Of a DNA stretch of 64,000 bases, positions 1-64,000 are shown piece by piece. Made by a program: the position numbers and the translations under genes. Source of the DNA: a virus. Lineage: Duplodnaviria > Caudoviricetes. The notes beneath the pieces were generated by a model. That model was not told the origin of the DNA, made no database searches, and was given only the letters and a program-made list of their open reading frames with translations. How positions within the stretch are numbered: the first letter of the stretch is position 1; every line of letters begins with the position of its first letter. The DNA is taken from positions 288,001-352,000 of the IMG/VR virus record IMGVR_UViG_3300009031_000221; one strand, given 5' to 3'.

Positions 1-25
1 ATGCAAAAGCTCGAGGCCGCAAGGC

Positions 26-427
26 ATGCCTAAGACCCGTGTTGCGATTGTGGGATCCCGAAATTTCAACAACCCCGCATTAATCACGGCCTTTGTCAAC
101 AGGCTTGCCGTCAAGCTCGATGCACAGAATCTGGTTGTGGTATCGGGCGGGGCAAAGGGTGTAGACTCCTATGCGGAAGCGGCGGCTCGATCCCTTGGCA
201 TCGAAGTAGAAAGCATCAAGCCTGACTGGGCAACCTACGGGAAGCGAGCCGGGTTTCTACGGAACACCACCATTGTAGAACATGCTGATCGTATTGTGGC
301 TTTTCATGACGGAATTAGTCGGGGCACTATGGACACTGTTTGGAAAGCCTTCGATTCGGGGAAACCCGTAGTGGTTTTGAATGATGAAGGTCACATAGTC
401 CCTCAAGATAAGTGGCCCCCTCGATAG
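26..427 (+). CDS. SLOG-superfamily (DUF2493/YspA-like) nucleotide-binding protein
   Basis: VAIVGSR, VVSGGAKGVD, AGFLRN and SRGT motifs typical of the SLOG Rossmann fold. Confidence 0.8.
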   Translation: MPKTRVAIVGSRNFNNPALITAFVNRLAVKLDAQNLVVVSGGAKGVDSYAEAAARSLGIEVESIKPDWATYGKRAGFLRNTTIVEHADRIVAFHDGISRGTMDTVWKAFDSGKPVVVLNDEGHIVPQDKWPPR

Positions 428-483
428 ATTTGACATATTAATCAATATCGTTCCTCGCGTGGGGGTATAGCCATGGAGGTTTC

Positions 484-1266
484 ATGAGAGCTATTGATTT
501 GACGGGTACTCAATTTGGCAAACTTACAGCAATACGGGCAACTTCCGAAGGTTCTATTCGGAAGTGGATCTGTCGTTGTACGTGTGGTACGGAAGCGGCT
601 TATTCCACGGGGCAACTAAATTCAGGAAAGCGGCAAAGCTGCGGATGTTCTAGATTCATGAACTTGGAGGGACAGGTTTTTGGTTCATTACTTGTATTGC
701 ATGAAGATGTAAACGCCAAAACGCATAGAACCAAATTTCTATGCCAGTGTGTTTGTGGGGGAAACCGCTTAGTTGAAGGCACTAAGTTGAAAAATGGAAG
801 GGTTCAAAAGTGTCTTCTTTGTGCGAAATCTGTAGATAGATCCAGCAAATACCGATTGCCGGACGGACAAGCATTGATTAATCGGGCATTTGCTAGCTAC
901 CAACACAATGCCCGTACTAAGGGGTTAGCTTTCAATCTACCTAAGGAAATCGCGCTTGAATTATTTGCTCGTGATTGTTTCTACTGTGGTTCTCCGCCGT
1001 CAAACACCCTCACGCATCCAAAGCATAGAGGATCATTTACCTATAATGGCATAGATAGACTAGATAATTCGAAAGGGTATGAACCGGAAAATTGCGTGAC
1101 ATCTTGCCAAATATGCAACTTCATGAAGAACTCTTGGCATGTTGATGCATTTCTGACAATAGTTCATCGCATTGCCAATACGTGTTCACATGTGATAGAT
1201 AATACCGACATGCCAAAAAGCACACCCCTAACGAGACGAAAATCTAGCTGGCCTCAGCCCACTTGA
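484..1266 (+). CDS. HNH homing endonuclease with N-terminal Cys-rich DNA-binding repeats
   Basis: Two IDLTG.FG.L...W.C.C.CG...SCGC-type repeats; C-terminal CFYCG...NGIDRLDNSKGYEPENCVTSCQICNFMK. Confidence 0.8.
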   Translation: MRAIDLTGTQFGKLTAIRATSEGSIRKWICRCTCGTEAAYSTGQLNSGKRQSCGCSRFMNLEGQVFGSLLVLHEDVNAKTHRTKFLCQCVCGGNRLVEGTKLKNGRVQKCLLCAKSVDRSSKYRLPDGQALINRAFASYQHNARTKGLAFNLPKEIALELFARDCFYCGSPPSNTLTHPKHRGSFTYNGIDRLDNSKGYEPENCVTSCQICNFMKNSWHVDAFLTIVHRIANTCSHVIDNTDMPKSTPLTRRKSSWPQPT

Positions 1267-1307
1267 TTTGTGGGTATTGTTTCTGAACATCTAAAGGAAT
1301 ACAAGAC

Positions 1308-2123
1308 ATGGCACACGAACCTGACGCTATTTGCACCGGCACCTATGTACGCAGTGAATATGATGCAGAAGATCTTGGGCATCTAGTTCACGATGAATAC
1401 ACCTATTGCCCGGTTCATGATCCTAGCACATTGAAAAAGGATACGCCCCATCCGATGGATATGTCGGCACCAATCATGGTGGAGTTCCTTTGTGATGAAC
1501 TGTCCAGAACGGACAACACCATCAAATGCGATGTGAAGCAGGCTTTCAAGGATGCAGCACAAACCATCAAAGACTTGCGGGAAGAAGTGGAATATCATCG
1601 GCAAATGAATGCCGATCAAGGGCATTTGATTTGGTGGGCTCTGCGGAAGGCTTTGTACGGTAGGGAAAAGGGCGGGCCGGACTCAAATAAGATCCCCGAC
1701 ATCATCTCAGGGATGCCCCAGGAATGGGAAGTAGTTCAGGAAGCCATCAAGCGATTGGAAGATTCCGACCCTCCATTCGGTTTGGACGCCTACCAGCTTG
1801 GTTGCGCTACGACGGCAAATTATCCTGAAGCCGGAACCGGTTCCATTGCAGCCATTACCTACTGTGTTCTCGGCTTGACCGGTGAAGCCGGGGAAGTCGC
1901 AGACAAATGGAAGAAGGTCATTCGGGGTGACCATGGAGAGGGTGTATTGACTCCTGAAGTCAAGGCATTGATGATCAAGGAAGTCGGGGACACCACGTGG
2001 TACGCCGCTAGGTTGTCCGCTGAACTTGGCGCCCGCCTTTCTGAAGTAGCTCAAGGGAACTTGGATAAGCTCGCATCCCGCAAGGAACGGGGCGTAATCA
2101 AGGGTTCTGGCGACTTGCGCTGA
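1308..2123 (+). CDS. MazG-like NTP pyrophosphohydrolase fused to an unknown N-terminal domain
   Basis: C-terminal LGLTGEAGEVADKWKK...KEVGD..WY...NLDKLASRKERG. Confidence 0.8.
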   Translation: MAHEPDAICTGTYVRSEYDAEDLGHLVHDEYTYCPVHDPSTLKKDTPHPMDMSAPIMVEFLCDELSRTDNTIKCDVKQAFKDAAQTIKDLREEVEYHRQMNADQGHLIWWALRKALYGREKGGPDSNKIPDIISGMPQEWEVVQEAIKRLEDSDPPFGLDAYQLGCATTANYPEAGTGSIAAITYCVLGLTGEAGEVADKWKKVIRGDHGEGVLTPEVKALMIKEVGDTTWYAARLSAELGARLSEVAQGNLDKLASRKERGVIKGSGDLR

Positions 2124-2126
2124 TAG

Positions 2127-2153
2127 ACTTACTTCATGTGAATGCGGCGTAGA
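2127..2153 (+). promoter_or_regulatory. Bipartite promoter-like motif (ACTTACTT-N12-GCGTAGA)
   Basis: One of ten fixed-spacing copies; intergenic, upstream of PheRS. Confidence 0.75.
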
Positions 2154-2161
2154 TCCATCCC

Positions 2162-3208
2162 ATGAAGAACAACTGCACAGAACATATTTTAAGTCACATG
2201 CCACGGGCTAAACACCGTAGGCACAATCATCCTATCGAGATTGTCAAGCGTTTGGTGGCGGAACAATTCCCGGGATTCTTCCTGAGGGATACGTTCTCTC
2301 CTTTCGTTTCAGTCGTAGATTGTTTCGATCGTCTGCGGATTCCCGCAGACCACCCTTCTCGAAGTATGTCCGATACGTACTACTTCGATGATGAAACTGT
2401 TCTCCGTACACACATGACGGCGCACACTGTTCCGATGGCTGACACTCGTAAAGGGGAGGGTCTAGCATCTTTTCTCACCTGTGGCGAGGTCTACCGTCGG
2501 GACGAGATCGACCGGACACACTATCCTGTGTTCCATCAACTGGATGGCTTCTGCGTCACGCCCAATGCTGCCGAGGATCTCCTAGCACGATTGCTTGGTG
2601 TTGCCAAGGCTTTGTTCCCCAATGTCCCCGTTCGAGTCCTGCACGAAGGGGTAGATGCGGGGATCTACTTCCCGTTCACGACACAATCCATCGAGATTGA
2701 AGTGGAACTCAACGGTCAATGGGTTGAAATCCTGGGGGGTGGTGTCGTTCATCCTGACATCATGAAGGCCATCGGGCGCAAAGGTGAAGAGGCCTGGGCG
2801 TTCGGTATGGGGTTGGAACGAATCGCCATGGCCATCTGGGACATTCCAGATATTCGTCTGTTCTGGTCGATAGACTCGAGGTTCCTTGATCAGTTCAGCT
2901 ACGAATCAAGGGCACCATTCAAGCCGTTCTCGAATCATCCCGTATGCTACAAGGACATTGCCTTCTGGTATGACGGTGAAATCCAGGACAATGACCTGTA
3001 TGAGATTGTTCGGGGTATTGCCCCGGACATCATCGAACAGATCAAGCTGCTGGATACATTCACGCATCCGAAGACAGGGCGGAAGTCCAAGTGCTATCGG
3101 ATGGATTTCCGCGATCTCTACCGGACATTGACCAATATAGAAGTCAATGATATCAATGACAAGATTCGAGAGGCAGCGGCATTGACTTTGAATGTCGAAC
3201 TGCGGTAG
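2162..3208 (+). CDS. pheS: Monomeric (mitochondrial/organellar-type) phenylalanyl-tRNA synthetase
   Basis: Class II motif 2 YRRDEIDRTHYPVFHQ, motif 3 WAFGMGLERIAM..DIPDIRLFW, then ferredoxin-fold anticodon-binding domain (KDIAFW...HPKTG..S.CYR...RTLT..EVN). Confidence 0.92.
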   Translation: MKNNCTEHILSHMPRAKHRRHNHPIEIVKRLVAEQFPGFFLRDTFSPFVSVVDCFDRLRIPADHPSRSMSDTYYFDDETVLRTHMTAHTVPMADTRKGEGLASFLTCGEVYRRDEIDRTHYPVFHQLDGFCVTPNAAEDLLARLLGVAKALFPNVPVRVLHEGVDAGIYFPFTTQSIEIEVELNGQWVEILGGGVVHPDIMKAIGRKGEEAWAFGMGLERIAMAIWDIPDIRLFWSIDSRFLDQFSYESRAPFKPFSNHPVCYKDIAFWYDGEIQDNDLYEIVRGIAPDIIEQIKLLDTFTHPKTGRKSKCYRMDFRDLYRTLTNIEVNDINDKIREAAALTLNVELR

Positions 3209-3215
3209 CCCTTAG

Positions 3216-3242
3216 ACTTACTTCTGCATGATTGAGCGTAGA
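3216..3242 (+). promoter_or_regulatory. Bipartite promoter-like motif (ACTTACTT-N12-GCGTAGA)
   Basis: Exact copy between PheRS stop and HD gene. Confidence 0.75.
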
Positions 3243-3280
3243 TGATGTAGGACCTGCAATATGCGGGCGTATAGGAATCT

Positions 3281-3865
3281 ATGACCCAGTTCTCATTCAC
3301 ACTCTCGATCGCATCCCTTGCCCGAACCTTCGCCATCTGGGCGCATGGGGACCAGAAATATGGGGACTTGCCATACGTCCATCACTTGGACGAGGTCGTG
3401 GAGGTTCTCAAGGAGTACGGCTACACGGACGATGATTCGTTGGCGGCGGGCTACCTCCATGATGTGCTGGAGGACAGCAAGATTGCCCGCTACGATGACC
3501 TCGGCTTCGTGTCGCAGGAAGTTCGCTACGCCCTGATGTTTTGCAAGGATGCGGAGGGTCACAACCGCGTCACCCGCAAGGCCGCGACCTATGAGCGATG
3601 CCATCGGGATATCGGGCGGTGGTTGCTGAAGCCCCAGTGCCTGACCTTCGCCCAGGATCCTGATTCCATGGCGTACATCCCCCTTGCCATCCGTACGAAG
3701 GTCGCTGACCGCATCGCCAACGTCCGTAGCAGCAAGGGCACGAAGTCGAGCCTGTTCCACATGTACAAGAAGGAGCGGGACGCATTTCGCTTGGGCTTGT
3801 ACACTCCCGGCGTTTGTGACGCCATGTGGGTCGAATACGATCAACTCCTGGGGGCGCAGGGATGA
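3281..3865 (+). CDS. HD-domain protein, small alarmone hydrolase (SpoT/Mesh1)-like
   Basis: AH.DQKY...PY..HL..V, LHDVLED, KVADRIAN motifs. Confidence 0.8.
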   Translation: MTQFSFTLSIASLARTFAIWAHGDQKYGDLPYVHHLDEVVEVLKEYGYTDDDSLAAGYLHDVLEDSKIARYDDLGFVSQEVRYALMFCKDAEGHNRVTRKAATYERCHRDIGRWLLKPQCLTFAQDPDSMAYIPLAIRTKVADRIANVRSSKGTKSSLFHMYKKERDAFRLGLYTPGVCDAMWVEYDQLLGAQG

Positions 3866-4770
3866 ACGGCATTAACCCCAAGGACATCCCGTACCAGTTC
3901 TCCCAGGTAACAGGGGGACATGCGGAACATGTATCCAAAACGGTGGTGAATCCGGAAGCCCGCTTCCGGGCTCATCCCGTTGGGGCTGCCTACATCCACA
4001 GCTACTATGGCCCCTATGGTTCCAATGATCGCGATTCATTCCGATGGGATGACCACTGGAATCATGTTGACCCTAAGATCTTGCTTGCGGTCTTCACCAT
4101 GGAAGAGTGCTGCCGTCTTTGGACGGATTGCATCTTCATGTCCGACATGTCCAAGTACTGCGAAGATGAACACACGCTCCTGTGGAAAATCAACAATATC
4201 CACTGGCAGTTTGGGTGCCAGCGTAGCTGGAATCTCCTTGTGCGGAACTTGGATGCATTGAAGCGGCTGGACTTCGGCGTGCCGGGGTTTGACGTGCGAA
4301 TCACGCATCCGTGCTCCATCAACATGGTAGGCAGGGCTGCACATGGCCCCTACCTGTACTTGGATGGGGCGCTTGGATTGCTGTTGTACTACAAGGGGGA
4401 ACACGTCCTGACGGTTGGTTTCTCGGTGAATACCGATGGGGTCTACATCGCACAAGTACAACTCCGGCAGAAGAAGGGCAACCGTTTCATCTACAAGCTT
4501 CCCGATCATTACATGGACATGGTATTGGACATGTTCAGGCGTGCTTTCCATGAGGATGACCTGTGGCTCGTGGAAGGGAAAAGCGCTGCTGCCGCAGTGG
4601 TGCGATCCTACGGCAACGGCCCGCATAACGTCACGCCAGAAGTCGAACAACGTATCGTATCGTTGTACAATCGCCCGTTGAGTTCATTCAACAGGACAGA
4701 GCCCGCTTATCAGAGTGGGCGTAATTACACCCGGTTAGTCCCGGCCAAGACCCAAGCACTCGCCGCTTAG
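3862..4770 (+). CDS. Hypothetical protein, possibly DUF535/VirK-like in its C-terminal half
   Basis: Long ORF; ATG 3862 overlaps upstream TGA; LTVGFS...VYIAQVQ segment loosely resembles DUF535. Confidence 0.5.
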   Translation: MNGINPKDIPYQFSQVTGGHAEHVSKTVVNPEARFRAHPVGAAYIHSYYGPYGSNDRDSFRWDDHWNHVDPKILLAVFTMEECCRLWTDCIFMSDMSKYCEDEHTLLWKINNIHWQFGCQRSWNLLVRNLDALKRLDFGVPGFDVRITHPCSINMVGRAAHGPYLYLDGALGLLLYYKGEHVLTVGFSVNTDGVYIAQVQLRQKKGNRFIYKLPDHYMDMVLDMFRRAFHEDDLWLVEGKSAAAAVVRSYGNGPHNVTPEVEQRIVSLYNRPLSSFNRTEPAYQSGRNYTRLVPAKTQALAA

Positions 4771-4780
4771 GAGATTCGTC

Positions 4781-5041
4781 ATGATCAGTTCATTGCTGCC
4801 TGTCAAGGCATTCGATCAGTACACCGTTGCCGAACAAGAGTTCATCGATCAGAGGACTCGTCAGTTGACGACCAACTGGGCGGATCAACAAATCCAGTTC
4901 GGAACCATGCCCAAGGATGATGGCAGGGGGTTGGGATTGGTCTACTTCGAGTACGCCAAAGCCAAGAAGTGGCTCAATGCTGACGGCACCAAGTTGACTT
5001 CCGCCGGCCTCATGGTTGCCGCCCGCTTCCTGAAGCGCTAG
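4781..5041 (+). CDS. Hypothetical protein
   Basis: GGAG RBS, co-directional with upstream operon. Confidence 0.6.
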   Translation: MISSLLPVKAFDQYTVAEQEFIDQRTRQLTTNWADQQIQFGTMPKDDGRGLGLVYFEYAKAKKWLNADGTKLTSAGLMVAARFLKR

Positions 5042-5107
5042 GTCGTAATTCATGGACAAGGTAATCCTCCTCGCCGTTGTGTACCGGGGTCAATCAACAT
5101 TGCAAGC

Positions 5108-5308
5108 ATGAGGAAATTCTCCTGCTTGGAATCATTGAAGGACTATATTGAAACGAATCAAGGGCCCGCATCTTCCACCCTGGTAGCCAGCTTGCATCAT
5201 CGTAGATTAGGCAGCTGGTCGGCTTGGTGGATCGAAGACGGGCACCGGAATATCGAATCCAAGCGTTTGACCCTTGATGAAATGAAGCAAGTCGGCCTTC
5301 GCAGCTAG
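5108..5308 (+). CDS. Hypothetical protein
   Basis: Short ORF filling the gap before a convergent gene. Confidence 0.4.
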   Translation: MRKFSCLESLKDYIETNQGPASSTLVASLHHRRLGSWSAWWIEDGHRNIESKRLTLDEMKQVGLRS

Positions 5309-6105
5309 GCTACTTCGACATGTGTTATCCGTACCTTGTGTGGATTGAACATTGCCACTTCGGGCACGTTATCTACAAGACCTGTCCCATAGTAGACAAC
5401 ACAGTCAAACCCCTTCTTCCTAGCAGCCCTTGCCTGTGCCCGGTTCGCAGTGACCAAGGTATTTTCGGCACGGACTGAAACCGTGTATACCTTCGGACGA
5501 TACTTGTCCGCGTCCAAACCTGCTTCTTCAAGTTGATCATACGCCCAATCGGGCATGCCTGTGCTTTGGCTGAACAAAGATAACGCCCCATCATCCTCTA
5601 TGGATGACTTGAGTTTGCTCCCGATGATGAAACGGCAAATGTCGGCAATTGTATTCGGGTCTACCCCGCCAGCTTCCTTCTCGAGGGCTTCTCCGTAATC
5701 GTCCCCTGGGCCAAGTCCGAAGTAATCCCGAGTCCAAATATCCCAAGCATCATCCCCATGCGTGTATAGCTGTTGCATGAAAGCGCCGGCGGCGTGGTTC
5801 TTCCTCTTCAAGTCATCAATGATAGATGGTTCGAACCCGATGTTCCTGTTAGCGTTGGCATACTTTTCGGCTACATGTTTGGAAGGAGTCAAGAATATGC
5901 CGACACCATAGTAGCTGTCCACTAGCTCCTGACGGCTCTTTTGCAAGTCGAATGTCTGAAATGTCTTGGTTGTCCCATGATAGAGGGTCACGTTTTGTGA
6001 TTCTGTCAAGCCTTCAAGGCCCCAATCTTCCAACCTGAATGTCCTAGCAGCGTGGAATGCCGAAGCTATGAATCTGGATGCGACGTTTTGATACGAAGGT
6101 CTCAT
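5305..6105 (-). CDS. ADP-ribosyltransferase-fold protein (ART-PolyVal-like)
   Basis: LYHGT...F..FD, G.GIFLT....A..YA and GFD.VV...PEVAMFNP motifs. Confidence 0.7.
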   Translation of the reverse strand: MRPSYQNVASRFIASAFHAARTFRLEDWGLEGLTESQNVTLYHGTTKTFQTFDLQKSRQELVDSYYGVGIFLTPSKHVAEKYANANRNIGFEPSIIDDLKRKNHAAGAFMQQLYTHGDDAWDIWTRDYFGLGPGDDYGEALEKEAGGVDPNTIADICRFIIGSKLKSSIEDDGALSLFSQSTGMPDWAYDQLEEAGLDADKYRPKVYTVSVRAENTLVTANRAQARAARKKGFDCVVYYGTGLVDNVPEVAMFNPHKVRITHVEVA

Positions 6106-6130
6106 ACCTACTCTGGTCTATAGGGTCTCT

Positions 6131-6157
6131 ACTTACTTTTCCCACGGGATGCGTAGC
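6131..6157 (+). promoter_or_regulatory. Bipartite promoter-like motif (ACTTACTT-N12-GCGTAGC)
   Basis: Upstream of rIIA. Confidence 0.7.
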
Positions 6158-6194
6158 TAGGATGTATGACCAATGATCCTAAAGGAAGTGCCGG

Positions 6195-8291
6195 ATGCAA
6201 GTTGCCCTAAGCAATCGTGATGTCAAATCAAGTGGTGTAGAAGCTCGTGGTACCTTTGGCATTAGCCACAAGGCACAAGCCCACATCATGACCATCTTGC
6301 GGGATACATTATATTCCGACAAGGTTTTGGCAGTCCTTCGTGAGTATGCTTCGAATGCCTGGGATGCACACAAGCAGTCCGGTAAGGGCCACATTCCTAT
6401 CGAAGTCATGATGCCTACAGCAATGAGCCCGAACTTGGTCATTCGTGACTTTGGTATGGGCATGTCGGAAGACACGGTATTCAACGTGTTCACGCAATAC
6501 GGAGACAGCACTAAGCGCGAGACGAATGACGCTGTGGGCATGATGGGCATCGGTAGCAAGTCCGGCTTCGCCTACTCCGATTCCTTCACGGTGACCTCGT
6601 GGCATGACGGAACCAAGAAAGTCTACATCGCTGTCCTGGATGATTCCGATGTCGGCGAGATCAACAAGATGCACGAGGAACCCTGCGACTTCGATGAAGT
6701 CGGTGTGGAGATCCAGATCGCCGTCCGCCCGGCGGACATCTATGAGTTTCAACGCAAGGCGATCAAGTTGTTCCCGTACTTCTACCCAACCCCCAAGATC
6801 AACTTGGAGATGCCCAAGTACAACCGGAACGTGACAACCCACGGATTCTTTTCCATCAACCGGGAAGAAGATGGGTGGATTGCCGTTCAGGGGTGCATCC
6901 CTTACCGTATCAATATCGCTCAGGTTCAGCCCGAGTTGGAAGCTGCCGGAATTTGGGACGCCCTGTCCCGTACCACCGGCGGATTGTTCTTCCCTATCGG
7001 CGGCGTTCAGGTCAGCGCTTCCCGTGAGGAACTCAAGTACAGCACTTCAACCAAGAAGGCAATCGTTTCCAAATTCACGGAAATGATTGAGTCCTACATC
7101 GCAGACGTGCTTGAAGTCCTGAACAAGGATGATCTTTCCGATTGGGAAAAGCGGCAGAAGGCTTGCTTCATGGAACATACCATGAAGATCGGTATCCCTG
7201 CCAAGTACAAGGATTGGGCACGCTATCAGGTGAACCTCTGGGGTCAAGGGACGGAGCATAAGGAACCGCAAACATTCATTCTTCTTCGTGGCAACTCCCA
7301 AACTAACAGTATCGGTGTGGATGTTCGGACTCGATTCGTCATCAAGGATGATCCTCGTTCCATGGAAGGGTTTCGGTTGGAACCCTCCGATGTAGTAGTT
7401 CGTTCTTTGCGGGATGCGCCTATTGATGCTGTGGTCGATGAATTGGAAACCTACATCGCTTTGAATCACCTGACGGGCATTCGGATTGCCCGAATCTCGG
7501 ATATGAATTGGAACCAGCCTTACCGATCACAGGCAATGCAAAGGAAGCAACAAGGTCCCGTCAACCAGAAGTACTTGGTCAAGAGCTTCCAGCTAAAGGA
7601 TGACACGCTCAACCGTTCCACGCTGTCTGAAAACTGGGATATTGTAACCCGGGAACCAACGGATGAGGACGTGTTTGTTATCATTGAGGCTTTCAAGGTT
7701 CCGGACGTGTCTGACTTTTACCGGCAAATGGTGAAAGATCGGGAAGCTGCCAAGGCCTTGGGCTTCACCATGCCCACGGTCTACGGCTATAAATCGACGG
7801 AGAAGACCCCCATCAAGGTCAAGGATTGCAAGGGCACGGAATACACGAAGTGGCGTGAGAAGTTCATCATGGACATGATGACTCCGAAGCGGATTGAAGT
7901 CCTTCAGCAACTCCGGTGGTCTACGTTGTTCCACGATATGCACGCCTGGGAGATTGCAGACCGCGGGGATCTTCCTGTGATTACTGCGGATCTGCGGAAG
8001 AACCTGGGAGAGCATCCTGTGACTCTCATGTTCGAGAAGCACGCGAAGTCCAAGGTGCTTCTCGCGGGATTGCCCCACGGCATTTCCACACACCTGTTGC
8101 ATCTGTTGGCAGGCGTGACATTAGAAGTCCCTTTTGACGGGCGTAATGCCTACAAGGCTGTGACAGACAACTATCCCCTCATCGCAGTAAGCGGCGGGGT
8201 TGCCCTCCTCTGCAAGGAACATCGTTTGCACTGGATGAATTACATCAAGCTGGTTGATCAGGTAGCTGCAATCGCTGCCCATAATGTGTAG
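6195..8291 (+). CDS. rIIA: rIIA-like protein (N-terminal GHKL ATPase)
   Basis: LYSDKVLAVLREYASNAWDAH, IRDFG.GMS, STKR..ND..G..GIGSKS.FAYSDSFTV; adjacent to rIIB. Confidence 0.88.
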   Translation: MQVALSNRDVKSSGVEARGTFGISHKAQAHIMTILRDTLYSDKVLAVLREYASNAWDAHKQSGKGHIPIEVMMPTAMSPNLVIRDFGMGMSEDTVFNVFTQYGDSTKRETNDAVGMMGIGSKSGFAYSDSFTVTSWHDGTKKVYIAVLDDSDVGEINKMHEEPCDFDEVGVEIQIAVRPADIYEFQRKAIKLFPYFYPTPKINLEMPKYNRNVTTHGFFSINREEDGWIAVQGCIPYRINIAQVQPELEAAGIWDALSRTTGGLFFPIGGVQVSASREELKYSTSTKKAIVSKFTEMIESYIADVLEVLNKDDLSDWEKRQKACFMEHTMKIGIPAKYKDWARYQVNLWGQGTEHKEPQTFILLRGNSQTNSIGVDVRTRFVIKDDPRSMEGFRLEPSDVVVRSLRDAPIDAVVDELETYIALNHLTGIRIARISDMNWNQPYRSQAMQRKQQGPVNQKYLVKSFQLKDDTLNRSTLSENWDIVTREPTDEDVFVIIEAFKVPDVSDFYRQMVKDREAAKALGFTMPTVYGYKSTEKTPIKVKDCKGTEYTKWREKFIMDMMTPKRIEVLQQLRWSTLFHDMHAWEIADRGDLPVITADLRKNLGEHPVTLMFEKHAKSKVLLAGLPHGISTHLLHLLAGVTLEVPFDGRNAYKAVTDNYPLIAVSGGVALLCKEHRLHWMNYIKLVDQVAAIAAHNV

Positions 8292-8327
8292 AACATAACG
8301 GACCCCTATTACAACTCAGAGGACACC

Positions 8328-9278
8328 ATGACCAAGATTTCATATACCATCACCAACGAATCCATCAGCGTCTTTTATGAAGGCCAGATGCACACCGTCC
8401 AGAACGGGACGCCCAACTTCAAGGGGCTGCAGCAGGCAATTATCAACGATGACTTCGATAGCATCCCCAAGTTCCTCACGGTTGCCAAGACCGTCGAGTC
8501 ATGGGCTCAGGGAGACTTCAAGGTCGAAGGCGAGAAAGTCCTGTACCAGGGCGAGGAACTCCCAAGCGAACTGAATGCCCGCATCCTTGCAATGGCCGCT
8601 CAGGGTTCCGACCCCAAGGGATTGCTGAAGTTCTGGGAGCGCCTGCAGTTGAACCCCTCCATGCGTTCCGTGGAGCAGCTCTACACGTTCCTCGTTCACG
8701 AGGGTATCCCCATCACCGATGATGGCTACTTCCTCGCCTACAAGGGCGTCCGCCATGACTACAAGGATGTCCACTCTGGCACGATCGACAACTCCCCGGG
8801 ATCTGAGCCCTTCATGGCACGTAACAAGATCAGTGATGATCCCCGCCAGCCTTGTCATCAGGGATTGCACGTTGGCGCCTTGCGTTACGCCAAGAGCTTC
8901 GGCCCTACGGTAGTCATCTGCCAGGTAGACCCGGCAGACGTTGTTTGCGTCCCCTACGATTCCAGCGCGGAAAAGATGCGGGTATGCCGGTACAAGGTCA
9001 TCGGAAACTACGGTTCCAAGCTGGATAACGTATCCATCGACGCGGCGGACTTGCCTCAGGTTGACGCCAAGACGCCCAAGGCTTCCAAGGCTGCCAAGGG
9101 AAAGCCTGTCAGCACCTCGAAGTTCGCCATCATGTCGGAAGCGGATCTCATGGAGCAGCACCTTGATGCACTCCGTAGCTACGCTGCCAATGAACTCAAG
9201 ATCGTGGGCGCATCGAAGATCCCCGGTGGCCGGTTGATGCTGGTCAAGCGGATCATCGAAGTTCGCGGCGAGGCGTAA
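8328..9278 (+). CDS. rIIB: rIIB-like protein
   Basis: KFWERL..NPS.RSVEQLY.FL, ITDDGYFLAYKGV, C..GLHVG, VDPADVV.VP.D....K.RVC.YKV. Confidence 0.88.
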   Translation: MTKISYTITNESISVFYEGQMHTVQNGTPNFKGLQQAIINDDFDSIPKFLTVAKTVESWAQGDFKVEGEKVLYQGEELPSELNARILAMAAQGSDPKGLLKFWERLQLNPSMRSVEQLYTFLVHEGIPITDDGYFLAYKGVRHDYKDVHSGTIDNSPGSEPFMARNKISDDPRQPCHQGLHVGALRYAKSFGPTVVICQVDPADVVCVPYDSSAEKMRVCRYKVIGNYGSKLDNVSIDAADLPQVDAKTPKASKAAKGKPVSTSKFAIMSEADLMEQHLDALRSYAANELKIVGASKIPGGRLMLVKRIIEVRGEA

Positions 9279-9281
9279 GTC

Positions 9282-9608
9282 ATGGCATCTAAATGGGACG
9301 GCAAAATTCCATTTGATGCAAATGGACGCCTATTGCCATACATTGACATGTACCATTGCAAAAACAACCTTGTGACTTGGAAAGACAACTTCAAGTTTGG
9401 TGCCGCTCTGCATGTGTCACATGCTTCAAGGGGTATGTATGCTGTCAATATCATCATGAAGGATGATGCAGACATACCGTATCCTTTGTCCCTTGCGGAT
9501 TTCATGAAGGTGGTGCCCAAGATGACGTTAGGGCGCATTGTAGCTCAGTGGACGTACGCCAAACGGGGTCAAAACTTCTTCTGCACTCCCGTCGAAGGAA
9601 CCTACTAA
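9282..9608 (+). CDS. Hypothetical protein
   Basis: Coupled to rIIB. Confidence 0.65.
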   Translation: MASKWDGKIPFDANGRLLPYIDMYHCKNNLVTWKDNFKFGAALHVSHASRGMYAVNIIMKDDADIPYPLSLADFMKVVPKMTLGRIVAQWTYAKRGQNFFCTPVEGTY

Positions 9609-9610
9609 CC

Positions 9611-9913
9611 ATGCCATGCTGCGAATTTGCCCCCGAGAAGGATGATCTCCCAGGATTGATCCGGCATATGAAGGGTTCGCACCCGGAAATGACCGAAGAA
9701 ATCCAGACTTTGTCCGAAGAAATGGCTGGTTACGTGCGGGAAAGGTGGAAGGATACCTTTGGAGGCCCCCTGCAAGTCGACTTCGTGTGCATGAACCCTG
9801 CGAAGATGGAACTTCTCATGGCCACGATGGAGATCAGCGACCTTGTGCCCATGAGCTACGGTATGATGCCCGCTATTGGCCCGAATCGTTTCCGAGTTAT
9901 GATCGAGATCTAA
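9611..9913 (+). CDS. Hypothetical protein
   Basis: ATG 9611 follows the upstream stop. Confidence 0.6.
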   Translation: MPCCEFAPEKDDLPGLIRHMKGSHPEMTEEIQTLSEEMAGYVRERWKDTFGGPLQVDFVCMNPAKMELLMATMEISDLVPMSYGMMPAIGPNRFRVMIEI

Positions 9914-9924
9914 AGGAATAATTC

Positions 9925-10617
9925 ATGAAGGCATATTGGTTCAGCAGTAATGGGGAAGCGAAGTATGGCACCGTGAAGGACTACCTTATAGGCCAAACCT
10001 ACAAGGTAGAAGGGGAAATCAAGCCTTGTTCCCACGGGCTTCATGCCTCCGTATATCCCTTCGATGCCTTGGGATATGCAGGACGTGGGCGTACATTGGA
10101 TATCGTGGAGCTTGGCGGAACCGTTGTCTCGGGGAACCCAGACAAACATGCCGCAAGTGAACGTACACATGTTCAACGTATTGATGCTACTGATATGCTC
10201 CAGGAGTTCGCCCGGTGGTGTGCATTGAGTGTGGCTTACCAATGGCCCGAAATGCCTGCAATCATCCGGCAATACCTTGAAACCGGAGATCGGGAGCTTC
10301 GTAATGAAGCTGCCACTTGTCACAATACCATTATGGATTCATGTGATTACGGCACGCAATCGTCATTGCGGGCTTCTGATGCCACCTACTACGCCTTCTA
10401 TGATATCGGTCTGGCGGCTCTTGGGGCGGAATATGCAGCCCAATCTGCCTTTGACGGGGAGGTTGAGTTCTACAGGAATGCACACGACGTAGATGATCCC
10501 GATTATGACTCCAATTTCCGGGACAAGATCCGGCAAAAGCAAAGGGACAAGTTTCAGGAACTCGCGGACAAGTACTTCGCACAGGCATTGACATATGCAA
10601 ACCCCGATCAAGTGTAA
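9925..10617 (+). CDS. MKAYWFS-family paralog (DUF7666-like N-domain plus helical C-domain)
   Basis: C..GLHAS..P.DAL.Y, VELGG, EFARWCAL, YLETGD; paralogs at 21347, 22018, 44204, 45301. Confidence 0.75.
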   Translation: MKAYWFSSNGEAKYGTVKDYLIGQTYKVEGEIKPCSHGLHASVYPFDALGYAGRGRTLDIVELGGTVVSGNPDKHAASERTHVQRIDATDMLQEFARWCALSVAYQWPEMPAIIRQYLETGDRELRNEAATCHNTIMDSCDYGTQSSLRASDATYYAFYDIGLAALGAEYAAQSAFDGEVEFYRNAHDVDDPDYDSNFRDKIRQKQRDKFQELADKYFAQALTYANPDQV

Positions 10618-10921
10618 TGAATGCCAACAGATCCTGTTGTCCGTATGGCCTCTAGGGGATCCACGGGGGATCATATCTATGACCGGGTTCCAAGAGGATA
10701 ACGGCCCGCATGACCCAAATGTCCGCCAGGCACCAAATGTCCCTGGGCCTATCCGTTCCACAGCAATTCATGTTTTCGGTCATGAAGATTACGTTAGGAT
10801 CCTCGTCCGATGCGACAAATGCAGGTACGGTGAAGGCAGCCTAGACATCCCACGCCCAATTCGGGCAAAAACCAGTCCAAAGAGGCCCATTTGGGCATTT
10901 TGGCGCAAGGATCCCAAATGA
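10595..10921 (+). CDS. Hypothetical protein with CxxC pairs
   Basis: CNEC and CDKC; coupled. Confidence 0.55.
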   Translation: MQTPIKCNECQQILLSVWPLGDPRGIISMTGFQEDNGPHDPNVRQAPNVPGPIRSTAIHVFGHEDYVRILVRCDKCRYGEGSLDIPRPIRAKTSPKRPIWAFWRKDPK

Positions 10922-11259
10922 TGATCGTTGACTTGACCAAATACCTCGAGGAAGCCATCCAAGGTGGCATCCGTACCGCCAAAATGGCAGAAGTTGCGGC
11001 AAATGATGCCGTTGCTTCCGCAGGAATCGACCCGGAAGCCCTTGTACACGCCGCCCAGGCTGCACAAGCCGCTACCGGGGCGCATGCCATCGTAGCGAAC
11101 ATGATCGCATCCATCCTGCCCTCACCGGATGAGGGCGGGGATTGCCTGGATTGCGACTGCGATGACTGCAATGACCATGACAAGTGTCCTGGAGATGACT
11201 GTGAAGGGTGCTGTGGATGCGACTCCGATTGCCCATGCGGCGGAAGGACGATCAACTAA
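10918..11259 (+). CDS. Hypothetical protein with Cys/Asp-rich metallothionein-like tail
   Basis: 11 Cys in a 32-aa C-terminal stretch; ATGA-coupled start. Confidence 0.65.
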   Translation: MMIVDLTKYLEEAIQGGIRTAKMAEVAANDAVASAGIDPEALVHAAQAAQAATGAHAIVANMIASILPSPDEGGDCLDCDCDDCNDHDKCPGDDCEGCCGCDSDCPCGGRTIN

Positions 11260-11261
11260 CC

Positions 11262-11429
11262 ATGTATGAATACAAAGTCGTTGAATGTACGGGAGCGGGA
11301 AACGTGGCATCTGCATTGAATGCCCATGCCCTATTGGGTTGGCGTCTTGTCAGCACTTATCAGCCTGAACATCGGGAATCTGGCGGCGCCATCCCAGTGT
11401 GTCTCATTTTGGAACGCCCGAAGGTCTAG
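11262..11429 (+). CDS. DUF4177-like small protein
   Basis: YEYKVV...LN.....GWRLVS....ILERP. Confidence 0.6.
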   Translation: MYEYKVVECTGAGNVASALNAHALLGWRLVSTYQPEHRESGGAIPVCLILERPKV

Positions 11430-11432
11430 TAC

Positions 11433-12002
11433 ATGACAACCTACATTTCTATCGACATCGAGGCAGACGGACCCATCCCGGGCTCCTATTCGATGATGTC
11501 CCTCGGGGCTGCAGCATTCCAACTGGACAACAATGATCCAGGTTGGAAGATGATTGCCACATTCAAGCACAACCTCCTTCCTCTGCCCTCGGCGCAACGA
11601 GATCCGGACACCATGAAATGGTGGGGTAAACAAGGCCCCGCTTGGGAACGGGCTACCGTTGGGGCTATCGATCCCGGCCAAGCCATGAATGAATTCGTAG
11701 CTTGGTGCAAAGCGCTCCCAGGGCCACTAGTCCTTGCAGGCTATCCCATTACCTACGATTTCCAGTTCGTCTACTGGTACACCGTCATGTTCACCGGATA
11801 CCCGACACCATTCGGATTCCAAGGGCTAGACATCAAGACCTTGGCCTTTGACCGCATGGGATGCTCCTTCAAGGATGCCGCAAAACGAAACATGCCCAAG
11901 CGCTGGTTCCGTAATGCTCCCCCGCATACGCATGATGCTCTGGATGATGCTATCGGCCAGGGCATCCTTCTCATGAACATTCTCAATGATGAGGCACCAT
12001 GA
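11433..12002 (+). CDS. DEDDh 3'-5' exo(ribo)nuclease (Rv2179c-like)
   Basis: ISIDIEADGP, YDF.F, DIKT, HDALDDA. Confidence 0.85.
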   Translation: MTTYISIDIEADGPIPGSYSMMSLGAAAFQLDNNDPGWKMIATFKHNLLPLPSAQRDPDTMKWWGKQGPAWERATVGAIDPGQAMNEFVAWCKALPGPLVLAGYPITYDFQFVYWYTVMFTGYPTPFGFQGLDIKTLAFDRMGCSFKDAAKRNMPKRWFRNAPPHTHDALDDAIGQGILLMNILNDEAP

Positions 12003-12286
12003 ATCCAGTTTGCGAAACTTGTAGCGGAAGATGCTGCACATTCAAGGAATTCGGCATTTGGCAGGATGTTTTCCACGGCAATATGAGGGCCAATCACCAT
12101 GATTGCCCCGATTGCAAGGATGGCACCAAGCCGAACCTCACCAAGAAGGGGCAACCCCGGAAACGGGTAGCCAAACTTGCAGTATTGACGCCGGAACAAG
12201 CTGCGGCTGAGAAGAAGGCCTTCTTTGAGCAATACCCCAAGGTCAAAGAGTACTTCGTGCAACACGTAGATCCCGACGCACAATGA
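11999..12286 (+). CDS. Hypothetical Zn-finger protein
   Basis: CETC..RCC, CPDC; ATGA coupling. Confidence 0.6.
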   Translation: MNPVCETCSGRCCTFKEFGIWQDVFHGNMRANHHDCPDCKDGTKPNLTKKGQPRKRVAKLAVLTPEQAAAEKKAFFEQYPKVKEYFVQHVDPDAQ

Positions 12287-12516
12287 TCTCGCCAGAAGAA
12301 CTTGCTCGCCTTCGGAAGATCGAACGTGTTGCAAAGGCTACCGTCAAAGCATTGCTGACCAATGAGGACAATGATCCTGATTGGGGGGATCAATGGATGA
12401 CGCTAGACGTAGAAGCCTTATGGAAACTGGTCGCTGTCATCAATCCTGATGCAGCACAACGTAACGAGGATGCCATCAGGGCAATTGAAACTCGTTGTGG
12501 GAGGAAACGCCAATGA
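12283..12516 (+). CDS. Hypothetical protein
   Basis: ATGA coupling. Confidence 0.6.
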   Translation: MISPEELARLRKIERVAKATVKALLTNEDNDPDWGDQWMTLDVEALWKLVAVINPDAAQRNEDAIRAIETRCGRKRQ

Positions 12517-12695
12517 AACTCATTATCAAAGCACACAAAGGGAAATTCCGTATATGGAATGTCACGCACGGTGGATGGCATAAGGTATTGGGCAAGCCCG
12601 TGGACTACCCAAGCCGCTATAAAGCCCAGTTTTACGTCAATCTATACCACAAAAACAACCCCGATACTGGATCGCAAACCCCTCCAAGTGCGTAA
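12513..12695 (+). CDS. Hypothetical protein
   Basis: ATGA coupling. Confidence 0.55.
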   Translation: MKLIIKAHKGKFRIWNVTHGGWHKVLGKPVDYPSRYKAQFYVNLYHKNNPDTGSQTPPSA

Positions 12696-12740
12696 TTGAT
12701 CATGCCCAAATAAGGGCTCAACACCATCGGAGTTCTATAC

Positions 12741-14216
12741 ATGTCTTCTCATCTATTTGGCATTCGTGCCACCGTCAAACTTCCAAAAGAAACCCAATGG
12801 GATCTGTTTGTCCCATTCACCCCCCAAATCGCAGTCCTCGAGGCACAACGCGACTCCAATAACCCGAACGAATACGCCAAATATGCCAAATTCGTAAGGG
12901 ATTTGAGGGCGATTGATTCTCTCAAGAACGTCGGATCACTCAACCTGACGGACAAGTTCACGCACCTGAACATCATCTCCGGTTATCCCGGGGACGCACA
13001 AATGGGCGCTATCATGTCATGCTTCGTTCATGATATGCCCTTCCTGAAAGATCACATGGATGATCTGTGGGATCGCCTGGACAAGGAAAAGGCCATGTGC
13101 TTCTTCCTCATCCAGCAAGACACCCGCTCCGCAAAGGACTTCCTCCAGGCTATCCAGGAAGCATCCAAGATGGTCGGCGAAACCAAGGCATGGTTGGTAG
13201 ACACCGATGCCCTGGATGATCGCTACCTCGTGCAAATGGATCATCCTGATGAGGCCTTCCAGAAGAACCTCCCCAAGCAAATTCATCGGTTCCGTAGGAC
13301 GAACAACACCCACTGGACGGTAGATGAACTGGGCGCCTTCAGGGCTTCCCTGGGTAAGGAGCTTCGTGTCCGCCACACGGAGGATCAGGAATCAGCTTTC
13401 GAGGAAAGCTTCCTCCGTATCGCAAAGAATGTCCGCGATCAGGCAACCCCCGGCAACAAGGAGCGCTCCCTGAGCGCTATCCGTGGCCGCATGTACCTCG
13501 ACGCCCGCTCAAGCACTGATCCCGTATTCTTCCGCCTCCTCAATACCGCTACCAGGATGGGCGGGGCAGAAGGTAGGGTGAAGTTCAATATCCTGGATGA
13601 CGTTGAATTCAAGACCCCTGCGGTGTCTTACACCGTAGAGGAACTCCGTCAGGCACACAATATCGAACAGGCTTCCGATAAGGTGACGACCATCGTAAAT
13701 GCCCCTGAACCCGTCATGGCACCCACGACGACTCTCAGTCAGGCTCTGGATGATCTCGCCCCTCAGGTCGTCACCAAGCCCCTCTCCGATTCACCGGCAA
13801 CCCCTGCCGCTATCGCAGCCATCAAGGAAACCCTTCCCACGGTTATCCCTGCAGATCAGGACACCGCAGCTATGGCAGCAGCACGTCAGGCTCTCAGGGA
13901 CTTGGAAGTCAATGAACTCCTCCGGACGGAACTCTCCTCCTTCAAGCATGACCCCTTCATGTACACGAAGAATGGTGGCCTGACCATCCAGGGTAAACGG
14001 GTATTCCTCCTGCCCGTCAATGACCCCCTCTGGGATGTCGTCCTCGCCGAAATCGTGACCCTTATCGCACACGTGCGGGATCTTATCGCGACACAGGAAG
14101 AAACCAAGGCACTGGCCAAGGCGGAAATCGAGCGCAAGCAGCACGCTATCAAGGCCAACTCCTTGGGTAATCGTATCCTTGAACTCCTCTCCGGTCTCCT
14201 CCCCAAGAAGATCTAA
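12741..14216 (+). CDS. Hypothetical protein (491 aa, Pro/Ala/Thr linker, coiled-coil C-terminus)
   Basis: Long ORF with GGAG RBS; no recognised domain. Confidence 0.75.
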   Translation: MSSHLFGIRATVKLPKETQWDLFVPFTPQIAVLEAQRDSNNPNEYAKYAKFVRDLRAIDSLKNVGSLNLTDKFTHLNIISGYPGDAQMGAIMSCFVHDMPFLKDHMDDLWDRLDKEKAMCFFLIQQDTRSAKDFLQAIQEASKMVGETKAWLVDTDALDDRYLVQMDHPDEAFQKNLPKQIHRFRRTNNTHWTVDELGAFRASLGKELRVRHTEDQESAFEESFLRIAKNVRDQATPGNKERSLSAIRGRMYLDARSSTDPVFFRLLNTATRMGGAEGRVKFNILDDVEFKTPAVSYTVEELRQAHNIEQASDKVTTIVNAPEPVMAPTTTLSQALDDLAPQVVTKPLSDSPATPAAIAAIKETLPTVIPADQDTAAMAAARQALRDLEVNELLRTELSSFKHDPFMYTKNGGLTIQGKRVFLLPVNDPLWDVVLAEIVTLIAHVRDLIATQEETKALAKAEIERKQHAIKANSLGNRILELLSGLLPKKI

Positions 14217-14217
14217 C

Positions 14218-14442
14218 ATGAAGTACTCGACCCTGTACATGGCGAAGTCTATGGGTGACATGACATTCACCCCTGAAGCCCTGGAATTCGCCAAAGAGGA
14301 TCTCCTCAAGAAGGGTGCCATCACCGTCACCTTGCCCAACGGGACTAAACAAACCGTATCCCTTGGGCAAGGTGACGTGCGTATCACGGATCAAGGCTTG
14401 GAACTCACCCTTGAAGTCCCTACTTCATTAAATCCGTTATAG
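14218..14442 (+). CDS. Hypothetical protein
   Basis: Starts 1 nt after upstream stop. Confidence 0.55.
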   Translation: MKYSTLYMAKSMGDMTFTPEALEFAKEDLLKKGAITVTLPNGTKQTVSLGQGDVRITDQGLELTLEVPTSLNPL

Positions 14443-14444
14443 GG

Positions 14445-14475
14445 CCTATAAAACCACCCTGAGCGGGGGTGGTTT
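14445..14475 (+). promoter_or_regulatory. CCTATAAAA element overlapping an RBS-occluding hairpin
   Basis: AAACCACCC (14451-59) pairs with GGGTGGTTT (14467-75) just before ATG 14478. Confidence 0.45.
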
Positions 14476-14966
14476 CCATGATTCCAGGACAACTAAATCA
14501 AGCACAGAAGGGCGGTGGTTGGGCAGACTATAATGATGGTCCCCCACAAGCCATCATTGCGGATGTATGGACCCCATTGGTAAACAATGGGCTTGGACCA
14601 TTGACACAATTAGCATTCATGCCAAAGGGGGTCACTCAGTTGTGGGACACTGGCACGAATATGCTGGATTTATCCGGTTTGCGGGTTGGGGACATCATCC
14701 GACTCCGAACCGACTTGGTGGTCACCCCCACCGTGAACAACTCCTATTTCCATACTCGAGTATGGTTCCTAGGTGACGGAGGTTGGTCCTTGGAAAAACG
14801 AAATGCTCGTTTGGATAGCGGCGCGGGCATTGGTTACTCGATGATTGAAGACCTGCGGTTTTACATCGGATCTGAAAGTACCCGAACTTCAGGGGCACGT
14901 ATTGATGTAAGTTGTGGTTCTGATGCAAGTATTCAAGTCAATGGTTTCTTCATTTCCCTGGGTTGA
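14469..14966 (+). CDS. Putative virion structural protein
   Basis: Beta-rich Gly/Thr/Asn composition, heads an Ig/LamG operon; ATG 14478 is the likelier start. Confidence 0.55.
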   Translation: MVSMIPGQLNQAQKGGGWADYNDGPPQAIIADVWTPLVNNGLGPLTQLAFMPKGVTQLWDTGTNMLDLSGLRVGDIIRLRTDLVVTPTVNNSYFHTRVWFLGDGGWSLEKRNARLDSGAGIGYSMIEDLRFYIGSESTRTSGARIDVSCGSDASIQVNGFFISLG

Positions 14967-14975
14967 GGTGTCGTC

Positions 14976-15545
14976 ATGGCAATTCGCATCTACTATGATC
15001 CACTCAGTGGGCACGTTGTGTTTTACCCATCAAATGTAGACCCCAAGCCTACGTTCTGTTTGCATGCCTACGGTAATGACGACGGGTTGACGATTGATAT
15101 CCTAGCAACATATACAATAACCCGATTGGAAGTCGCCAATTATCCATGGACAGAAATCCAAGACATCAATGGGGATCCTGCGGGGGTCACCATAAATGAT
15201 GTCGTGAACTATTTGAATTCCCAATTCGAGGCATCAGGTGGTGGGGCAATTCCGGTCATTACATCCCCTTTGACCTCCAATGTGGTTGAGGGCCTGGCAT
15301 ATATCTACGCCATTGAGGCCGATAATTCCCCATCTTTGTATTTGGCTTCAGGGCTTCCGGAAGGATTGGTATGCAACCCCGTAACAGGCATCATATCAGG
15401 CGTAACCTCCGCGCTAGGCCCCCATGCCATATTGATTTCAGCCATCAATGCCTACGGTGGAGATACGGAAACGTTGAAGTTTCAGGCGGCTATCACAATA
15501 CATACTCAATCAAATTCCGCGACCATATCTACCAGCACCACCTGA
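14976..15545 (+). CDS. Putative virion protein with He_PIG-type Ig domain
   Basis: PVITSP...Y.I.A.NSP..Y.ASGLP.GL..NP.TG.ISG.....G......A.NA.G.D. Confidence 0.7.
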   Translation: MAIRIYYDPLSGHVVFYPSNVDPKPTFCLHAYGNDDGLTIDILATYTITRLEVANYPWTEIQDINGDPAGVTINDVVNYLNSQFEASGGGAIPVITSPLTSNVVEGLAYIYAIEADNSPSLYLASGLPEGLVCNPVTGIISGVTSALGPHAILISAINAYGGDTETLKFQAAITIHTQSNSATISTSTT

Positions 15546-16192
15546 CAGTCGATACGGATGCTGCCATCAACGATGGTTCCAACGATCCGTGGTCAATTTC
15601 TGCATGGGTCTACATGCGAAACATCAATACATTCATGGATCTGTTTTCACAAGGACTCATCACAGGTCAATATCGACACATTTACATGGACAATACAGGT
15701 CATGTAATCCTAAAGTTCTACCGTACCGGAACCCTGAGAACCTACCGGTCGGATACGGCATTGACGGCAGACACATGGATGCATATATCCGTGGTCTATG
15801 CCGCGGCTCCTTCATGTGCAATCTACTTCAATGGGGTAGCTCAAGCAGTTACCCTAGTGGATAACACCTTGGTAGCGGAATCCAAAGGTACAACCAATAT
15901 GCGAATCGGCCGTGGCACCGGGGCGGTTACGGATGCCTATTGGATGGACGGTTTTTTGGATGAATGGGTTTATTGGAACATCGCCCTGTCCGCAGGACAG
16001 GTAACCACCATATACAATGGTGGTGTTACACACGACCTGTCCCTGCTTGCTTTCGCGGCAAATATGGTTCAATGGCTATTGATGGGTGATGGCGACTCAT
16101 ACCCAACGTTGAATGACAATTCTATTGGAAACGGACACCCCGCAACCATGATCAACATGACAGCTCTGAATATTGTCAGCTTCACACCCTAG
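15371..16192 (+). CDS. LamG/concanavalin-A-like domain protein, probably the frameshifted continuation of 14976
   Basis: WSISAWV, W.HI.VVY, IYFNG, IGRG, G.LDE..YWN.ALS..QV..IYNGG; first about 33 codons look non-coding. Confidence 0.75.
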   Translation: MQPRNRHHIRRNLRARPPCHIDFSHQCLRWRYGNVEVSGGYHNTYSIKFRDHIYQHHLTVDTDAAINDGSNDPWSISAWVYMRNINTFMDLFSQGLITGQYRHIYMDNTGHVILKFYRTGTLRTYRSDTALTADTWMHISVVYAAAPSCAIYFNGVAQAVTLVDNTLVAESKGTTNMRIGRGTGAVTDAYWMDGFLDEWVYWNIALSAGQVTTIYNGGVTHDLSLLAFAANMVQWLLMGDGDSYPTLNDNSIGNGHPATMINMTALNIVSFTP

Positions 16193-16448
16193 ATAAATAC
16201 CTAGCAGCAACCCGACGGTAATCCAAATTCAACCTAGTCCCTCCATAGGGACTAGGCTCCTCCCGTATCGGTACACGCTTCAACGTTCGCATATTGCCCC
16301 AGGACGCCTGCGCCTCATCTGACTGCAGCCCACTCGCATACAACGGCAATCCCTTGCTACGGGCCAACCACCGTGCCCCAAACAAGTACAACGCTCGCCC
16401 TATCCCCTGCCGCCTCATCTGATATACCGGACCCGTTGACTTATCCAT
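16182..16448 (-). CDS. Short ORF with GNAT motif-A-like RRQGIGRALY; possible remnant
   Basis: R-x-x-G-x-G motif; in-frame TAG just upstream of ATG; ends RRVAARYL. Confidence 0.4.
   Translation of the reverse strand: MDKSTGPVYQMRRQGIGRALYLFGARWLARSKGLPLYASGLQSDEAQASWGNMRTLKRVPIREEPSPYGGTRLNLDYRRVAARYLSRV
16233..16256 (+). terminator. Perfect 10-bp hairpin, candidate terminator of the Ig/LamG operon
   Basis: CCTAGTCCCT-CCAT-AGGGACTAGG, 40 nt after LamG stop; no U-tract. Confidence 0.35.
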
Positions 16449-16460
16449 TCCACCCTATTC

Positions 16461-16700
16461 AAAATCGACCCCCAAAAAAATACCCCCAGCGGTACCAGGC
16501 AGATATTGATTTCACGTTCCCTTTTGAAATCGACCCCTATATCCCTCCAGAAATCTGACCCGCCCTTTCACCATAGACGTAGGACACAATAGGAATAAGC
16601 CCCTACCTATCTAGCTATCCCCCCAGAGAACGAACCCCTAGCTAACACCCGCCCGTCAGGGCATTGTAGATGTGGGTTTCAAGACCGTTTCAAAATCGAC
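16461..16700. repeat. Dispersed AAATCGAC(CCC) direct repeats in a C-rich intergenic region
   Basis: Copies at 16461, 16526, 16692 and a degenerate one near 16550. Confidence 0.5.
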
Positions 16701-16777
16701 TTCCTCAAAATAGGTACGGATTCAATACGGCCTTTTTGGCAAGGTACCATCCCCCGAATAGTTTACTATCCGGTATT

Positions 16778-17746
16778 TCAATATGACGTGGTGGTCGGGG
16801 AGATGCCATAATACAGAATCTGTTGCTTGACAAGACCTTCATAGACACCAAATCGATTTGCTATAATGGGTATTGGTACCCCTTGATCAATTAATACTTG
16901 AATTATTTCTTTTGGCAAACTGAGTTTGGGCCTGCGTCCTGTATATGTACTTGTGACCAAGTGATGGAGGTCTGCATCAGGCCATGTCCGCTGCCTACCT
17001 TTGGTATTACCAAGGGTGGATAGCGCTGTATGGATAAACCCTATAGGGACCTTCATACCCAGGGCTATATGCTTAGGGGTGCTGCCTGCATCGGTCAGTT
17101 GTCGTACTAGTGCTAGGTCAATCATGCTATTGACTGCATCCATGTCACGACAAAGAAACCCTGCCGCTAACTTATAGCGTAGGGTATCCAGGATATAAGG
17201 CTTGATGATATCGAGGAAGGCACGTGCTTGGACTTCTCCTCGAACCACGATACGTGATGAAGTCCCAACCTCAGCCATCGCTTGAATGCCGAAGTGTGCA
17301 AGGATGGCAAGGGCTACGTCATGACTACGTTCATGACATGAGAACGAGGGCCAGTGTTGGTGCATGCCGTCATCCATATACCACACTGCTAGGGCTAAGG
17401 GTGTCATCATAGGTATGACAGACTCATGGAACTTCTTACGGAGCTTGCCGTCACATGATGGCGTAGAATTGGCATAGAACATTTCCCACCAAGGAAGCAA
17501 TTCATCGTATTTCCGTACACGGAAGCCTACAGCCCCTTGATGAGTAGCCTTCTTTGGGGGTACCTCTGTTAATGTTCCTGCATAATCGCCCCAGTATGCC
17601 ATCTTCCACAGGACATATTCCAACTGCCCCTTGGCATGGAATTCACTATAGGACGCACCTGTGGCGCCACGGCCTAGGGATCCATCCCCAAGCATGGATC
17701 CCAGTAATATTGATTGTAGTGGTTCGGTCAAAACGAGATTTTTCAT
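16778..17746 (-). mobile_element. Free-standing LAGLIDADG homing endonuclease with C-terminal HTH-like repeats
   Basis: ILLGSMLGDG and LALAVWYMDDG motifs, YVLWK. Confidence 0.85.
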
Positions 17747-17884
17747 ACCATCAGGATACGCCTAATCACATCATTAGTCAAGATGAGATAATAAACTATG
17801 TGCCGATTACCAAGACGTTGATGCTCTATAGGGGTCAAAACCTAACCCATTTGGTATACCAAATGCCCCAGATAAATAACTCCG

Positions 17885-17901
17885 CCCTAATAGTATTAGG
17901 G
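17885..17901. repeat. 17-bp palindrome CCCTAATA-G-TATTAGGG
   Basis: Perfect inverted repeat, intergenic. Confidence 0.6.
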
Positions 17902-17954
17902 GGTTAGTCTATTTCGAGTATTCGAGGTAGGTTTTGGCCCCTAAGGGAGCATCA

Positions 17955-17984
17955 ATATATTCGGCCCAGATATATTCGGCCCAG
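17955..17984. repeat. Tandem 15-bp duplication ATATATTCGGCCCAG x2
   Basis: Read directly, just beyond the sigma-like gene stop. Confidence 0.8.
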
Positions 17985-17989
17985 ATAAA

Positions 17990-18916
17990 CTAGGACATGA
18001 AGGGGCTGAGTGTCCAGTTGCCGATAGTCTGGCGTAGGAACACTAGGGCACGGGATACAGTGGCCTTGCTGATGCTGAGGGACTGAGCTATCTCACCCCT
18101 CTCATATCCCTCAATGACCATAGGTAGGATACGTAGGGCCGTGGCCTCGAGTGCTTGGTCCTTCTTTGTAGTACTCTGTTCCTTGATGTACGTAATGAAA
18201 TCCCGCATCAGGATAGGGTCATGTACCTGTACACTAGAACCACCACCATTGAACTGCGTCTTGCCACAGGCATCTGCTACGTCCATCGACACAGCCTGCC
18301 CATCCTCATAGCCAATGATCCCTATCTGCTCAACAGACCTCTGCCTTGATACCTTGCGATGGTAATTCGACAGGATGCATCCTGCTACCATGTGGACGTA
18401 GTGCCCAAAGCTAGACTTCGCAGGATCCCACGCACACGTGCCACTGTTGCGTACCAGGAGCCCCTTATAGACCTCCTGCAATACATCCTCAGGCTCATAC
18501 CCCATCGCATAGATACGCCTGCCATACCCCGCAAATAACAACTTCGCTACCTCATGCCCTCTTCTCTGCAAATCTATCCCCTGACTCGGACTCTTGGCCC
18601 TAGGGGTATTTGGGGCTACCGTATTTGGGGCTACCGTAATTGATGTAGGCGATAGAGGCCCTGTAGCAAACATATCCAATATGGGAAACCCAGTAGTTAA
18701 TTGATTTTCGTATTTCCCCTGCCGGAAATACCTGTCCCATGTCCAATGCCTAGCCTCAGGATGTCCTGTCAATCCAATGAGTAACTGCCGTTTAGTGGGG
18801 AATACTTTTCCCTGAGCCTTGTATTTCCCATCAGGCAATAGGGCAATGGGAATGGCACCATCCTCATATCTGCTATAAATGGTAGATACCAAGCCAGTAT
18901 CAGCAACGGTTAACAT
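17990..18916 (-). CDS. Phage-encoded sigma-70/ECF-like RNA polymerase sigma factor with N-terminal extension
   Basis: Region 2-like EDVLQEV...WDPAKSSFGHYV...L.NYHRK and region 4 HTH GYERGEIAQSLSISKATVSR. Confidence 0.75.
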   Translation of the reverse strand: MLTVADTGLVSTIYSRYEDGAIPIALLPDGKYKAQGKVFPTKRQLLIGLTGHPEARHWTWDRYFRQGKYENQLTTGFPILDMFATGPLSPTSITVAPNTVAPNTPRAKSPSQGIDLQRRGHEVAKLLFAGYGRRIYAMGYEPEDVLQEVYKGLLVRNSGTCAWDPAKSSFGHYVHMVAGCILSNYHRKVSRQRSVEQIGIIGYEDGQAVSMDVADACGKTQFNGGGSSVQVHDPILMRDFITYIKEQSTTKKDQALEATALRILPMVIEGYERGEIAQSLSISKATVSRALVFLRQTIGNWTLSPFMS

Positions 18917-19195
18917 AGGTAGGCCCCCATAGACAATTTCCAGATTCTGTTGTTCGCGACTAGTTTCATTTTGTGTGGGGGTTTATTTGGCGCCCCGACA
19001 TATCCTTGGACCATCTCGCGGAACCCTGTGATTTGACAAGAACAGGGTTCAGGCGTGTCTGGTGGAAGTAGTACACTACTCGGAGAAGTAAGTCAAGGAA
19101 AGGGATGGAAAGGGGGTAAGAAGGGGGATATTTGTCTGGGTGATTTCTGGACGTAGTCTGTATAGGTGTTGTAGGGGGTAATGTGATATGACCCT

Positions 19196-19669
19196 ATGGT
19201 GTCTAATACCCAAACTGGAGGCGAAACGAGGATGGCGGCATATACGGATAGAGTGACGGTGATACGGGAGTTCAATACTCTGGGAGATTTGATGTGGCAG
19301 TTTCGCACGTGTGCCTGTGCGAAGCATCTCCTGGGCTACAATTCGAAGAAGTCGTGGTATTGCGGTACTTGCAAGATAGTTTTGGACCCGCCGGCGACGT
19401 GGTGGCCTGGGTTTATCTGGGACCATGTAGAGGGATGGTTTGGGGGAGACGTGGGGACGTGTTGTAAACGTGGTCATCCTTACGCAGAGCATACGTTGGC
19501 AGAGATCGCGGCGACGTATGACCCTCCTAGGGATCCTGACGAGTTGTTTAAGGCCTTGTTGGGATCTGGGGGTCACAAGGATTTGTTTCGGGTGATGACC
19601 GGGCTTTATCCTGTGGAGTTTGACGAGGACGGCAACGTAGAAGTACTTGAGGAGAAGGGCGATGAGTAA
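19196..19669 (+). CDS. Hypothetical protein with Cys/His motifs
   Basis: C.CAKH, CGTC, CKRGH. Confidence 0.6.
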   Translation: MVSNTQTGGETRMAAYTDRVTVIREFNTLGDLMWQFRTCACAKHLLGYNSKKSWYCGTCKIVLDPPATWWPGFIWDHVEGWFGGDVGTCCKRGHPYAEHTLAEIAATYDPPRDPDELFKALLGSGGHKDLFRVMTGLYPVEFDEDGNVEVLEEKGDE

Positions 19670-20240
19670 TTGGTGGTTGACTTGGTATTTGACGTCTGAT
19701 TTCCTACCGAAGGCGGATAGGGTAGTCTTGGGGTGGTATCCGGATTGTGATTGGAGGCCTGGGGTTGTCTATGCGGTGTGCAGGGTCGAGTTTGACGGGC
19801 GTTCGGATGAGTGGCAGTCCGTGAATTTGAACATCAACATGCGGGACATAAAGAATCCGACTGGGGCTCCTTTGTATTGGCAGGAGTTGCCTACGGGGCC
19901 TGGGGGAGAGGATCCGTATGCGTCATGGGACCAGCAAACGGCTCATTATGAGATGCGGGTAAGCAAGCAGAAGTACGAGAGTGACCTTGTAGCGGCGATT
20001 ATGGGTAGCGATGGGGTAGAGAAGCGGGATTTCCGTATACAGCAAGTATGCCCAATGGAGTATCAGGGCATCGATACGGTGTGTTTGTCGTTTCACGATT
20101 ACACGGATCTACGGAAGTATCGTCGGGATTGTTTGCATGATGTAAATGACAATGAGGGGGATCGGGGCAAGTTGTTTGAAACGTCTGTATTGGTATCAGG
20201 GCAGGTACCATCAGGGACGATGTGGTGCGTCTTGAAGTGA
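19662..20240 (+). CDS. Hypothetical protein, paralog of 20253
   Basis: VLGWYP, PLYW..LP.GP.GED.YA, LVAAI, GVEKR.F, CLS..DY shared. Confidence 0.7.
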   Translation: MSNWWLTWYLTSDFLPKADRVVLGWYPDCDWRPGVVYAVCRVEFDGRSDEWQSVNLNINMRDIKNPTGAPLYWQELPTGPGGEDPYASWDQQTAHYEMRVSKQKYESDLVAAIMGSDGVEKRDFRIQQVCPMEYQGIDTVCLSFHDYTDLRKYRRDCLHDVNDNEGDRGKLFETSVLVSGQVPSGTMWCVLK

Positions 20241-20252
20241 AGGAGAAGGGCG

Positions 20253-21011
20253 ATGAGTAACCTTGACAACAATAGTGACAAGTGGATTTCGGTATTGGAG
20301 ACGTTGCCTATAGACTGGCGATTTGTGTTGGGTTGGTATCCATCGGAGGATCCGAACGGGATCAACACGGTGTTTCGTTCTGAGGGGCGTTGGTGGGGAA
20401 TCAACCTGTGCAATTCGAGGTTTGGCAATGGTGATTGTGCTGCTCCTTTGTATTGGCGATATTTGCCGTCTGGGCCTAATGGGGAGGATGTCTATGCGCC
20501 GCACCCTGCGATAGCGGAGAGGGCAACGGCCTGGATCAAGGCGGAGGCGCTTGTGGCAGCGATTGTGAAGGCTGAGGGCGACGGAGTCGGGGTAGAGAAG
20601 CGAGAGTTTGGTAGTGTCCTGTCTCCTGATACCGATTGGAAGGAGATTGAAACGATATGTTTGTCCTTACCTGATTACTTGCATATTCGGCGTAACCATT
20701 TCGTGTCATTGACGGGTGTAAATGACACGAAGAGTGAACGTGGGGAGTTGTTTGGTGCGAATGACGGGGCATCCGGTACGCCTGGACAGATCCCGTGCCC
20801 AATCAGATGCCATTTGACGGCCTTCATCTACCGTCAGTCCCTGGGGCATGGCCAGTTCGATCATGTCCATGATGATCAGGACGTTCCCATCGTACATTTG
20901 CAGGTTTTGGATCCTCTGATCAACCACGAGGTCGAAGATCGGGCCATAGAATGTCTGCATGACCTGAATGCGAGGATCGTAATCCCGGCTGAATACCAGA
21001 TTGGCAACTGA
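20253..21011 (+). CDS. Hypothetical protein, paralog of 19662, with a run-on tail antisense to the next gene
   Basis: Similarity ends at RGELF (about 20755); remainder overlaps 20706-21317. Confidence 0.6.
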   Translation: MSNLDNNSDKWISVLETLPIDWRFVLGWYPSEDPNGINTVFRSEGRWWGINLCNSRFGNGDCAAPLYWRYLPSGPNGEDVYAPHPAIAERATAWIKAEALVAAIVKAEGDGVGVEKREFGSVLSPDTDWKEIETICLSLPDYLHIRRNHFVSLTGVNDTKSERGELFGANDGASGTPGQIPCPIRCHLTAFIYRQSLGHGQFDHVHDDQDVPIVHLQVLDPLINHEVEDRAIECLHDLNARIVIPAEYQIGN

Positions 21012-21317
21012 CCGCTCAGGGTCAAGGAACAGAACTCGGTTGTTTGGATCCTTGTCAATCCACCCCTTGGCGATTGCACGAAGAACTGTCGTTTTCCCCG
21101 TGTTCGCCTCGCCTGCGATAACATGGTCATTGGCGAAGGTACATTCATTTATCAGGCTACGGCCACCATCACCGTAAATGACGCCGAAGTTCATCGCCTT
21201 GGCCATTTGCCGATTCCGCTTCGGGTCAACCTTGGCCTCAACGGCACGGGGCAGGAAAGGCACAGCCATTGCGGCCAGGGCAGTGGCGAGGAAGTTACGG
21301 CGTGTCGGGTTCGTCAT
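20706..21317 (-). CDS. Chimeric protein: Tat-like signal, PolA motif-B-like peptide, RecA/DnaB-like P-loop fragment
   Basis: TRRNFL; RQMAKAMNFGVIYG; GEANTGKTT, VLFLDPE, LIIMD, CPVI..KQL. Confidence 0.65.
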   Translation of the reverse strand: MTNPTRRNFLATALAAMAVPFLPRAVEAKVDPKRNRQMAKAMNFGVIYGDGGRSLINECTFANDHVIAGEANTGKTTVLRAIAKGWIDKDPNNRVLFLDPERSVANLVFSRDYDPRIQVMQTFYGPIFDLVVDQRIQNLQMYDGNVLIIMDMIELAMPQGLTVDEGRQMASDWARDLSRRTGCPVIRTKQLPTFTLRVIYTRQ

Positions 21318-21346
21318 GGGGAGTCCTTGTATGTAGATCGATCTAT

Positions 21347-22021
21347 TTACGCAATTGGCGGGGCAATTAGGTCTACCTGATTGAACGCCGCCTCGATCAT
21401 TTCGTTGAACTTGGCACGCTGAATTGATTTTGCCTCATCATAGCGAGCTTCAATGCCAGTGTTGGTACGAAAGCCTCGTTCAGCAAATGCCTCTCGGGCA
21501 GCGCGGGCGGCGCTACGACATTCACGAACAACACTGCTAGGGGTATATCCCGTTGAAGCATGCACGGCAGCAAGGCTGGCTTGATAACCTGATTCAGTAC
21601 GGGTATTCAGCATGGCTTCGTATGCTATCTCACGTGATTCGGCACGAATGGTTTCATCCCCTGTTTCCAAGTAACGCTTGACAAGCTCAGGGCAATCCCA
21701 ATCGGAAACAACCTGAAGGACACACCAACGGGCATATTCACGGAGGGTTGAAGTTGCATCAATCCGTTTTAGGTGCGTCCGTTTACTTGCGGCAACCTTA
21801 TCCCCATGATGTTCTACGATGGTTCCGCCTAGTTCTACTAGGTCAAGCGTTGGGCTACCTGCGGCTGCATAATGCAGTGCGTCGTACGGGTCTACTGAGG
21901 CATGCAGGCCATTGTGGCAAGCAGTGATTTCGCCTTCCTGAATGTAGGGCTCAGGGCGAACCTCATAGATGATAGTGCCGTGCTGTGCAAGCCCTTTGTT
22001 ACTGAACCAGTAGGCTTTCAT
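21347..22021 (-). CDS. MKAYWFS-family paralog
   Basis: CHNGLHAS.DP.DAL, EYARWC.L, YLETGD. Confidence 0.75.
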   Translation of the reverse strand: MKAYWFSNKGLAQHGTIIYEVRPEPYIQEGEITACHNGLHASVDPYDALHYAAAGSPTLDLVELGGTIVEHHGDKVAASKRTHLKRIDATSTLREYARWCVLQVVSDWDCPELVKRYLETGDETIRAESREIAYEAMLNTRTESGYQASLAAVHASTGYTPSSVVRECRSAARAAREAFAERGFRTNTGIEARYDEAKSIQRAKFNEMIEAAFNQVDLIAPPIA

Positions 22022-22653
22022 GGAGTTTCCTTGGCGAATGCTGCATCGATCATTTCGTTGAACTTGACACGGAGAGGAATGATGGCGATTTCATCCGCGA
22101 TTGTATGTGAAGTTGTAGCGTCGACGACAGCGTATGCGGCTTCTTCCGCATCCCCTGCGACAACGTTAGGGTGACATGCCATGCAGGCAGCCCTATTCGC
22201 ACGATGAACAACCGTACGATCACCCTTTACCATAAGCACCCTATTAGCATCATAGACGGCCTTGTATGCCTTCTTCTGAAGGGTAGGATCCCCCGTTTCC
22301 AGGTATTGCTTGACAACTTCCGGACATTCCCAAAGGTGAATGACCCGAAGGGCACACCAACGAGTAAACTCACGGATAATCGGAAGGGCATCGATACGCT
22401 TGATGTGCGTACGATGGCTTGCCACGTACTTGTGATTCAATCCTATACCGTGTTCCTTGATCTGGCCATCAAGCTCCACGATATCGACCATGTTCCCATT
22501 ATTGGCGAACAACAATGCTTGGAAAGGATCCTCACCGGCATGGAGCCCGTGTATACAAGGGACAACAGGCTCATCCTCTACAAAGGGCTCAGGGCGAACT
22601 GTGTAGGTGTTTCCGTGGGATCTTCCACCCTTGCTAAACCAATAGGCTTTCAT
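22018..22653 (-). CDS. MKAYWFS-family paralog
   Basis: CIHGLHAG.DP..AL, EFTRWCAL, YLETGD. Confidence 0.75.
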   Translation of the reverse strand: MKAYWFSKGGRSHGNTYTVRPEPFVEDEPVVPCIHGLHAGEDPFQALLFANNGNMVDIVELDGQIKEHGIGLNHKYVASHRTHIKRIDALPIIREFTRWCALRVIHLWECPEVVKQYLETGDPTLQKKAYKAVYDANRVLMVKGDRTVVHRANRAACMACHPNVVAGDAEEAAYAVVDATTSHTIADEIAIIPLRVKFNEMIDAAFAKETP

Positions 22654-23216
22654 GCTTTTTCCTCACTCGATGGTTGCGTCATCCCACGGTCGAAGATCTC
22701 TACGTCAATGCGTTCTCCTGCCATGGCGGATTCGGCGGAATTCTTGACGCCCTGGTTTGCAACACCTCGCACGTATTCGATGATATCGGACAGTTTGTTC
22801 AAGGAATTCCGTGCGTCCTCATAGAGGGCTACGAATTGTTCGTTATCGTTGGTTACCCAACGGCGAATAGGGCTGCCATTTTGGGCTCTTGTAGATCCTA
22901 CTGCAAACTCCCCAAAGCCATACACCTTCATGGCGTTCTGGGTGCATTCAATGGTGGAAATGATCATATCTACATCGGTCAGGATGGTACGGGAAGTGTA
23001 GGCATGTCCGGTACGGACAAGCTTTTGGATGACATCTCGCCGAGTGAGGGCGATGAACATGGGGTTGTAATCCCTTGGAAGCTCAAACACATTCGTTCCC
23101 GCCATGGACTTCCATCGCACCATCCGTTGTTCAGCGGTTGTCCGTGACAGGACAGATACGCCCTTGAGAGCCCCAATGACAAGAAGGATGGCGATGAGGA
23201 TTCCAAGAAATTCCAT
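22650..23216 (-). CDS. Membrane-anchored hypothetical protein
   Basis: N-terminal hydrophobic helix; ATGA coupling. Confidence 0.65.
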   Translation of the reverse strand: MEFLGILIAILLVIGALKGVSVLSRTTAEQRMVRWKSMAGTNVFELPRDYNPMFIALTRRDVIQKLVRTGHAYTSRTILTDVDMIISTIECTQNAMKVYGFGEFAVGSTRAQNGSPIRRWVTNDNEQFVALYEDARNSLNKLSDIIEYVRGVANQGVKNSAESAMAGERIDVEIFDRGMTQPSSEEKA

Positions 23217-23252
23217 GACGGGTGTAGCTCCAATGCAGTCCGTTATTCTACG

Positions 23253-23522
23253 CTACCACTTGATGATCCAGGAGGTACTTTTGGGTTGGGACGTGTACGT
23301 GGGTTGGAATCCACGTTTTAGTAGATCCGCTTTGATGGATTCGGCACCATCGTCAACAAAGTCAAGATCGATACATACTAGGTTGAGGTGTGGATGTGTT
23401 TTCACCTGATTGCGGATCCTCTGATCGATGGCCCGCAAAGCGTCATTGATATTATTTGTGGAGTACTGCTGTGCCAACAGTTTTACCCCCGCAGCAGTCA
23501 GAAGATTATCATCCATGTGCAT
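23253..23522 (-). CDS. Hypothetical protein
   Basis: Directly downstream of a promoter motif. Confidence 0.65.
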   Translation of the reverse strand: MHMDDNLLTAAGVKLLAQQYSTNNINDALRAIDQRIRNQVKTHPHLNLVCIDLDFVDDGAESIKADLLKRGFQPTYTSQPKSTSWIIKW

Positions 23523-23550
23523 TATCCTTATGAAGGTATCCCCAGGACGA

Positions 23551-23577
23551 TCTACGCAGGTTGGGCTAGAAGTAAGC
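23551..23577 (-). promoter_or_regulatory. Bipartite promoter-like motif (GCTTACTT-N12-GCGTAGA)
   Basis: Plus strand reads TCTACGC-N12-AAGTAAGC. Confidence 0.75.
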
Positions 23578-23584
23578 CCCGCGA

Positions 23585-24043
23585 TTAGACCTTGGGCTTG
23601 CCGTTGGTCAGATGGGCCAGGAGCGCCGCGAACTCGAACTTGTTGAGCCGACGGTCATCCGGCAAATCCTTCAGGCGCAACAAGATTTCGCTTTCGTCAC
23701 CCTTGGCGACGTTGAGGAATGCCAGGTCTTCCTCGGCGATGTCCACTTCCCACAGGGGACGGGCACGCTTGCCGACGAAGACGTAGGGCAAGTCGGAACC
23801 GGCGTAGGAACTGGAATGCCCGTGGTCGGGGACTTCGCCGCCCGGGGAGTGCATGTTGAAGGTTTCGCACACAACGACCTGATTTTCCCACATGACACGC
23901 AACGTGGTGCCCTCGGGGATGATCAGGGCATGCTTGCGGTCATGCGTGCCGGAGGCGGAAATGGACTCCTTGCGCTGGATGAAGCGGAAGCCCCAGTCAT
24001 TGCCCTCTGCCAATCGAATGAATTTCATCGGTTCCTCCACCAT
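23585..24043 (-). CDS. Hypothetical protein (GC-rich)
   Basis: Between two promoter motifs. Confidence 0.65.
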   Translation of the reverse strand: MVEEPMKFIRLAEGNDWGFRFIQRKESISASGTHDRKHALIIPEGTTLRVMWENQVVVCETFNMHSPGGEVPDHGHSSSYAGSDLPYVFVGKRARPLWEVDIAEEDLAFLNVAKGDESEILLRLKDLPDDRRLNKFEFAALLAHLTNGKPKV

Positions 24044-24083
24044 GTAGTTCGTGTGACAGGGTTTAGTCCATGTCTACACGTCA

Positions 24084-24110
24084 TCTACGCGATGGTTCCG
24101 GTAAGTAAGT
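24084..24110 (-). promoter_or_regulatory. Bipartite promoter-like motif (ACTTACTT-N12-GCGTAGA)
   Basis: Plus strand TCTACGC-N12-AAGTAAGT. Confidence 0.75.
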
Positions 24111-24322
24111 CATCCAAACAGAACGTAGTAGACGCTAGCGATAACGGTAAGCCCTACCACGAATCCTAGGAGCCTATAGCGTGTAGGGGAATAGGATACC
24201 TTGGTGGCTGGTGCGTCTGCCAAAGCTTCGTCCAACTGGGCATCGATCTCAGCGCTTGTCATGACCTTCATGCGACGTGTCATAGTGCCCTCGTGTCCTG
24301 TTCGGTTACTTCTGCCAGCCAA
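24110..24322 (-). CDS. Small membrane protein
   Basis: C-terminal hydrophobic helix. Confidence 0.55.
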   Translation of the reverse strand: MAGRSNRTGHEGTMTRRMKVMTSAEIDAQLDEALADAPATKVSYSPTRYRLLGFVVGLTVIASVYYVLFG

Positions 24323-24564
24323 TCCCGAAATCCTGTATTAGCCCACGGCATTGCAAGCCGATTGGTTTCATTCTTCAGGGTGCTAAATGACATCTTGAAT
24401 GGGTCATTCTGACCAAACAAGTCCAGATAGGCACGCTCCCATAACCGGCGTTGATCGGGCAAGCATCCATCTATGGCAGCTAGTTGCACGGCACGATAGT
24501 AAACAAAGGGATGTTTGAATTCCCCTTTATTTGCAAGCACACGTTCAAGATAGCCCGGTGTCAT
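24280..24564 (-). CDS. Hypothetical protein
   Basis: ATGA coupling. Confidence 0.6.
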   Translation of the reverse strand: MTPGYLERVLANKGEFKHPFVYYRAVQLAAIDGCLPDQRRLWERAYLDLFGQNDPFKMSFSTLKNETNRLAMPWANTGFRDWLAEVTEQDTRAL

Positions 24565-24941
24565 AGCGGGTCTTCCTCAATGTCATGCTGTGTCCCAAGG
24601 CAAAGGAATTCCAGTTCATCATGGATGTGATCCAGTTGGGCCTGCCGATACTGGGTCGCAGCGGCGATCAACATGATCTTCCTGGGACTCGAGTGATCGA
24701 ACAGCAATCCATAGTAGCCCAAAGCATCGGTAGACGCTTCCGCCAACTTCGTTGCAAGCTCGAGCACATCAGGCGTAGGAGGCCAGTTGAAGAAGTTCAT
24801 GACTGCCTCAGGCGTTTTCGTGACCGGATGCCCCGTACGACGCAGAAACTGCCCTGCATCCAACACACGGTTGCGGCCTTTGGATTCGTCGCTCTGCATG
24901 TAGGCGGAGATCAATTCAGATGTCAAGTAATCGTCAATCAT
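24561..24941 (-). CDS. Hypothetical protein
   Basis: Coupled. Confidence 0.6.
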   Translation of the reverse strand: MIDDYLTSELISAYMQSDESKGRNRVLDAGQFLRRTGHPVTKTPEAVMNFFNWPPTPDVLELATKLAEASTDALGYYGLLFDHSSPRKIMLIAAATQYRQAQLDHIHDELEFLCLGTQHDIEEDPL

Positions 24942-25602
24942 TTGTGTATCCTTTATAGTGCGGGAACAAGGCGGAACGCGCTTGAATCCCTAGATTCTGT
25001 CCTCTGCAATCATCAAGGGGTTTGGTCGCATGCTTCCAAGGATTCCCGATAATGTCCTGTTTTTCCATAGGGGAGTCGGAATAGTATGCTGCCATGCCCA
25101 GTTGAGTGAATAGCACACTCACAGGTCCCTCCTGGGTATCCGAAATAGCTACGGGGTGTACCTGAATAGGGATACAAACTTGATTGACTCGTGGGTCAAT
25201 CTCGCGGGCGGTTCCCACCAAGGCAGTGATGCAGTCGTTCAATGAAATCCGCAGTGATTCAATGGCATTATTGGCAATAACCTCCATTGAATCACTGGGG
25301 TTTGTGTTGTATGCCAGTTCAAATAGCGGGATAGTTACCCTCCTGCCTGTCCGGTTCTCTAGAATATCGTTCCCATCCTCCCCGAGGAAGAATACAGGTG
25401 TGTTCGGATCTTTGTCATAGATAGGGGCACATCCTGAAGGCAAATCATCGAAATGAACGTGAATGGACTCCCATAGGATACCCTTTGGAAGGATGTTTGC
25501 TTTAGATACCAGGGGAGTGGCAAGGGATGATCGGGTTTGGAAGCCGAGAATGGCAGCGATCGATACTCCCAATGTATTGTGGAGGAATGTTCGACGATTC
25601 AT
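24934..25602 (-). CDS. Tat-signal protein resembling an internally deleted major capsid protein
   Basis: MNRRTFL; LPSGCAPIYDKDP...GEDGNDIL....RRVTIPLFELAYN matches my recollection of a large-phage capsid family. Confidence 0.55.
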   Translation of the reverse strand: MNRRTFLHNTLGVSIAAILGFQTRSSLATPLVSKANILPKGILWESIHVHFDDLPSGCAPIYDKDPNTPVFFLGEDGNDILENRTGRRVTIPLFELAYNTNPSDSMEVIANNAIESLRISLNDCITALVGTAREIDPRVNQVCIPIQVHPVAISDTQEGPVSVLFTQLGMAAYYSDSPMEKQDIIGNPWKHATKPLDDCRGQNLGIQARSALFPHYKGYTND

Positions 25603-25614
25603 GATCCCGTATCC

Positions 25615-25941
25615 TTATAGCGTGAAGGCGTATGGTCCCGTGGTCATAGGGACTTCCTTGACTGTACCGTATTCCTGCCGTGCCCATTGGCGGAGCAAAC
25701 GCCCAGGTTCGTCCGATGTACCCTCAATGAGATCCCAACGGACTGGAGGTCCGTCCACGTCCCCTTCATCATTTGTCGTGTCAATGACAAATTGTTCGAC
25801 TTGGTACATGTAGTCTATACCCGTTCGCCCCCCAACCATTGCGTACAAATTTCCTGGGGGTTCCGATGCGTCATAAATCTTCAAGAACATGCATTCCTCC
25901 TTAGTGCACGATGGGTTGCCCCATTTTGACCGGTAACCCAT
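25615..25941 (-). CDS. Hypothetical protein
   Basis: Likely internal start MFLKIY. Confidence 0.55.
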   Translation of the reverse strand: MGYRSKWGNPSCTKEECMFLKIYDASEPPGNLYAMVGGRTGIDYMYQVEQFVIDTTNDEGDVDGPPVRWDLIEGTSDEPGRLLRQWARQEYGTVKEVPMTTGPYAFTL

Positions 25942-26416
25942 CGTTCACGTCATGGACCGCGTAGGGTTCCGCCAATGGGTACGATTGAGCTATCCTTAGG
26001 GATGTTTCCAACAGGTCAGGGGTTGTCATATCAATCGCTTCTTTTCGCCGTTTACGATCTTTTTCATCGTTCAAAGTCCAAAGCGTCTTCGTGGATCGCC
26101 CCATGAATATTTCATGTTGGAGGATCTCAAAATTGGGACCAACAAATACACGGGCTACCAATGTGGGTGTCGGGGGTTCTTCATACCTCCCCAAAACGAA
26201 CATCCATATGCCGTCAAAACATGAATCAATGCTTATGCGAACCCACTTCTCTGGCATGGCATCACAGAGGTGATTTGTGGCAGCATGATCGGTTTTTGGC
26301 ATATTATTTTCCATGATTCCGTCGATTCTTCCCAATTGCCCGCGTCTTGATGTCGTCATGGATGACATAGACCGTAGCGATGAATTGTGCTGTCGTGATG
26401 ATACCGATAAGGGCAA
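25901..26416 (-). CDS. Hypothetical protein
   Basis: Likely internal start MPKTD. Confidence 0.55.
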   Translation of the reverse strand: MPLSVSSRQHNSSLRSMSSMTTSRRGQLGRIDGIMENNMPKTDHAATNHLCDAMPEKWVRISIDSCFDGIWMFVLGRYEEPPTPTLVARVFVGPNFEILQHEIFMGRSTKTLWTLNDEKDRKRRKEAIDMTTPDLLETSLRIAQSYPLAEPYAVHDVNDGLPVKMGQPIVH

Positions 26417-26466
26417 TGCTACTTACGGTGAGTGCCGTAATGCTAGCTGCCTGCTTGATGGATTTT

Positions 26467-26907
26467 CTACTGAGCCTCATTGGTTTCTTCCTTCTTCTCA
26501 ATGCCCTGCATAGAGGCCATCAGGTTTATGGCGAAGATCCCAAAGGCATGACTCTCCGGTGAGTCATCAGGCGGAATGAACAGCCTTGGGTGTCCTTCCG
26601 CGATGGCCTTAGCCCTTGCCTTGGCCTCTAACGTGTACCAAGCAGGCAACTTGTGCCGATAGTTGGAAGTCGGGCCAGTGATGCACACCAAGTTCAGCAG
26701 GGTGGCACGATCAACGTCTACCGCATCAAGGATGGCATTCAGACCTTCGCAGTCATTGAGCATCCCGTTGAACATGATGTCTTGAATCGCCTCATATTCT
26801 CCGTCCGTCATATCCTCTTGCGAATAGAAGTTGATGGATTCCAGTGTTTCAGATGGCGTCATTTGATTTCCTCTTTCAGTTCGCCCATGGGTTGGAGATC
26901 CTTCCAT
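26467..26907 (-). CDS. Hypothetical protein, weakly similar to 46718-47026
   Basis: AI.D.V.....L...T.....LP pattern. Confidence 0.55.
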   Translation of the reverse strand: MEGSPTHGRTERGNQMTPSETLESINFYSQEDMTDGEYEAIQDIMFNGMLNDCEGLNAILDAVDVDRATLLNLVCITGPTSNYRHKLPAWYTLEAKARAKAIAEGHPRLFIPPDDSPESHAFGIFAINLMASMQGIEKKEETNEAQ

Positions 26908-27065
26908 TTTTCAGCCCCGGCGGAGGTCTCACGAAAGCTTATGATCGTTACGTCTACCCTGTAACCGTCAGGTGTGGAGTAGACGTAGGTAGGACAACCT
27001 CGGTTTGCCATGTCGGCACTATAGAATCCGTAGATCTTATTGCGTTTGCGGAATATGCGACACAT
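26859..27065 (-). CDS. Hypothetical protein
   Basis: Directly downstream of a promoter motif. Confidence 0.6.
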   Translation of the reverse strand: MCRIFRKRNKIYGFYSADMANRGCPTYVYSTPDGYRVDVTIISFRETSAGAEKWKDLQPMGELKEEIK

Positions 27066-27089
27066 GTACCATAAACCTCTTCAGATTGA

Positions 27090-27116
27090 TCTACGCATAC
27101 ACGGGTTGAAGTAAGC
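27090..27116 (-). promoter_or_regulatory. Bipartite promoter-like motif (GCTTACTT-N12-GCGTAGA)
   Basis: Plus strand TCTACGC-N12-AAGTAAGC. Confidence 0.75.
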
Positions 27117-27189
27117 CTATGCCCCTAGTTCGTTTATACACATTACCTCTGTAGAGACCCTCCTATATTGTAGGGCGCGGGAGGTTATT

Positions 27190-28068
27190 TTGGCTGGCGA
27201 AATCAAAGGAACCCAGATTAGCAATGAATCCATTGCTAAAACACACATGACTGTTGGGTTGCAGGGTGAACTTGATGCCAAGGCATTGGATTCGGCTGTC
27301 CTTAAGAAGGACGGATCCGTTGTTCTGACTGGGCCGTTGGCGGGAATCGCGGGTGTAGGGCCTACAGACCTCGTCACTAAATCCCAGTTGGATAGTGTTG
27401 CCGGCGGATCCCTAATCCGCAATCAAGTGCTAGATTCCCTGGCTGCTCAACCGGGACACGTTGAAGGCGCTCGATACCTTGCCACTGCTACAGCAGGCGA
27501 TTGGGTCATCAATCACCTCTATACGTCTCTTTTGGGCGTGTGGGTGGATGATGGCGCACCGGTTGTTGGTTGGCTGGTCTATGACATCGCGGCGGGGGAT
27601 TGGAAATATTTCGATGGTGTTAATTGGATACCGAATTTCCAAGGGTTTCAAGTAGTTCATGCAGGGAACGGTCTAACAGAAGACGGTGCCAAAAACTTCA
27701 ACGTGAATGTAGACGGCACTTCCATTCAGATCACCGGCGGCATCCTGGAAATTGTACCCAGTACCACAGCGCCCTTTGAGGCTATTATTGAATCCGTTCT
27801 AAGCCCTCACACGGCAATTGAATCTATGGTTCTTGTCAATCCTCCGGTTGCTATTGCTTTCACTGTCAACCTGCCGGCGGGGGCAACACATGCTACGAAG
27901 CGTGTAACCGTCAAAGATAAGAAAGGGATGTGCTCGGATATAACTACCCAAATCACCATCAATGCTTTTGCCGGGGAAACCATTGACGGGGATGCAAGCA
28001 TACAGATTGACAACAATAAAGCGGCTGTGTCGATGGTGTTTAGTGGCACCGAATGGAGTGTGATATGA
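27190..28068 (+). CDS. DUF2793-like tail-associated virion protein
   Basis: GARYL....G.W......GVW....P..GWLVY......YFDG.NW; GGAGG RBS with TTG start. Confidence 0.65.
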   Translation: MAGEIKGTQISNESIAKTHMTVGLQGELDAKALDSAVLKKDGSVVLTGPLAGIAGVGPTDLVTKSQLDSVAGGSLIRNQVLDSLAAQPGHVEGARYLATATAGDWVINHLYTSLLGVWVDDGAPVVGWLVYDIAAGDWKYFDGVNWIPNFQGFQVVHAGNGLTEDGAKNFNVNVDGTSIQITGGILEIVPSTTAPFEAIIESVLSPHTAIESMVLVNPPVAIAFTVNLPAGATHATKRVTVKDKKGMCSDITTQITINAFAGETIDGDASIQIDNNKAAVSMVFSGTEWSVI

Positions 28069-29255
28069 GTTACCCAGGTTCTAACGTTCGTGTGGCTCAA
28101 TATGATGGTTCGATGTTTGGGGGTACTCGTGCCCACCAAGATTTAGCTGTATTTGAACGATTGCATGACTATCCGGGCGTTGCAACTGCATATGACACGG
28201 AATCCTACGGATTTGATACGGGTGGTGTCGTGGGTACGGCAACACATGTACCTAACACAGGATCCATTCGTCTGGCTTTGTCTGATGCTACGGTATCTAA
28301 GAAAGCTCGTTTACGGTCACACGATATCATCCGGTATCAACCGGGATGCATGCCTATTGTTCAAATGACGGGGGTGTCATCATCCAATGCAGGCATGATT
28401 TTGAAGTGTATTCGTCGGACATCCACGTCGGGTGTTCCTGTGGATAACGTTGAAGCGACCATTGCAGGCATTGATGCTGCAACCGAGAATAGGTATGAAC
28501 TTCGGTATGCCTACCTTGGTGTTCAAGGTGTTCAGTATTACGTCAATGGAAATCTGGTCCAAAACTCCATTTTGGCGGGAACATTGACGGTTCCTTTCAT
28601 GAAGACCCCACATTTGCCCATATCAGTTGAGATCCAAACTTTGGTCGATGGTTCACAAGTAATTCGACTTGGGGTTTTCGATGACTCTGATGGGTTGTTC
28701 TTTGAATGGTCTCGTGCCGTTGGGTCTGCCGCTGCATTTTCCTATGACTACAAATGTTCGTCAGGTCGATTGATTGGGGGGTCGGTATATCCGTTCCATA
28801 CTTATGGGATGACCAGGGCTACAACAGGTACGGGGGCTGCAATGATCCCATTGTTCAGTATTCGCCCAAAGGCGACTTTGAACGGTATCCCCTCCCGTGT
28901 TCAAATATTCCCGACTCAGGTTTCTTTCTTTAGTGAGTCTCAACCCGGTGCTTTGGCAATCATTATGAACACAACCTTAACAGGGCCTACATGGGTATCC
29001 GCTTCCCCTAGCCCTGCCGTGGAAGTGGATGTTGCCGCTACTCTTGTGGCCGGGGGGACTACTTTGTGGCAAGTAGGGCAAGGTGCCAATCAACAATACA
29101 CCTATGATCTATCCAAGCTATTCACCTTGATTGGTATCAAACTTCGTCACCAAGCCTTCACGGGGACTGAGGATATCCTAACTTTCGCCGTTCAACGGGA
29201 AGGGGCTGTCAATTTTGATCCCCGTGTGACAGTAACCTGGGACGAATTGCGTTAG
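28065..29255 (+). CDS. Putative virion structural protein (beta-rich)
   Basis: RYQPG, LGVFDDSDGLFFE, PLFSIRPK; ATGA-coupled to the DUF2793-like gene. Confidence 0.6.
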   Translation: MSYPGSNVRVAQYDGSMFGGTRAHQDLAVFERLHDYPGVATAYDTESYGFDTGGVVGTATHVPNTGSIRLALSDATVSKKARLRSHDIIRYQPGCMPIVQMTGVSSSNAGMILKCIRRTSTSGVPVDNVEATIAGIDAATENRYELRYAYLGVQGVQYYVNGNLVQNSILAGTLTVPFMKTPHLPISVEIQTLVDGSQVIRLGVFDDSDGLFFEWSRAVGSAAAFSYDYKCSSGRLIGGSVYPFHTYGMTRATTGTGAAMIPLFSIRPKATLNGIPSRVQIFPTQVSFFSESQPGALAIIMNTTLTGPTWVSASPSPAVEVDVAATLVAGGTTLWQVGQGANQQYTYDLSKLFTLIGIKLRHQAFTGTEDILTFAVQREGAVNFDPRVTVTWDELR

Positions 29256-29264
29256 CGCCAATGT

Positions 29265-29528
29265 CTAGCGGGGAGCCGTAAGGGATAAATAGCACGCGGT
29301 AGCTCGTGTGGCGTACAAGGTTGCGTCTGGGACCAATCCTGTCGTTTCGGATTTTCGTAATAGCTGATCACAGGCCCAAACTGAGTATGGGGTTTGGGCA
29401 CGTATCGTTTGTGCCTGTATTCCATCCCATGATCCCCACATCAATAAGCACATCGTGGCTACGGAAGCCCCGACGATCCAGATCCCCATTTTGGTACTCA
29501 TTGTAACCCCTACGTGTGTGCAACCCAA
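29265..29528 (-). CDS. Small membrane or secreted protein
   Basis: N-terminal hydrophobic helix. Confidence 0.5.
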   Translation of the reverse strand: MGCTHVGVTMSTKMGIWIVGASVATMCLLMWGSWDGIQAQTIRAQTPYSVWACDQLLRKSETTGLVPDATLYATRATACYLSLTAPR

Positions 29529-29722
29529 TACCCGCCCGGGTGCTTGGTCAACAATACATACTCTGCGGTGGGGAGCTTGAACCGGACTCCCGTGGCACCC
29601 ACGGCGGTATCCGCATGTTTCATTGCATCCCGAAGGGTCGGATGGATAGTATATGTCGCGTCCACATAGTGAACCCAGGCCTCAAACTTGGCAGGGCCTA
29701 GATTGGGATCAAAACTTGACAT
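29510..29722 (-). CDS. Hypothetical protein
   Basis: Coupled. Confidence 0.55.
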   Translation of the reverse strand: MSSFDPNLGPAKFEAWVHYVDATYTIHPTLRDAMKHADTAVGATGVRFKLPTAEYVLLTKHPGGYWVAHT

Positions 29723-30063
29723 TATTTCTTCTCCTGTAGGATGTCTTGCAGGCCTTTGTAGGGGTCGGCGTGGGCTAGATCGCCTTGGGCAGAATCTGTC
29801 CGGTACTTCTTCGGCACGTCATCATAGGGAAGACGGAGATCAAGCTCCCGGTCAATCCATAGAAGGCCAGGATCTCCTAAGTGCGTGGTATAGATCAACT
29901 GTGCCTCTTCAAGGCTATTCGTTTCCCACTTCCCTTCTACGGGGACGAGAAATGGCCCAGAAAGGCTTGTCCATGTCAGAACGTATCGAGCGTGCGGGTT
30001 CGGCATTGGGCGTGTCATAGGGCTATTCCTCCACGGTAGACGCGAATCCCCACTCGAGGGCAA
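29722..30063 (-). CDS. Hypothetical protein
   Basis: Likely internal start MTRPM. Confidence 0.55.
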   Translation of the reverse strand: MPSSGDSRLPWRNSPMTRPMPNPHARYVLTWTSLSGPFLVPVEGKWETNSLEEAQLIYTTHLGDPGLLWIDRELDLRLPYDDVPKKYRTDSAQGDLAHADPYKGLQDILQEKK

Positions 30064-30307
30064 GGACTAGTTCAAGGGCAACCTTCTCTTTCGTCATGGG
30101 CTCTTCTTTGTAATCCTCAATGTACTTGTCAACCTCATTGCACAGGTCATCGAAGGACAAGGACTTTGTGGAATCGAGCATGTGGACGATGAATCCGCAC
30201 TTGTCCCACGCATCGGATACCGCATAGTTTATGCCAGTCCCGTAGATTCTAAAATGCGGTTTCAAATCGCCACTGATATCATGTGTGGAACGGATGAACT
30301 TCGCCAT
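30023..30307 (-). CDS. Hypothetical protein
   Basis: Coupled. Confidence 0.6.
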   Translation of the reverse strand: MAKFIRSTHDISGDLKPHFRIYGTGINYAVSDAWDKCGFIVHMLDSTKSLSFDDLCNEVDKYIEDYKEEPMTKEKVALELVLALEWGFASTVEE

Positions 30308-30519
30308 TAGTCTAACTCGCTATGGGGGATGAGTTTAGGTATCACTTGCTGTGCCATGAATATCCAAAGACCTTCAGGCCAGCAATCTAAATCCCCATCT
30401 GGGAGGTCTGAATTAACTGGGCATGGCCAGTACTTCGTTTTGACCCTTTGATCGATGGTGTCCGTATCCAGCATCTCTATTGTGCGTGTACTGGATGATT
30501 GATAGATTACAAGGAACAT
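30307..30519 (-). CDS. Hypothetical protein, paralog of 30519
   Basis: LP.GD...WP.G.WI shared. Confidence 0.65.
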   Translation of the reverse strand: MFLVIYQSSSTRTIEMLDTDTIDQRVKTKYWPCPVNSDLPDGDLDCWPEGLWIFMAQQVIPKLIPHSELD

Positions 30520-30758
30520 CAGGGTACCTTCCAGGTCGTGATCATCTGCACCGGACGGGGGAGTACCAAGTCACCCTTGATGATCCATACGCCCAAAGGC
30601 CAGGATTCAATGTCACCGTGAGGTAGGGTGTCACTGCAGAACTTCTGTTCCCCATCCATACCCCACTCATTGAGCAAGGATTCAAGCTTGGTTTGATCCA
30701 TATGCTTGATGGTGAGTTCGTCGGGAGTCCGTTCGATGACAACATAATTTAGCCGCAT
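30519..30758 (-). CDS. Hypothetical protein, paralog of 30307
   Basis: LP.GD...WP.G.WI shared. Confidence 0.65.
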   Translation of the reverse strand: MRLNYVVIERTPDELTIKHMDQTKLESLLNEWGMDGEQKFCSDTLPHGDIESWPLGVWIIKGDLVLPRPVQMITTWKVP

Positions 30759-30782
30759 GACGCTTGTTCCTTTTTAGCGGGT

Positions 30783-31814
30783 ATGGTTCTAGGCATGGAG
30801 GTGCCTATGTCTGATCTACCCAATATCATCGAATTCGCAGCTAGCGTTCTCGATATTCATCTAACACCCGTTCAATGTGTCATATTGAAAGCACATTACG
30901 GTATCCCGTTGGATACAGAGACCCTGTTTGAGATATGTACGCCCCAACTGGCGACGGGGCAATTTATCGTAAACACCTGGACGGAAGCAAAGTACTTGGA
31001 ATACTTGTACTATGAAGGCAGGTCGAATATCCGAGAGGTAGACCACGAACGGCGGGAACTCGTCTTGGCGAGCGGCAGACGGAGTGGCAAGGGGATGCTT
31101 GGGTGCATCATTGCTGCCTATGAGGCATACAAGTTGGCATGGAAGGGCGATCCGCAGGCCTACTACGGTTTGCCCCCAAGCACCGTCCTACAGATTCTGT
31201 TGGTGGGTACCGACAAGGATCAGGCGGGGCTCATTCTTCATGAGGTCAATGGATTCCTCCGTAGCACTCCCCTGAATGACCATCGTGCGAACAATACGCA
31301 GACCTACATGCGATTCCAGACACGGAAGGACATTGATACCTACGGGTCATGGGTGGATGACTTGACGGCAAAGGCCTCTATCAAGGTGACTGCAACGTCT
31401 AGCAATCACCAAGGGCTTCGTGGAGCCGGCAATATTTGTGTCATTTTAGATGAGTTGGCACATTACAAGGAAGCCGAGAACGTCTACCATGCCATCATGC
31501 CTTCGATCATGCTCTTCTCCAAGAAGGCGGAGGACAAGCGCACACCCGTTGGCTCATGTGAAGGGCGTTTGGTAAGCCTGTCAACCCCGAATGGGAAGCG
31601 TGGCATGTTCCACAAGTTGTTCATGGCGGGATTCAATGAAAAGCGTAGCGACAACATGCTGTGCTTGCAAATCCCGACTTGGGAAGCGAATCCGTCTATT
31701 CCGATGGAATTCTACACGGAAATGTACGAACGTCAGCCCAAGTACTTTGGCGTGGAATACGGGGCACACTTCGTAGACCTGTGTTGCCCTCAGTGCGGGT
31801 GCGAATTGGCCTAG
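30783..31814 (+). CDS. Terminase large subunit ATPase-domain-only paralog (no nuclease domain)
   Basis: LTPVQ..ILK, GRRSGK, DKDQA, GLRG.....ILDELAH, LSTPNGKRG.F, PTWE.NP, EYGA.F.D, then stop; likely start ATG 30807. Confidence 0.8.
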   Translation: MVLGMEVPMSDLPNIIEFAASVLDIHLTPVQCVILKAHYGIPLDTETLFEICTPQLATGQFIVNTWTEAKYLEYLYYEGRSNIREVDHERRELVLASGRRSGKGMLGCIIAAYEAYKLAWKGDPQAYYGLPPSTVLQILLVGTDKDQAGLILHEVNGFLRSTPLNDHRANNTQTYMRFQTRKDIDTYGSWVDDLTAKASIKVTATSSNHQGLRGAGNICVILDELAHYKEAENVYHAIMPSIMLFSKKAEDKRTPVGSCEGRLVSLSTPNGKRGMFHKLFMAGFNEKRSDNMLCLQIPTWEANPSIPMEFYTEMYERQPKYFGVEYGAHFVDLCCPQCGCELA

Positions 31815-32230
31815 GCCTTATTCGGATTATTCCGAGTGCACCATGCCAGGTATTCATCAAAATTGATTCCCGTAATTTGTTGGATAAGCACGCTAACGTC
31901 TCCCAGATGAGCGTCACCAAGAATCATCATGATCTTGTAGATTTGATCCTTGGTTTCTAGCTGCGGTTGGATTGCGGCGCACCATGCTTTCTTGATCGTA
32001 TCCGGCAAGTCATCGAACTCGGGCATGGGCAAACCCTGATAGTTCTTGTTGTCCGTTACTGCCGCATAACGTGCGTATGCCTCCCGTGCGAGTTTCAATT
32101 CCAACTCCGCATGCAGGCAATCCTTCAATGAAGGGAATGGGAAAGGCCTATCCGATTGGGCATGCTCGTCTCGTTCTATGATTTCTTTGAGAGTCTCAAA
32201 GAAACCTTTATCGATGTCTTTCTGTGTCAT
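31811..32230 (-). CDS. Hypothetical protein
   Basis: Coupled run. Confidence 0.6.
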   Translation of the reverse strand: MTQKDIDKGFFETLKEIIERDEHAQSDRPFPFPSLKDCLHAELELKLAREAYARYAAVTDNKNYQGLPMPEFDDLPDTIKKAWCAAIQPQLETKDQIYKIMMILGDAHLGDVSVLIQQITGINFDEYLAWCTRNNPNKA

Positions 32231-32565
32231 TGTGGAGTCCTTTCAGGGCTATTGGGGAGCCATCCCGTGTAATCGCATCCATGAGGGCATGGCTCAGGGT
32301 AAATGCCTGCCCAGTGTCCCTCGTGAATGGGGCATTTCTCAGTTCTAGGTTCCTCGTTGGCATAGATCAATCGTGCCAATAGGTTGGATTTGCTGATCAT
32401 GTTGCGGAACACCCGCAATTGGCGTTGTCTATCATCCCCTAGATAGTTCCCCACCAAGTTAGCCCATTGTTCCAATTTGCGGCAATAGCGAGATACCGGC
32501 ATGACCGGTTCTCCGTAGTGCTTCGCTAGTTGCTTCAGCATGTCCTCGGCTTCAGGGGTCGTCAT
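32227..32565 (-). CDS. Hypothetical protein with C-terminal Cys/His cluster
   Basis: CP.H.GHW...PCP.GC...GW. Confidence 0.6.
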   Translation of the reverse strand: MTTPEAEDMLKQLAKHYGEPVMPVSRYCRKLEQWANLVGNYLGDDRQRQLRVFRNMISKSNLLARLIYANEEPRTEKCPIHEGHWAGIYPEPCPHGCDYTGWLPNSPERTPQ

Positions 32566-32756
32566 TGCGGTGTCCTTATAGTGGGATCCTTGATGTTGTG
32601 ACGTGCTGCGAATTCCTTTACGTCAGCTTCCAGCTCTGCCATGGCTTGGGCTTCTGAATATCCTTCTTCCCACCCGCTTTCGCATTCCGTATAGATGATG
32701 CCATTACGTTCGGATTCATAGTAGAATTTGAGCAATTCTTCGGTATCCTTGATCAT
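32562..32756 (-). CDS. Hypothetical protein
   Basis: ATGA coupling. Confidence 0.55.
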   Translation of the reverse strand: MIKDTEELLKFYYESERNGIIYTECESGWEEGYSEAQAMAELEADVKEFAARHNIKDPTIRTPQ

Positions 32757-33052
32757 TTGTGTACCCCATAGTGCTTGGGCTTCTCGACTCCGCTTTCCTT
32801 GGCGTACTCCCCGCGTTGTGCAAATACGTTAGCATTCCAACGTCCGCCATAGGGCTTGTATGTTTCCATATTGTTCATCCACTTTACTGCGACCTCGTAT
32901 CGTTCCTTCCAGGTAAACGGCATGGGTTCGTGGTACAAGTCCCATCGGACTTTACGCCACATGCCAAAGAACACGTAGTAGGGGACGGCACGCTCCACGA
33001 TAATGGTTTCGCCGATGATCCTTGTGCGATAGGCTTGTTCGATTAGTGTCAT
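32753..33052 (-). CDS. Hypothetical protein
   Basis: ATGA coupling. Confidence 0.6.
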   Translation of the reverse strand: MTLIEQAYRTRIIGETIIVERAVPYYVFFGMWRKVRWDLYHEPMPFTWKERYEVAVKWMNNMETYKPYGGRWNANVFAQRGEYAKESGVEKPKHYGVHK

Positions 33053-33657
33053 GCGACTCCTTTATCCCACCAGTCATCATACTTGTAACCGGGCGTGTTC
33101 TTGACGACTTCATCCATACCCCTGGTCTTGAAGATGCCGTCTCGGTCTTTGAGGGTCACCCAACCTTGAGCACAATCGACTTCAGGATGCAATGCGGAGA
33201 GGGCGATGACATTGTCTGCGGTTCGCATCCATTTATCCGGGATGGATTCTCCATAGTACATGACAACATAACGATGTCCTGACTGAAGGCAAACCCACTT
33301 CAACAAGTCTGGATCGAGGCAGCAATCCCGAGAACTCCTCGTGTATTCAACTGCCTGATCCCCATGTTGATTGGTTTCGGAAAGCCCAAAGCTAGCCCGA
33401 TAGCGCTTGAATGCCGAAACTGCTAAGTCATGCCATTTCGATCCTATGCAAGGGGCATTGGATACGTGAACAAGCGTCATCGTGCCCAAGGGCTCAATAG
33501 GCACTAGGCGACTCACAATGACCTCAGGGTGCCAGTAATGCCCCATCTGCATATTGGACACGGGCACATGGGCATCCGCCGCCTTGGCTACCCTGGCGCC
33601 AACGAACAACCCACCGAGGGCGAGGAATGACTTGGACAGGAAGTTGCGACGGTTCAT
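33049..33657 (-). CDS. Tat-signal-containing hypothetical protein
   Basis: MNRRNFL, hydrophobic core, AKA-A cleavage-like site. Confidence 0.65.
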   Translation of the reverse strand: MNRRNFLSKSFLALGGLFVGARVAKAADAHVPVSNMQMGHYWHPEVIVSRLVPIEPLGTMTLVHVSNAPCIGSKWHDLAVSAFKRYRASFGLSETNQHGDQAVEYTRSSRDCCLDPDLLKWVCLQSGHRYVVMYYGESIPDKWMRTADNVIALSALHPEVDCAQGWVTLKDRDGIFKTRGMDEVVKNTPGYKYDDWWDKGVA

Positions 33658-34385
33658 GATGAGGCTCCTGGCATGTATTGTGCGATCTTCTTCTCAAGGG
33701 TCGGGTGTATGGGCCACTTTGGGTCTCTCAGGACGTATGCCATGAACCCCTCCGCGAAGACCTCCCATGCCATAGGATACCCAATTTCATAGTAAGGCAA
33801 ATTGTGGTGCGATACCGGATGCCGGAATGTCCGAATATCAGGCTTGAATGCCGCTTCCAGGAAGTCATTTAGTGGAATATCCTTAGGGATATGTTTCTTG
33901 ATGCTGTCTAATGGGGGTGTATTCATGTGCTTGTGTGCCATATAGCGGCAACGATACCATAGAGTTGGGTAATGCTTGAGGAGTGCCCTTTGCAAGTCAT
34001 CCCAGGTACGGGCATTGTACTTCTCAACGGCATGCAGAATCTCCTTGCGAGGAGTCAGTGCCGTGTGTTGATTGACCCATGCAGTGAACTCAACCGATTG
34101 TGCGTCAGTCAGGCAATTGAAGAAGTAGGCATGCCCGAGTTCATGAATAACAACATGAACCAATTCATCCGTTTTACATGCGACCTGGACGAAACCCCGA
34201 TATCGGTAAATGCCCTGCAACTTAAGACCCGCGCATGTGATTTTGTAGGAGTTGTAGAGCTTTATCGGGATGGGGCTTAGGTCTTTGATACCTAGGGCCT
34301 CCATCTTGGATATGCCTTCATTGATGGCCAATTCGGCTTTCGCCTTCTCGTCCTCAGGCCATTTGCCTTTCCATATGAGGCTCAT
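33654..34385 (-). CDS. Zincin-like metallopeptidase
   Basis: VIHELGH (HExxH) and downstream EVFAE third-ligand motif. Confidence 0.7.
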   Translation of the reverse strand: MSLIWKGKWPEDEKAKAELAINEGISKMEALGIKDLSPIPIKLYNSYKITCAGLKLQGIYRYRGFVQVACKTDELVHVVIHELGHAYFFNCLTDAQSVEFTAWVNQHTALTPRKEILHAVEKYNARTWDDLQRALLKHYPTLWYRCRYMAHKHMNTPPLDSIKKHIPKDIPLNDFLEAAFKPDIRTFRHPVSHHNLPYYEIGYPMAWEVFAEGFMAYVLRDPKWPIHPTLEKKIAQYMPGASS

Positions 34386-34664
34386 TCAGTACTCCAACTC
34401 ATATCGGGAATGCCCTGGTTTGGGATACATAACTTCGATGAGCGTGCAATGATTGCCGTCTGCATCTATGCCACAGCCCTTGCCGTCCGAATTCACCAAG
34501 TCAAATGGGAGGATGTATTCGCATGGGAATTGATGAGATGATTTGCCCCATTCCTTCCAAAGGGCTCCTGCACGCTTGTTGTCCCACTTGTATGCCCCAA
34601 AGCGAGGCAACATGTAGGCCACATGCCGTTGAAAGTCTGCCGCTGCCGGGGATACGTAGATCAT
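34386..34664 (-). CDS. Hypothetical protein
   Basis: Coupled run. Confidence 0.55.
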   Translation of the reverse strand: MIYVSPAAADFQRHVAYMLPRFGAYKWDNKRAGALWKEWGKSSHQFPCEYILPFDLVNSDGKGCGIDADGNHCTLIEVMYPKPGHSRYELEY

Positions 34665-34993
34665 GACCTTCTCTTTAGGGATTCAAACGCCGAGTTGAAG
34701 GCTTCTTCGATAGCTGCAGGCAATTCCTTGATGGAGATACCCGTATGATCGGATACTTCTACCGTGATGGGGAACATGAGATCCCCCCAGGACTTATTCA
34801 TTATAACGGGTTGAACGGTGAATAGGCATCCAGGGAATTGCTTCGCCGCTTCCATCAATTGTGCTGCCCCAAGGGTGGTCACTCGAGGAAGAAGATCAAG
34901 CCTATTAGGAGGGATGCAAGGCTCTGCCGCAAGGTATACCTTGTCATCCTTCATGAATGCGCTGTAGGGAAGGTCACCCATGGCTATTACCAA
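34661..34993 (-). CDS. Hypothetical protein
   Basis: Coupled run. Confidence 0.55.
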   Translation of the reverse strand: MVIAMGDLPYSAFMKDDKVYLAAEPCIPPNRLDLLPRVTTLGAAQLMEAAKQFPGCLFTVQPVIMNKSWGDLMFPITVEVSDHTGISIKELPAAIEEAFNSAFESLKRRS

Positions 34994-35631
34994 TCACTGC
35001 TATCGGTTGCGTTCAATACTTCCTTGGTTACCAAGTCCGTCACGTATACGGCGGTTCCTACACGGCAATCCAAGAACTTGAATTTGAACCGGGAACCTGA
35101 CATGGGCGGGGAAGGATGTGCCGCCAAGGCCTTGGTTGTCCATTCAATGATCCGTTGCATCTCCACACCGCCGACGTGGCAAATGTCAGGGTGACAATCG
35201 GGCAGAGTGCCATAACGATCACGATCAGGTGCCTCAAGGGGTTCCAAACATTCCTCGAGCTTGACTGATAGCTCAATCCCGAACTCTATGTCGGACATGA
35301 GAACCCATACATCCTGTGGCATGTCATGATCCGTTACGATCATTGCCCCGTGCATATAAGCCCTGATGCCTTGATCTATCAGCACCTTTTGGTTTTCAGG
35401 GTCAAAATTATCACGCCAGAACTTCCGCACTTCCGGATAGTTGAACGGGTGCATGACGATATATGCAACTTTGCCATCGCGTCTTTCAATCTCATCCCAT
35501 GCAGGATGAATCTTTTCAGGCCCTAGATGGCGTGAGTCGGCTTTGAAGTCCGGTGCCTGAAGGGCCTTCGCTCGAGCCTTGGTTTTCACAGTATCCATGA
35601 AACTAGAAAATGTGACAGGTTCCGTTACCAT
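34987..35631 (-). CDS. Hypothetical protein
   Basis: 214-aa ORF in coupled run. Confidence 0.65.
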   Translation of the reverse strand: MVTEPVTFSSFMDTVKTKARAKALQAPDFKADSRHLGPEKIHPAWDEIERRDGKVAYIVMHPFNYPEVRKFWRDNFDPENQKVLIDQGIRAYMHGAMIVTDHDMPQDVWVLMSDIEFGIELSVKLEECLEPLEAPDRDRYGTLPDCHPDICHVGGVEMQRIIEWTTKALAAHPSPPMSGSRFKFKFLDCRVGTAVYVTDLVTKEVLNATDSSDW

Positions 35632-35840
35632 TCGTCCTCCTCGTCATCCTCTAGCAGGTCTATTTCACCGGTTCTCAGGTCTATGTACCCTAAATAGGCG
35701 TGTGTTGTAGGGTCTACAAGCATGATGTTGCCGACAGCATTGCGTTCAAGGCCTATGACCGGGGACAATTGCTTCAGGGTGCTACTGAGTTGCTCAACAG
35801 TTATCATACCTTCTTCCTTGCCAAGGGGTGCGGATGGCAA
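35625..35840 (-). CDS. Hypothetical protein with acidic tail
   Basis: Likely start MITVE. Confidence 0.55.
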   Translation of the reverse strand: MPSAPLGKEEGMITVEQLSSTLKQLSPVIGLERNAVGNIMLVDPTTHAYLGYIDLRTGEIDLLEDDEEDEW

Positions 35841-36289
35841 CCAACGTGGCTTACGCAGTTCTCGATGTTCATCAGGAAGTCAAGGGCCTCGGCCTGACCG
35901 ATACCCTTTTCTTCGGCAGTCTTTGCGACCATTTCCCACATTTCCGCTTCGGGAATCATCTCGTATTCGGATGGTTCGAATGCCTTGAACATCAACCCTG
36001 CATTCGCAGCGTCTTCACATGTTGGATTCCCTGACCCAAGGATATGCCTTGGTAAAGGGTTATCCTTCTGCCATTGTCGGTTGAATTTCAAGATCTCAGC
36101 CTTGTCAACAAGGTATCCGTAGGTTTTCCACTGCAACCGCTCTTCCCGGGCACGACGGACACCATTGTAGAGCTGGGTTCTTCCTTCAGGTGTCTTGAGG
36201 GCATCCCGAATCATCTTCATGCGGACTTCCGCATTGATTGTATTTGTCATACGGTAGCCTTCTTCCTTACTAGCGGGTGTGGGTGGCAC
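35804..36289 (-). CDS. Hypothetical protein with capsid-N-helix-like start, paralog of 36247
   Basis: MIRDALKTPEGR.QL; shared C-terminus EP..YE..PE.E.WE.VA...GCHPHPL.RKK. Confidence 0.65.
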   Translation of the reverse strand: MPPTPASKEEGYRMTNTINAEVRMKMIRDALKTPEGRTQLYNGVRRAREERLQWKTYGYLVDKAEILKFNRQWQKDNPLPRHILGSGNPTCEDAANAGLMFKAFEPSEYEMIPEAEMWEMVAKTAEEKGIGQAEALDFLMNIENCVSHVGCHPHPLARKKV

Positions 36290-36750
36290 CCTGGGGCGTT
36301 GTTATTCCATGGAAACTTCATGATGGCACGAACGGCAAGGACTTCGGTTAGGGCGTGTTCTTGTGCGTGCTGGGCTACCTTTTCCCAGAACTCGGACTCA
36401 GGCACTGCCTCGTAGTCCTCAGGTTCATACGCTACCCACCATACGCCGGCGGCAAACAACTCATCTCGCGGCACGTCATGAAAGTGTATGGGAAGAGGGC
36501 AACTCAGCCCTTCATCTGTGTGCAGGAATTGTTCAGGGTGTTCCTTGACGTACTTGAAGTACGCTTTGTCGTCAAAGCCCCAATGGTGCAAATACATGCG
36601 GCTGTCTATGGTATTGACAAAGGATTGGTAGATACGGTGCCGTCCCGTTGGGTAATTAAGGCATCGTGTCAAGGCCTTCAGGTAATCCTGTTCGATCTTG
36701 CTGTCCTTGAGGGGAGGAGTTTCCGTGAGGTCATGGATAGCGCCCATCAC
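36247..36750 (-). CDS. Hypothetical protein, paralog of 35804
   Basis: L..P.GR..IY and shared C-terminus. Confidence 0.65.
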   Translation of the reverse strand: MMGAIHDLTETPPLKDSKIEQDYLKALTRCLNYPTGRHRIYQSFVNTIDSRMYLHHWGFDDKAYFKYVKEHPEQFLHTDEGLSCPLPIHFHDVPRDELFAAGVWWVAYEPEDYEAVPESEFWEKVAQHAQEHALTEVLAVRAIMKFPWNNNAPGCHPHPLVRKKATV

Positions 36751-37019
36751 TTCTCCTCTGGAGGGAATACCGGCATTTCAGTCCATGCCACGGCACGAAT
36801 CATGGCCAAGCAGTGCGAGTCTCGCGTATGCCACGTTCCGCCCTTATGGTGCTTGGCATTACGCCAGAACAGACCCTCGACAACCTTGATCGGTTCAATC
36901 AAGGTAGACATGGGATTGCCGCTATGTGCAATCAGGATAGGTGCCGAGAAGTCTTGGTATTCCGATACAACAGGAGGTGGGTTTGATGGCTTTCGCCAAG
37001 TGATAATGCTGTCCATCAT
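36747..37019 (-). CDS. Hypothetical protein
   Basis: ATGA coupling. Confidence 0.55.
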   Translation of the reverse strand: MMDSIITWRKPSNPPPVVSEYQDFSAPILIAHSGNPMSTLIEPIKVVEGLFWRNAKHHKGGTWHTRDSHCLAMIRAVAWTEMPVFPPEEK

Positions 37020-38182
37020 TTATCCCCTAACTTGCGGTCAATGGATTCGATGCCTGCGAGGGCGAGGGCGGCGATTTGAACCAACAATTTGCGAGTGGTT
37101 TTACTTGTGGGGGAGTAGCCGATTTCCCGAGTCCTGAGGTGAATGAACTCACCCCAGTCCTTGTGGAAATGCAAGTCATCGTGTTCCTTTCCGCCCCACT
37201 TCTCATTCTGACGACACCGTTCAAGGGCGATACCCAGCAATACATCGTAGTCCAATGGCTCAGGGACGACACACAACTTCGGGTCCAACTTCATTGGGGT
37301 GTACTTCTGTGGCTGAGGCTTTGTCATGGATAGTACCTCCTCGATGGCATGCAGATCCCTATTCAAGTCATGGAGGGAGGAAGGGGGCAATTGCTGCGCC
37401 AGGATCGCAATACGATTACACTCCCGATAGTGTTCCCGGCTTTGTGCAAATCCACATGAGCATGTTCCGTTATTCCAAGGGAGGCAGCATTGATTACAAT
37501 GATTTCCCATGAGAGCCGCTACGTAGTGCTGCTTGATTTCCGCCTTTGTTTCTTCTAGATGCGACCTAGGACATGCATCAAGTATTGCAAGGGCGTCAAT
37601 TTCCCCATCCAATTCATGAAGGACATGGGGCGGAAGAATTGCCGCGAGTTTCTCGACTAGACGATATTCATCGTAGCCGCATCCCTCAGCTTGAGGGGCG
37701 TCGTCATCCTCGGGGCACTCGCACTCAATATTCCTCCATGGCAGGCAACATCCATCACACAATTTCGCGGCCCTGGCGGCACGAACATAGGTGTGGATAT
37801 TTTCTTTGATCTTGGCGGCAGCAATGACACCAATGGTCAGGTTCTCCTTAGGCTTATCCCCATCGAAGTATGCCTGATCCTCGACCACTTCCAACTTGGG
37901 TTTATCCGCCCTCAAGTACTTCCGTAGCTGAAGCTCCGCCTGATCCTCAATGTTGTCCAATTCCGAATCCAACTCGCGTTCAGCACCATCAGGAAGGGTT
38001 GCTGCAAGCTCCTTAATGAATTCACACACACGGTCGCGGAAGTCATTGTTGTTCCCGCAGTTGCACAACAAGTCATACCAAGGATGGCAGCATTGGCAGC
38101 ACCAACCTGCTTCCTTGGCAAGGCGGACGTAGTTATGGATTTCCGTCATGGTTTCGCGGGTGCTCATGATATGTCCTTTCAT
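37016..38182 (-). CDS. Protein with three Cys-rich repeats and a possible MazG-like C-terminal domain
   Basis: C-x-x-C-C-x-P-W-x4-C-x-C x3; ER.RQ..KWG...LVQIAALA.A.IES.DR. Confidence 0.65.
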   Translation of the reverse strand: MKGHIMSTRETMTEIHNYVRLAKEAGWCCQCCHPWYDLLCNCGNNNDFRDRVCEFIKELAATLPDGAERELDSELDNIEDQAELQLRKYLRADKPKLEVVEDQAYFDGDKPKENLTIGVIAAAKIKENIHTYVRAARAAKLCDGCCLPWRNIECECPEDDDAPQAEGCGYDEYRLVEKLAAILPPHVLHELDGEIDALAILDACPRSHLEETKAEIKQHYVAALMGNHCNQCCLPWNNGTCSCGFAQSREHYRECNRIAILAQQLPPSSLHDLNRDLHAIEEVLSMTKPQPQKYTPMKLDPKLCVVPEPLDYDVLLGIALERCRQNEKWGGKEHDDLHFHKDWGEFIHLRTREIGYSPTSKTTRKLLVQIAALALAGIESIDRKLGDK

Positions 38183-38194
38183 TTGTGTTTCCTA

Positions 38195-38623
38195 TTAGGC
38201 TTGTGCAGGTTTGGCGATAGGGCCGAATGGCGACGTGAGGTCAAGCATGCCGGCAAGTGCGACGGGGACGAGCATATCGACCTCTGCCTTCATGTCATCG
38301 AGGCTCATTCCGAAGTTATCAGGGATTCCGATAATCTTGGCACGGAGGAGTTGCTGCTCATGGATAACCCTCCAGGCATTCAGAACCATTTGAACGAATC
38401 GCTCATCAGGGATAATCCCATCACCTTGCTTGGCGACCTCGATTTCACTATCCAACGTATGGGATGCATCATCGTAGGCTTTGTGAAGGAATTCCAAGTA
38501 GGGGTCCATGTAATCCTGGGCGAGCCCTAGTTTCATGACCTGAAGGTTCAACTCGAGGTTGTGCACTAGCCCGAATAGGAGCCGTTCGGAGGATTCTTGC
38601 GTGAATGGGATCGAGATCATCAT
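38195..38623 (-). CDS. Hypothetical protein
   Basis: RBS and codon pattern. Confidence 0.6.
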   Translation of the reverse strand: MMISIPFTQESSERLLFGLVHNLELNLQVMKLGLAQDYMDPYLEFLHKAYDDASHTLDSEIEVAKQGDGIIPDERFVQMVLNAWRVIHEQQLLRAKIIGIPDNFGMSLDDMKAEVDMLVPVALAGMLDLTSPFGPIAKPAQA

Positions 38624-38632
38624 TTCCTTCGG

Positions 38633-39025
38633 CTATGGCTTGAAGAATCCAGGGACGGGCTTGCGCTGGAGTGCCGGTGGTTCGCCAATCCACACTTCCA
38701 CCTTGCATATACCCGCAATGGGGCGTGAACAGTCCTGGATGATTTGAGCTACCTGATCAGGCGAGTAGGCGGCATAGCTTTGTTCCGGAAACCCACGCCC
38801 CTGGCCATCCCGCAGGTATACAGAACCTGGGGTGAACACATCTACACGGTAGATGTGCGGGGTATCACGGGGCAAACGGGCATCTACCAGCACGTCATGA
38901 GGGAATTCCTGGGTGTGTGCGTGATTGCCCTCGAACCACATGCACTTGACAATGGAATCCTTGATCTCCATGACGGTCATATTAGGCCCGCCCGAAGTCA
39001 AGCGAACGAGATCCAGTGTATTCAT
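38633..39025 (-). CDS. DUF2158 (YodC)-like N-terminal domain protein
   Basis: DLVRLTSGGPNMTV......C.WF......F....L. Confidence 0.7.
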   Translation of the reverse strand: MNTLDLVRLTSGGPNMTVMEIKDSIVKCMWFEGNHAHTQEFPHDVLVDARLPRDTPHIYRVDVFTPGSVYLRDGQGRGFPEQSYAAYSPDQVAQIIQDCSRPIAGICKVEVWIGEPPALQRKPVPGFFKP

Positions 39026-39384
39026 CGAGTTTTTGCCTCAGGCACAAGCCGAAATTTTGTCTTGTGGGAACACTTGACCTCAATACCCTCATACATTCCT
39101 GTGGGGAGAAATGGCGTAAGGATTTCGTAGACCTTTGCCTGGAAAGCGGGGAAGTCCATGACTTCTTCCCTAACACCTACGTTTACGATCAGTTCCCAGT
39201 TCTGGCCCTGTACACGCCTATATTCATTCAAGTCGGTTTGAATCCAATGCTTCAGGGTAACTCGTTGATGAGGGAATGCCTCCTTGAAAGCCACGTGGGC
39301 ATCCTGTGCATTACCTCCTTCGTCATTCTTACCCTGGAACCAAATCTCGGCTTCATAGCCATAGTTGTACTTGTCGGGTGTCAT
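39022..39384 (-). CDS. Hypothetical protein
   Basis: ATGA coupling. Confidence 0.6.
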   Translation of the reverse strand: MTPDKYNYGYEAEIWFQGKNDEGGNAQDAHVAFKEAFPHQRVTLKHWIQTDLNEYRRVQGQNWELIVNVGVREEVMDFPAFQAKVYEILTPFLPTGMYEGIEVKCSHKTKFRLVPEAKTR

Positions 39385-39393
39385 CGTGGACTC

Positions 39394-39861
39394 CTAGGCG
39401 CAAGGGCCATTGTGGCGGGTAAATGGGTTGGAACACTCGGTGATGGGTTCCGCCATGACGGTACGGATCTCTACCTTGAGCCCTACCTTTTCAAGGAATG
39501 ATACGTCCACAGTATCTTCCTGAGGGATGAGGTCAGTAACGTGCCACGGAAGGTTCTTCAGGCCCTCCCTGATCTTCTCCTGGGTTAGCCCCATGTAATC
39601 GTAGGTGTTGTATTGGCGTTCGTCATAGGAATGATTTCGCACGGACACAACACAGTAGGAGTAGCGAATCTGCTCCTCCAATGTCGTAACGGCACGGTTG
39701 AGCATCAGTAGCCGCGTATCGCATCCCGTAACCCACAGTTCCAAGTGATCAGGCTCGATGATAGGCTTGAAGTTAGTCTGCAAGGACTCTACAACGAGTG
39801 CCTCAATCTCTTGCTGGTTCTGTGTTGCCAGGTAAGCAACAACGTCTTCGCGAGTAATCAT
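39394..39861 (-). CDS. Diverged ribosomal protein bL12 (L7/L12)-like protein
   Basis: N-terminal ITREDVV.YL......I..LV and C-terminal GL..E......LP..V...I..ED....LEKVGLKVEI. Confidence 0.4.
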   Translation of the reverse strand: MITREDVVAYLATQNQQEIEALVVESLQTNFKPIIEPDHLELWVTGCDTRLLMLNRAVTTLEEQIRYSYCVVSVRNHSYDERQYNTYDYMGLTQEKIREGLKNLPWHVTDLIPQEDTVDVSFLEKVGLKVEIRTVMAEPITECSNPFTRHNGPCA

Positions 39862-39892
39862 GTTCGTTCTCCTGTGGCATTAGTATACCCGG

Positions 39893-40864
39893 CTAGTCCG
39901 GTTCATCATTACCCGAAAGGAAGTATCCTTCAGCCGATGGATCGATCTCGGGCATCTTCGCTTTGGGCGGTTCAGGTTGAGGGCCGTTGGTGTTCTCAAG
40001 GGTCTCTATCAGATCCTCGATATTGCCATTTATGACCGGGGGCGTGTACATGATTCGCACCTTGGAATCATACCGACTGGCGAGTACGGACACGAGGCCC
40101 ACGAAGTCCGAAATACTGGTGGGGTCGATGTTCGTGAACTCCTCATCCGATATGTCCGCATCGAACACTCCACTATCCTTCCATGTGAAGGTAGCGAAGC
40201 GCTTGCGGTTGTAATCAATCGTCATTCGGATGTATTCATCGGAAGTGCCGACGGTCAATGTACAATCCGGCTGAGGGTAGGTATTCTTCGGCAAGTACTT
40301 CATCAATTCCGTCGTGGTCTTGATAATGGAGTGTGCCATCGAGGGAGGGCACCCGTTATTGGACAGGAATGTGAAGGTTAGGTTAACGCCACTATCGGGG
40401 ACATAGGGGCGGAGGGTTTTGATATTGTTGATGGCGGCTTGGATAGGGTTCGGGTCAGGCTTGGGCTTGAACCGTACTTCAGGGATACGCTCTGTCCCTA
40501 GGAGACTAGCATTGAAGTGTGCGTTGCATACGGTGCAACGGATGTTCTGGCTACTGCCACCTTCCGGGCCATACTGCAGGGTGTCCCGTAGGCAATCAGG
40601 GCACTTATGGTAGACCAAGAGCCATAGCGTCATGTTGTCAGAATCTGACACGGGACGCTTACGGGAAAGGATGAACAGCTTCACCTTGGCAACCAACCAA
40701 GGCCAAAGGATCTGCCGAGCTAATTGGAATGTTGCCAATATTCCTACCGATAGGGCGAGTAATATGGCAGCCATGAAGGCCACCCAAAAGATATTCTTCC
40801 ACAGTTCTATCATGGTGCATTCCCCAAGTATGGCATTTGTCCTGTATATTTGCAGGTCTCGCAC
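39893..40864 (-). CDS. Membrane-anchored Zn-ribbon protein, DxxDxxG-array member
   Basis: TM helix, CPDC...RC.VC, DPTSISDFVGLVSVL. Confidence 0.65.
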   Translation of the reverse strand: MRDLQIYRTNAILGECTMIELWKNIFWVAFMAAILLALSVGILATFQLARQILWPWLVAKVKLFILSRKRPVSDSDNMTLWLLVYHKCPDCLRDTLQYGPEGGSSQNIRCTVCNAHFNASLLGTERIPEVRFKPKPDPNPIQAAINNIKTLRPYVPDSGVNLTFTFLSNNGCPPSMAHSIIKTTTELMKYLPKNTYPQPDCTLTVGTSDEYIRMTIDYNRKRFATFTWKDSGVFDADISDEEFTNIDPTSISDFVGLVSVLASRYDSKVRIMYTPPVINGNIEDLIETLENTNGPQPEPPKAKMPEIDPSAEGYFLSGNDEPD

Positions 40865-42051
40865 CCAATCAAGGAATCAGGGTCTTGTTTGGGATCCCTT
40901 CCTGTCCCACCGCAAACACGACAGTCAACCATAGGCGGGTACACCCGTCCATTGCCATCACAGGTCTCGCACTCCACGATACGACCCTTGGCAGTAATGA
41001 GCTTGACTCCTGTCCCTTGGCACTTGGTGCATTCGATTTGGGCAGATCCCTTGGCATTGTTTCTTGCCGCCATTGCCTTAGTCGTGTAGGTGTAATTCGG
41101 CCTATTAACAGGGGCAGGAATCGGCGCTTGGCTAGGGTTTTGGAGCGCCGCGATTTCCTCAAACGTCCTGACATAGGAAGGAGGATCGAAGTCCCTCGTC
41201 GGGTATTCATCTACCTCCCCATCATCTTCCTTCTCCGTAACCCCTGTGAGGGCGTAGAGGTAATCCTTAGGCCCCGTGTGCCCATCCAGGATGAAGGGAT
41301 CCAGGATAGCCCTAAGAAGTTGATGTGCTTGCTTATCCTCCGCGGACGGGGCAATACGGGTGATGTCCCCACAACTAAGGGCACGAGGAATGGAAGATGT
41401 CTTGTCATTTGGGTCAATGTGGATTCCATTGGCAGGCACTATCGTATATCCATCCCCCGTAAGGTGCAACATGTCCGATGTCACATCAATGTGATTGCCC
41501 GGGGAGAAGTGATAGGCCTTTCGTGTAGGTTGGTCAAAGAATGCGATCCGCTTATTGACAAAGCAACGGAAAGGCTTCTTGGCGATATTATCCGCGATTT
41601 GCCATACGGTTACGGCGATGGACAGCCACCCAAAGAAGTCCGTTGGATTCTCATTGTCGAGGGATTCCCGAATGATCTCGATGTTATTGGATGCGCCGTC
41701 TTGACGGTATGACAGGATGGCAAGGGTCGCATCCTTATGAAAGTCAAACCGAATCGTCAGCTTCGATGGCGTCGGCAACATGGCGGCAAGGGTGATGGGG
41801 AGGACAGCCCTATCAGGAAGCTCTGGTAGAGCGGGGCTTGGGATTCCCCACTTAGGGGAAGGCTTGGGGGCAATAGGGATCAGGACATTCCAATCGTTTT
41901 CCTTCAAGTCAATGCCATGGTGAGACACTGCCGTATCGATTGCCCCAATGACTTGCTGAGCCAAGATCGCAATGGCACCAATGGCAGTACCGTTCCTAGC
42001 AGGCGGGATAAGGAGTTCTAGTTTGTGGATGTGCGCCATAGGCAAGCTCAT
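40810..42051 (-). CDS. DxxDxxG-array member with C-terminal DnaJ-type Zn finger
   Basis: NENPTDFFGWLSIA; CxxCxGxG x3 plus CETCKYTG. Confidence 0.7.
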   Translation of the reverse strand: MSLPMAHIHKLELLIPPARNGTAIGAIAILAQQVIGAIDTAVSHHGIDLKENDWNVLIPIAPKPSPKWGIPSPALPELPDRAVLPITLAAMLPTPSKLTIRFDFHKDATLAILSYRQDGASNNIEIIRESLDNENPTDFFGWLSIAVTVWQIADNIAKKPFRCFVNKRIAFFDQPTRKAYHFSPGNHIDVTSDMLHLTGDGYTIVPANGIHIDPNDKTSSIPRALSCGDITRIAPSAEDKQAHQLLRAILDPFILDGHTGPKDYLYALTGVTEKEDDGEVDEYPTRDFDPPSYVRTFEEIAALQNPSQAPIPAPVNRPNYTYTTKAMAARNNAKGSAQIECTKCQGTGVKLITAKGRIVECETCDGNGRVYPPMVDCRVCGGTGRDPKQDPDSLIGCETCKYTGQMPYLGNAP

Positions 42052-42695
42052 AAGTTCAACCCCGCCATTGCCTTGTCAATGCAGTCTAGCGTGTTCAACC
42101 CCGCTAACGTGTCGTCAATGCGGTCTATCACGCTTCTTTTATCCTTTAGCGCACTTCTCTGATCTTGTTCAGTGAGTTGATCCGATAGCAACTCGATGCC
42201 CTTCCATGTGCTTTCGGACAGATTCATCATGCTATTCGCCAGTTCCTCGATCCGTCCATTATCTGCATAGGCACCAAGGATTTGCTTGGCTATGTCGATA
42301 CAACGGGCTTTCTTATCCCTGATGGCCTTCCTTGCAGGCATTTCATTCAGTGCCGCAATAACGATAGAAGCCCATCCAGCAACATCGTTCTCGTCATAGG
42401 GGCAAAGGTCATCGTAATGGGTTTCCGTTTGCATATCCTTGATGCATCCGTTGAACAACAGCGGGGTATGTGAGTTCATGGTCATGGTGGCGGGACCACA
42501 AACGATTTCGAATACTATGCATCCCTGAGGAACTTGCGGCCCCGCATAGAAAGTACCCCAATCGTATCCATCAGGGAGGAATGTATCCAGGGAACCTGCC
42601 AGCTTTCGGGCAGACTCCTCAAGCACTTCGGATCTTTGGAATCTCGATTCATGGTGCAACTTGATGGCATGATCGACGGCGTCTAGCAGTTTCAT
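42048..42695 (-). CDS. DxxDxxG-array member
   Basis: DENDVAGWASIV. Confidence 0.7.
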   Translation of the reverse strand: MKLLDAVDHAIKLHHESRFQRSEVLEESARKLAGSLDTFLPDGYDWGTFYAGPQVPQGCIVFEIVCGPATMTMNSHTPLLFNGCIKDMQTETHYDDLCPYDENDVAGWASIVIAALNEMPARKAIRDKKARCIDIAKQILGAYADNGRIEELANSMMNLSESTWKGIELLSDQLTEQDQRSALKDKRSVIDRIDDTLAGLNTLDCIDKAMAGLNL

Positions 42696-43171
42696 TATCC
42701 ATCTCCAAACAAGTCCATCAGGCTGAAATCGTCTAAGGTGCTATCTACCCGATCGACTTGTTTCTCGAGTCCTTTGACGGAAATATCAAGCTTATTTAGG
42801 GCTTCCTCCAGTTCCACATAATCGCGTACGTGTGCTATGACGATGGATACCCAACCCGCAAGGTCATTCGGGTCTGAGGGATCTAGATCGGGATATTGCA
42901 CACCGCCAGCATGACCTGTGAATGTGACATTCCCCTTATCCCAATGCATCCGAATTTGATACTCCGATATCAAGTCACATCCCCAACCATTGTAATCATC
43001 ATAGTAGATGCCCATAGTCCATTGAATTTCGGGGGTTTTGGATGCAATGATAGCTTCTACAACGACATTGACGGAATTGGCTAGAACCCCTCGAGGGGTA
43101 TGGGGCTCCGCGAAGGCACCTAATGACTCTGCCCACTTAGGTATTTCCGATGTAGAAATGAGTTGCGTCAT
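42695..43171 (-). CDS. DxxDxxG-array member
   Basis: DPNDLAGWVSIV. Confidence 0.7.
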   Translation of the reverse strand: MTQLISTSEIPKWAESLGAFAEPHTPRGVLANSVNVVVEAIIASKTPEIQWTMGIYYDDYNGWGCDLISEYQIRMHWDKGNVTFTGHAGGVQYPDLDPSDPNDLAGWVSIVIAHVRDYVELEEALNKLDISVKGLEKQVDRVDSTLDDFSLMDLFGDG

Positions 43172-43186
43172 CTATCCTCCACAGGT

Positions 43187-43213
43187 ACTACGCACTTCGA
43201 TCCAAAAGTTAGT
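43187..43213 (-). promoter_or_regulatory. Near-consensus promoter-like motif (ACTAACTT-N12-GCGTAGT)
   Basis: Same spacing, one mismatch in the upstream box, intergenic. Confidence 0.6.
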
Positions 43214-43694
43214 CTCCGTCGTCATCCTCCGGGACAAGAAGATAGCCACCTTTGGCAGCCAGCGGCTTGACATAGGTAGCGATTGTGGTCAGGACAACCG
43301 AAGTGAACCCTGCAATGTCATTCGGATCATTGGTATCGACGTGAAATGCTGTAGATTGTCGCGTTGGCGAAGAAGAGGACTCACACGTATGCAAACATAC
43401 GGTAATGTCCTTTGAGGACAGGGCGATGGGCACGACGATTTCAACAAGTAATTTGTAGGCTGGAATTGGGGTAATCCCATCAGGCATCCATATAAAGGGC
43501 TTGCCGAACCTCCCGAGAATCTTGACACGGGCATGAATCCCGGTGCCATGCGATAGGACTTCCCATTCGTCCCGGTAATTAATGTGCCTTAGAGGGGTTA
43601 GGAGGGCGGATGCGGACGTTGCTGCCTTGGACATAGCCCCGCCTGAGGCGGAGGCTACGGAGGAACACAGGCGAACGTATTCGGGGGCATTCAT
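43209..43694 (-). CDS. DxxDxxG-array member
   Basis: DPNDIAGFTSVV. Confidence 0.7.
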   Translation of the reverse strand: MNAPEYVRLCSSVASASGGAMSKAATSASALLTPLRHINYRDEWEVLSHGTGIHARVKILGRFGKPFIWMPDGITPIPAYKLLVEIVVPIALSSKDITVCLHTCESSSSPTRQSTAFHVDTNDPNDIAGFTSVVLTTIATYVKPLAAKGGYLLVPEDDDGD

Positions 43695-44200
43695 GGCGCA
43701 TTCATCAGGCTTGGATCACGCATGATGTTGAGCGTGTTGATGACAACGGACATGAACCCTGTCATATCCATAGAGTCCTCGGGGTCTAGGTCATTGAGAA
43801 TGATGTTGGGCTTCCTCCAGGCGCTCAACTGGTAGGTATCCATGTTGAGCTTGTCTGGGTGCAGGGGCTTGGCGAGATCCGCCCATATGAGGCAATGGAA
43901 TATGGATCTCCCTGTTGGCCAAATGAGGATCATGTACATTTGCGGGGCAAGGCTGGGGGCATAACAGATGGTGATTTCTGCCGCCAGTGCCTTTACTTGC
44001 CAATCTGCAACATTGTTCATGCAAAGGGGATCCGGCAATCGATCCATGAGATCCGTGAGGACGCGAATGATGTTCTTTCGTGCCGGATGACTTTCTCTGA
44101 ACCCCTCTAGGATCGAATCCAAGGCCTTCCCATTGTGTTCGACACATTGGGTAATGTAATCCATCGTTTCTTTGTCAGGATCCGGCAATTTCCAAGGCAT
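43691..44200 (-). CDS. DxxDxxG-array member
   Basis: DSMDMTGFMSVV. Confidence 0.7.
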   Translation of the reverse strand: MPWKLPDPDKETMDYITQCVEHNGKALDSILEGFRESHPARKNIIRVLTDLMDRLPDPLCMNNVADWQVKALAAEITICYAPSLAPQMYMILIWPTGRSIFHCLIWADLAKPLHPDKLNMDTYQLSAWRKPNIILNDLDPEDSMDMTGFMSVVINTLNIMRDPSLMNAP

Positions 44201-44203
44201 GAT

Positions 44204-44794
44204 TCACCGTACCTTGAATGCGTCTCGCAAACGCCCTTCAATGTCTTTCCACGGTACATTGCCGTCCGCCTTCCAATCGAATAGAGCAACTCGGGCATAT
44301 CCCCATGCCAAGTTGCGATCTCCCTTGGCCAAGTAGACCTGTGCGTGTGTCATACCTCTCAGGGTACGAACCAGATGATCCGGGGTAGGGATGTCGTGTA
44401 GGACATCTGCCATGACATCGCAAAGGATCGGCATGAAGTCTGTACGGCTCAAGTAGGTGCGGCGGTTGGAACAACCCCAGGTCGTGTACATGGATTTGGG
44501 ATCCAGGTCTGTCATGTCCATTTGATTAGGCCCAACCTTGATGATATGTTCGTCATCAAGTTCAACCTCCCAACAGATTGGCCCGCCGACTCCAAACCGA
44601 ATGGCGGCAATGAGATTTTCCGCCCAATGCAACCCGGCGCCGCCAACCTTCAGGTCTCCCACGTAGACATGTGAACCTCCTACGCTAGCAGGCGGTTGCT
44701 TCTTCCCGTCTACGGTCTGCAATGGGCAGTAGGGCAAGGGGAGATTGTTGTCATTGCTGAACCAGTATGCCTTCATGTTGCCCTCAAATCCCAT
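44204..44794 (-). CDS. Divergent MKAYWFS-family paralog
   Basis: MKAYWFS, GLHWAE, WEVELD. Confidence 0.65.
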   Translation of the reverse strand: MGFEGNMKAYWFSNDNNLPLPYCPLQTVDGKKQPPASVGGSHVYVGDLKVGGAGLHWAENLIAAIRFGVGGPICWEVELDDEHIIKVGPNQMDMTDLDPKSMYTTWGCSNRRTYLSRTDFMPILCDVMADVLHDIPTPDHLVRTLRGMTHAQVYLAKGDRNLAWGYARVALFDWKADGNVPWKDIEGRLRDAFKVR

Positions 44795-45078
44795 GCGGGG
44801 CCATACTCCATGGCCAGTTCCAAATCCAAGATATCCTCGAAAGCCTGTGCCTTTTCCTCAAGCGCTTTCAATTCATCTTGTGTTACCCGAGAATTCCCGT
44901 TAGCAAACTCCCCTTCAGCCTGCTGAAATTGGAGGCGGGCTTTCCGGGCATTCAGTGCCGCACGACAGATCCCAAATTCACTCATTAGAACTCCCGCTTC
45001 CACCACTTCTTGTTGGCGCATTGCTGCATAGCCTTGGTCAGGGCGTCGATGTGACCCAGGCCAGACAACCCGATGCAT
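44773..45078 (-). CDS. Hypothetical coiled-coil protein
   Basis: Likely start MSEFG. Confidence 0.5.
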   Translation of the reverse strand: MHRVVWPGSHRRPDQGYAAMRQQEVVEAGVLMSEFGICRAALNARKARLQFQQAEGEFANGNSRVTQDELKALEEKAQAFEDILDLELAMEYGPAWDLRAT

Positions 45079-45320
45079 CCACGGTAGACACGCCGCAGGG
45101 ACTGCTGGACAAGGACAAGATCTTTGACCGCCTCCCGTCCTAGGAGGCGCTTGGAATTCGGGGCACGTACCCCGATTGCGGACAGGATGTTGTGCGCTTT
45201 CGACAGGTACATGGCAGCATGCTCCCGGTTCCGCAGATTGATCTGCTCCTGGGCACTGGCGAATGCTGCCTTGGCATCCTTGGCACAGATCTTGATGATC
45301 TCATCCGATACGTTCAGCAT
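44985..45320 (-). CDS. Hypothetical helical protein
   Basis: Coupled run. Confidence 0.55.
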   Translation of the reverse strand: MLNVSDEIIKICAKDAKAAFASAQEQINLRNREHAAMYLSKAHNILSAIGVRAPNSKRLLGREAVKDLVLVQQSLRRVYRGCIGLSGLGHIDALTKAMQQCANKKWWKREF

Positions 45321-45984
45321 TTTGCACCTCGAAAGCTTTGTCTACAAGCTCTTGGAATTTTACCCTTTGTGCGGCACGGGTATTTTGGAAGGCCAAATGT
45401 GCGTCATTGACGGAGAATGGGTGATCTCGGTACACCGCATCCGCCGCATATGTCGCAGCGCTTACGACTTGCCGCCCCACACTCAAATCGGTTGCGGTGA
45501 AAATGGCCTGGTATGCCGATTTAGCTGCCAGGGAAGGCACCCAATTACCGGCGTCCTCCAATGCCTGCCAAATAATACCTGTAAGGGCCTCCGCAGCATT
45601 GGCAAGCGAATCGTCACCCGTTTCCAGGTACCGTTTGACGATATCCGGGCATTCCCAAAGGTGAATCACCTGAAGGGCGCACCAACGGGCGAACTCCTTC
45701 AACAAGGGCGGAACTGGAATGCGATCCAAGTGCCTACGTTGGCTGGCGGCGTACTTGTTGACCGGCGTTCCATGTCCCACGATGGTCCCATCAAGCTCAA
45801 CGATATCCAGAGTCGACGGATAGAATGAGTATACCAAGGCATCGAAGGGATCAACGGAGGCATGAAGGCCATTCTCGCAAGGAATGATGATTCCGCCCTC
45901 GGTATAGGAATTACCTACCATGTAGATAATGTGCGATCTCCCCTGCATCGGACGACCATCCTTGCTGAACCAGTATGCCTTCAT
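45301..45984 (-). CDS. MKAYWFS-family paralog
   Basis: CENGLHASVDPFDAL, EFARWCAL, YLETGD; start set at MKAYWFS. Confidence 0.75.
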   Translation of the reverse strand: MKAYWFSKDGRPMQGRSHIIYMVGNSYTEGGIIIPCENGLHASVDPFDALVYSFYPSTLDIVELDGTIVGHGTPVNKYAASQRRHLDRIPVPPLLKEFARWCALQVIHLWECPDIVKRYLETGDDSLANAAEALTGIIWQALEDAGNWVPSLAAKSAYQAIFTATDLSVGRQVVSAATYAADAVYRDHPFSVNDAHLAFQNTRAAQRVKFQELVDKAFEVQNAERIG

Positions 45985-46202
45985 GCTTGTGCCTCGATGT
46001 TCTTGACCGTTTGATGGAACTCCGCATCCGTAAACCACAAGGACTTCAATGCAAGAATGCCCCGGGCCTTGCAGCACGTCGGGCAATCGCAACACGTCCC
46101 GCCATGAACCTTCTTGGAGGGTACGCCCTTAGCGGCGATCCAGACCTCCCAGTCTTGGGGAGTCCAGTAGAGCGTGGATACAGTTGGAACGGGGAATACC
46201 AT
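45981..46202 (-). CDS. Small Cys-containing protein
   Basis: CCDCPTC; downstream of a promoter motif. Confidence 0.6.
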   Translation of the reverse strand: MVFPVPTVSTLYWTPQDWEVWIAAKGVPSKKVHGGTCCDCPTCCKARGILALKSLWFTDAEFHQTVKNIEAQA

Positions 46203-46222
46203 GGCAGTTCTCCTACCATGTA

Positions 46223-46249
46223 TCTACGCTCGACGGGACAGAAGTAAGC
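46223..46249 (-). promoter_or_regulatory. Bipartite promoter-like motif (GCTTACTT-N12-GCGTAGA)
   Basis: Plus strand TCTACGC-N12-AAGTAAGC. Confidence 0.75.
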
Positions 46250-46259
46250 CAAGCCCCGT

Positions 46260-46721
46260 CTACTTCTTCTTCTTCGCCCCATGCAAGGCCATATATCGAG
46301 CAACCTGAGCATAGTAGGGACGTTGCCTATCTGCATGTTTGGCCACGGCAAACTTGAGCGCCGCAAGAGTAGCTACGGGGTCATCATCGGGCGCTCTGCC
46401 TTGCCGCACCTCATCCAACGGATACCTTTGTGAGGTCTCTGGATCTATCAACCCGCCGTCACCCGGCCAGTAGTTGAACGAATCCCGGTTAGGGTCTACA
46501 TCGTCATAAACATAGTAGCCTGATCCCCCAAGGATCTTGTAGGCTTCCCGCAACAGGCCGATGTCATCTGGCAGCATCCCTGCCAATGCGAACTGTACAA
46601 TGGCATCATGCTTTGCCTTTTCGGCTTCACGGATACGCTTTCGCACTCGTTTCAGTTCGATCTTCTCTTCCTCGAGGTGCCCGATGACGCTCAGGAGGTC
46701 ATTCACATTCAATCCACTCAT
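46260..46721 (-). CDS. Hypothetical protein
   Basis: Start MSGLN with GGAATG context. Confidence 0.6.
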   Translation of the reverse strand: MSGLNVNDLLSVIGHLEEEKIELKRVRKRIREAEKAKHDAIVQFALAGMLPDDIGLLREAYKILGGSGYYVYDDVDPNRDSFNYWPGDGGLIDPETSQRYPLDEVRQGRAPDDDPVATLAALKFAVAKHADRQRPYYAQVARYMALHGAKKKK

Positions 46722-47026
46722 TCCAATCCTCCCATTCCACCTTGAATCAACCCGAGGGATACGCAATCGCGAAAGAATATGACCCTAGACGGCAAGTGTT
46801 CCTTCTGCCTCAGGGTACTCATTAATACGGCGTACGCGAGTTCTGGGGGCATCGTGGTTGGATTACGGCTAGCTATGACGGCATCCGCAATCTCCCAAGC
46901 CTCCGCGGAGAACAAAGCGTAGAAACCCACGAACACAATCGTACATGCAGGCTCTTTGAACCCGTCATCCCAAGTGCGTTGAGCGGATGCCATGAACGCG
47001 GGGATATGGTGCCGAAGGTTTCCCAT
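46718..47026 (-). CDS. Hypothetical protein
   Basis: Start MGNLR just after the HslV-like stop. Confidence 0.55.
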   Translation of the reverse strand: MGNLRHHIPAFMASAQRTWDDGFKEPACTIVFVGFYALFSAEAWEIADAVIASRNPTTMPPELAYAVLMSTLRQKEHLPSRVIFFRDCVSLGLIQGGMGGLE

Positions 47027-47028
47027 AG

Positions 47029-47610
47029 CTATTTGTCCTTCTTCTTGTCCTTCTTGGACCCAAGGGCTGGGGATTCCACATAGTGGAAGGGGCCAGCTAC
47101 GGAAGCGTTGAGGCACGCAGATGCTTCCAAGGCCATTTCCAACCGGCGTTGCGGGGACATGGACATCTGTCCGGTCGTATGCAGGCTTCCTTTCGCAGAC
47201 AAATCTCCGCCACCGATTGCGGCGAAGTTGCAATGGTAGGAACTAACGTGGAAATCCTCATCAATCTCAAATAATTGACCAGCAACGCCAACGAGGATTT
47301 GCCCGCCTTCAGCCCTACCGTTTTCCGTTGTGCCCCATTTGTTCCCGATCAGGCAATTCATCAAGCTATTTACGAACTTGGTACACATGAACCGATGCAG
47401 TTCGCTAGGATCATCGGGTGGATCCATCGGATCAAAGGAGTATTGCAGGATTTGCCCCATGCGGAAGGAACTCGTGAATCCCATCACATAGGAACCGTGG
47501 GTGAATACCTTCGGTTCCCGGATGATGTGCAAGTCATATTCCGCTGTGCCGGCGCTATCTCCGCCCAAGTAGACGGTTTTACCGTCCGTGATACCTACGA
47601 TGCAAGTCAT
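47029..47610 (-). CDS. HslV/proteasome-beta-like Ntn (Thr) protease
   Basis: M-T-CIVG, GGDS, KVF, G..SS.R.GQ, AIG.G...A.G.L, ALEA....ASV.GPF. Confidence 0.8.
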   Translation of the reverse strand: MTCIVGITDGKTVYLGGDSAGTAEYDLHIIREPKVFTHGSYVMGFTSSFRMGQILQYSFDPMDPPDDPSELHRFMCTKFVNSLMNCLIGNKWGTTENGRAEGGQILVGVAGQLFEIDEDFHVSSYHCNFAAIGGGDLSAKGSLHTTGQMSMSPQRRLEMALEASACLNASVAGPFHYVESPALGSKKDKKKDK

Positions 47611-47816
47611 TGATTACCTCCTGGTTTCTCTGGCATGATGGACAGGCGGCTGACCTCATCTCGACTGAAACCCAAGTCCTTGAGGCGTTGTGCCGCACGG
47701 TTGTTGAGTTCCGCATATCTACCCGCATCGCTGGCCTTATCAGGCTGCACTATGTCGTTCAACAACCTACGCAGTTCTTCCATCGGGGTTTCGTCATCGT
47801 CCCTGAAGTGTCCCAT
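47607..47816 (-). CDS. Hypothetical protein
   Basis: ATGA coupling. Confidence 0.55.
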   Translation of the reverse strand: MGHFRDDDETPMEELRRLLNDIVQPDKASDAGRYAELNNRAAQRLKDLGFSRDEVSRLSIMPEKPGGNQ

Positions 47817-48080
47817 CTATTTGCACCATAGGGTGGTAGGACCACCCTGATAAGAACCTATCCAAACCAAGCGGCATGTGACAGGTTTGCCGTTTTCCGT
47901 TGTGTGGTAATCGAACTCCACAGCAGCGTTTGGCACGCTAGTGCCTCCAGGAATATCGGGGATATGCCGAATCGTGTGATGGAGTTCTACCACGGCTTGA
48001 TCCGGCTCTGCTGGACAAGTGGTGTTGCCCGTACATGCCATCAACAGGCATCCTACTAGGAGGATCTTAGGGGTATACAT
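47817..48080 (-). CDS. Putative lipoprotein
   Basis: MYTPK-hydrophobic-LMAC lipobox; C-terminal CR.VW.G...GG.TTLWC. Confidence 0.55.
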   Translation of the reverse strand: MYTPKILLVGCLLMACTGNTTCPAEPDQAVVELHHTIRHIPDIPGGTSVPNAAVEFDYHTTENGKPVTCRLVWIGSYQGGPTTLWCK

Positions 48081-48273
48081 ACCAACCCTCCTCCGAGACG
48101 TTGAATCCCAGGGCTTCGAGTGCCTTCTCATCCTCGGGGGTCAGGCCTTGAGGGGCATCCTCAGGGCAAATGTGGATGATGTCATGATCCGCCCCGCCGA
48201 GGGATGTATCCAGACCTTCGGGGAGGTACTTGGCCAGGATATCCAGGCCGGCGGCAAAGTTCTTGAAAGTCAT
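48067..48273 (-). CDS. Hypothetical protein, paralog of 49122
   Basis: MTF.N...GL.ILAKY.PEG...LGF.....GWY. Confidence 0.65.
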   Translation of the reverse strand: MTFKNFAAGLDILAKYLPEGLDTSLGGADHDIIHICPEDAPQGLTPEDEKALEALGFNVSEEGWYVYP

Positions 48274-48285
48274 GTCATTGCTCCT

Positions 48286-48576
48286 TTAGTGTGCGTCCCA
48301 TTTAGCGGTGAATCCGATTTTCGTCCAAATCTCATGTTCCCTCTTCAAATTGGTGCGGGAATGACGCAGGCATCCCTTGAACCGCTTGTTCACCCAGGCC
48401 AGGTACCGGTCACGGATCACTTCATAGGAGTCCGTTACGGGGGCGTCGAAGCCATCCTTCTCCACGTCAATACCCAAGATTTCGTAGGTAGCCACCGTCG
48501 GCGTTTGGTACAACCGGGTGATTTCGTGCTTGGCGCCCAAGGGGTGCTCGTAGTATAGGTAGACATTCATTGACAT
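48286..48576 (-). CDS. Hypothetical protein
   Basis: Start MSMNV coupled to upstream stop. Confidence 0.55.
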   Translation of the reverse strand: MSMNVYLYYEHPLGAKHEITRLYQTPTVATYEILGIDVEKDGFDAPVTDSYEVIRDRYLAWVNKRFKGCLRHSRTNLKREHEIWTKIGFTAKWDAH

Positions 48577-48857
48577 TATTCCGCATCCTCCTTCGCGTAC
48601 CATTCCGCCCAAGGCGTCCCGGGTAGGGGCCATTTATCATCCAGGATGTCGAGGCACGTTCGATGGACAGATGGCGCCGGGCAAGTACGTCCAGAGTCTG
48701 TCCAGTCATATGCCAAGCATTTCAGATGTTTGGACTTCGGATGCTCCTTCTGGGCTGCACGAATCACCTCAAGCATCTGATCCGCTGGGCAATGCCCGTC
48801 ATCATCATGCTCAACGGGGAGATCCGCAAGTTGCTTGATCCATTCCTTTTCGGTCAT
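48576..48857 (-). CDS. Hypothetical protein
   Basis: ATGA coupling. Confidence 0.55.
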   Translation of the reverse strand: MTEKEWIKQLADLPVEHDDDGHCPADQMLEVIRAAQKEHPKSKHLKCLAYDWTDSGRTCPAPSVHRTCLDILDDKWPLPGTPWAEWYAKEDAE

Positions 48858-49174
48858 GGTTCACCTTTCCAATCTTTGCGTTCGGCGTGGAACGCACGGC
48901 CGCAGTTGTTACACAAGGGCAATTTGGAGTCGGCGTCCGACCAATTCGCGTAGCGATTCTTGGTGTCAGGCCATTGGACGATGCCACAGAACGAAGAAGC
49001 AAAGCCCGACACGGCTCCATTCGTATATTCGATGAACAAATGTGCGACATTGCCATTCCGCGTCTTGCGGACGGTTACGGCTTCTAACGGGAACGCCCCA
49101 TCAGGCCAATGTGGTTCACGACTAGTCGCCATTGATGTACCATCCCGTTGTGTTCCAGGAGAAGCCCAAAACAT
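48854..49174 (-). CDS. Hypothetical protein with Zn-binding motif
   Basis: AHL...SFCG...LC.NC. Confidence 0.55.
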   Translation of the reverse strand: MFWASPGTQRDGTSMATSREPHWPDGAFPLEAVTVRKTRNGNVAHLFIEYTNGAVSGFASSFCGIVQWPDTKNRYANWSDADSKLPLCNNCGRAFHAERKDWKGEP

Positions 49175-49352
49175 TCAAGAGATTCTTATCCAAATTCGTG
49201 ATCCCGGGGTGTCCTTTCCTGCGTCCAATGTCGGATGGGGCCACGTAGATGACTTTGTCATTGTATGCCAAGCCCATAAACTTGGTCTTCATCCCTTCGG
49301 GGTCGTACTTGGCGAGGATGGCGAGGCCTTTGGTCAGGTTGTCAAATGTCAT
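49122..49352 (-). CDS. Hypothetical protein, paralog of 48067
   Basis: MTFDNLTKGLAILAKYDPEG. Confidence 0.65.
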   Translation of the reverse strand: MTFDNLTKGLAILAKYDPEGMKTKFMGLAYNDKVIYVAPSDIGRRKGHPGITNLDKNLLNVLGFSWNTTGWYINGD

Positions 49353-49951
49353 GGCGTAATCTCCTTTCGTTTCCTTTTGTGCCACTGTGCTACGGGGCCG
49401 AACCGTTCCTCGAGATCCGCGATGCACTTCTTGGCACGGGTCACTTGTTCTTCGGTGTCCCAAGCAATGACCATGTACAGGGTTTCCCGAATCCCGGCAA
49501 GCCACTCAGGCCTTACGTTATCCGGCACCGTGCAACACGGCGAATGGTGCGTGCTAATGGCATGGAAATGAAGGATTGGCTCCTTCGGTGGGTACATCTT
49601 GTGGCGTAGGGCATTCTCGCGTTGTTTCGGTGTGCGACTAATGGCACGGGAACGACGATCCTGGAGGATGCGTTCGATTCCCTGGGGCGTCCGCTTCCTG
49701 TCAGGACAGAACCGAAGGGGGTTGAGTTTGTCCTCCCATCGGAAATGGACATATCGTTCCCATTTATTCAGCCTTTTGAACTCTTCTTCGCGTTGTGCTG
49801 TGTTCAGTCCATCCGTTCGTAGCCCGTCTTTCCAATCGAACTCAGTCCCAAACGCAAGGAACAAACGGTCTAGCACGTCCGCCCTGCAGTGATACAGGGT
49901 CGGCCAGTACTTGACCATGTTGATCATGGTGCGTGTGAGGCTATTGGGCAT
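49349..49951 (-). CDS. Hypothetical protein
   Basis: 200-aa ORF in coupled run. Confidence 0.6.
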   Translation of the reverse strand: MPNSLTRTMINMVKYWPTLYHCRADVLDRLFLAFGTEFDWKDGLRTDGLNTAQREEEFKRLNKWERYVHFRWEDKLNPLRFCPDRKRTPQGIERILQDRRSRAISRTPKQRENALRHKMYPPKEPILHFHAISTHHSPCCTVPDNVRPEWLAGIRETLYMVIAWDTEEQVTRAKKCIADLEERFGPVAQWHKRKRKEITP

Positions 49952-50128
49952 TTACTTCCCTACCTTGAATGTCCTGAATCGGTTGGCCTCAACAGCGGCA
50001 TGCGCTTGGGGGTTACGGAAGGCATACCATGTCATCCCTAGCCACGTGTAGAACTCCTTCCGAATGGTGTTCTCCGGGGACGGCTCCTTGTTGATATCCT
50101 GGGCATACCAAAGGTGGTGCTTCTTCAT
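49952..50128 (-). CDS. Small hypothetical protein
   Basis: Start MKKHH, ATGA-coupled. Confidence 0.5.
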   Translation of the reverse strand: MKKHHLWYAQDINKEPSPENTIRKEFYTWLGMTWYAFRNPQAHAAVEANRFRTFKVGK

Positions 50129-50556
50129 GGATTTTCGCTCCTGGGGAGGGTCTGAAGTGCCCCCAACTCGACACCGCGACCGGCTGCGATGTCCGCAAGG
50201 TTCACAACTGCCGTAGCACAACCATAGCGGAAAGCATCTCCATCTTGGATCTTGACGTACGCCGGCCCCATAGTTGTGGTCACGCCGCCATCTTTCAGGC
50301 GCACTTTGTCCCCCACCAGGACATTGGCATTCCAAGTATTCACATGGGTCTGTGCCGTATCGATCTGCTTGGCAATGTCCGCTGTGGATGGGTGCCGGAA
50401 TCCGGCACGTCGGCATGCGAGTCCCGCCAAGACATCATCCGCATAGCTCATGGCTCCGTAGGCATTACGGTCACCCCGACCAACCAACGCTGCCTCAACC
50501 ATGCGGAGCCAGATGACTTCATCACTTTGGGAGAACCCTGTCATAGCCGACCTCAA
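50125..50556 (-). CDS. Hypothetical protein
   Basis: Downstream of a promoter motif. Confidence 0.6.
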   Translation of the reverse strand: MRSAMTGFSQSDEVIWLRMVEAALVGRGDRNAYGAMSYADDVLAGLACRRAGFRHPSTADIAKQIDTAQTHVNTWNANVLVGDKVRLKDGGVTTTMGPAYVKIQDGDAFRYGCATAVVNLADIAAGRGVELGALQTLPRSENP

Positions 50557-50580
50557 TCACCCTGTCTACGGGCTGGGCTG

Positions 50581-50607
50581 TCTACGCGGATTGGGCTAGA
50601 AGTAAGT
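50581..50607 (-). promoter_or_regulatory. Bipartite promoter-like motif (ACTTACTT-N12-GCGTAGA)
   Basis: Plus strand TCTACGC-N12-AAGTAAGT; overlaps end of upstream ORF. Confidence 0.75.
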
Positions 50608-50953
50608 CCTGCTTGAGAACGACTTCCGCCGCATCCGAGGCTGCATCGAATGACGGGAATTCCTTAGGAGCATTGCCTATCGGGTTGCCGTTCATCAAGT
50701 ACTTTCGCGGGCGGGACGGGATGCACATGTATTGCTGATCGAAGCATGATTCAGTCGGGAAACTCACGATGAATGTGTCATCCAACGGTTCCACGAATGC
50801 GGCAGCCCTCTGTGTGTTGTGCGAATACCTGACATAGTAACGATTACCCTCTGTTGATGGCACAGGGATCCATAAAGGTTTGTCCTTATGAGGTCTTTCC
50901 ACATAGGCTACCATCAACAGAAACAGGGCAATGGCTTCTACGTCCGTGTTCAT
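50582..50953 (-). CDS. Hypothetical protein
   Basis: ATGA coupling. Confidence 0.6.
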   Translation of the reverse strand: MNTDVEAIALFLLMVAYVERPHKDKPLWIPVPSTEGNRYYVRYSHNTQRAAAFVEPLDDTFIVSFPTESCFDQQYMCIPSRPRKYLMNGNPIGNAPKEFPSFDAASDAAEVVLKQDLLLAQSA

Positions 50954-51390
50954 ACGGTAAACACTTCCACCGTGCCGTGGTCAACAACAACCACACAGAT
51001 GGCGTCAGGGCCTGCATCCAGCATCTTCTGCTTCGTATCGGGGTCAATGTGACCTACGATGGTCGTCATGCCTTCACGGGCTGCCAAGCCTCGAGCGAAA
51101 GGAACTTGCCCTGCATCTCGCACCGCCTGCCAATCGAATCCAGGCATGAGGGCGTCCGCGATCTCGGCTCCGTAAGGGGCATCGACATGAATCAGGACGA
51201 TGCACACTTCGCTGGGGGAATTGCCCAGATCCTTGATGCGCTGAATGAAGTGCTGCACACGATCGAGTTGGATGTCCATCGTGTTGAAACAGTTGTGCTT
51301 GGCTACTGCCTTGAATAAGGCAAGAGCATCCGGGTCATCCAGATACAGTTCGCCAGTCTCTGGGTGTTTACGTACAACGGCCTGGGTCAT
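50950..51390 (-). CDS. Hypothetical protein
   Basis: GGAGG RBS, downstream of a promoter motif. Confidence 0.7.
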   Translation of the reverse strand: MTQAVVRKHPETGELYLDDPDALALFKAVAKHNCFNTMDIQLDRVQHFIQRIKDLGNSPSEVCIVLIHVDAPYGAEIADALMPGFDWQAVRDAGQVPFARGLAAREGMTTIVGHIDPDTKQKMLDAGPDAICVVVVDHGTVEVFTV

Positions 51391-51407
51391 GGTGTCCTCC
51401 AGGTTGT

Positions 51408-51434
51408 TATACGCACTAGGGGCTAGAAGTAAGC
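51408..51434 (-). promoter_or_regulatory. Bipartite promoter-like motif (GCTTACTT-N12-GCGTATA)
   Basis: Abuts the stop of the last array gene. Confidence 0.7.
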
Positions 51435-51680
51435 CTATCGTAGCTCATGATCATATTCATAGATCACGCCCGGGTCAGAATACCGCAGGACGCTGAATTC
51501 ATCCCGCATTATCCAGGTGTTCAATGCATCTACCTGGAGTAGAGAATGATCTGTCCACACTTCACCCTCATTGGATGGCAAGTAGATCCCCCGAAGATCC
51601 TTTCGGTTAGGTTCTGACCTGGGTTCCATGGTGCCTGTGGAAGTATCGAAGGACTTGTTGGTGTCATACCATTGCGTCAT
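51435..51680 (-). CDS. WxDxxK-array member
   Basis: QWYDTNKSF, EGEV, MRD. Confidence 0.7.
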   Translation of the reverse strand: MTQWYDTNKSFDTSTGTMEPRSEPNRKDLRGIYLPSNEGEVWTDHSLLQVDALNTWIMRDEFSVLRYSDPGVIYEYDHELR

Positions 51681-51684
51681 AGGG

Positions 51685-51933
51685 TCACCATTTAAGTTTG
51701 TCATCCCAAGGAAGCAAATGGCGGATTGAACTGTCCAGATTATGATAGGTATCCCGAATGCGATGAATCTTCTGATCCGATGCTAGTAACGAGAAATCCT
51801 CGAACACACGCCCTTCGCCCTGAGGAATAGGGTCGGGGTCATTGGATTCTATAGGGTAGCCCGCCTCCCCGAATTCCTTGGTGGTGTCATACCAGCATTG
51901 CATGCTAATCGCCCTCATACAGGACAATGACAT
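51685..51933 (-). CDS. WxDxxK-array member
   Basis: CWYDTTKEF, EGRVF, IRD. Confidence 0.7.
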   Translation of the reverse strand: MSLSCMRAISMQCWYDTTKEFGEAGYPIESNDPDPIPQGEGRVFEDFSLLASDQKIHRIRDTYHNLDSSIRHLLPWDDKLKW

Positions 51934-52117
51934 CCTTATCCAAGACTACATAGGGATCTCGAATGGATCTAACGTGTATTTCGGAATTCGTTATGGAGTA
52001 ATCCGGGAATACACGTCCTTCTGCGGTATCGAATCTATTATCTTCTGCCCCGGCATTCACAGGGTCTAGAGGGCTCGTGGATCCGAATCTTTTGAGGGTG
52101 TCATACCAGCTATTCAT
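51905..52117 (-). CDS. WxDxxK-array member
   Basis: SWYDTLKRF, EGRVFP, IRD. Confidence 0.7.
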   Translation of the reverse strand: MNSWYDTLKRFGSTSPLDPVNAGAEDNRFDTAEGRVFPDYSITNSEIHVRSIRDPYVVLDKDVIVLYEGD

Positions 52118-52437
52118 CGTTTGTGCCTATAGAGGTAGCCGGTGCCTACTTGTGGTGTTCCGGATTCCAGTTCTGTATGATCGTTCAGAATCCGCATAAT
52201 GATTCCGAGGGGCTCAGGATCCCAACACTCTACAGTCGTCACATCATCCAAATAGCTTGTTTCACCATCTAATAGGCATGCCCCGGTATCGATAGCGGAA
52301 CTGACACTCGACTTGAATTGCTTGTGCTTGTCCGACCAGTTGTGGCTAAATATCCATGTCTTTTCTAGGTCATTCATGGGGTTCCACGCTGAAATATCGG
52401 TCATTGCCAAAGCCATCATCATCCGGCACGGATGCAA
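52114..52437 (-). CDS. WxDxxK-array member
   Basis: NWSDKHKQF. Confidence 0.7.
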   Translation of the reverse strand: MHPCRMMMALAMTDISAWNPMNDLEKTWIFSHNWSDKHKQFKSSVSSAIDTGACLLDGETSYLDDVTTVECWDPEPLGIIMRILNDHTELESGTPQVGTGYLYRHKR

Positions 52438-52660
52438 CCTCTAACTTTGTGTCATCGTATAGGTACTGCATGATTACTTCAATCGGGCGTGGATCATCGT
52501 AGTAATCGCTAATATCCTCATCCAAACGATCCATATCTCCCACCACCAACTTGGATACAGAATCTTCCCCCTTGATATTGATGTCCCCTTCAAAGTGCTT
52601 GGACTGATCCGACCAGTTACGGCTGAAGGTGATATTTCTAGCCCTGAGGGAAGTATTCAT
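52370..52660 (-). CDS. WxDxxK-array member
   Basis: NWSDQSKHF. Confidence 0.7.
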   Translation of the reverse strand: MNTSLRARNITFSRNWSDQSKHFEGDINIKGEDSVSKLVVGDMDRLDEDISDYYDDPRPIEVIMQYLYDDTKLEVASVPDDDGFGNDRYFSVEPHE

Positions 52661-52944
52661 CAGGTACGCTCATACCTGAGGCTGAATGAACCTAAAGGGA
52701 CCTCCGCCATCTCAAGGGTGGATAGGTCTATCAGGTGTTTCTTGTTGACAGGGATCATGCCATGATCATTTAGACGAGCCTTCATGTCATCCCGTACAAA
52801 GGGATTCTCCCAATTAGACAGCCTTGATGCCGTGTCATCCTCGTAATTCGTAAATGATTCGAACTCTTTGCCTGCATCCGACCATTGGTAGAACGTCGTT
52901 GGGTTTAGACGATACTCGAATTTATTCATCGGGCACCCTTCCAA
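52660..52944 (-). CDS. WxDxxK-array member
   Basis: QWSDAGKEF. Confidence 0.7.
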   Translation of the reverse strand: MEGCPMNKFEYRLNPTTFYQWSDAGKEFESFTNYEDDTASRLSNWENPFVRDDMKARLNDHGMIPVNKKHLIDLSTLEMAEVPLGSFSLRYERT

Positions 52945-53297
52945 ATATCACCGGGATCCGCAACCTCTAGGAACGTGTTGTCTGGCAAAGGTATCTTATA
53001 GATGGGGATCAGATCGGGATCGGTTATCCAAGTATTTCTATCGCGTACCGCAAGAATATCTTCCCCCCGGTTCAATCTCGACACGGAATCAAGTCCGAAG
53101 TCCACAGTGGAGTAAAAATGCTTATCACAGTCCGACCAGATGGATCTATGTGTCATGTCACGGGGTTGTTCTAGGCTAATACTACTCATGTGGGTGTAGC
53201 AACAATCCTGTGTGGCTGTATTCCTTGATGCGTCCCTCAAGGGGGTTGAGGGCGTCCTCTTGATCCTCCACAGCACCTGAATATTCAGGCACGCCAC
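52926..53297 (-). CDS. WxDxxK-array member (true start probably internal)
   Basis: IWSDCDKHF. Confidence 0.65.
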   Translation of the reverse strand: MACLNIQVLWRIKRTPSTPLRDASRNTATQDCCYTHMSSISLEQPRDMTHRSIWSDCDKHFYSTVDFGLDSVSRLNRGEDILAVRDRNTWITDPDLIPIYKIPLPDNTFLEVADPGDIWKGAR

Positions 53298-53403
53298 GGG
53301 TCAAGATGAAACCCTCGGTATCGGCCATGGTCATGCCAATCACCGCACCGTAGCGCTTCAGGTCATCCCACCATACGTTTCTATCTGGTTGTTGTCCGTT
53401 CAT
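53182..53403 (-). CDS. WxDxxK-array member
   Basis: WWDDLKRY. Confidence 0.65.
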   Translation of the reverse strand: MNGQQPDRNVWWDDLKRYGAVIGMTMADTEGFILTRGVPEYSGAVEDQEDALNPLEGRIKEYSHTGLLLHPHE

Positions 53404-53615
53404 ATTGCCTCATAGTCGGCCTTGTCTCGAAGCCTCCGGGGATCGTCATCGCTGTCAAGTTTCCTTGCGTCATGTTCATGGGATATATCCGTGGAGAAAT
53501 CTATTACTGACGATTCATAATCAGGTATGAACTTCTGGTAATGAACCACGCTGCAATTGTTATTGTAGTCATAGCCATAGCGTTTCGTTTGGTCGAACCA
53601 ACTCATTGTTGCCAT
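53400..53615 (-). CDS. WxDxxK-array member
   Basis: SWFDQTKRY, DPRRLRD. Confidence 0.7.
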   Translation of the reverse strand: MATMSWFDQTKRYGYDYNNNCSVVHYQKFIPDYESSVIDFSTDISHEHDARKLDSDDDPRRLRDKADYEAI

Positions 53616-53617
53616 GA

Positions 53618-53833
53618 CTAGTATATCACCTCATCCCGGAGTTTACGCCCGTCATCCATGTTGGATAGCCATCGGCCATCACTTTTCCACAAGGAGTTTG
53701 CGCTACCCTTCATGGAGTTATCATTGAGCGTTTGGTTGTCCCGAAAATAGAGATTGGAGGGAAATACTTTCCCTCCCCCGCGGGATTCCAGGTGGAAGCT
53801 CTTCGATTGATCCGACCATGCCCAGTCTACCAT
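53618..53833 (-). CDS. WxDxxK-array member
   Basis: AWSDQSKSF, GKVFP, GRKLRD. Confidence 0.7.
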   Translation of the reverse strand: MVDWAWSDQSKSFHLESRGGGKVFPSNLYFRDNQTLNDNSMKGSANSLWKSDGRWLSNMDDGRKLRDEVIY

Positions 53834-54036
53834 GATTCCCCCTTGTCCCGAATCCTTCTAGGGTCATGTTCACCCCCGATTGTCTTAGGTTCCGTTTCCC
53901 AATCGATTTCCCCATCCCCAAAGATCTCTATGAACCCCTTCTCCACGAGGTACCTAGGGTATCGCACCCGCCCTTCCCCATAGGAGTCCCCGCTATACCC
54001 CTTCAAGGAATCAAACCAGGACATACCTTGCATCAT
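53827..54036 (-). CDS. WxDxxK-array member
   Basis: SWFDSLKGY, EGRV, DPRRIRD. Confidence 0.7.
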   Translation of the reverse strand: MMQGMSWFDSLKGYSGDSYGEGRVRYPRYLVEKGFIEIFGDGEIDWETEPKTIGGEHDPRRIRDKGESW

Positions 54037-54038
54037 AG

Positions 54039-54245
54039 CTATATCGCGTCCCGAAGCATTTTAGGGTCATCCCTAAACTCGAGGATGATTCTGGGTTCTG
54101 CCCTCTCATCGATTTCACAATCTTCATATTCAGATAGGGCATGTCGTCGCTCATCTACTAGGTATCTAGGAGGATGCACCCTTCCTTCCATCCATCCCCC
54201 GGTGAATTTCTTGGCCTGATCTGACCATGCCCATGCTCCAATCAT
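54039..54245 (-). CDS. WxDxxK-array member
   Basis: AWSDQAKKF, EGRV, DPKMLRD. Confidence 0.7.
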   Translation of the reverse strand: MIGAWAWSDQAKKFTGGWMEGRVHPPRYLVDERRHALSEYEDCEIDERAEPRIILEFRDDPKMLRDAI

Positions 54246-54481
54246 CGGTTTTCCTTCTCATAATTGTCATTGATTCTTCGCCCTTCGTCGAAGATCTCGA
54301 GGGCATCACGTTCCCAGTCAAATTCGGGTTCCGTATCTACATCGTACAAGGATTGATCCCCTAATAGGTAGCGCATAGGGTATACCTTCCCTTCCAACAC
54401 ATCGAAACCAAGCTGTCCTTCTGACGGACAGTAGAAGCGTTTCGTTTGGTCATGCCATGACCTTTCTAGCATGATTCGCAC
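54242..54481 (-). CDS. WxDxxK-array member
   Basis: SWHDQTKRF, EGKVYP. Confidence 0.7.
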   Translation of the reverse strand: MRIMLERSWHDQTKRFYCPSEGQLGFDVLEGKVYPMRYLLGDQSLYDVDTEPEFDWERDALEIFDEGRRINDNYEKENR

Positions 54482-54750
54482 ACTTCCAAGGAATCATAGA
54501 CAGACTCCTTGTAGGTTGTGTCGTTTATTGTCTTCCCGTGTATCTCTCTATAGCAGGGCAGGATCCAGGTTGTCTTGTCAATGACTAGATTCGGATCCCA
54601 AGTGATAGTGCTAGGGGATTCCAGCATCCCAAATACATGCTCCCATGCCTTTCTAGTATCATTCCATGCCGGGGTCATGACGAAGTACAGGCCTCCGTGG
54701 TTCCCCGTGGAATCGAAATTCAGGTTGATCATTGGAAATCCCCCGTACAT
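54466..54750 (-). CDS. WxDxxK-array member
   Basis: AWNDTRKAW. Confidence 0.65.
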   Translation of the reverse strand: MYGGFPMINLNFDSTGNHGGLYFVMTPAWNDTRKAWEHVFGMLESPSTITWDPNLVIDKTTWILPCYREIHGKTINDTTYKESVYDSLEVCESC

Positions 54751-55037
54751 AGTATATCTTGGAAAAGATCATCAGGCTCCCACGTATCATCTACGTCTCC
54801 ACTTTGAACATGCACATAACGGGGAAAAACACCGCCTGATTTGATGTCGGGATTCTTAGGATACCAGAATATACCGCTAGGGTGCTCGTGCTCCTCATCG
54901 GATCGCTGCCAGCACTTTCCATGTTCACTCCAATACCGATACTCAAATGCCCGAATAGGTTTGTCATGGTCAAGATCTGTCATGATTCCCAGTCCCCATC
55001 GCATAGCTGCTCTTGACAATGATCCCCAGGTTCCCAA
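54729..55037 (-). CDS. WxDxxK-array member
   Basis: YWSEHGKCW, PSG. Confidence 0.7.
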   Translation of the reverse strand: MGTWGSLSRAAMRWGLGIMTDLDHDKPIRAFEYRYWSEHGKCWQRSDEEHEHPSGIFWYPKNPDIKSGGVFPRYVHVQSGDVDDTWEPDDLFQDILCTGDFQ

Positions 55038-55351
55038 TGGTCATCTATAAACCCGCCTTGAGGATGAACATAACGAGGAGATATTATGCCCGTAACACCA
55101 TCAGGGCTCATATGATATGAGTATAGACCACTAGGATTGTCATGTTCTTCCTCGGATAGTTCCCACCGCTTTTCACGTTCATTCCAATAGCGATACGGGA
55201 ACGCCTGAATCGGTTTGTCCTGGTCAAGTTCCGCATACATCAGACGCCATCTCCGGATATCAGGGCGTGGTTCCCCCACCCTCTTCATCAACAAGCCTTC
55301 CATCAGGAATATGTGCAAATCGCGGATGGAACTTGTAGGTATGTGGCGCAT
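54980..55351 (-). CDS. WxDxxK-array member
   Basis: YWNEREKRW, PSG; close paralog of 54729. Confidence 0.7.
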   Translation of the reverse strand: MRHIPTSSIRDLHIFLMEGLLMKRVGEPRPDIRRWRLMYAELDQDKPIQAFPYRYWNEREKRWELSEEEHDNPSGLYSYHMSPDGVTGIISPRYVHPQGGFIDDHWEPGDHCQEQLCDGDWES

Positions 55352-55484
55352 CTACGTTGGATATGCCACAAAGGATTCCTGTAGGGGATTCCGCATCTAC
55401 AAAAAGCTCAACCCATTCATTGAACCCTTCATACCAATAGCGCTGAGCCCGTGTAGCAGGCGTATCATCAAGGTCATATTGCAT
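55260..55484 (-). CDS. WxDxxK-array member (divergent)
   Basis: YWYEGFNEW, PTG. Confidence 0.6.
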   Translation of the reverse strand: MQYDLDDTPATRAQRYWYEGFNEWVELFVDAESPTGILCGISNVDAPHTYKFHPRFAHIPDGRLVDEEGGGTTP

Positions 55485-55855
55485 TATGACCCCGACCGTT
55501 GTGCACTGACATAGTCCCCAACATACAGAATCTGATGTGTGGCATCATAGGGGCTATGCATCTCCTCAATGAGGTTTCCTGGGGCGTATCTGTAATCGGG
55601 CTGAATTGATCGAATGGCGTAATCGAGACGTTCGCCGTCATCATTAAAAATGCTGCTGGGGGTATCCATAGCCTCTGTCCTATAGAACCAAGTGTGGAAT
55701 TCATCGTTCCAATGCCAAAGCGGTGACGTGAAACTGAATCTCGTAGCGTCAAGATCAGATTGCATTGCACACCGAAGCTGCTTTTTCCCGTGTCTTCTTC
55801 CGTTTTGCCCTCTCCGCCCTTCTCCGGTTGTCCCCCCGTTTCTTGTACTCTGCAT
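55484..55855 (-). CDS. WxDxxK-array member (true start probably MQSDL)
   Basis: HWNDEFHTW, PSS. Confidence 0.6.
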   Translation of the reverse strand: MQSTRNGGTTGEGRRGQNGRRHGKKQLRCAMQSDLDATRFSFTSPLWHWNDEFHTWFYRTEAMDTPSSIFNDDGERLDYAIRSIQPDYRYAPGNLIEEMHSPYDATHQILYVGDYVSAQRSGS

Positions 55856-56117
55856 GAAGTGCTTTCAGGGGCTCGAGCATGGAATTGATCCAGGCGATGC
55901 GTTCGGCAGGGAACTTGGTATCGAGCTTTGCTGGCGGAATGCTACCCTTGGCATTGTTGCAAGGGGCACATGCGGGCACGATGTTGCCAATATTGCTATA
56001 GCCACCCAAGGAACGTGGAACCCAGTGGTCGATGGTTATAGGTAGATCTGTACGTCCACAGTAGACACATACATGCCCAAAGTGCTGAAGGGTTGCCTGC
56101 CATGATTTAGCGCTCAT
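55755..56117 (-). CDS. HNH endonuclease (McrA/HNH_5-like)
   Basis: CVYCG...TIDHWVPRS.GG.....N.VPAC..CN..KG. Confidence 0.88.
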   Translation of the reverse strand: MSAKSWQATLQHFGHVCVYCGRTDLPITIDHWVPRSLGGYSNIGNIVPACAPCNNAKGSIPPAKLDTKFPAERIAWINSMLEPLKALHAEYKKRGDNRRRAERAKRKKTREKAASVCNAI

Positions 56118-56434
56118 GTGTCATGTTTGGTCCGAACGACCCCTGGACGTTTATTGAAGTGCATATAGGACATACCTGATTCGCAGGATCCTGTAAAGTC
56201 CCCCTGCAGTATCATGTCATCCCCAGGATAGTTATATCCACCAAAGCCTCTGCCCGTATCTACTAAGGGGGCGTGATCCTCATAAATGTACATGGGATGT
56301 ATATCATTGTCATCTAGGAATGTTAGATGCCTATCAAGGACGATCCCGCTGACATCTTCATACCCCCAGGCAGAGCACCACCGCTTACCGATGTCATCCC
56401 AGTTGAATATGCCTTCTCTCATCGGGCTTCCCAC
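56114..56434 (-). CDS. WxDxxK-array member
   Basis: NWDDIGKRW, GYED.SGI. Confidence 0.7.
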   Translation of the reverse strand: MGSPMREGIFNWDDIGKRWCSAWGYEDVSGIVLDRHLTFLDDNDIHPMYIYEDHAPLVDTGRGFGGYNYPGDDMILQGDFTGSCESGMSYMHFNKRPGVVRTKHDT

Positions 56435-56724
56435 TCAGGGCTACGGAGTACCCCCGTGCCATTATGAATGACATAGTATTCGTAGCCGGGTCTATTTTCC
56501 TTCATGCCTGGAAAGTCGTCAATCATTAGAAGATCCTGTGATCCTTGTATGTACCCATTGAGATTAGGGGTTGAATCCTGAATGGGTTGTTTTGGCATGT
56601 CATCGTACATGGGAACGACAGCATTTTCAGCCCATACCCGATTTCCAGATATGATCCCACTGGAATCCTCGTAGCCCATTCCCGGGCGCCATTCCTTCTT
56701 GGATTCGTTCCAATTACGTGTCAT
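56419..56724 (-). CDS. WxDxxK-array member
   Basis: NWNESKKEW, GYED.SGI. Confidence 0.7.
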   Translation of the reverse strand: MTRNWNESKKEWRPGMGYEDSSGIISGNRVWAENAVVPMYDDMPKQPIQDSTPNLNGYIQGSQDLLMIDDFPGMKENRPGYEYYVIHNGTGVLRSPEWEAR

Positions 56725-57017
56725 AGCGTTCTCAACAGGATTGTCAATCCGCCATCCTCATCCCGAATTCGAATGTTACCCCGATTTATGTAACCGTTGT
56801 AATTGTAATCCCCAATCATGAGTCGCTCTTCAGGCATTTTGAAATCCCAAAGCATTGGTTCATCAAAGGGTTTATCCCTCAAGGAGGCTACCGGCAACTC
56901 CACATACAAGGGTTTACTTGTGTTGTCCCTATCCAGGTTAGGGACCTCCCAGAACCCGCTTTCAGGCTTCTGCGAGTAGATCCAAGTCTTGTACTGGTCA
57001 CTCCATTGTTGGCTCAT
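56721..57017 (-). CDS. WxDxxK-array member
   Basis: QWSDQYKTW. Confidence 0.7.
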   Translation of the reverse strand: MSQQWSDQYKTWIYSQKPESGFWEVPNLDRDNTSKPLYVELPVASLRDKPFDEPMLWDFKMPEERLMIGDYNYNGYINRGNIRIRDEDGGLTILLRTL

Positions 57018-57226
57018 TGGGGCTCATCATAGAGGCCTTCCTCATTTAGGATGCCTTCAGGAAGGAGGTTTTCTTTGGCGTAGATCGTAGATTCCGCATT
57101 CATCATGCGATGGTTTTTAGCGATGTTTTCTAGCACTGGAGGATTGGGCAATAGGGGCGGGAGCTTGCCTGGAATGGTTGATCCAAAGGCTTTCCATGAA
57201 TCTGCCCAGAAGGTAGTATCCGACAT
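57014..57226 (-). CDS. WxDxxK-array member
   Basis: FWADSWKAF. Confidence 0.65.
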   Translation of the reverse strand: MSDTTFWADSWKAFGSTIPGKLPPLLPNPPVLENIAKNHRMMNAESTIYAKENLLPEGILNEEGLYDEPQ

Positions 57227-57456
57227 TATTTGGCCTCCCCATAGAGACCGTCCCGCTTACGGATACTACATTGGATGTTCTCAGGGTCATATCCAAGTAT
57301 GAATCGGGCGTATTCATAGTCGTTAATCTCATGGATGCCTTCATCCAAGATCTGGTTATCCGCTACGATGACCGAAATCCCATCGAAACGCTGAGTGGCA
57401 CCCCAGCATTTCCAAGCATCCCACCATGCCCAATCAGATCTGGATGCTAGCGGCAT
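57226..57456 (-). CDS. WxDxxK-array member
   Basis: AWWDAWKCW. Confidence 0.65.
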   Translation of the reverse strand: MPLASRSDWAWWDAWKCWGATQRFDGISVIVADNQILDEGIHEINDYEYARFILGYDPENIQCSIRKRDGLYGEAK

Positions 57457-57719
57457 TCAACATCCTCCTCGTAGAGGTCATCCTCTTCCCGGAGATACCC
57501 CTCAGGCAGCCTTCCACCTTCCCACTGGTTTATGGTCTGGGCATCTACATTGGATATGTCAGCGCGGTCATCATCGCTATGCGTGGGTATATCGGAAAGA
57601 AGGCTTCCACCTTCGGATAGGGACCATGAATTGGCCCATCCTTTCCAATGGTCATACCAAACACGCCTATGGGATCTCACAGCAACTCTTGCGCCCTGGT
57701 CAGGATGATCTCCTGGCAT
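57447..57719 (-). CDS. WxDxxK-array member (first in transcription order)
   Basis: VWYDHWKGW. Confidence 0.65.
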   Translation of the reverse strand: MPGDHPDQGARVAVRSHRRVWYDHWKGWANSWSLSEGGSLLSDIPTHSDDDRADISNVDAQTINQWEGGRLPEGYLREEDDLYEEDVECR

Positions 57720-58999
57720 TGTGCGGGAGTCATGCCCTGGGTCTTGGCAACAATAACATTTGCCTCATCATCAGGCAACATGCGCTTTGCCATCTGCAAC
57801 CGACCCTCATCCGTGATGGTGTCAGGCGTGTGCAACGTGCGGTCTACACGGCCCGGACGCGGACGGGTTTCCCCTACCGTGATAGTCCCATCGGATTCCT
57901 GAACAGCCGGGCCACCCAAGGCCTGATCTACCTGATCCAGGTAGTTCGTGGTGATGATGCTCAGCAAACCGTCATTGCTGCCTACACCCTGCAACTGGTT
58001 GAGGAGGAGGTCAAACGTCGGCGGTGTGCCCTTCTGGATGTTCGGCTGCTTTGCAGTACGGGCATTGTAGACGGAATCCAGGTCTTCCAATAGGACAAGG
58101 CAAGGCACGTTCGAACGTGCCATGTCAAATGCACTGGTCAAGTCGGCGTTGGTCATCGACTGGAGGTCAAGCAGGTAGATCGGAATGTCCAAGTCAATGG
58201 CAATGGCCCGAGCCAAGGAGGTCTTGCCCGTACCCGGCCGGCCGTGAACGAGGTAGCCACGCCGCCAAGGCAAACGGTGCTCCAAGTACCACTCCTGATT
58301 GGTATTCCACTGGCGGGCATCCTCGAGGATGTGCATGACATCTGCCGGGAGCCAGAGGTCATCCGGCGCCCCCGAGTGCTTCGGATCGCCAATGTCATTG
58401 GGATCCTCGGTCAAGTAGTATGCCGTCGCGGGCTTGTCCGTGAATGGGGAAGATCCACCGTGAGTGGCACGGTCATTGCCTTCCTTTCCGCCATTGCCAC
58501 CATTGCCCCCAACGCGAATCAACTTGTAGCGATTGCGCTTGCGGTCGTTGTTGGTCTTCACGATGTCCCGGAGCATCTGTTCGAAGTCCAACGTGCCGCG
58601 GAAGTAGCGGATGGTCATCTGCGTACCATCCTTGCCACGGTCTACCCATACGGGGATCTTGATCCAACGCTTCTTGATCCAGAAGGTCAAGCCGCCGTCC
58701 TTGTCAAGCCAACGCGACAGAATCCACTGTTGCTTGCGCTTTGAACGGACGAACTTGGAAATGACCATGTATCCACGGCTTCCCAACTTCGAGGGCTTGG
58801 CAATCAGGCTGAATGCCGTGATCACTTCAGCGGACAAGTCCGCATCTACCTTGGATACGCAAACGAGGTGCGTACTCATGGTGCTGAAGAACGATTTGAT
58901 CCTGTTCCAGAAAGCGATAACCATACCGATGATGGCAGGGATTGCCCATAGCGGCAACCAATCGGGCATGAAGGACTTGAGCATATCCATGGGGGGCAT
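57677..58999 (-). CDS. BCS1-like membrane-anchored AAA+ ATPase
   Basis: N-terminal TM helix; WY....PWRRGYL.HG.PGTGKTS, LLEDLD, LLN.L.G, IITTN, RPGR.D. Confidence 0.85.
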   Translation of the reverse strand: MPPMDMLKSFMPDWLPLWAIPAIIGMVIAFWNRIKSFFSTMSTHLVCVSKVDADLSAEVITAFSLIAKPSKLGSRGYMVISKFVRSKRKQQWILSRWLDKDGGLTFWIKKRWIKIPVWVDRGKDGTQMTIRYFRGTLDFEQMLRDIVKTNNDRKRNRYKLIRVGGNGGNGGKEGNDRATHGGSSPFTDKPATAYYLTEDPNDIGDPKHSGAPDDLWLPADVMHILEDARQWNTNQEWYLEHRLPWRRGYLVHGRPGTGKTSLARAIAIDLDIPIYLLDLQSMTNADLTSAFDMARSNVPCLVLLEDLDSVYNARTAKQPNIQKGTPPTFDLLLNQLQGVGSNDGLLSIITTNYLDQVDQALGGPAVQESDGTITVGETRPRPGRVDRTLHTPDTITDEGRLQMAKRMLPDDEANVIVAKTQGMTPAQCQEIILTRAQELL

Positions 59000-59012
59000 T
59001 GGGGCATTCTCC

Positions 59013-59705
59013 TTAGATGGTCATAGCTTGTTGTGCGGTAGCACATGGGTTGAATTCGACATTGGTACGCAGGAACACTTCACTTCGCAGGTCGGTATGG
59101 CAGGGATGCATGAGTTCTACAATTACATTGGTGGCGGCACACCTCGCATCTACATCTACATCATTGGCATAGTAATACGCGGCATACGCCGCAATATTAC
59201 ATGGATGTGCCCAACCTGAGATGTCCTTTTTCTTTTGACCTTCGGCTGATTCCACTGTCCGATCTTCACCGGAGAGCCACTTGTTCGCCCAATCCTTCCA
59301 ATCAACGTCATCCGCTACTTGCAATGCCGTGAGGATGCCAAATCGGACGAATTGTTCCGTTGTGGGGTAAGCGAAGTCTGTGATTTCCTTTGTGAGAGTC
59401 AATTGGGTTGACCCGCCCTTCAAGGGCTCCCTGATGATAGTGCCGTCCGCTTCTGCCTCAAACATCCGTAGGCTGGATGGATTGAAGTTGCCGTGTACCC
59501 CATTCATGAATAGAGCGAGGGCAGGATCCTCGTACCAGTGTAGGAATGATGCAGAACAAAGCCCCTGGCATATGTTACTGTGCCTATGGGCACTAGTTTC
59601 ATACGTTTCCCCGACAAACCATTGAAACCCTCTGAAGGTTTGCATGTTCTTATCAGTTAGCTTGTAAACCTTCATCACTTCTCCGAAAAGTCTCGTTCGC
59701 ACCAT
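59013..59705 (-). CDS. Distant DUF7666-like protein
   Basis: YKLTD...T...FQW..G, LCS..FLHWY..P.LA, W..WA.KWLSGEDR; likely start MKVYK. Confidence 0.6.
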   Translation of the reverse strand: MVRTRLFGEVMKVYKLTDKNMQTFRGFQWFVGETYETSAHRHSNICQGLCSASFLHWYEDPALALFMNGVHGNFNPSSLRMFEAEADGTIIREPLKGGSTQLTLTKEITDFAYPTTEQFVRFGILTALQVADDVDWKDWANKWLSGEDRTVESAEGQKKKDISGWAHPCNIAAYAAYYYANDVDVDARCAATNVIVELMHPCHTDLRSEVFLRTNVEFNPCATAQQAMTI

Positions 59706-60046
59706 AGGGTCGTCAGTCCGCCATCAGAATTGCCACACCATAGCATCCGGCAAAGCTGCTTGAGCCCGTTCCTGGACGTGCGATGGTCAAACTCCATGCA
59801 CTGCGTAGGGCCAGTGTTGTTGAAGATCTGGATGGCAAAATCGTAAGGGTGAATGGAATCCAGGGAGCGGACATCTTTCGGGGGCTCTGGTACTGCTGGG
59901 GCTTGTACGGGAGCTTGTACGGGGGATTGTACGGCAGCCGGAGCAACCCCCTTGTTCCCGAATAGAATCACCATCACGGCAGCCGTGCCTAATATTGCAG
60001 TGCAGAATGCTAGCAAACCTTTCATTTTCCCGCCCTCTTCAAGCAT
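59675..60046 (-). CDS. Membrane-anchored protein with Pro/Ala linker; C-terminal motif shared with 47817
   Basis: TM helix, VQAP repeats, CRMLWCG...GGLTTLWC. Confidence 0.6.
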   Translation of the reverse strand: MLEEGGKMKGLLAFCTAILGTAAVMVILFGNKGVAPAAVQSPVQAPVQAPAVPEPPKDVRSLDSIHPYDFAIQIFNNTGPTQCMEFDHRTSRNGLKQLCRMLWCGNSDGGLTTLWCERDFSEK

Positions 60047-60285
60047 CCAGGGCAGATCCAGCCCTCAGCTTTGTTGTACTTCCAACCACGATTGACGGCA
60101 TCCGCCTTGATCTTTGGCATGGTCACTTTGCCATCGCAGTCCAATCGATCCCAATCCCCGCATTGGCCGCAGAAGACCTCATAGGCAATACGGATAACGC
60201 CCAGGATAGGGCCTGGGGTGTACCCCTCGCACTTGAACGTGGATTCAGGAAGTTTCAACATGTCCGCAACGCTGATCTCTGTCAT
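60022..60285 (-). CDS. Small Zn-finger protein
   Basis: FCGQC...WICPGC. Confidence 0.6.
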   Translation of the reverse strand: MTEISVADMLKLPESTFKCEGYTPGPILGVIRIAYEVFCGQCGDWDRLDCDGKVTMPKIKADAVNRGWKYNKAEGWICPGCLKRAGK

Positions 60286-60305
60286 AGCGGTATCCTCCAG
60301 GTGGA

Positions 60306-60332
60306 TCTACGCATACCAGTCTAGAAGTAAGC
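60306..60332 (-). promoter_or_regulatory. Bipartite promoter-like motif (GCTTACTT-N12-GCGTAGA)
   Basis: Plus strand TCTACGC-N12-AAGTAAGC; heads the run leading into BCS1 and the array. Confidence 0.75.
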
Positions 60333-60335
60333 CTA

Positions 60336-60641
60336 TCAGGGACGATCACTCACGATAGCGGAAGTCGGATCACAGTTCGGGTATACCTTGTAGAGCGCTA
60401 TTGGAGTGCCCCGCACGCAATACATGTGCTGACATCCACCGATATAGATGAATCGGCATTGAGGCATCCCGATAGAGGAGGTTCCCTCTGACGGTGGGAT
60501 AGGCGCCAGATGAGAATCAGCCTGCCGCGAGTTCCGATAGGCCACTGCGATTACGAATCCAAATAACATGAATAGAATAGCGATTAGGGTGCGAAACCTA
60601 ACAATCCCGTCCCATACAATGTCCAAGAAGCTGAAGTTCAC
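60336..60641 (-). CDS. Small membrane protein
   Basis: TM helix and Cys-rich C-terminus. Confidence 0.55.
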   Translation of the reverse strand: MNFSFLDIVWDGIVRFRTLIAILFMLFGFVIAVAYRNSRQADSHLAPIPPSEGTSSIGMPQCRFIYIGGCQHMYCVRGTPIALYKVYPNCDPTSAIVSDRP

Positions 60642-60708
60642 GGCGTATAATCCTCATCCCCAGGTAATCGGGATTGGACTATCTACGCAGTATCCGCCTG
60701 GATTGAGT

Positions 60709-61044
60709 CTAGGACTCCGCCTTGACCGTTTCCGTGGCAGGTTCCTTCTCAGCCATCCTACGGAGCGCCTTGGCAAACGGCATGCCCATAATCGTGCCTA
60801 CGAACGCCCCAGACACAAGGAAGAAGAACATAGAGGCCAACAGGCCTAGAACCATCCCACCGCCCGTTACAATGCGGACAAGGGTAGTAGGTTCCATCGT
60901 GCTACCGAACAAGGCCCCCGCCATGACCAAACCCATGTAGCCTCCGTACAGGACGCCAGGGACGGCACCGATGGCAATGTAGAGCAAGAAGCTAATGGCC
61001 GCTCCAATGTAGGTAGGAAGCAGGGCGTAGTGATTGCGTTGCAT
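60709..61044 (-). CDS. Multi-pass Gly-rich membrane protein
   Basis: Three hydrophobic segments; G..PG..YGG..G...AG.LFG pattern. Confidence 0.7.
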   Translation of the reverse strand: MQRNHYALLPTYIGAAISFLLYIAIGAVPGVLYGGYMGLVMAGALFGSTMEPTTLVRIVTGGGMVLGLLASMFFFLVSGAFVGTIMGMPFAKALRRMAEKEPATETVKAES

Positions 61045-61215
61045 GATAGTCTCCTTGAAAGGGATCGAACTTGATCCGCCCTATCCTATAGCAATACCCA
61101 TGCCAACATCAGTGCATATTGTTTCCAAGGGGTTATGATGTGGCATGCCCTCATTTGTCGGGAAAACGGGACAATGTTGTCGGGCATTCGGTAGCTAGCC
61201 TGTACGCAGCCATAG

Positions 61216-61575
61216 GTGGCAATCATGCCATCTATGACCGGGAGACAGAATATGCAATGCCCAACATGTGACGCAGCCCTAGTTTGTGCCGCCTGCCGTA
61301 ATGCCGTTGAAGACGAAGATCCTTGTTCCATGTCTTCGGAAGAGCCTCTCACGGATGAGGACGGCAATTCCCTTTTCGACGATGACGACGATGACGACGA
61401 TGATGAAGGTGATGTATTGAGCGTTGCGGTTGGATTCGATGACGAGACCGGATTGGTCATCGTGAACTTCGCCAAGTCCACTGGATGGTTGGGCATGCCA
61501 GTAGAAGCGGCGGAAGACTTCGCCAATCTGATCCTGGAGAACGCCAAGGCTTCTCGGGAAAGCCGGATGAGCTAA
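61216..61575 (+). CDS. Zn-finger plus acidic-tract protein
   Basis: CPTC..C.AC, poly-D tract; likely start MQCPT. Confidence 0.55.
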   Translation: MAIMPSMTGRQNMQCPTCDAALVCAACRNAVEDEDPCSMSSEEPLTDEDGNSLFDDDDDDDDDEGDVLSVAVGFDDETGLVIVNFAKSTGWLGMPVEAAEDFANLILENAKASRESRMS

Positions 61576-61940
61576 TCGATCTGGGTGTCGAGTTCCGTGT
61601 ATTTGCACTCATTCAAGTCCACGTCCTCAATGAGCCCATCCTTGACAGTCCAGTTGAAGTCGATAGACGTAGCCTTTGTAGGGCCTCCGAACTGCTTTTG
61701 TGCAGTCGACAACGCCTTTATGGCAACGGCTATCGTCTTTCCTGTAGCCTCCATCCCAATGAACGGCCTCATGGCATCATAGAGGACGGCATACATGACT
61801 TCCTCCATAGCCCTGTTCCTAGGCGTATCGGGGAAGTCAAAGGACTCGTCTGTAGGTTTCAGAACCAGGTTATCAGTCATCATTCCCCACAGGCTCATGC
61901 AAGTCGCAGTGGAGTTCCCCATAGGTGCGGGTAGGTCCAA
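61572..61940 (-). CDS. Hypothetical protein
   Basis: Start uncertain. Confidence 0.5.
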   Translation of the reverse strand: MDLPAPMGNSTATCMSLWGMMTDNLVLKPTDESFDFPDTPRNRAMEEVMYAVLYDAMRPFIGMEATGKTIAVAIKALSTAQKQFGGPTKATSIDFNWTVKDGLIEDVDLNECKYTELDTQID

Positions 61941-62094
61941 ACTGTGTTACCTCAACGATCGTGACAGTAGGGCTATCCGACGTATGCTTCCACTTGACCG
62001 GGATGGGAGGGTTTACCAAGCAGTGGCCCTCGATGCCTGAAGAATTAATCGCACGAAAATGCTTGCAATTGACACACTTCACGTTATACCTCAT
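61873..62094 (-). CDS. Small Cys-containing protein
   Basis: C.NC.HF...G.C...PP...P......CG.H pattern; ATGA coupling. Confidence 0.6.
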   Translation of the reverse strand: MRYNVKCVNCKHFRAINSSGIEGHCLVNPPIPVKWKHTSDSPTVTIVEVTQFGPTRTYGELHCDLHEPVGNDD

Positions 62095-62954
62095 GAAAAA
62101 TCAAAGCCCTCGAGGGCGTCAATGACGGATGCTGCTGTTTCCTTTGCGTGTCTACGCTCTAATGCCCGGGCCTGCAGTGCAATTTTTATCTTCGCCCGAT
62201 GCTCTGGGGTCTTTGGCACGCCTTTCATGCTAATAGACATTCGAGCTTTTGCTTCATCCGACATCACATACCCTTTTCTTCCTTTATTCGCAGCGGCTAT
62301 TTTGGCTTTATGCTCTGCGGTAAGTACTTTACCCGTATTCGCCTGCCGAATAGCTTCCCGAGTATGCGGGTGCATAGCTTTGCCTTTCTTAGATTCGCTA
62401 ATTTTAGCACATGTTTCGGCGGACTTGGTGTGCCCTTTCATAACCGAAGACATATGGGCTTTGTTTTCCGGGAGGTTCATTCTAGCGGATTGTACTGCAG
62501 ACATCTTGGCTAGTGTTGCGGGAGAATGTGTTCGTCCCGTACCTGCAAGAGCTATTTTCGCTCTTGTTTCAATAGACGGTATCCGGGGAGGGTTGTTTTG
62601 TCGAACTGCTTTCTGTGCGATGCTCATTTTCAATTTTGATTCCGCAGAGTGGCGCTTATTCCCTTTTACCACAATCCCCAGGTTGTATCCTGTGTCACGG
62701 CACAATGCACCTAATCTGTTGATGTGGTGTTCCTCTCTAGAGTCCAATTGATCTTCATCACATAGCTCTATGATATCGAAATCAAATTCACTTTCCCCAT
62801 ACTTGTCCCATGCACGCTGAAGGTATTCGTTGTCGTGTATGCCTTGTTTCAATTCTGAACGGTGATTGTACCATCGTTTAGGTATGTTGGAGGATTGCCC
62901 GACATAAACCTTACCATTAGTCCTGTTCGTGATGATGTAGATCCCGCAATTCAT
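62091..62954 (-). mobile_element. GIY-YIG homing endonuclease with multiple NUMOD3 repeats
   Basis: GIYIITN..NGKVYVGQS....RW..H; six H/T-S-x-E-x-K-x-K-M/I-S-like repeats. Confidence 0.92.
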
Positions 62955-63141
62955 GGGTAATCCCTTGAGATGGCACGGGTTGGTTGGATGCCGATTGTCT
63001 GCGTTCTATTTCGCTGACGATCAAATCGCGGATGACCTGTGACCAACTGCATCGGCGGCGAAGGGCCTCGGCCTTGAGCCAATCCAGTAGCTCGAAGTCA
63101 ATCCCGATTCGCGTTGCATGTTTGTTCTTCAGCGTCATCAT
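62917..63141 (-). CDS. Ribbon-helix-helix (CopG/Arc-like) DNA-binding protein
   Basis: TRIGIDFELLDWLKAEA.RR..SWSQVIRDLI. Confidence 0.65.
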   Translation of the reverse strand: MMTLKNKHATRIGIDFELLDWLKAEALRRRCSWSQVIRDLIVSEIERRQSASNQPVPSQGITHELRDLHHHEQD

Positions 63142-63191
63142 TGTCCTTGGTGTGCCTACTCAGTGTAGACTATAGATGGATTATCGGCAAT

Positions 63192-63884
63192 TCAACCGAA
63201 GTCGAAGTCGCCCAATATGTCATTGACGGTTTCTAGCCGTTCGGTTAGCTGTTTTTTGGCGGCAACTGATTCGGGAGTAGGGTCGTATTCTAATCCGGTC
63301 TGAAGCCGTTGAAATAATTTACCATTCACAAAACTGTCCGCATAGGCACCGTGACTATCGTTCAGTTCTTGAATACCCATTCTGGCGCAACATGTGATGA
63401 GCTTATTTCCATCTGGGTGTTTTGGCCACCTTGCCCGTGCCAACTTGAGAGTGTCTACCGGGTTGATGAGCGGCATCGCAATCTGTGCCGCCTCGAAGTG
63501 TGCCCGTAGGATGGGAATGTCATAGGACACGATGTTGTGACCTACCAGGGGGAGGCGTTGTGAGGCATCATTGAATGGAGATGCGTCCCATATGTTCCCA
63601 GGTTCTGATGAGGAGGCTCCGCTAGGAATCGTCCATTCCAAAGCCTTGACAATATCCGCTGCCACGTCATCGAATGATGGCATGTTCTCTACGTCACGGT
63701 CATAGATACCGTGGACTGCTGACGCGGGAGAAGGGATTGGGATGCCAGGATTGATACGCTGCAGGTACTGCTGGACTACGTTGCCTTCCGCATCCCAGGC
63801 TAGAATGCAAATCTCAACCAGCTTGCAAGTCCTTGCCAACCCAGTAGTTTCTGTGTCAATGCTGCAGAATGCAATTTCACTCAT
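63192..63884 (-). CDS. DEDDh 3'-5' exonuclease (DnaQ/Pol III epsilon-like)
   Basis: IDTETTGL, A.AVHGI, VGHN..YD, DTL.LAR, H.A..D. Confidence 0.9.
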   Translation of the reverse strand: MSEIAFCSIDTETTGLARTCKLVEICILAWDAEGNVVQQYLQRINPGIPIPSPASAVHGIYDRDVENMPSFDDVAADIVKALEWTIPSGASSSEPGNIWDASPFNDASQRLPLVGHNIVSYDIPILRAHFEAAQIAMPLINPVDTLKLARARWPKHPDGNKLITCCARMGIQELNDSHGAYADSFVNGKLFQRLQTGLEYDPTPESVAAKKQLTERLETVNDILGDFDFG

Positions 63885-64000
63885 TACTTCACCTTCAGGT
63901 CAGGATATAGGGCACGAATTTCTGGGGGCGTGTTGATGGACAATACTGCCTCATCGAATGTGCCCTCAACTGTCAAACATGTATTCTGGGAATCCCCATT

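Follow-up and report, generated by a model that had tools for sequence, protein, structure and literature searches.

In a 64,000-nt window, which is the whole stretch of phage DNA analysed here, the bipartite motif RCTTACTT-N12-GCGTA recurs at gene boundaries, raising the question of what these copies do and which factor reads them. The original prediction had taken ten such copies for a promoter regulon served by a sigma-like protein encoded in the same window or, alternatively, by an extracytoplasmic function (ECF) sigma of the host. The motif is probably the promoter of the non-late (early and middle) genes of the phage, read by the phage-encoded sigma-like protein P0001 on the core polymerase of the host.

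Sequence and Abundance of the Motif

The window contains exactly 10 matches to RCTTACTT-N12-GCGTA, as had been predicted, all with a 12-nt spacer and compared with 0 in 100 dinucleotide shuffles. The exact copies start at 2127, 3216 and 6131 on the plus strand and at 23553, 24086, 27092, 46225, 50583, 51410 and 60308 on the minus strand, where the starts first assigned were 2 nt too low, the conserved box extending to GCGTAGAT. The near copy expected at 43187 is real and lies at 43189, as is the weaker copy expected at 60682 (60681-60708), and a further weak candidate site is located at 21345-21372. Across the whole 536,053-bp IMG/VR phage genome, 119 exact copies are present, with an invariant CGTA and a spacer of 12 nt in 119/119, while copies with spacers of 8-11 or 13-17 nt between the two boxes are absent from the same 536,053 bp. 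A weight-matrix scan of the genome retrieves 132 sites at >=8 bits versus 0 in shuffled sequence, extending the ten copies to about 130 sites (hereafter class-1) with a full footprint of G-R-CTTACTT-YY-N10-GCGTAGAT, that is, 29 nt carrying about 30 bits of information.

No second sharp promoter class emerges by gapped and ungapped enumeration after masking the class-1 sites genome-wide, which gives only tRNA arms and a 5-copy intragenic palindrome, CATTGAC...GTCAATG. Outside the phage, the exact motif occurs in IMG/VR only as single matches at chance level, the one contig with two matches being an inverted duplicate. In GTDB (one genome per species, 185,579 species) the full motif GACTTACTT-N12-GCGTAGAT gives 12 single matches, never two per stretch, at loci for which blastn and tblastx show no relationship to the phage. 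Judged by its sequence, the motif is real and phage-specific, and very probably a promoter, present in about 130 copies in a 536-kb groundwater phage. As to the source of this DNA, the part of the window from 43000 to 52000 is carried by four DNA runs of one groundwater study and by no RNA run listed.

Placement and Predicted Start Site

The sites are positioned as promoters would be. Of the 132, 120 (about 90%) fall between genes, with coding sequence making up about 86% of the genome, the copies have the orientation of the gene or tRNA array that follows, and the distance from the site to the co-oriented start codon peaks at 30-49 nt (70/132 sites). In the window the start codon follows GCGTA by about 10-42 nt, close to the 8-41 nt of the original prediction, which had also recognised the location of the copies at gene boundaries. 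Back-to-back divergent pairs occur at six strand switches genome-wide, and class-1 copies also head tRNA arrays while being absent from the blocks with the baseplate, head protease and portal genes. Because of this intergenic and co-oriented placement, the back-to-back arrangement at strand switches and the absence from virion-gene blocks, class-1 would represent a non-late promoter class. The genes that follow are mostly ORFans, and the preceding stop codon is overlapped or touched by 30 copies and lies within 30 nt of 85/130. Since they are placed directly after the stop codon of the previous gene, the copies may drive long co-directional arrays (accessory genes, ORFans and tRNAs) both from the head of the array and from within it.

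Several features bear on where transcription would begin. Motif positions 33/34 form a conserved pyrimidine-purine pair, and the leader hairpins start at motif positions 34-37 in 83/98 folded leaders, their stability being modest (-7.3 kcal/mol vs -5.9 for shuffled sequence). In two genes the ATG itself occupies motif position 34, and in the relative L052 it is found exactly 12 nt after the C of CGT in 10/13 sites. The coordinates of the features in the window are collected in Table 1.

Table 1. Class-1 copies, the sigma gene and its proposed promoter in the 64,000-nt window.
Feature	Position	Strand	Context
Class-1 copy	2126..2154	+	Before PheRS-alpha-like gene (2162-3208)
Class-1 copy	3215..3243	+	Before HD phosphohydrolase-like gene (3281-3865)
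Class-1 copy	6130..6158	+	Before rIIA (6195-8291); exact copy at orthologous position in relative L079
Class-1 copy	23550..23578	-	Before 89-aa ORFan (23253-23522); head of minus-strand array
Class-1 copy	24083..24111	-	Before 152-aa ORFan (23585-24043)
Class-1 copy	27089..27117	-	Before small ORFs (26859-27065 / 26467-26907)
Near copy ACTAACTT...GCGTAGTA, 1 mismatch, 18 bits	43186..43214	-	Before 158-aa ORFan (42695-43171)
Class-1 copy	46222..46250	-	Before 73-aa ORFan (45981-46202)
Class-1 copy	50580..50608	-	Before ~140-aa ORFan (50125-50556)
Class-1 copy, -10 box GCGTATAA	51407..51435	-	Before 146-aa ORFan (50950-51390)
Class-1 copy	60305..60333	-	Before 87-aa ORF (60022-60285)
Weak copy, GCGTAGAT intact, upstream box degenerate, 10.8 bits	60681..60709	-	
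ECF-like sigma gene, 308 aa, P0001	17990..18916	-	Proposed motif reader
TTGACT-N17-TACTAC	19068..19096	-	Upstream of sigma gene; proposed host-type early promoter

P0001, a Predicted ECF-like Sigma Factor

P0001 is the only ORF whose alignment to the ECF model extends from sigma2 to sigma4. Residues ~1-110 form a conserved N-terminal extension, ~110-196 a sigma2-like domain and ~228-308 a sigma4-like domain with a helix-turn-helix, the last two being joined by a linker that contains a beta-hairpin. Positions 17-161 of the 165 of TIGR02937 are aligned with an E of 2.8e-6 and a score of 25.2 bits, below the cut-off of 42.9; likewise, the Sigma70_ECF score is 17.9 bits vs a cut-off of 21.1 and the Pfam matches are weak (Sigma70_r2 E 0.036, r4 E 0.13). 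P0001 is a divergent relative of sigma-70, not a routine member of the family. The profile of its own family matches the sigma-H structure 3mzy_A with an E of 3e-5, and more than 600 homologs are found in huge-phage contigs, with contigs reaching 518-618 kb.

The structure model (pLDDT 82) gives a similar picture. In particular, residues 110-195 match region 2 of E. coli sigmaE on -10 DNA (4lup_A; Z 7.9, 2.9 A, 79 residues) and also RpoE (5uxx_A, Z 7.7), with the conserved blocks DPEDVLQEVYKGLL and SSFGHYVHMVxxCILSNYHRK falling in this region. Residues 228-308 match region 4 of sigma-H (3mzy; Z 8.7, 2.8 A, 73 residues), of SigD (3vfz; Z 8.1, 1.7 A, 61 residues) and of sigmaE on -35 DNA (2h27_D, Z 6.8), such Z-scores (7-9) being middling for helical domains. 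Region 1.1 and sigma3 are absent in the model, in which a linker of about 35 residues with the beta-hairpin at 200-211 joins sigma2 to sigma4, and the best full-length structural matches are ECF sigmas. By its modelled fold, P0001 is a two-domain ECF-like (group 4) member of the sigma-70 family.

The region upstream of the sigma gene is devoid of the class-1 motif and carries a conserved TTGAC-type sequence. An upstream half-site of the motif had been noted here at 19086, facing the sigma gene; the sequence GACTTACTT is indeed present (minus strand, 19094-19086), and it more plausibly supplies the -35 box of TTGACT-N17-TACTAC because TTGAC is invariant in three relatives. The supposed half-site is thus proposed to belong to a conserved host-type promoter. 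TTGACT-N17-TACTAC is not picked by a sigma70 scanner that uses the E. coli consensus.

Co-variation of Motif and Sigma in Relatives

The nearest relative, L079, is a 24.6-kb contig with a sigma 56% identical to P0001. Its recognition helix SKATxSRAL is unchanged and GGCTTA[C/G]-N12-GCGTAGAT occurs four times in 20 kb, with an exact copy before rIIA, at a GC of 61% vs 52% in this phage. Among more distant relatives, which have different recognition helices, the motif takes the form GGTTCC-N15-CCGTA (26 copies vs 0 in the control) or GGTTAC-N15-TCCGT (21 copies vs 0 in the control). The gap from CTTAC to CGT, 15 nt here, is 16 in L030 and 17 in L052. These two alone stood out in a CGT-anchored motif discovery in 50 related loci, which was noisy, and a clear motif is found in only 3-4 of the ~50 related loci: no clear copies were seen in 21 kb of L080, which has a similar sigma4 helix, or in ~20 kb each of L034 and L047.

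The statistics of placement and orientation, the sigma fold, the conservation of the family and a motif that is kept or changed together with the sigma in relatives all favour P0001, already named in the original prediction, and make it the best candidate and most likely the reader of the motif. Counted against this reading are sigma scores below the cut-offs, middling Z-scores, an upstream box without AAC, an AC-to-CGT distance of 15, the lack of the motif in L080, the failed E. coli consensus scan of the sigma-gene promoter and the small number of related loci with a clear motif.

Proposed Mode of Action

The statistics and placement of the motif, the fold and family of the sigma, and its conservation and the co-variation in relatives were computed directly, whereas binding, start site and timing are what we infer. 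Upon infection, host RNA polymerase with its primary sigma would transcribe the sigma gene from the TTGAC-type promoter, and P0001 would then associate with the host core polymerase. Neither a phage beta/beta' nor a T7-type polymerase was found in the genome, although the T7-type search carries no weight since its control was silent as well. The sigma4 helix-turn-helix may recognise the upstream box G-R-CTTAC at about -34 to -28, and the sigma2 domain the downstream box GCGTAGAT at about -13 to -6, so as to start transcription about 12 nt after the C of CGT, that is, at motif position 34. At the 5' end of most transcripts a short GC-rich hairpin would form, with the ribosome-binding site AAGGAAC after it.

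Alternative Readings

The motif might be a promoter read by another phage sigma-like protein, or by a MotA/AsiA-like activator that retargets the primary sigma of the host. Several other ORFs have weak matches to sigma region 2 or region 4, the genome encodes T4-like rIIA/rIIB, and the T4 MotA box contains GCTT, as does the class-1 upstream box. Such a reader is unlikely, since P0001 alone covers the stretch from sigma2 to sigma4, is conserved and follows the motif through the relatives; the 209-aa protein at ~162 kb, with two region-4-like domains, has no sigma2 domain. AsiA and MotA (PF09010, PF09114) gave no match at E <= 1, a weak test as the control genomes contain no T4-like phage. A 259-aa ORF (genome 365.6-366.3 kb) was considered as primary reader and rejected, being an ORFan with a weak region 2 match only and no homolog among 5.8 billion proteins; it would be made once the regulon is already on, since a class-1 copy heads the co-directional array to which it belongs.

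The possibility that the phage exploits an ECF sigma encoded by the host, also contained in the original prediction, appears very unlikely. ECF sigmas are usually scarce and kept in an inactive state, a poor basis for some 130 promoters. In its CGTA-type -10 box and its fixed spacing the motif does resemble bacterial ECF promoters such as that of EcfG, GGAAC-N16-CGTT (PMC7083833). However, no bacterial genome in GTDB holds more than one, unrelated, match, the motif is kept in L079 alongside the phage sigma with its unchanged helix, at a very different GC, and it is altered in relatives whose recognition helix differs.

The copies also abut the previous stop codon, precede ORFans and are followed by a GC-rich hairpin, as would suit recombination joints or cassette borders similar to the PeSLs of T4-type phages (PMC2839356, PMC4122927), or an RNA-level signal. 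That this is their chief function, in place of promoter activity, is extremely unlikely, as strict orientation, fixed spacing, two boxes and co-variation with the sigma are properties of promoters and, for an RNA signal, divergent pairs 12-15 bp apart leave no space for another upstream promoter.

As an additional role of promoters read by P0001, recombination is plausible, though less likely than not. Identical 12-nt spacers are found in 11 pairs vs 0.005 expected, and one spacer recurs in 5 copies, thus indicating copying between sites. The flanks of these copies are not homologous (blastn returned only overlaps of neighbouring windows and short 5'-UTR similarities), which argues against a larger mobile unit. 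The original suggestion of recombination points is accordingly only weakly favoured, by the spacers and not by the flanks.

Implications

The motif provides a sequence-level map of how transcription is organised in a 536-kb phage in which no RNA polymerase of its own was found. Sequence alone suffices to delimit about 130 transcription units, tRNA and small-RNA genes among them, thus improving the annotation of a genome made mostly of ORFans. The sigma family occurs widely among huge-phage contigs and seems not to have been characterised, and its cognate promoters can be read genome by genome, thus offering natural sigma/promoter pairs for studying the evolution of specificity and as orthogonal parts for synthetic biology. 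It is conceivable, though rather doubtful, that the sigma family and its promoters have co-diversified into many mutually orthogonal pairs, with the promoter-hairpin-RBS units working as portable joints for the copying and exchange of accessory genes. If true, this would be a self-contained system for transcription and gene shuffling, by which half-megabase phages run and remodel hundreds of genes without host promoters. All in all, the result is useful rather than surprising, as a phage sigma with its own promoters is a textbook concept.

Comparison with Known Systems

Many phages are known to encode a sigma that serves promoters of their own; what is unusual in this genome is how numerous and how alike such promoters would be. 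In Bacillus phage SPO1, the sigma gp28 is made early, replaces the host sigma on the core and recognises -35 and -10 boxes that are specific to the phage and set at a fixed distance, thereby switching on the next gene class, while its own gene is under host-type early promoters. The scheme proposed here would share the early host-type expression, the host core and the two boxes at fixed spacing; it differs in that P0001 is of another lineage (ECF-like, with a 110-aa N-terminal extension), that the boxes are others, that about 130 near-identical copies are spread over 536 kb and that the system is known from sequence alone.

In phiEco32, a 77-kb podovirus, gp36 is related to the small two-domain sigmas and works on the host core, the early genes being served by host sigma70 and the later ones by gp36, whose promoters have a single AATGTA element centred at -11.5, no upstream box and a need for the cofactor gp79 (PMC12276001). 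In contrast, both boxes are strictly conserved in the present phage and no cofactor is known. With bacterial ECF sigmas P0001 shares the sigma2 plus sigma4 architecture, and the motif shares with their promoters the rigid bipartite layout, the CGT of the -10 box and the terminal AC of the upstream box. In bacterial ECF promoters the AAC triplet of the -35 box is nearly invariant (PMC7083833) and lies ~16-17 nt from CGT, whereas CTTAC lacks AAC and has only the final AC in common; furthermore, P0001 falls below the family cut-offs, has an extra N-terminal domain, is encoded by a virus and has no identified anti-sigma.

The PeSLs combine a sigma70-consensus early promoter with a terminator stem-loop on its upstream side; recombination has been demonstrated, and short identical stretches of this type can serve homologous recombination (PMC2839356, PMC4122927). 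The likeness, a partial one, lies in many near-identical promoter copies with a GC-rich stem-loop before ORFans in variable regions, but the class-1 promoter is phage-specific (CTTACTT and GCGTAGAT instead of TTGACA and TATAAT) and its hairpin lies downstream, at the predicted 5' end of the transcript, not upstream as a terminator. Finally, the 'group 2' jumbo phages without RNA polymerase are T4-related, carry genes for sigma factors and rIIB and presumably recruit the host polymerase (Iyer et al. 2021, PMC7824862). The sigmas covered there are of minimal single-HTH and RpoD-like types, with no promoters reported (PMC7824862), whereas here an ECF-like family comes with a promoter that can be read from the genome.

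Architecture and distribution of the class-1 motif

Pattern search of the window for the class-1 promoter motif, RCTTACTT-N12-GCGTA, returned the ten copies of the original prediction and no others, against none in 100 dinucleotide-preserving shuffles, and the predicted near copy was located at 43189 once mismatches were allowed. The source record, a single 536,053-bp IMG/VR virus rated as complete by CheckV and derived from groundwater metagenomes, contains 119 copies; the window corresponds to its bases 288,001-352,000. The spacer is 12 nt in all 119, and the boxes have no copies at spacers of 8-11 or 13-17 nt in the whole genome. Alignment of the copies showed a wider conserved footprint than first described, composed of G, R, CTTACTT, a pair of pyrimidines, ten bases that vary and GCGTAGAT; less strongly conserved is a pyrimidine-purine pair at motif positions 33/34. 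A weight-matrix scan (at least 8 bits) identified 132 sites in the whole genome and none in shuffled sequence, thus indicating that degenerate copies are few.

The copies have also been proposed to work as recombination points, in analogy with the PeSLs of T4-type phages, regulatory cassettes in which sigma70-type promoters are joined to GC-rich terminator stem-loops and which mediate gene shuffling (PMC2839356, PMC4122927). Eleven pairs of copies share an identical 12-nt spacer, as compared to 0.005 expected, with one spacer occurring five times, an excess that points to an exchange of sequence among promoter copies by copying or gene conversion. The flanks of the copies, however, are not homologous, and a role in recombination would be no more than a plausible addition to that of promoter.

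Placement and downstream genes

Against a rough gene call of our own (667 genes, 86% coding), 120 of the 132 sites are intergenic, and start codons in the same orientation most often follow the end of GCGTAGAT by 30-49 nt (70 sites). Six back-to-back pairs, 12-15 bp apart, lie exactly where gene orientation flips, while the sites devoid of a nearby ORF are followed by tRNA arrays, the phage carrying 68 tRNA genes. Upstream, the co-oriented reading frame stops within 30 nt of the motif in 85 of 130 sites, and in 30 its stop codon touches the motif. Class-1 copies would therefore serve long co-directional arrays as promoters both at the head and inside. In the window, the genes behind them are those for a PheRS-alpha-like protein, an HD hydrolase, rIIA and eight small ORFans, and the motif is nearly absent from genome blocks 38-107 kb and 133-207 kb, in which the baseplate wedge, head maturation protease and portal genes are located. 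This is the distribution that a class of non-late promoters would show.

Within a virion-gene block, locus L003 encodes a 209-aa protein in which two helix-turn-helix domains resembling sigma region 4 lie in tandem (E 2.5e-8 and 1.7e-3); the protein is a candidate for the regulation of late genes. A terminase-large-subunit-like ORF comprises only 343 aa and matches no more than the middle part of terminase profiles; a split or interrupted terminase is possible. A palindrome also recurs in the genome (see the table).

The sigma candidate P0001

Genome searches returned no match for beta or beta' RNA polymerase, for a T7-type polymerase, whose control was silent too, or for AsiA and MotA, for which the control genomes had no T4-like phage. 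P0001, the 308-aa ECF-like protein proposed to read the motif, is the sole ORF whose alignment spans almost the full length of the ECF sigma model TIGR02937 (positions 17-161 of 165, E 2.8e-6), with a score under the curated cut-off. Its homologs exceed 600 in number; some come from 400-620 kb contigs, and a few are named sigma-24 family by JGI. The family alignment comprises three parts, namely an N-terminal extension that is conserved, blocks resembling sigma2 and a helix-turn-helix resembling sigma4. AlphaFold modelled the protein with confidence (pLDDT 82), and ECF sigmas account for all of the top Foldseek matches of the model. In domain-wise alignments (Z 7-9), residues 110-195 superpose on region 2 of E. 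coli sigmaE in complex with -10 DNA and residues 228-308 on region-4 structures, and the family profile matches a sigma-H structure (E 3e-5). A second candidate reader of the motif, a 259-aa ORF, is an unlikely initiator, as it has no homologs and sits within a class-1-headed array.

Co-variation of promoter and sigma among relatives

The sigma gene adjoins the rIIA-rIIB block, and this synteny is kept in relatives. In particular, the closest one, L079 (GC 61%), has a sigma 56% identical to P0001 with an unchanged SKATxSRAL recognition helix, and carries four copies of GGCTTA[C/G]-N12-GCGTAGAT within 20 kb; among them, an exact class-1 copy precedes rIIA, where window copy 6131 has its orthologous position. 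When 5-mer/gap/5-mer patterns were enumerated without bias in 57 related loci, further two-box motifs with this architecture emerged, each specific to its lineage (see the table). The motif of L030 occurs 26 times in the full record and that of L052 21 times, with none for reversed-pattern controls. In L030 and L050, the two of these lineages in which the sigma was read, the recognition helix is not the same as in P0001. The same helix with the same motif in L079, and another helix with another motif in L030 and L050, argue that the promoter tracks the phage sigma, appearing either constant or changed together with it. Most related loci have no clear two-box motif in their 20 kb, and L080 has no clear copies despite a similar helix. 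Among the hosts sampled, reading by a host ECF sigma is disfavoured, since the 17-base version of the motif has just 12 single matches, at loci unrelated to the phage, in 185,579 species (one genome per species), and the motif persists with the phage sigma across a 9-point GC difference.

Two side observations concern relatives: a stretch of about 800 nt devoid of called genes in L079, faced by a class-1 copy, may be a non-coding or antisense RNA, and L026 contains another repeated unit, TACTTACGGAAGC-N9-CACTTTTAACGGGCAC, whose upstream half resembles the CTTAC box.

Control region of the sigma gene

No class-1 copy is present at the sigma gene (17990-18916). The half-site reported to face it does exist as sequence, but falls within TTGACT-N17-TACTAC and is read instead as part of a putative host-type promoter. 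Upon alignment with the two closest relatives, TTGAC is invariant, L079 has a similar TACAAC, and a leader block, AAACCCACACACAAAACGAAGC, is conserved. TTGACT-N17-TACTAC would be a host-type early promoter of the sigma gene, in line with a cascade; an E. coli consensus scanner does not call it. The AAACCCACACACAAAACGAAGC block may serve the sigma gene as an operator or as a site of translational control. A neighbouring LAGLIDADG gene is missing from the syntenic regions of L079 and L080, and thus looks like a recent selfish insertion.

Putative transcription start and leader

Together with the pair at positions 33/34, three further observations place the putative class-1 start near position 34. 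In 83 of 98 cases the leader hairpin is predicted to start at positions 34-37; the first base of several Shine-Dalgarno sequences lies at positions 36-40, and the ATG of two genes falls on position 34; and in L052 the ATG of 10 of 13 sites follows the C of CGT at exactly 12 nt, as would be expected for leaderless transcripts, position 34 of this phage being likewise 12 nt after that C. Most leaders carry a short GC-rich hairpin, then AAGGAAC and the start codon, with hairpin stability just modestly above shuffled controls.

The hairpins, of the type GGGCAC-loop-GCCC with loops often RAYGAY, occur genome-wide and, followed in most predicted transcripts by the AAGGAAC ribosome-binding site, may be 5'-end stabilisers or a shared translational control element. 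Along 7 kb of the GC-rich L052, nearly every small gene has its ATG 9 nt after the TCCGT of the promoter, which implies a probable run of leaderless transcripts.

Features of the phage genome and related loci
Feature	Location	Strand	Remark
TTGACT-N17-TACTAC	window 19096-19068	minus	about 150 nt upstream of sigma gene start
AAACCCACACACAAAACGAAGC block	window ~18955-18980; L079 ~9395-9420; L080 ~9870-9895	minus (window)	nearly invariant amid diverged DNA
LAGLIDADG homing endonuclease gene	window 16778-17746	minus	directly downstream of sigma gene
Terminase-large-subunit-like ORF	window 30783-31814	plus	no class-1 promoter
Virion structural protein gene	window 28053-29255	plus	no class-1 promoter
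Predicted leader hairpins (examples)	window 6159-6194, 3244-3280		onset at motif positions 34-37
209-aa protein	genome ~161,900-162,300	minus	
CATTGAC-N9/11-GTCAATG	genome 71775, 135200, 205386, 291127 (window 3127), 363886		within coding sequence in 5 of 5
Stretch without called gene	L079 10,486-11,297	minus	class-1 copy at 11,270, toward sigma gene 3' end
TACTTACGGAAGC-N9-CACTTTTAACGGGCAC	L026 2,900-3,930 and 19,440-19,480		four copies, partly facing pairs
Small genes behind L052 promoter	L052 (IMGVR_UViG_3300023174_000096) 12,200-19,200		
GGTTCC-N15-CCGTAwAG	L030		two-box, lineage-specific
GGTTAC-N15-TCCGTGGTG	L052		two-box, lineage-specific
GGTTAGTT-N14-CGGTACTAGG	L050		two-box, lineage-specific

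Comparison with known systems

Phage-encoded sigmas that redirect the host polymerase to phage-specific promoters are classical, and gp28 of SPO1 is one example. A literature search found no description of the P0001 sigma family or of its promoters. Another such sigma is gp36 of phiEco32, whose promoters have an AATGTA element at -11.5 alone (PMC12276001), and sigma factors have been catalogued in polymerase-less jumbo phages without their promoters (PMC7824862). Like bacterial ECF promoters, e.g., GGAAC-N16-CGTT (PMC7083833), class-1 has rigid spacing and a CGT, but unlike them it has no AAC triplet and a gap of 15 nt. All in all, a phage sigma with its own promoters is classical, and the class-1 system is notable for its scale and uniformity.

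Follow-up and report, generated by a model that had tools for sequence, protein, structure and literature searches.

Background

Reviews describe phenylalanyl-tRNA synthetase (PheRS) as occurring in three forms, with the monomer being mitochondrial and the tetramer universal in prokaryotes (PMC3275996; PMC4494062). The monomeric family, PheRS-M, is established (PMC11580382), and its best-known member is human mitochondrial PheRS (FARS2; structures 3cmq and 3tup; PheRS-M of AARS Online; TIGR00469), in which the catalytic core is fused to a B8-like domain in a single chain. The same two domains are found in SrmL (NF051887, 344 aa), a cellular protein of Bacteroidota occurring as a paralog beside canonical PheST, whose function is termed a mystery by NCBI. 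On the viral side, the presence of tRNA synthetases in huge phages is established, with up to 15 per genome and a proposed role in charging phage tRNA variants (PMC7162821). The monomeric PheRS type is not mentioned in the text of that study or in the supplementary material consulted, where the only reference named is the bacterial PheS alpha subunit. Our literature search, with subscription journals mostly outside its scope, found no paper on monomeric PheRS in phages or CPR bacteria, and the viral and CPR spread of this "mitochondrial" enzyme appears to be undescribed. Phage-encoded aminoacyl-tRNA synthetases (aaRS) and PheRS-M are both already known, and the gene reported here joins many others of its type in phages. 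What raises it above the ordinary is its position as a lone synthetase in a tRNA-rich genome of 536 kb, the wide viral and CPR spread of its type, and the question that this spread poses about the source of mitochondrial PheRS.

A single-chain PheRS gene in a huge phage genome

The window, a stretch of 64,000 nucleotides, corresponds to positions 288001-352000 of a 536,053-bp IMG/VR Caudoviricetes record with a CheckV completeness of 100%, whose DNA was found in groundwater metagenome runs. Phage markers include rIIA/rIIB, a terminase large-subunit fragment, a virion structural protein, and HNH endonucleases; the terminase fragment and the structural protein are located further along the window, together with a LAGLIDADG endonuclease. 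The gene of interest, its two domains and the nearest phage hallmarks are as follows.

2162..3208, + strand: gene for a single-chain mitochondrial-type PheRS of 348 aa (ORF, TIGR00469, human mtPheRS match, AF2 model)
2207..2896, + strand: class II catalytic core, spanning aa 16-245 and including the Phe pocket and class II motifs 2 and 3 (PF01409, tRNA-synt_2d, E 9.7e-48)
2930..3205, + strand: ferredoxin-fold anticodon-binding domain (aa 257-348), homologous to bacterial beta-subunit domain B8 (PF03147, FDX-ACB, E 8.2e-19)
6195..9278, + strand: rIIA and rIIB, phage hallmarks (PHROG 612, E 2e-97; PHROG 609, E 8e-70)

In the ORF listing, the gene reads without interruption from ATG to TAG (348 codons plus stop), with neither a frameshift nor an internal stop, and Pfam places a linker of 11 residues between tRNA-synt_2d and FDX-ACB. 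An earlier reading made from the sequence only had proposed a 348-aa ORF fusing a class II core to a ferredoxin-fold anticodon domain, and this is borne out by Pfam, TIGR00469 and the ORF listing. TIGR00469 (pheS_mito, the mitochondrial PheRS equivalog) is the sole curated NCBIfam model whose cutoff the phage protein exceeds (345.8 bits, cutoff 258.35). Its scores fall below the cutoffs of the SrmL model NF051887 (216.3 bits, cutoff 300), the bacterial PheS alpha model TIGR00468 (162.8 bits, cutoff 237.45), and the PheT model (45 bits, cutoff 403). Among solved structures, the best match is human mitochondrial PheRS (E 3e-77). The locus is represented in the public protein collection by a truncated gene call of 280 aa, or 80% of the ORF, which apparently starts at an internal Met; the 348-aa frame is the correct one, as alignments with homologs, including that with the human enzyme, begin at residue 3.

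Like human mitochondrial PheRS, the phage enzyme has no editing domain and displays the same catalytic residues, the two proteins being 36% identical over their structural alignment. In contrast to its human counterpart, it is a bacteriophage protein lacking an N-terminal targeting sequence, and is shorter, with 348 aa against 405-415 residues for the crystallised human chains. It also lacks an insertion of about 60 residues that opisthokont enzymes carry between query residues 131 and 168, and human structures align in two blocks because of these extra residues. Being encoded in a phage genome and devoid of an N-terminal extension, the protein is a member of the mitochondrial-type family and not an organellar protein.

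Catalytic residues, predicted fold, and likely activity

A set of 48 catalytic-core positions was compared across eukaryotic mitochondrial enzymes, two phage groups, giant viruses, SrmL, CPR proteins, and bacterial alpha subunits, and every residue invariant in true PheRS is kept by the phage protein. Residues matching both eukaryotic mitochondrial PheRS and bacterial PheS alpha comprise the HPSR loop (H64, S66, R67), the motif 2 arginine R112, H120, the FHQ segment with its neighbouring aspartate (F124, H125, Q126, D128), the FPFT segment that forms the Phe-pocket wall (F170, P171, F172, T173, with F170 and F172 lining it), S176, E178, the GxG segment (G192, G194), A213, and motif 3 GxGxER (G215, G217, E219, R220), all of these segments being intact. 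D128 is replaced by E in most eukaryotes. The putative roles given to these residues follow the Thermus thermophilus PheRS structures and their numbering, conservation itself being computed. In the anticodon-binding domain, the family-conserved D298, F300, S309, Y312, and R313 are all present.

Four motifs (DHPSR, DTYY, DIPDIRLFW, and HPKTG) had been put forward as organellar signatures in the sequence-only reading. All four are present, and the HPKTG loop of the anticodon domain is indeed shared with eukaryotes and giant viruses, the large phage clade described below and SrmL having deletions there. The other three lose this status, since ordinary bacterial PheS alpha subunits likewise conserve the DHPSR, DTYY, and IPDIRLFW positions, which are therefore general PheS motifs.

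An AF2 model built from an alignment with 33 homologs reached a mean pLDDT of 92.1. Its Foldseek TMq was 0.91-0.92 to human mtPheRS structures 3cmq and 8p8x, which are in the closed state, and 0.67 to the open, tRNA-bound 3tup; the predicted fold thus matches that of the human enzyme in its closed state. Taken with the conserved residues, this suggests that the phage PheRS is probably functional; its enzymatic activity, monomeric state, substrates, expression, and selective reason are inferred.

Conserved residues speak better for adenylate-forming competence than for the charging of tRNA-Phe, as SrmL keeps nearly the same catalytic residues. The phage protein might then be a non-canonical, SrmL-like ligase transferring Phe-AMP onto another acceptor, such as a tRNA-like RNA or a small molecule. 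SrmL belongs to the same broad clade, is 38-42% identical to the phage protein, and ARAGORN reports, close to the phage tRNA-Phe genes, a tRNA-like gene (213498-213586) whose anticodon has four bases, TGAA. However, the phage protein is placed outside the SrmL clade (100/100), and it scores 216 against the SrmL cutoff of 300 but 346 against the pheS_mito cutoff of 258. It also keeps E178 and E219 as in true PheRS, while SrmL has E178Q and E219D, and its anticodon-domain loop is eukaryote-like, while that of SrmL is shorter. With cognate tRNA-Phe genes also present in the genome, we regard an SrmL-like ligase as quite improbable and a true PheRS as the reading to be retained.

A lone synthetase beside 68 tRNA genes

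In the 536-kb genome, ARAGORN identified 68 genes for tRNAs and one for a tmRNA. A search for tRNA-Phe elsewhere in the genome, which had been suggested as a follow-up, met with three tRNA-Phe(GAA) genes at positions 210451-210843, strongly divergent from one another. The discriminator base is the usual A73 in two of these three genes and G73 in the remaining one. No pheT was detected in the genome: the sole pheT_bact match is the C-terminal domain of the ORF itself (model positions 692-798), and the same search revealed neither a B3/B4 editing domain nor a beta subunit. The proposal of a phage-encoded, mitochondrial-type single chain acting without a beta subunit is supported by this result, as well as by the occurrence of rIIA/rIIB, the terminase fragment, the 68 tRNAs, and the tmRNA.

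Ten other aaRS catalytic families (Pfam tRNA-synt_1, 1b, 1c, 1d, 1e, 1g, 2, 2b, 2c, and 2e) gave no match in the genome, while control genomes did give matches, so that PheRS is the only synthetase detected and the phage carries it as a lone synthetase beside 68 tRNAs. Its genome of more than 500 kb, its many tRNAs and its possession of a synthetase make this phage similar to the huge phages of PMC7162821. It differs from them in having a single synthetase, of a type that non-CPR bacteria carry, if at all, only as an extra paralog beside PheST. This raises a question of phage biology, namely why a phage should have 68 tRNAs yet exactly one synthetase, for Phe.

One answer would be that a functional PheRS was selected as a replacement insensitive to the disabling of host PheST, be it by a defence system, a phage inhibitor, or pheST shut-off, and not as a general booster. 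The occurrence of a single aaRS beside 68 tRNAs would indeed point to a Phe-specific problem and not to general translational autonomy, and the monomer has neither a subunit interface nor an editing domain in common with PheST. Yet no known defence or phage factor targeting PheRS or tRNA-Phe was found, and other phages with this PheRS have several more synthetases: TrpRS and TyrRS are common across PheRS-carrying phages, and two of these phages (G017 and G027) have many further synthetases. Four others (G025, G004, G003, and G019) gave no match to the five aaRS families tested. We therefore consider selection as a replacement unlikely, and a more general contribution to phage translation is developed below as the preferred reading.

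Genetic environment of the PheRS gene

The PheRS gene belongs to a block of genes having the same orientation, with the following features in its vicinity.

26..427, + strand: SLOG-family (YAcAr / DprA-like) protein, first gene in the same-strand block (PF10686, PF02481, PF18306)
1308..2123, + strand: MazG-like nucleotide pyrophosphohydrolase, upstream of PheRS (PHROG 229, E 2e-33; Pfam MazG)
2124..2154, + strand: promoter-like motif, TAGACTTACTTC, 11 nt, GCGTAGAT (read from the sequence; genome-typical)
3213..3243, + strand: second copy of the TAGACTTACTTC/GCGTAGAT type of motif, before the HD_4 gene
3281..3865, + strand: HD_4 phosphohydrolase, downstream of PheRS (PF13328, 28.2 bits against a cutoff of 27.2; PHROG 990)

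PF13328 (HD_4) is the Pfam family of RelA/SpoT-type hydrolase domains. Other genes beside PheRS encode an HNH endonuclease and an ART-PolyVal protein, followed by rIIA and rIIB.

Allowing up to two mismatches, the genome contains 81 occurrences of the first half of the upstream motif, TAGACTTACTTC, usually followed by GCGTAGAT and a gene start. From this arrangement, the motif is a putative promoter; a sigma-70 scan found no consensus promoter ahead of the PheRS gene. The motif ends 7 nt from the PheRS ATG with no Shine-Dalgarno sequence between them, and if it is a promoter, the PheRS mRNA would therefore be nearly leaderless.

The nearest homolog (P0002, 70% identity) is encoded on a 9.5-kb contig (L122) that derives from a related phage in a different sample. 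In this contig, a MazG homolog (79% identical) lies directly upstream of the PheRS gene, nine further genes are common with positions 276-291 kb of the present genome (one being at 502 kb), and HD_4 genes are again found near PheRS. The adjacency of MazG and HD_4 is confined to this phage and its close relative, different neighbours being found in the large 355-aa phage clade. Pfam searches of PheRS-adjacent genes in related phages gave no functional lead.

These data bear on the provenance of the gene, which the sequence-only reading had allowed might lie on a contig chimeric at this locus. The truncated public gene call, and several homologs that occur in MAGs labelled bacteria, archaea, or moss, could raise the suspicion of a chimeric assembly, of cellular contamination, or of a passenger gene in decay. 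Yet the locus is syntenic with that of a relative from a different sample, its upstream motif is typical of the phage, and the GC content of the PheRS gene (51.1%) matches that of the genome (52.4%). The locus is also spanned by a single Logan contig of 207,712 bp, which covers positions 1-6200 of the window with zero differences; it comes from one of the four runs carrying the sequence, possibly the source sample, and as such is not independent. The dN/dS between the phage PheRS and its 70% ortholog is 0.077 (with dS saturated), which indicates purifying selection, and the frame has neither a frameshift nor a stop. Even the oddly labelled "Berkiella" homolog, found on a MAG contig, has phage synteny. 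Given the GC content, the motif, the synteny, the dN/dS, and the Logan contig, a chimera or decaying passenger is very unlikely, to the point of being negligible, and the PheRS gene is native to the phage.

Proposed role during infection

The reading that we favour, and hold to be likely, is that the phage produces a working, editing-free, one-chain PheRS during infection. By homology with human mtPheRS, the N-terminal class II core would bind Phe and ATP to form Phe-AMP, while the C-terminal ferredoxin-fold domain would read the GAA anticodon. The anticodon domain is expected to swing from the closed state, as modelled, to an open one upon tRNA binding, and Phe would then be moved onto the 3' end of tRNA-Phe, a beta subunit being neither needed nor encoded. 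Likely substrates are the three phage tRNA-Phe(GAA) together with host tRNA-Phe. The likely benefit would be a supply of Phe-tRNA, and hence late phage translation, independent of the four-subunit PheST of the host. As a natural compact (348 aa) and editing-free PheRS presumably working in the bacterial cytoplasm, such an enzyme is of interest for minimal or orthogonal translation.

Observations counted against this reading are the lack of a Shine-Dalgarno sequence, the restriction to Phe among all amino acids, G73 in one tRNA-Phe, the likeness to SrmL, and an adjacency limited to a close relative.

The position of PheRS between MazG and a RelA/SpoT-type HD hydrolase evokes a further possibility. 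The three genes may conceivably form an anti-alarmone module in which PheRS would help keep uncharged tRNA and alarmone signalling low, this being the weakest of our inferences.

Distribution of monomeric PheRS

The protein collection contains 4415 relatives at E <1e-10, all of them at most about 50% identical to the phage protein besides the 70% ortholog, and 288 clusters were retrieved at E <1e-30 from the 50%-clustered protein library. An alignment-based scan of IMG/VR identified 39 loci of this PheRS type. Monomeric PheRS is found in at least 30 phage-like IMG/VR records, as well as in giant-virus MAGs. Genome content could be searched in 30 of the IMG/VR records, a set from which giant-virus MAGs were left out. 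In this set, rIIA, a positive phage marker, has a homolog in 10 of the 30 records, and the NCLDV capsid family PF04451 gave no match, which is a weak blank as control genomes cannot give matches for this family. A gene pair of this phage, a putative split NAD ligase, also occurs in many of these records, where it lies next to PheRS. Among 50,697 deposited phage genomes, none covers 80% of the protein, and the best was a 634-kb uncultured phage with 31% identity. As this distribution shows, huge phages and giant viruses carry the monomer repeatedly, and it is not unique to this phage.

One large group of phage relatives is a clade of uncultivated huge phages with a 355-aa PheRS (IMG/VR loci L085-L098, L103, L106, L116, L120, and L121), which has the same architecture and 44-47% identity with the protein described here. 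Their records have the rIIA and putative split NAD ligase genes in common with this genome. The two differ in their PheRS neighbours, which are putative split-ligase halves in the 355-aa clade, as compared to MazG and HD_4 in this phage, and in their proteins, the 355-aa enzymes having an anticodon-domain loop shorter by two residues and a core longer by 5 residues between query residues 131 and 168.

When prokaryotic genome contigs were searched with the single protein as query, no relatives were detected, but an alignment-based scan did find them. With one genome per species, the full-length type was identified in Bacteroidota (SrmL), Fibrobacterota, many CPR lineages, and a few MAG contigs, at least one of which (that of "Berkiella") has phage synteny. 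The monomers of CPR/Patescibacteria and Fibrobacterota have the same fused architecture and 35-41% identity with the phage PheRS, and form a clade separate from it. A Sphingobacterium protein proved to be a true SrmL (336.3 bits with NF051887, cutoff 300), and NCBIfam searches of the neighbouring genes in Sphingobacterium gave no functional lead.

PheT was searched in 27 monomer-carrying prokaryotic genomes. Bacteroidota, Fibrobacterota, Gracilibacteria/Peribacteria, Berkiella, and Tissierellia were found to have canonical PheT in addition to the monomer. The only PheT match in seven small CPR genomes was the C-terminal domain of the monomer itself, which, within the limits of MAG completeness, appears to be their sole PheRS. 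The sequence-only reading had foreseen that the gene would lose novelty if close homologs were widespread in ordinary bacterial hosts, and this is partly the case, with paralogs in Bacteroidota and Fibrobacterota and monomers in CPR. Its view of the fused monomer as typical of organelles has to be widened to phages, giant-virus MAGs, Bacteroidota, Fibrobacterota, and CPR. The occurrence of the monomer in phages, giant viruses, and some CPR contrasts with the picture of a mitochondrial peculiarity drawn in reviews (PMC3275996).

Phylogeny and origin

Three trees were built with bacterial alpha subunits as the root: a FastTree of 323 sequences, a quick IQ-TREE of 103 sequences, and a careful IQ-TREE of 95 sequences under LG+C20 PMSF. 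Eukaryotes were labelled from cluster names and include Branchiostoma, Salpingoeca, Coemansia, Entophlyctis, Neoconidiobolus, Euglena, Pteridium, Prototheca, Aphanomyces, Mayamaea, and Vitrella. All fused PheRS proteins group together (100/100). The best-supported deep split in the careful tree separates a clade of CPR and Fibrobacterota (100/99) from all other sequences (98/96). The phage PheRS and its 70% ortholog (100/100) fall inside a 17-row group (94/90) together with the 355-aa huge-phage clade (100/98). Giant-virus sequences form a clade supported at 98/89, and the Bacteroidota SrmL clade (100/100) excludes the phage protein in the careful tree.

A single clade uniting viral sequences and SrmL as sister to eukaryotes was obtained in the quick tree (SH-aLRT 97), and was rejected as the backbone collapsed in the careful tree. 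AU tests rejected neither the monophyly of eukaryotes (p 0.25) nor a tree joining the alpha outgroup to the eukaryote side (p 0.47), so that either direction between donor and recipient is compatible with the phylogeny. The comparison with mitochondrial, plant, giant-virus, and bacterial monomers advocated at the outset thus yielded a robust phage grouping, while the backbone collapses and the root can be placed in more than one way. The phage PheRS is thus no recent acquisition from the eukaryotes sampled, and belongs to an old phage lineage of the gene.

A phage-type donor origin has been proposed for the mitochondrial RNA polymerase, the Twinkle helicase, and DNA polymerase gamma. For PheRS, a comparable scenario is possible though doubtful: the one-chain enzyme would have arisen in CPR-like bacteria or in huge phages and been long carried by phages, eukaryotes having received their mitochondrial enzyme from such a donor, with the giant-virus PheRS and SrmL as offshoots. 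The sequences assembled here make the origin of mitochondrial PheRS testable with a far richer sampling than that offered by eukaryotes alone.

Distribution of monomeric PheRS in viruses and bacteria

Outside the huge phages, monomeric PheRS were identified on giant-virus MAG contigs and in other low-GC viral records (L107, L109, L111, L113, L114, L117, L118 and L119), one of which reaches 1.47 Mb. These sequences form a single clade (98/89), and the monomeric type is therefore common to viruses infecting eukaryotes and those infecting bacteria.

Homologs were also found in assemblies named as bacteria, archaea or moss (L003, P0026, L004 and L005). On the contig of a "Candidatus Berkiella" MAG (L003), PheRS and the split ligase are arranged syntenically with the huge-phage clade, within which a "Sphagnum balticum" protein (P0026) is nested. 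Such sequences probably come from mis-binned phage contigs. The L005 sequence, from a Methanobacteriota MAG, groups with eukaryotic sequences in the FastTree analysis.

Monomeric PheRS also occur in seven small CPR/Patescibacteria genomes (G031-G034 and G038-G040; loci L027, L031, L033, L041, L029, L034 and L038), in which searches with the PheT model found no full-length pheT. Since the only match to this model was the C-terminal domain of the monomer itself, the "mitochondrial" architecture seems, from sequence, to be the only PheRS of these seven genomes. In Gracilibacteria and Peribacteria, monomeric PheRS and pheT are found together, and their pheT contains TGA.

The NCBIfam "PheS-related mystery ligase" (SrmL) of Bacteroidota occurs alongside the canonical PheST:
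L006-L026 (Bacteroidota; e.g., L011:2998-4029), SrmL loci
SrmL sequences form a tight clade (100/100), placed in the same collapsed-backbone group as phage and giant-virus PheRS, and retain the PheRS catalytic residues with the exceptions of E178Q, E219D and, mostly, H84Q. In Sphingobacterium, the genes neighboring SrmL gave no clue to its function.

The phage PheRS gene and its genomic environment

The public protein entry for the phage PheRS gene is 280 aa long and covers 80% of the ORF; the conserved N-terminal stretch (window 2162-2365) is absent from database copies of this protein. Many genes of the phage genome (G000) are preceded, in the intergenic region, by a conserved motif (TAGRCTTACTTC, 11-12 nt, GCGTAGAT), the first half of which occurs 81 times across this genome. 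A GGAGG-type ribosome site is usually found 3' of the motif, with none at the PheRS gene.
Window 2124-2154 and 3213-3243, motif copies bracketing the PheRS gene
Window around 27119, 46252, 51437 and 60335, minus strand, motif copies
Window 5305-6105, minus strand, ART-PolyVal ADP-ribosyltransferase-domain protein (266 aa), between the PheRS block and rIIA

Predictions by ARAGORN outside the window include one, of 89 nt and near the tRNA-Phe genes, that is tRNA-like and has four bases (TGAA) in its anticodon. Another is a 90-nt tRNA whose TTA anticodon would decode the UAA stop codon.
G000:C1:213498-213586 and 483473-483562, tRNA-like TGAA gene and TTA-anticodon tRNA
The record, classed as linear, has identical nine-base ends (AGGACGAAG; G000:C1:1-9 and 536045-536053), consistent with an assembly that is circular or circularly permuted.

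Mobile elements may split genes in this genome. One ORF has only a partial terminase match, and a gene for a LAGLIDADG homing endonuclease is present at a different place in the window.
Window 30783-31814 and 16778-17746, listed jointly, partial match to terminase large subunit (343-aa ORF) and LAGLIDADG gene
Among homologs of the 355-aa phage clade, the 449-aa P0095 carries additional HNH domains (PF01844 and PF14279), suggesting a homing-endonuclease insertion or fusion within a phage PheRS gene.

Follow-up and report, generated by a model that had tools for sequence, protein, structure and literature searches.

The window, a 64,000-nt stretch of DNA covering bases 288001–352000 of a 536,053-bp groundwater virus record (estimated to be complete; 52% G+C), contains a minus-strand open reading frame, P0001, that runs from 21317 to 20706 and encodes 203 amino acids followed by a stop codon. 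The phage genome shows no sign of an alternative genetic code, and the standard code fits. Gene calls on 11 near-identical contigs include P0001, which closes a tightly packed block of co-directional minus-strand genes that extends from 23216 down to 20706. Its start site is supported by a ribosome-binding site and by tight operon spacing, with the ATG located 29 nt past the stop codon of the preceding co-directional gene. No sequence differences were found at this locus among the four groundwater runs that hold the phage, such that selection (dN/dS) on P0001 is not readable. The features of the locus are listed below by position in the window.

20253..21011, plus strand: convergent open reading frame P0002 (252 aa), a paralog of the gene at 19647–20240 up to about 20756–20796
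20706..21317, minus strand: open reading frame P0001 (203 aa plus stop)
20706..20741, minus strand: last 11 codons of P0001 (TFTLRVIYTRQ) and its stop, antisense to the paralog-conserved part of P0002
20736..21137, minus strand: predicted RecA-superfamily P-loop core (residues 61–194), from the AF2 model and structure matches
20742..20756, no strand assigned: putative rearrangement junction, with KQLP (minus) and GELF (plus) read from the same in-phase codons
20742..20771, minus strand: strand CPVIRTKQLP with Q190 (residues 183–192), from the alignment; P192 is invariant
20856..20882, minus strand: Walker B VLIIMDMIE (residues 146–154); D151 and E154 are invariant in the family
21015..21035, minus strand: strand VLFLDPE (residues 95–101), from the UvsX alignment
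21087..21113, minus strand: Walker A GEANTGKTT (residues 69–77); G74 and K75 are invariant in the seven Tat-bearing members
21138..21221, minus strand: basic linker with the motif-B-like stretch (residues 33–60), matching DNA_pol_A profile positions 204–231
21171–21212, minus strand: motif-B-like core R36–G49, RQMAKAMNFGVIYG (residues 36–49), from the translation
21234..21317, minus strand: Tat-type signal peptide (residues 1–28; Pfam TAT_signal, E=0.0045)
21324..21328, minus strand: ribosome-binding site AAGGA, separated by 6 nt from the P0001 ATG

Signal peptide and RecA-like core

The N-terminus of P0001 has the layout expected of Tat substrates, which includes a twin-arginine consensus (TRRNFL at residues 5–10), a hydrophobic h-region (ATALAAMAVPFLP), a basic c-region, and an A.A-type cleavage site (VEA followed by K). 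Cleavage is predicted to occur after VEA28, between A28 and K29. Similar to known Tat signals (PF10518, TIGR01409), the members of the P0001 family combine (S/T/N)-R-R-x-(F/L)-(L/I) with an h-region of moderate hydrophobicity, a basic c-region residue, and an A.A-type site, all within 26–30 residues. Unlike those signals, the P0001 signal precedes a P-loop NTPase that the phage itself encodes and that gives no hint of a redox cofactor. The TAT_signal score of P0001 (17.3 bits) is below the cut-off of 22.7, and its export is predicted. Four further open reading frames of the genome have MNRR.F(L/I)-type signals with unrelated cargos, and therefore export-tagged accessory proteins are a habit of this phage. 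These four were ruled out as members of the P0001 family once the signal was removed.

For the remainder of the protein, a structure model (AF2) based on an alignment of eight sequences has pLDDT values of 70–88 across residues 61–194 and below 50 for residues 1–60 and 195–203, whereas the single-sequence model is unusable (pLDDT 37). The modeled core resembles RAD51 paralogs, RadA, RecA, UvsX, KaiC, and Rho (Foldseek, E down to 7e-6), and it aligns over about 140 residues with a DnaB-type helicase, UvsX, KaiC, and RadA from the PDB (VIA-align, Z of 11–12). Its viral structure neighbors in BFVD are phage DnaB and RecA proteins, and the neighbors in the ESM Atlas agree with a RecA-type fold. 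At the sequence level, the Pfam matches of P0001 include AAA_25 (E=4e-4; 20.4 bits, below the cut-off of 27) and Bac_DnaA (E=5e-4). PHROGs matched by P0001 belong to UvsX-like, DNA polymerase, and DnaB-like families, and a solved phage UvsX in the PDB matches at E=0.01. In the UvsX alignment, E101 occupies the position of the catalytic Glu of RecA and UvsX, and it may have a catalytic role. A Glu is kept at this position in five of the seven Tat-bearing members and missing in two. Q190 is probably equivalent to the phosphate sensor Q194 of RecA.

P0001 has the alpha/beta core fold, Walker A (GxxxxGK[T/S]), and Walker B (hhhhD) of the RecA superfamily, although both P0001 and its homologs are below the cut-offs of AAA_25, RecA, DnaB_C, and AAA_24. 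The RecA fold and the GxxxxGKT form of Walker A are shared with core-only RecA-superfamily ATPases of phages, namely Sak4 (PF13479 AAA_24/phrog_2872), UvsX/RecA (PF00154), the C-terminal domain of DnaB (PF03796), KaiC-type proteins (PF06745), and AAA_25 (PF13481). Further features in common with these ATPases are an acidic residue after strand 2, the hhhhD form of Walker B, and a long helix followed by a strand that bears a Gln. In size, P0001 is comparable to the phage KaiC/RecA-like clusters of 170–260 aa in the Atlas. Unlike these ATPases, P0001 has an N-terminal Tat signal and matches no model over its cut-off. It also lacks the N-terminal domain of DnaB and the N-terminal polymerization helix of RecA. 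The family has a tail of its own (LI.G..P..W), which this copy lacks. A DnaB-type replicative helicase, which would have an N-terminal helical domain and a full C-terminal domain with the later helicase motifs, was considered and rejected, given that P0001 has only 203 aa and no N-terminal domain; the DnaB-like phrog_243 matches residues 135–191 only (E=0.021), and the phage has a DnaB of its own (545 aa) elsewhere in the genome. Based on the model, mature P0001 appears to be a core-only RecA-superfamily NTPase rather than a fragment of a helicase.

All motifs listed in the initial annotation of this locus (TRRNFL, RQMAKAMNFGVIYG, GEANTGKTT, LFLD.E, LIIMD, and CPVI..KQL) are present in the translation. 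Its three-part description, with an export signal, a polymerase-like stretch, and a RecA/DnaB-like ATPase, holds. For the expectation that the segments match PolA and RecA profiles, each part is recognized, but the TAT_signal, AAA_25, and DNA_pol_A matches are all below the curated cut-offs.

A family from huge phages

Six relatives of P0001, with sizes of 191–279 aa, were found among 1.84 billion representatives (phmmer/HMMER, E of 3e-16 to 2.6e-4). Their identity to P0001 is 28–39%, and the best homolog, P0004 (phmmer E=3e-16), spans residues 6–193. An eighth member (L022:992–1477) lacks the signal and is located directly upstream of one of the Tat-bearing homologs, with an overlap of 4 nt. 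P0001 fits the family HMM at E=5e-69, with significant homology over the signal, the core, and the PVIRT.Q strand. All seven Tat-bearing members open with M..RR.(F/L)(L/I), after which come a run of hydrophobic residues and a site of the A.A type, and the c-region is often basic. In all seven, G....GK(T/S), A.AW...DP.N.V, the Walker B segment L.L.DM.E, and PVIRT.Q.P then follow. The residues invariant in the seven-protein alignment are R6, R7 (the twin arginines), G74, K75, A83, D90, P91, N93, V95, D151, E154, and P192; the family consists of eight known sequences, and conservation statistics are thin.

The homologs are found on huge-phage contigs, the longest of which measures 520,740 bp. Many accessory genes are common to these contigs and the window, including DUF7666 genes, a gene for a 105-aa cysteine-rich protein, and a gene for another Tat-signal protein. 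On two contigs, a gene for Apyc1 (anti-Pycsar) is located 3–5 kb from the homolog. Across Pfam, PHROG, and NCBIfam, no model exceeds its cut-off for any family member. Searches of the phage collection with P0001 returned weak RecA matches only, and a word-indexed protein search returned P0001 itself only, or four known members when the family alignment was used. Related-locus searches of viral contigs with P0001, P0004, P0005, and P0009 gave no matches. Alignment A3, used to scan metagenomes, brought up nothing but false positives, all of them ABC transporter ATPases of the oligopeptide type. Phage P-loop proteins with a Tat signal are likewise absent from the literature that was searched. These results indicate a real family that is rare, unnamed, and present in a clade of huge environmental phages.

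Conservation in all six homologs shows that the Tat signal and P-loop core are each certainly more than chance. Their pairing is ancestral to the family, and the two parts represent an inherited architecture. The layout of the family is a canonical Tat signal peptide, a variable basic linker, a core-only RecA-superfamily P-loop NTPase, and a tail of about 45 residues. The suggestion that P0001 is a new gene built from scraps of the phage's core genes is contradicted by this shared architecture at 28–39% identity, and the related description of a mosaic of replication-protein epitopes does not hold for the ATPase part, which is a compact, inherited RecA-fold core. A derivation of P0001 from the phage's own genes was also rejected by BLAST, with PolA as the best match at E=0.17, all other open reading frames at E>0.8, and other ATPases at E>1. 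Likewise, alignment to the phage's own polymerase and helicase yielded similarity to the PolA motif (10 of 21 residues identical) but no significant similarity to the helicase.

The linker and the 3' end

The linker between the signal and the core includes a stretch that resembles motif B of family-A DNA polymerases. R36–G49 satisfies the motif B pattern R-x-x-x-K-x-x-x-F-x-x-x-Y-G, and the likeness to the PolA motif B/O-helix extends to R-x-x-x-K-x-x-N-F-G-x-x-Y-G with a Leu six residues past the Gly. Unlike in family-A polymerases, the palm and thumb are absent and the similarity covers at most 28 residues in a low-confidence linker. DNA_pol_A (PF00476) matches residues 33–60 at E=0.0015 when the whole protein is used (17.9 bits) and at E=1e-4 when the linker segment is used alone (21.8 bits), both below the gathering cut-off of 34.3. 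The initial annotation had noted a motif B with no other polymerase parts, and this is correct in that only profile positions 204–231 match; with motif B alone and no motifs A and C, P0001 is not a member of PF00476. The stretch is also matched by four PolA models of NCBIfam, all below their curated cut-offs. With the segment as a query, nearly all PDB matches are PolA chains (about 60, including Bst, Taq, Klenow, plastid Prex, and others), and these always match at motif B.

Among the six-frame open reading frames of the genome, the strict pattern R...K..NFG..YG occurs twice, in PolA (C1:376–3366) and in P0001, with an expectation of 2e-4. Over 250,000 windows, about 2.4 chance cases of this strict pattern are expected. 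The YG.GG portion is common to P0001 and the phage's own PolA. Within the family, the nearest homolog P0004 keeps R..AK..NF...YG.....L with spacing identical to that in P0001, P0007 keeps R.LAKA, and the linkers of the other four of the seven Tat-bearing members are unrelated to the stretch. Searches of P0004 and P0007 with the PolA profile gave no match. A second weak PolA-like stretch, at profile positions 224–259, is present 9 kb away at 12161–12286. Tat cargo is kept out of the Sec pathway by a positively charged start of the mature domain, and the basic residues of the linker (K29, K33, R34, R36, and K40) would fit such a start. Separately, unrelated bacterial contigs from the same samples match 21172–21204 with 3 mismatches in 33 nt; these are probably polA genes at the conserved motif.

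At the other end of the protein, P0001 departs from its family. The family HMM matches P0001 at positions 2–197 of 239 (E=2.6e-71) and positions 198–239, which contain LI.G..P..W, are unmatched. CPVIRTKQLP is the last family-homologous segment, and P0001 stops 11 residues past this Q.P strand. The homologs extend 50–90 residues past it and have the conserved LI.G..P..W, apart from one 191-aa member that extends 32 residues. No remnant of the tail, either frameshifted or displaced, was found when all frames of both the window and the genome were searched. The TFTLRVIYTRQ end has low model confidence and a codon statistic that favors the plus strand. These 11 residues align loosely with a strand of the homologs, and the exact breakpoint is uncertain.

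The convergent P0002 is 39% identical to its upstream neighbor (19647–20240), but only up to residue 168–181 or so; its last 84 codons, approximately, are an in-phase antisense read-through of P0001. The two frames are exactly in phase, and four codons at 20742–20753 are read as GELF from the plus strand and as KQLP from the minus strand. In this phage genome, the chance that an in-phase antisense frame stays free of stops over 84 codons is 0.23, and the P0002 tail therefore needs no special explanation. No P0002 homologs were found beyond the neighboring paralog. The Logan gene caller kept P0001 and left P0002 uncalled, and there is no terminator-like site between the two. The strand favored by the codon-usage statistic flips at about 20742–20756: left of about 20756 it is the plus strand, and to the right, where P0001 is supported by homology, the statistic is neutral to slightly in favor of the minus strand; over the P0001/P0002 overlap it is ambiguous (0.03 bits per codon).

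Based on these sequence comparisons, P0001 appears to have lost the last 42 or so family positions through a rearrangement that fused it tail-to-tail with P0002. The short C-terminus of P0001 is a consequence of this rearrangement and not a matter of design. The simplest account would be a single deletion, perhaps at a microhomology of a few bases, that took both 3' ends together with the spacer and left P0001 and P0002 each to finish in the antisense of the other. In a separate study, a sediment metagenome yielded one 151-nt contig (depth 2) that is identical to 20755–20814 and then diverges, and this departure fits a breakpoint at the junction. An exact search with the 35-mer from 20758–20792 gave no match in metagenome or viral contigs, such that the un-rearranged allele to which this contig hints was not recovered. 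Because the rearrangement removed the tail and fused the gene ends, the P0001 copy may be impaired.

Possible roles and competing readings

P0001 is probably a C-terminally shortened member of a rare family in huge phages that combines a Tat signal with a RecA-like core. As no TatC or TatA was found in the phage genome, the host Tat machinery (TatBC) would have to recognize the signal. P0001 may fold in the cytoplasm, perhaps in a nucleotide-bound state, and after export and cleavage, as the favored inference, the mature protein would act at the cell envelope. RecA-superfamily P-loop NTPases are cytoplasmic machines, and an invariant twin-arginine signal together with intact nucleotide-binding motifs in one family is unexpected. 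The periplasm normally offers no ATP, which makes conserved Walker A and B motifs in an exported protein a puzzle and the proposed envelope role conjectural. These observations raise the question of what job a RecA-like domain could have outside the cytoplasm, or whether a Tat signal has some other use in the infected cell.

The most plausible job, suggested only tentatively, is the binding of nucleic acids or nucleotides in the periplasm, for example to exclude the DNA of superinfecting phages. A broader scenario, which is rather improbable, is that huge phages of one clade pass a folded RecA-type NTPase over the inner membrane through the host Tat system, either as a periplasmic gatekeeper of DNA or nucleotides (for superinfection exclusion or lysis timing) or in a hitchhiker pair, with a bound cytoplasmic partner taken out of the cell. 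If this were true, it would be the first exported RecA-family protein. For comparison, the bacterial HXS has a matured periplasmic effector that interferes with phage DNA entry (PMC13128918). Like HXS and T4 Imm/Sp, P0001 is putatively periplasmic and could by analogy meet incoming DNA, but it has no relation to them in sequence or fold, and both DNA binding and exclusion by P0001 are putative. The signal-less paralog directly before a Tat-bearing gene in one relative is reminiscent of Tat hitchhiker pairs (HybO/HybC and DmsA/DmsB) and by this analogy raises co-export as an alternative. However, this tandem occurs at one locus only, and no partner gene is present beside P0001.

The initial annotation proposed that P0001 is a decoy that shows conserved polymerase and helicase epitopes to replication-sensing defenses. 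The location of the gene in an accessory region and the proximity of Apyc1 to two homologs agree with such a role, but the replication-protein sensors in question act in the cytoplasm, and a decoy fits poorly with a Tat signal that is conserved, looks cleavable, and would take P0001 out of that compartment. Moreover, most family members are without the polymerase-like piece, the ATPase core is dissimilar to the helicase or recombinase of the phage, and no defense or anti-defense family matched P0001. With no supporting evidence found, the decoy reading is extremely unlikely. A functional mimic as the nature of the motif-B-like stretch is also very doubtful. It is unlikely, but less so, that the stretch is an old captured scrap, that is, a true piece of a family-A polymerase (O-helix, motif B) that the ancestor of the P0001/P0004/P0007 subclade acquired through illegitimate recombination and that has persisted, with or without a function. 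The consistent matches to PolA chains and PolA models at motif B, the identically spaced residues in P0004, the YG.GG in common with the phage's PolA, the second PolA-like stretch 9 kb away, and the low expectation per genome all speak for such a capture, against which stand a match of just 14–28 residues with no flanking polymerase sequence, the failure of the PolA profile on P0004 and P0007, the unrelated linkers in four of the seven members, the insignificant similarity to the phage's PolA, and the number of chance cases expected over 250,000 windows. The basic residues could also be accounted for by the charge that Tat cargos carry at their start. The balance tips toward chance or convergence in a flexible basic linker, rather than a working piece of polymerase.

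Whether the P0001 copy still functions is a separate matter. A dead remnant, with P0001 and P0002 both inactivated by the rearrangement and their frames open only because the event is recent, is a possibility to be taken seriously, although it is not the favored one. The missing family positions, the ambiguous codon statistic over the overlap, the termination of both frames in mutual antisense, and the lack of variation in the four runs, which leaves selection unreadable, are compatible with inactivation. In contrast, P0001 has an intact ribosome-binding site and start codon as well as intact Walker A, Walker B, Glu, and Gln positions, the modeled fold is complete to the last core strand, and the 191-aa family member has a short tail too. 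For the shortened family member, which is the preferred reading, the striking "mosaic" would have arisen from ordinary processes, namely an inherited two-part architecture, a look-alike motif in the linker, and a rearrangement of convergent genes. For annotation, a new small family is defined, with the P0001 copy flagged as truncated.

Genes around P0001

The window that contains P0001 (the 203-aa ORF with a Tat-type signal) also has the following features:

9925-10617, plus strand: DUF7666 paralog
16778-17746, minus strand: free-standing gene for a LAGLIDADG_2 homing endonuclease (E=9e-15)
19647-20240 and 20253-21011, plus strand: tandem paralogs (39% identity to each other)
21347-22021, minus strand: DUF7666 paralog
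22018-22653, minus strand: DUF7666 paralog

Each tandem paralog has an LGWYP motif and a PLYW..LP.GP.GED motif, and neither could be assigned to a known family. With 19196-19669 as the third gene, the pair makes up a plus-strand island with minus-strand blocks on either side, and the second paralog is lengthened by 84 codons of antisense read-through. The homing endonuclease gene is located 3 kb from the rearranged locus of P0001 and adjoins a sigma-like gene (17990-18916). Two of the three DUF7666 paralogs are in tandem directly upstream of P0001; a DUF7666 gene is also present near the homolog P0004 in a 520-kb relative.

Neighbors of the family in relatives

L020:2593-3495 and L023:4204-5154: anti-Pycsar Apyc1-type metallo-beta-lactamase genes
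L022:992-1477, plus strand: signal-less paralog of the P0001 family; its Walker A is degenerate (SGRSKA)

The Apyc1-type genes are 3-5 kb from two P0001-family members; the phage of P0001 has its own homolog (C1:432649-433566; 38-44% identity), about 124 kb from P0001. The signal-less paralog shares 4 nt with the start of the gene for the Tat-bearing P0005, a layout that resembles Tat hitchhiker pairs.

Other Tat-type signals and a second polymerase-like stretch

Besides P0001, four ORFs of the genome start with MNRR.F(L/I), continue with a hydrophobic segment and a site of the A.A type, and are predicted to carry Tat-type signals:

24934-25602, window, minus strand
33049-33657, window, minus strand
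C1:351884-352450, minus strand
C1:29929-30300, minus strand

Their mature parts are unrelated to one another or to P0001. More such ORFs occur in loci of relatives (L020:6833-7405, L023:2826-3293, and L016:11545-12276).

11999-12286, window, plus strand: 95-aa ORF with two CxxC pairs and the C-terminal end TPEQAAAEKKAFFEQYPKVKEYF

This ORF begins where an Rv2179c-like DEDD exonuclease gene (11433-12002) ends, and it contains a second polymerase-like stretch, weaker than that of P0001 and 9 kb from it. Its C-terminal end weakly matches positions 224-259 of the PolA profile, just past motif B (E=0.011 genome-wide, 0.095 per protein).
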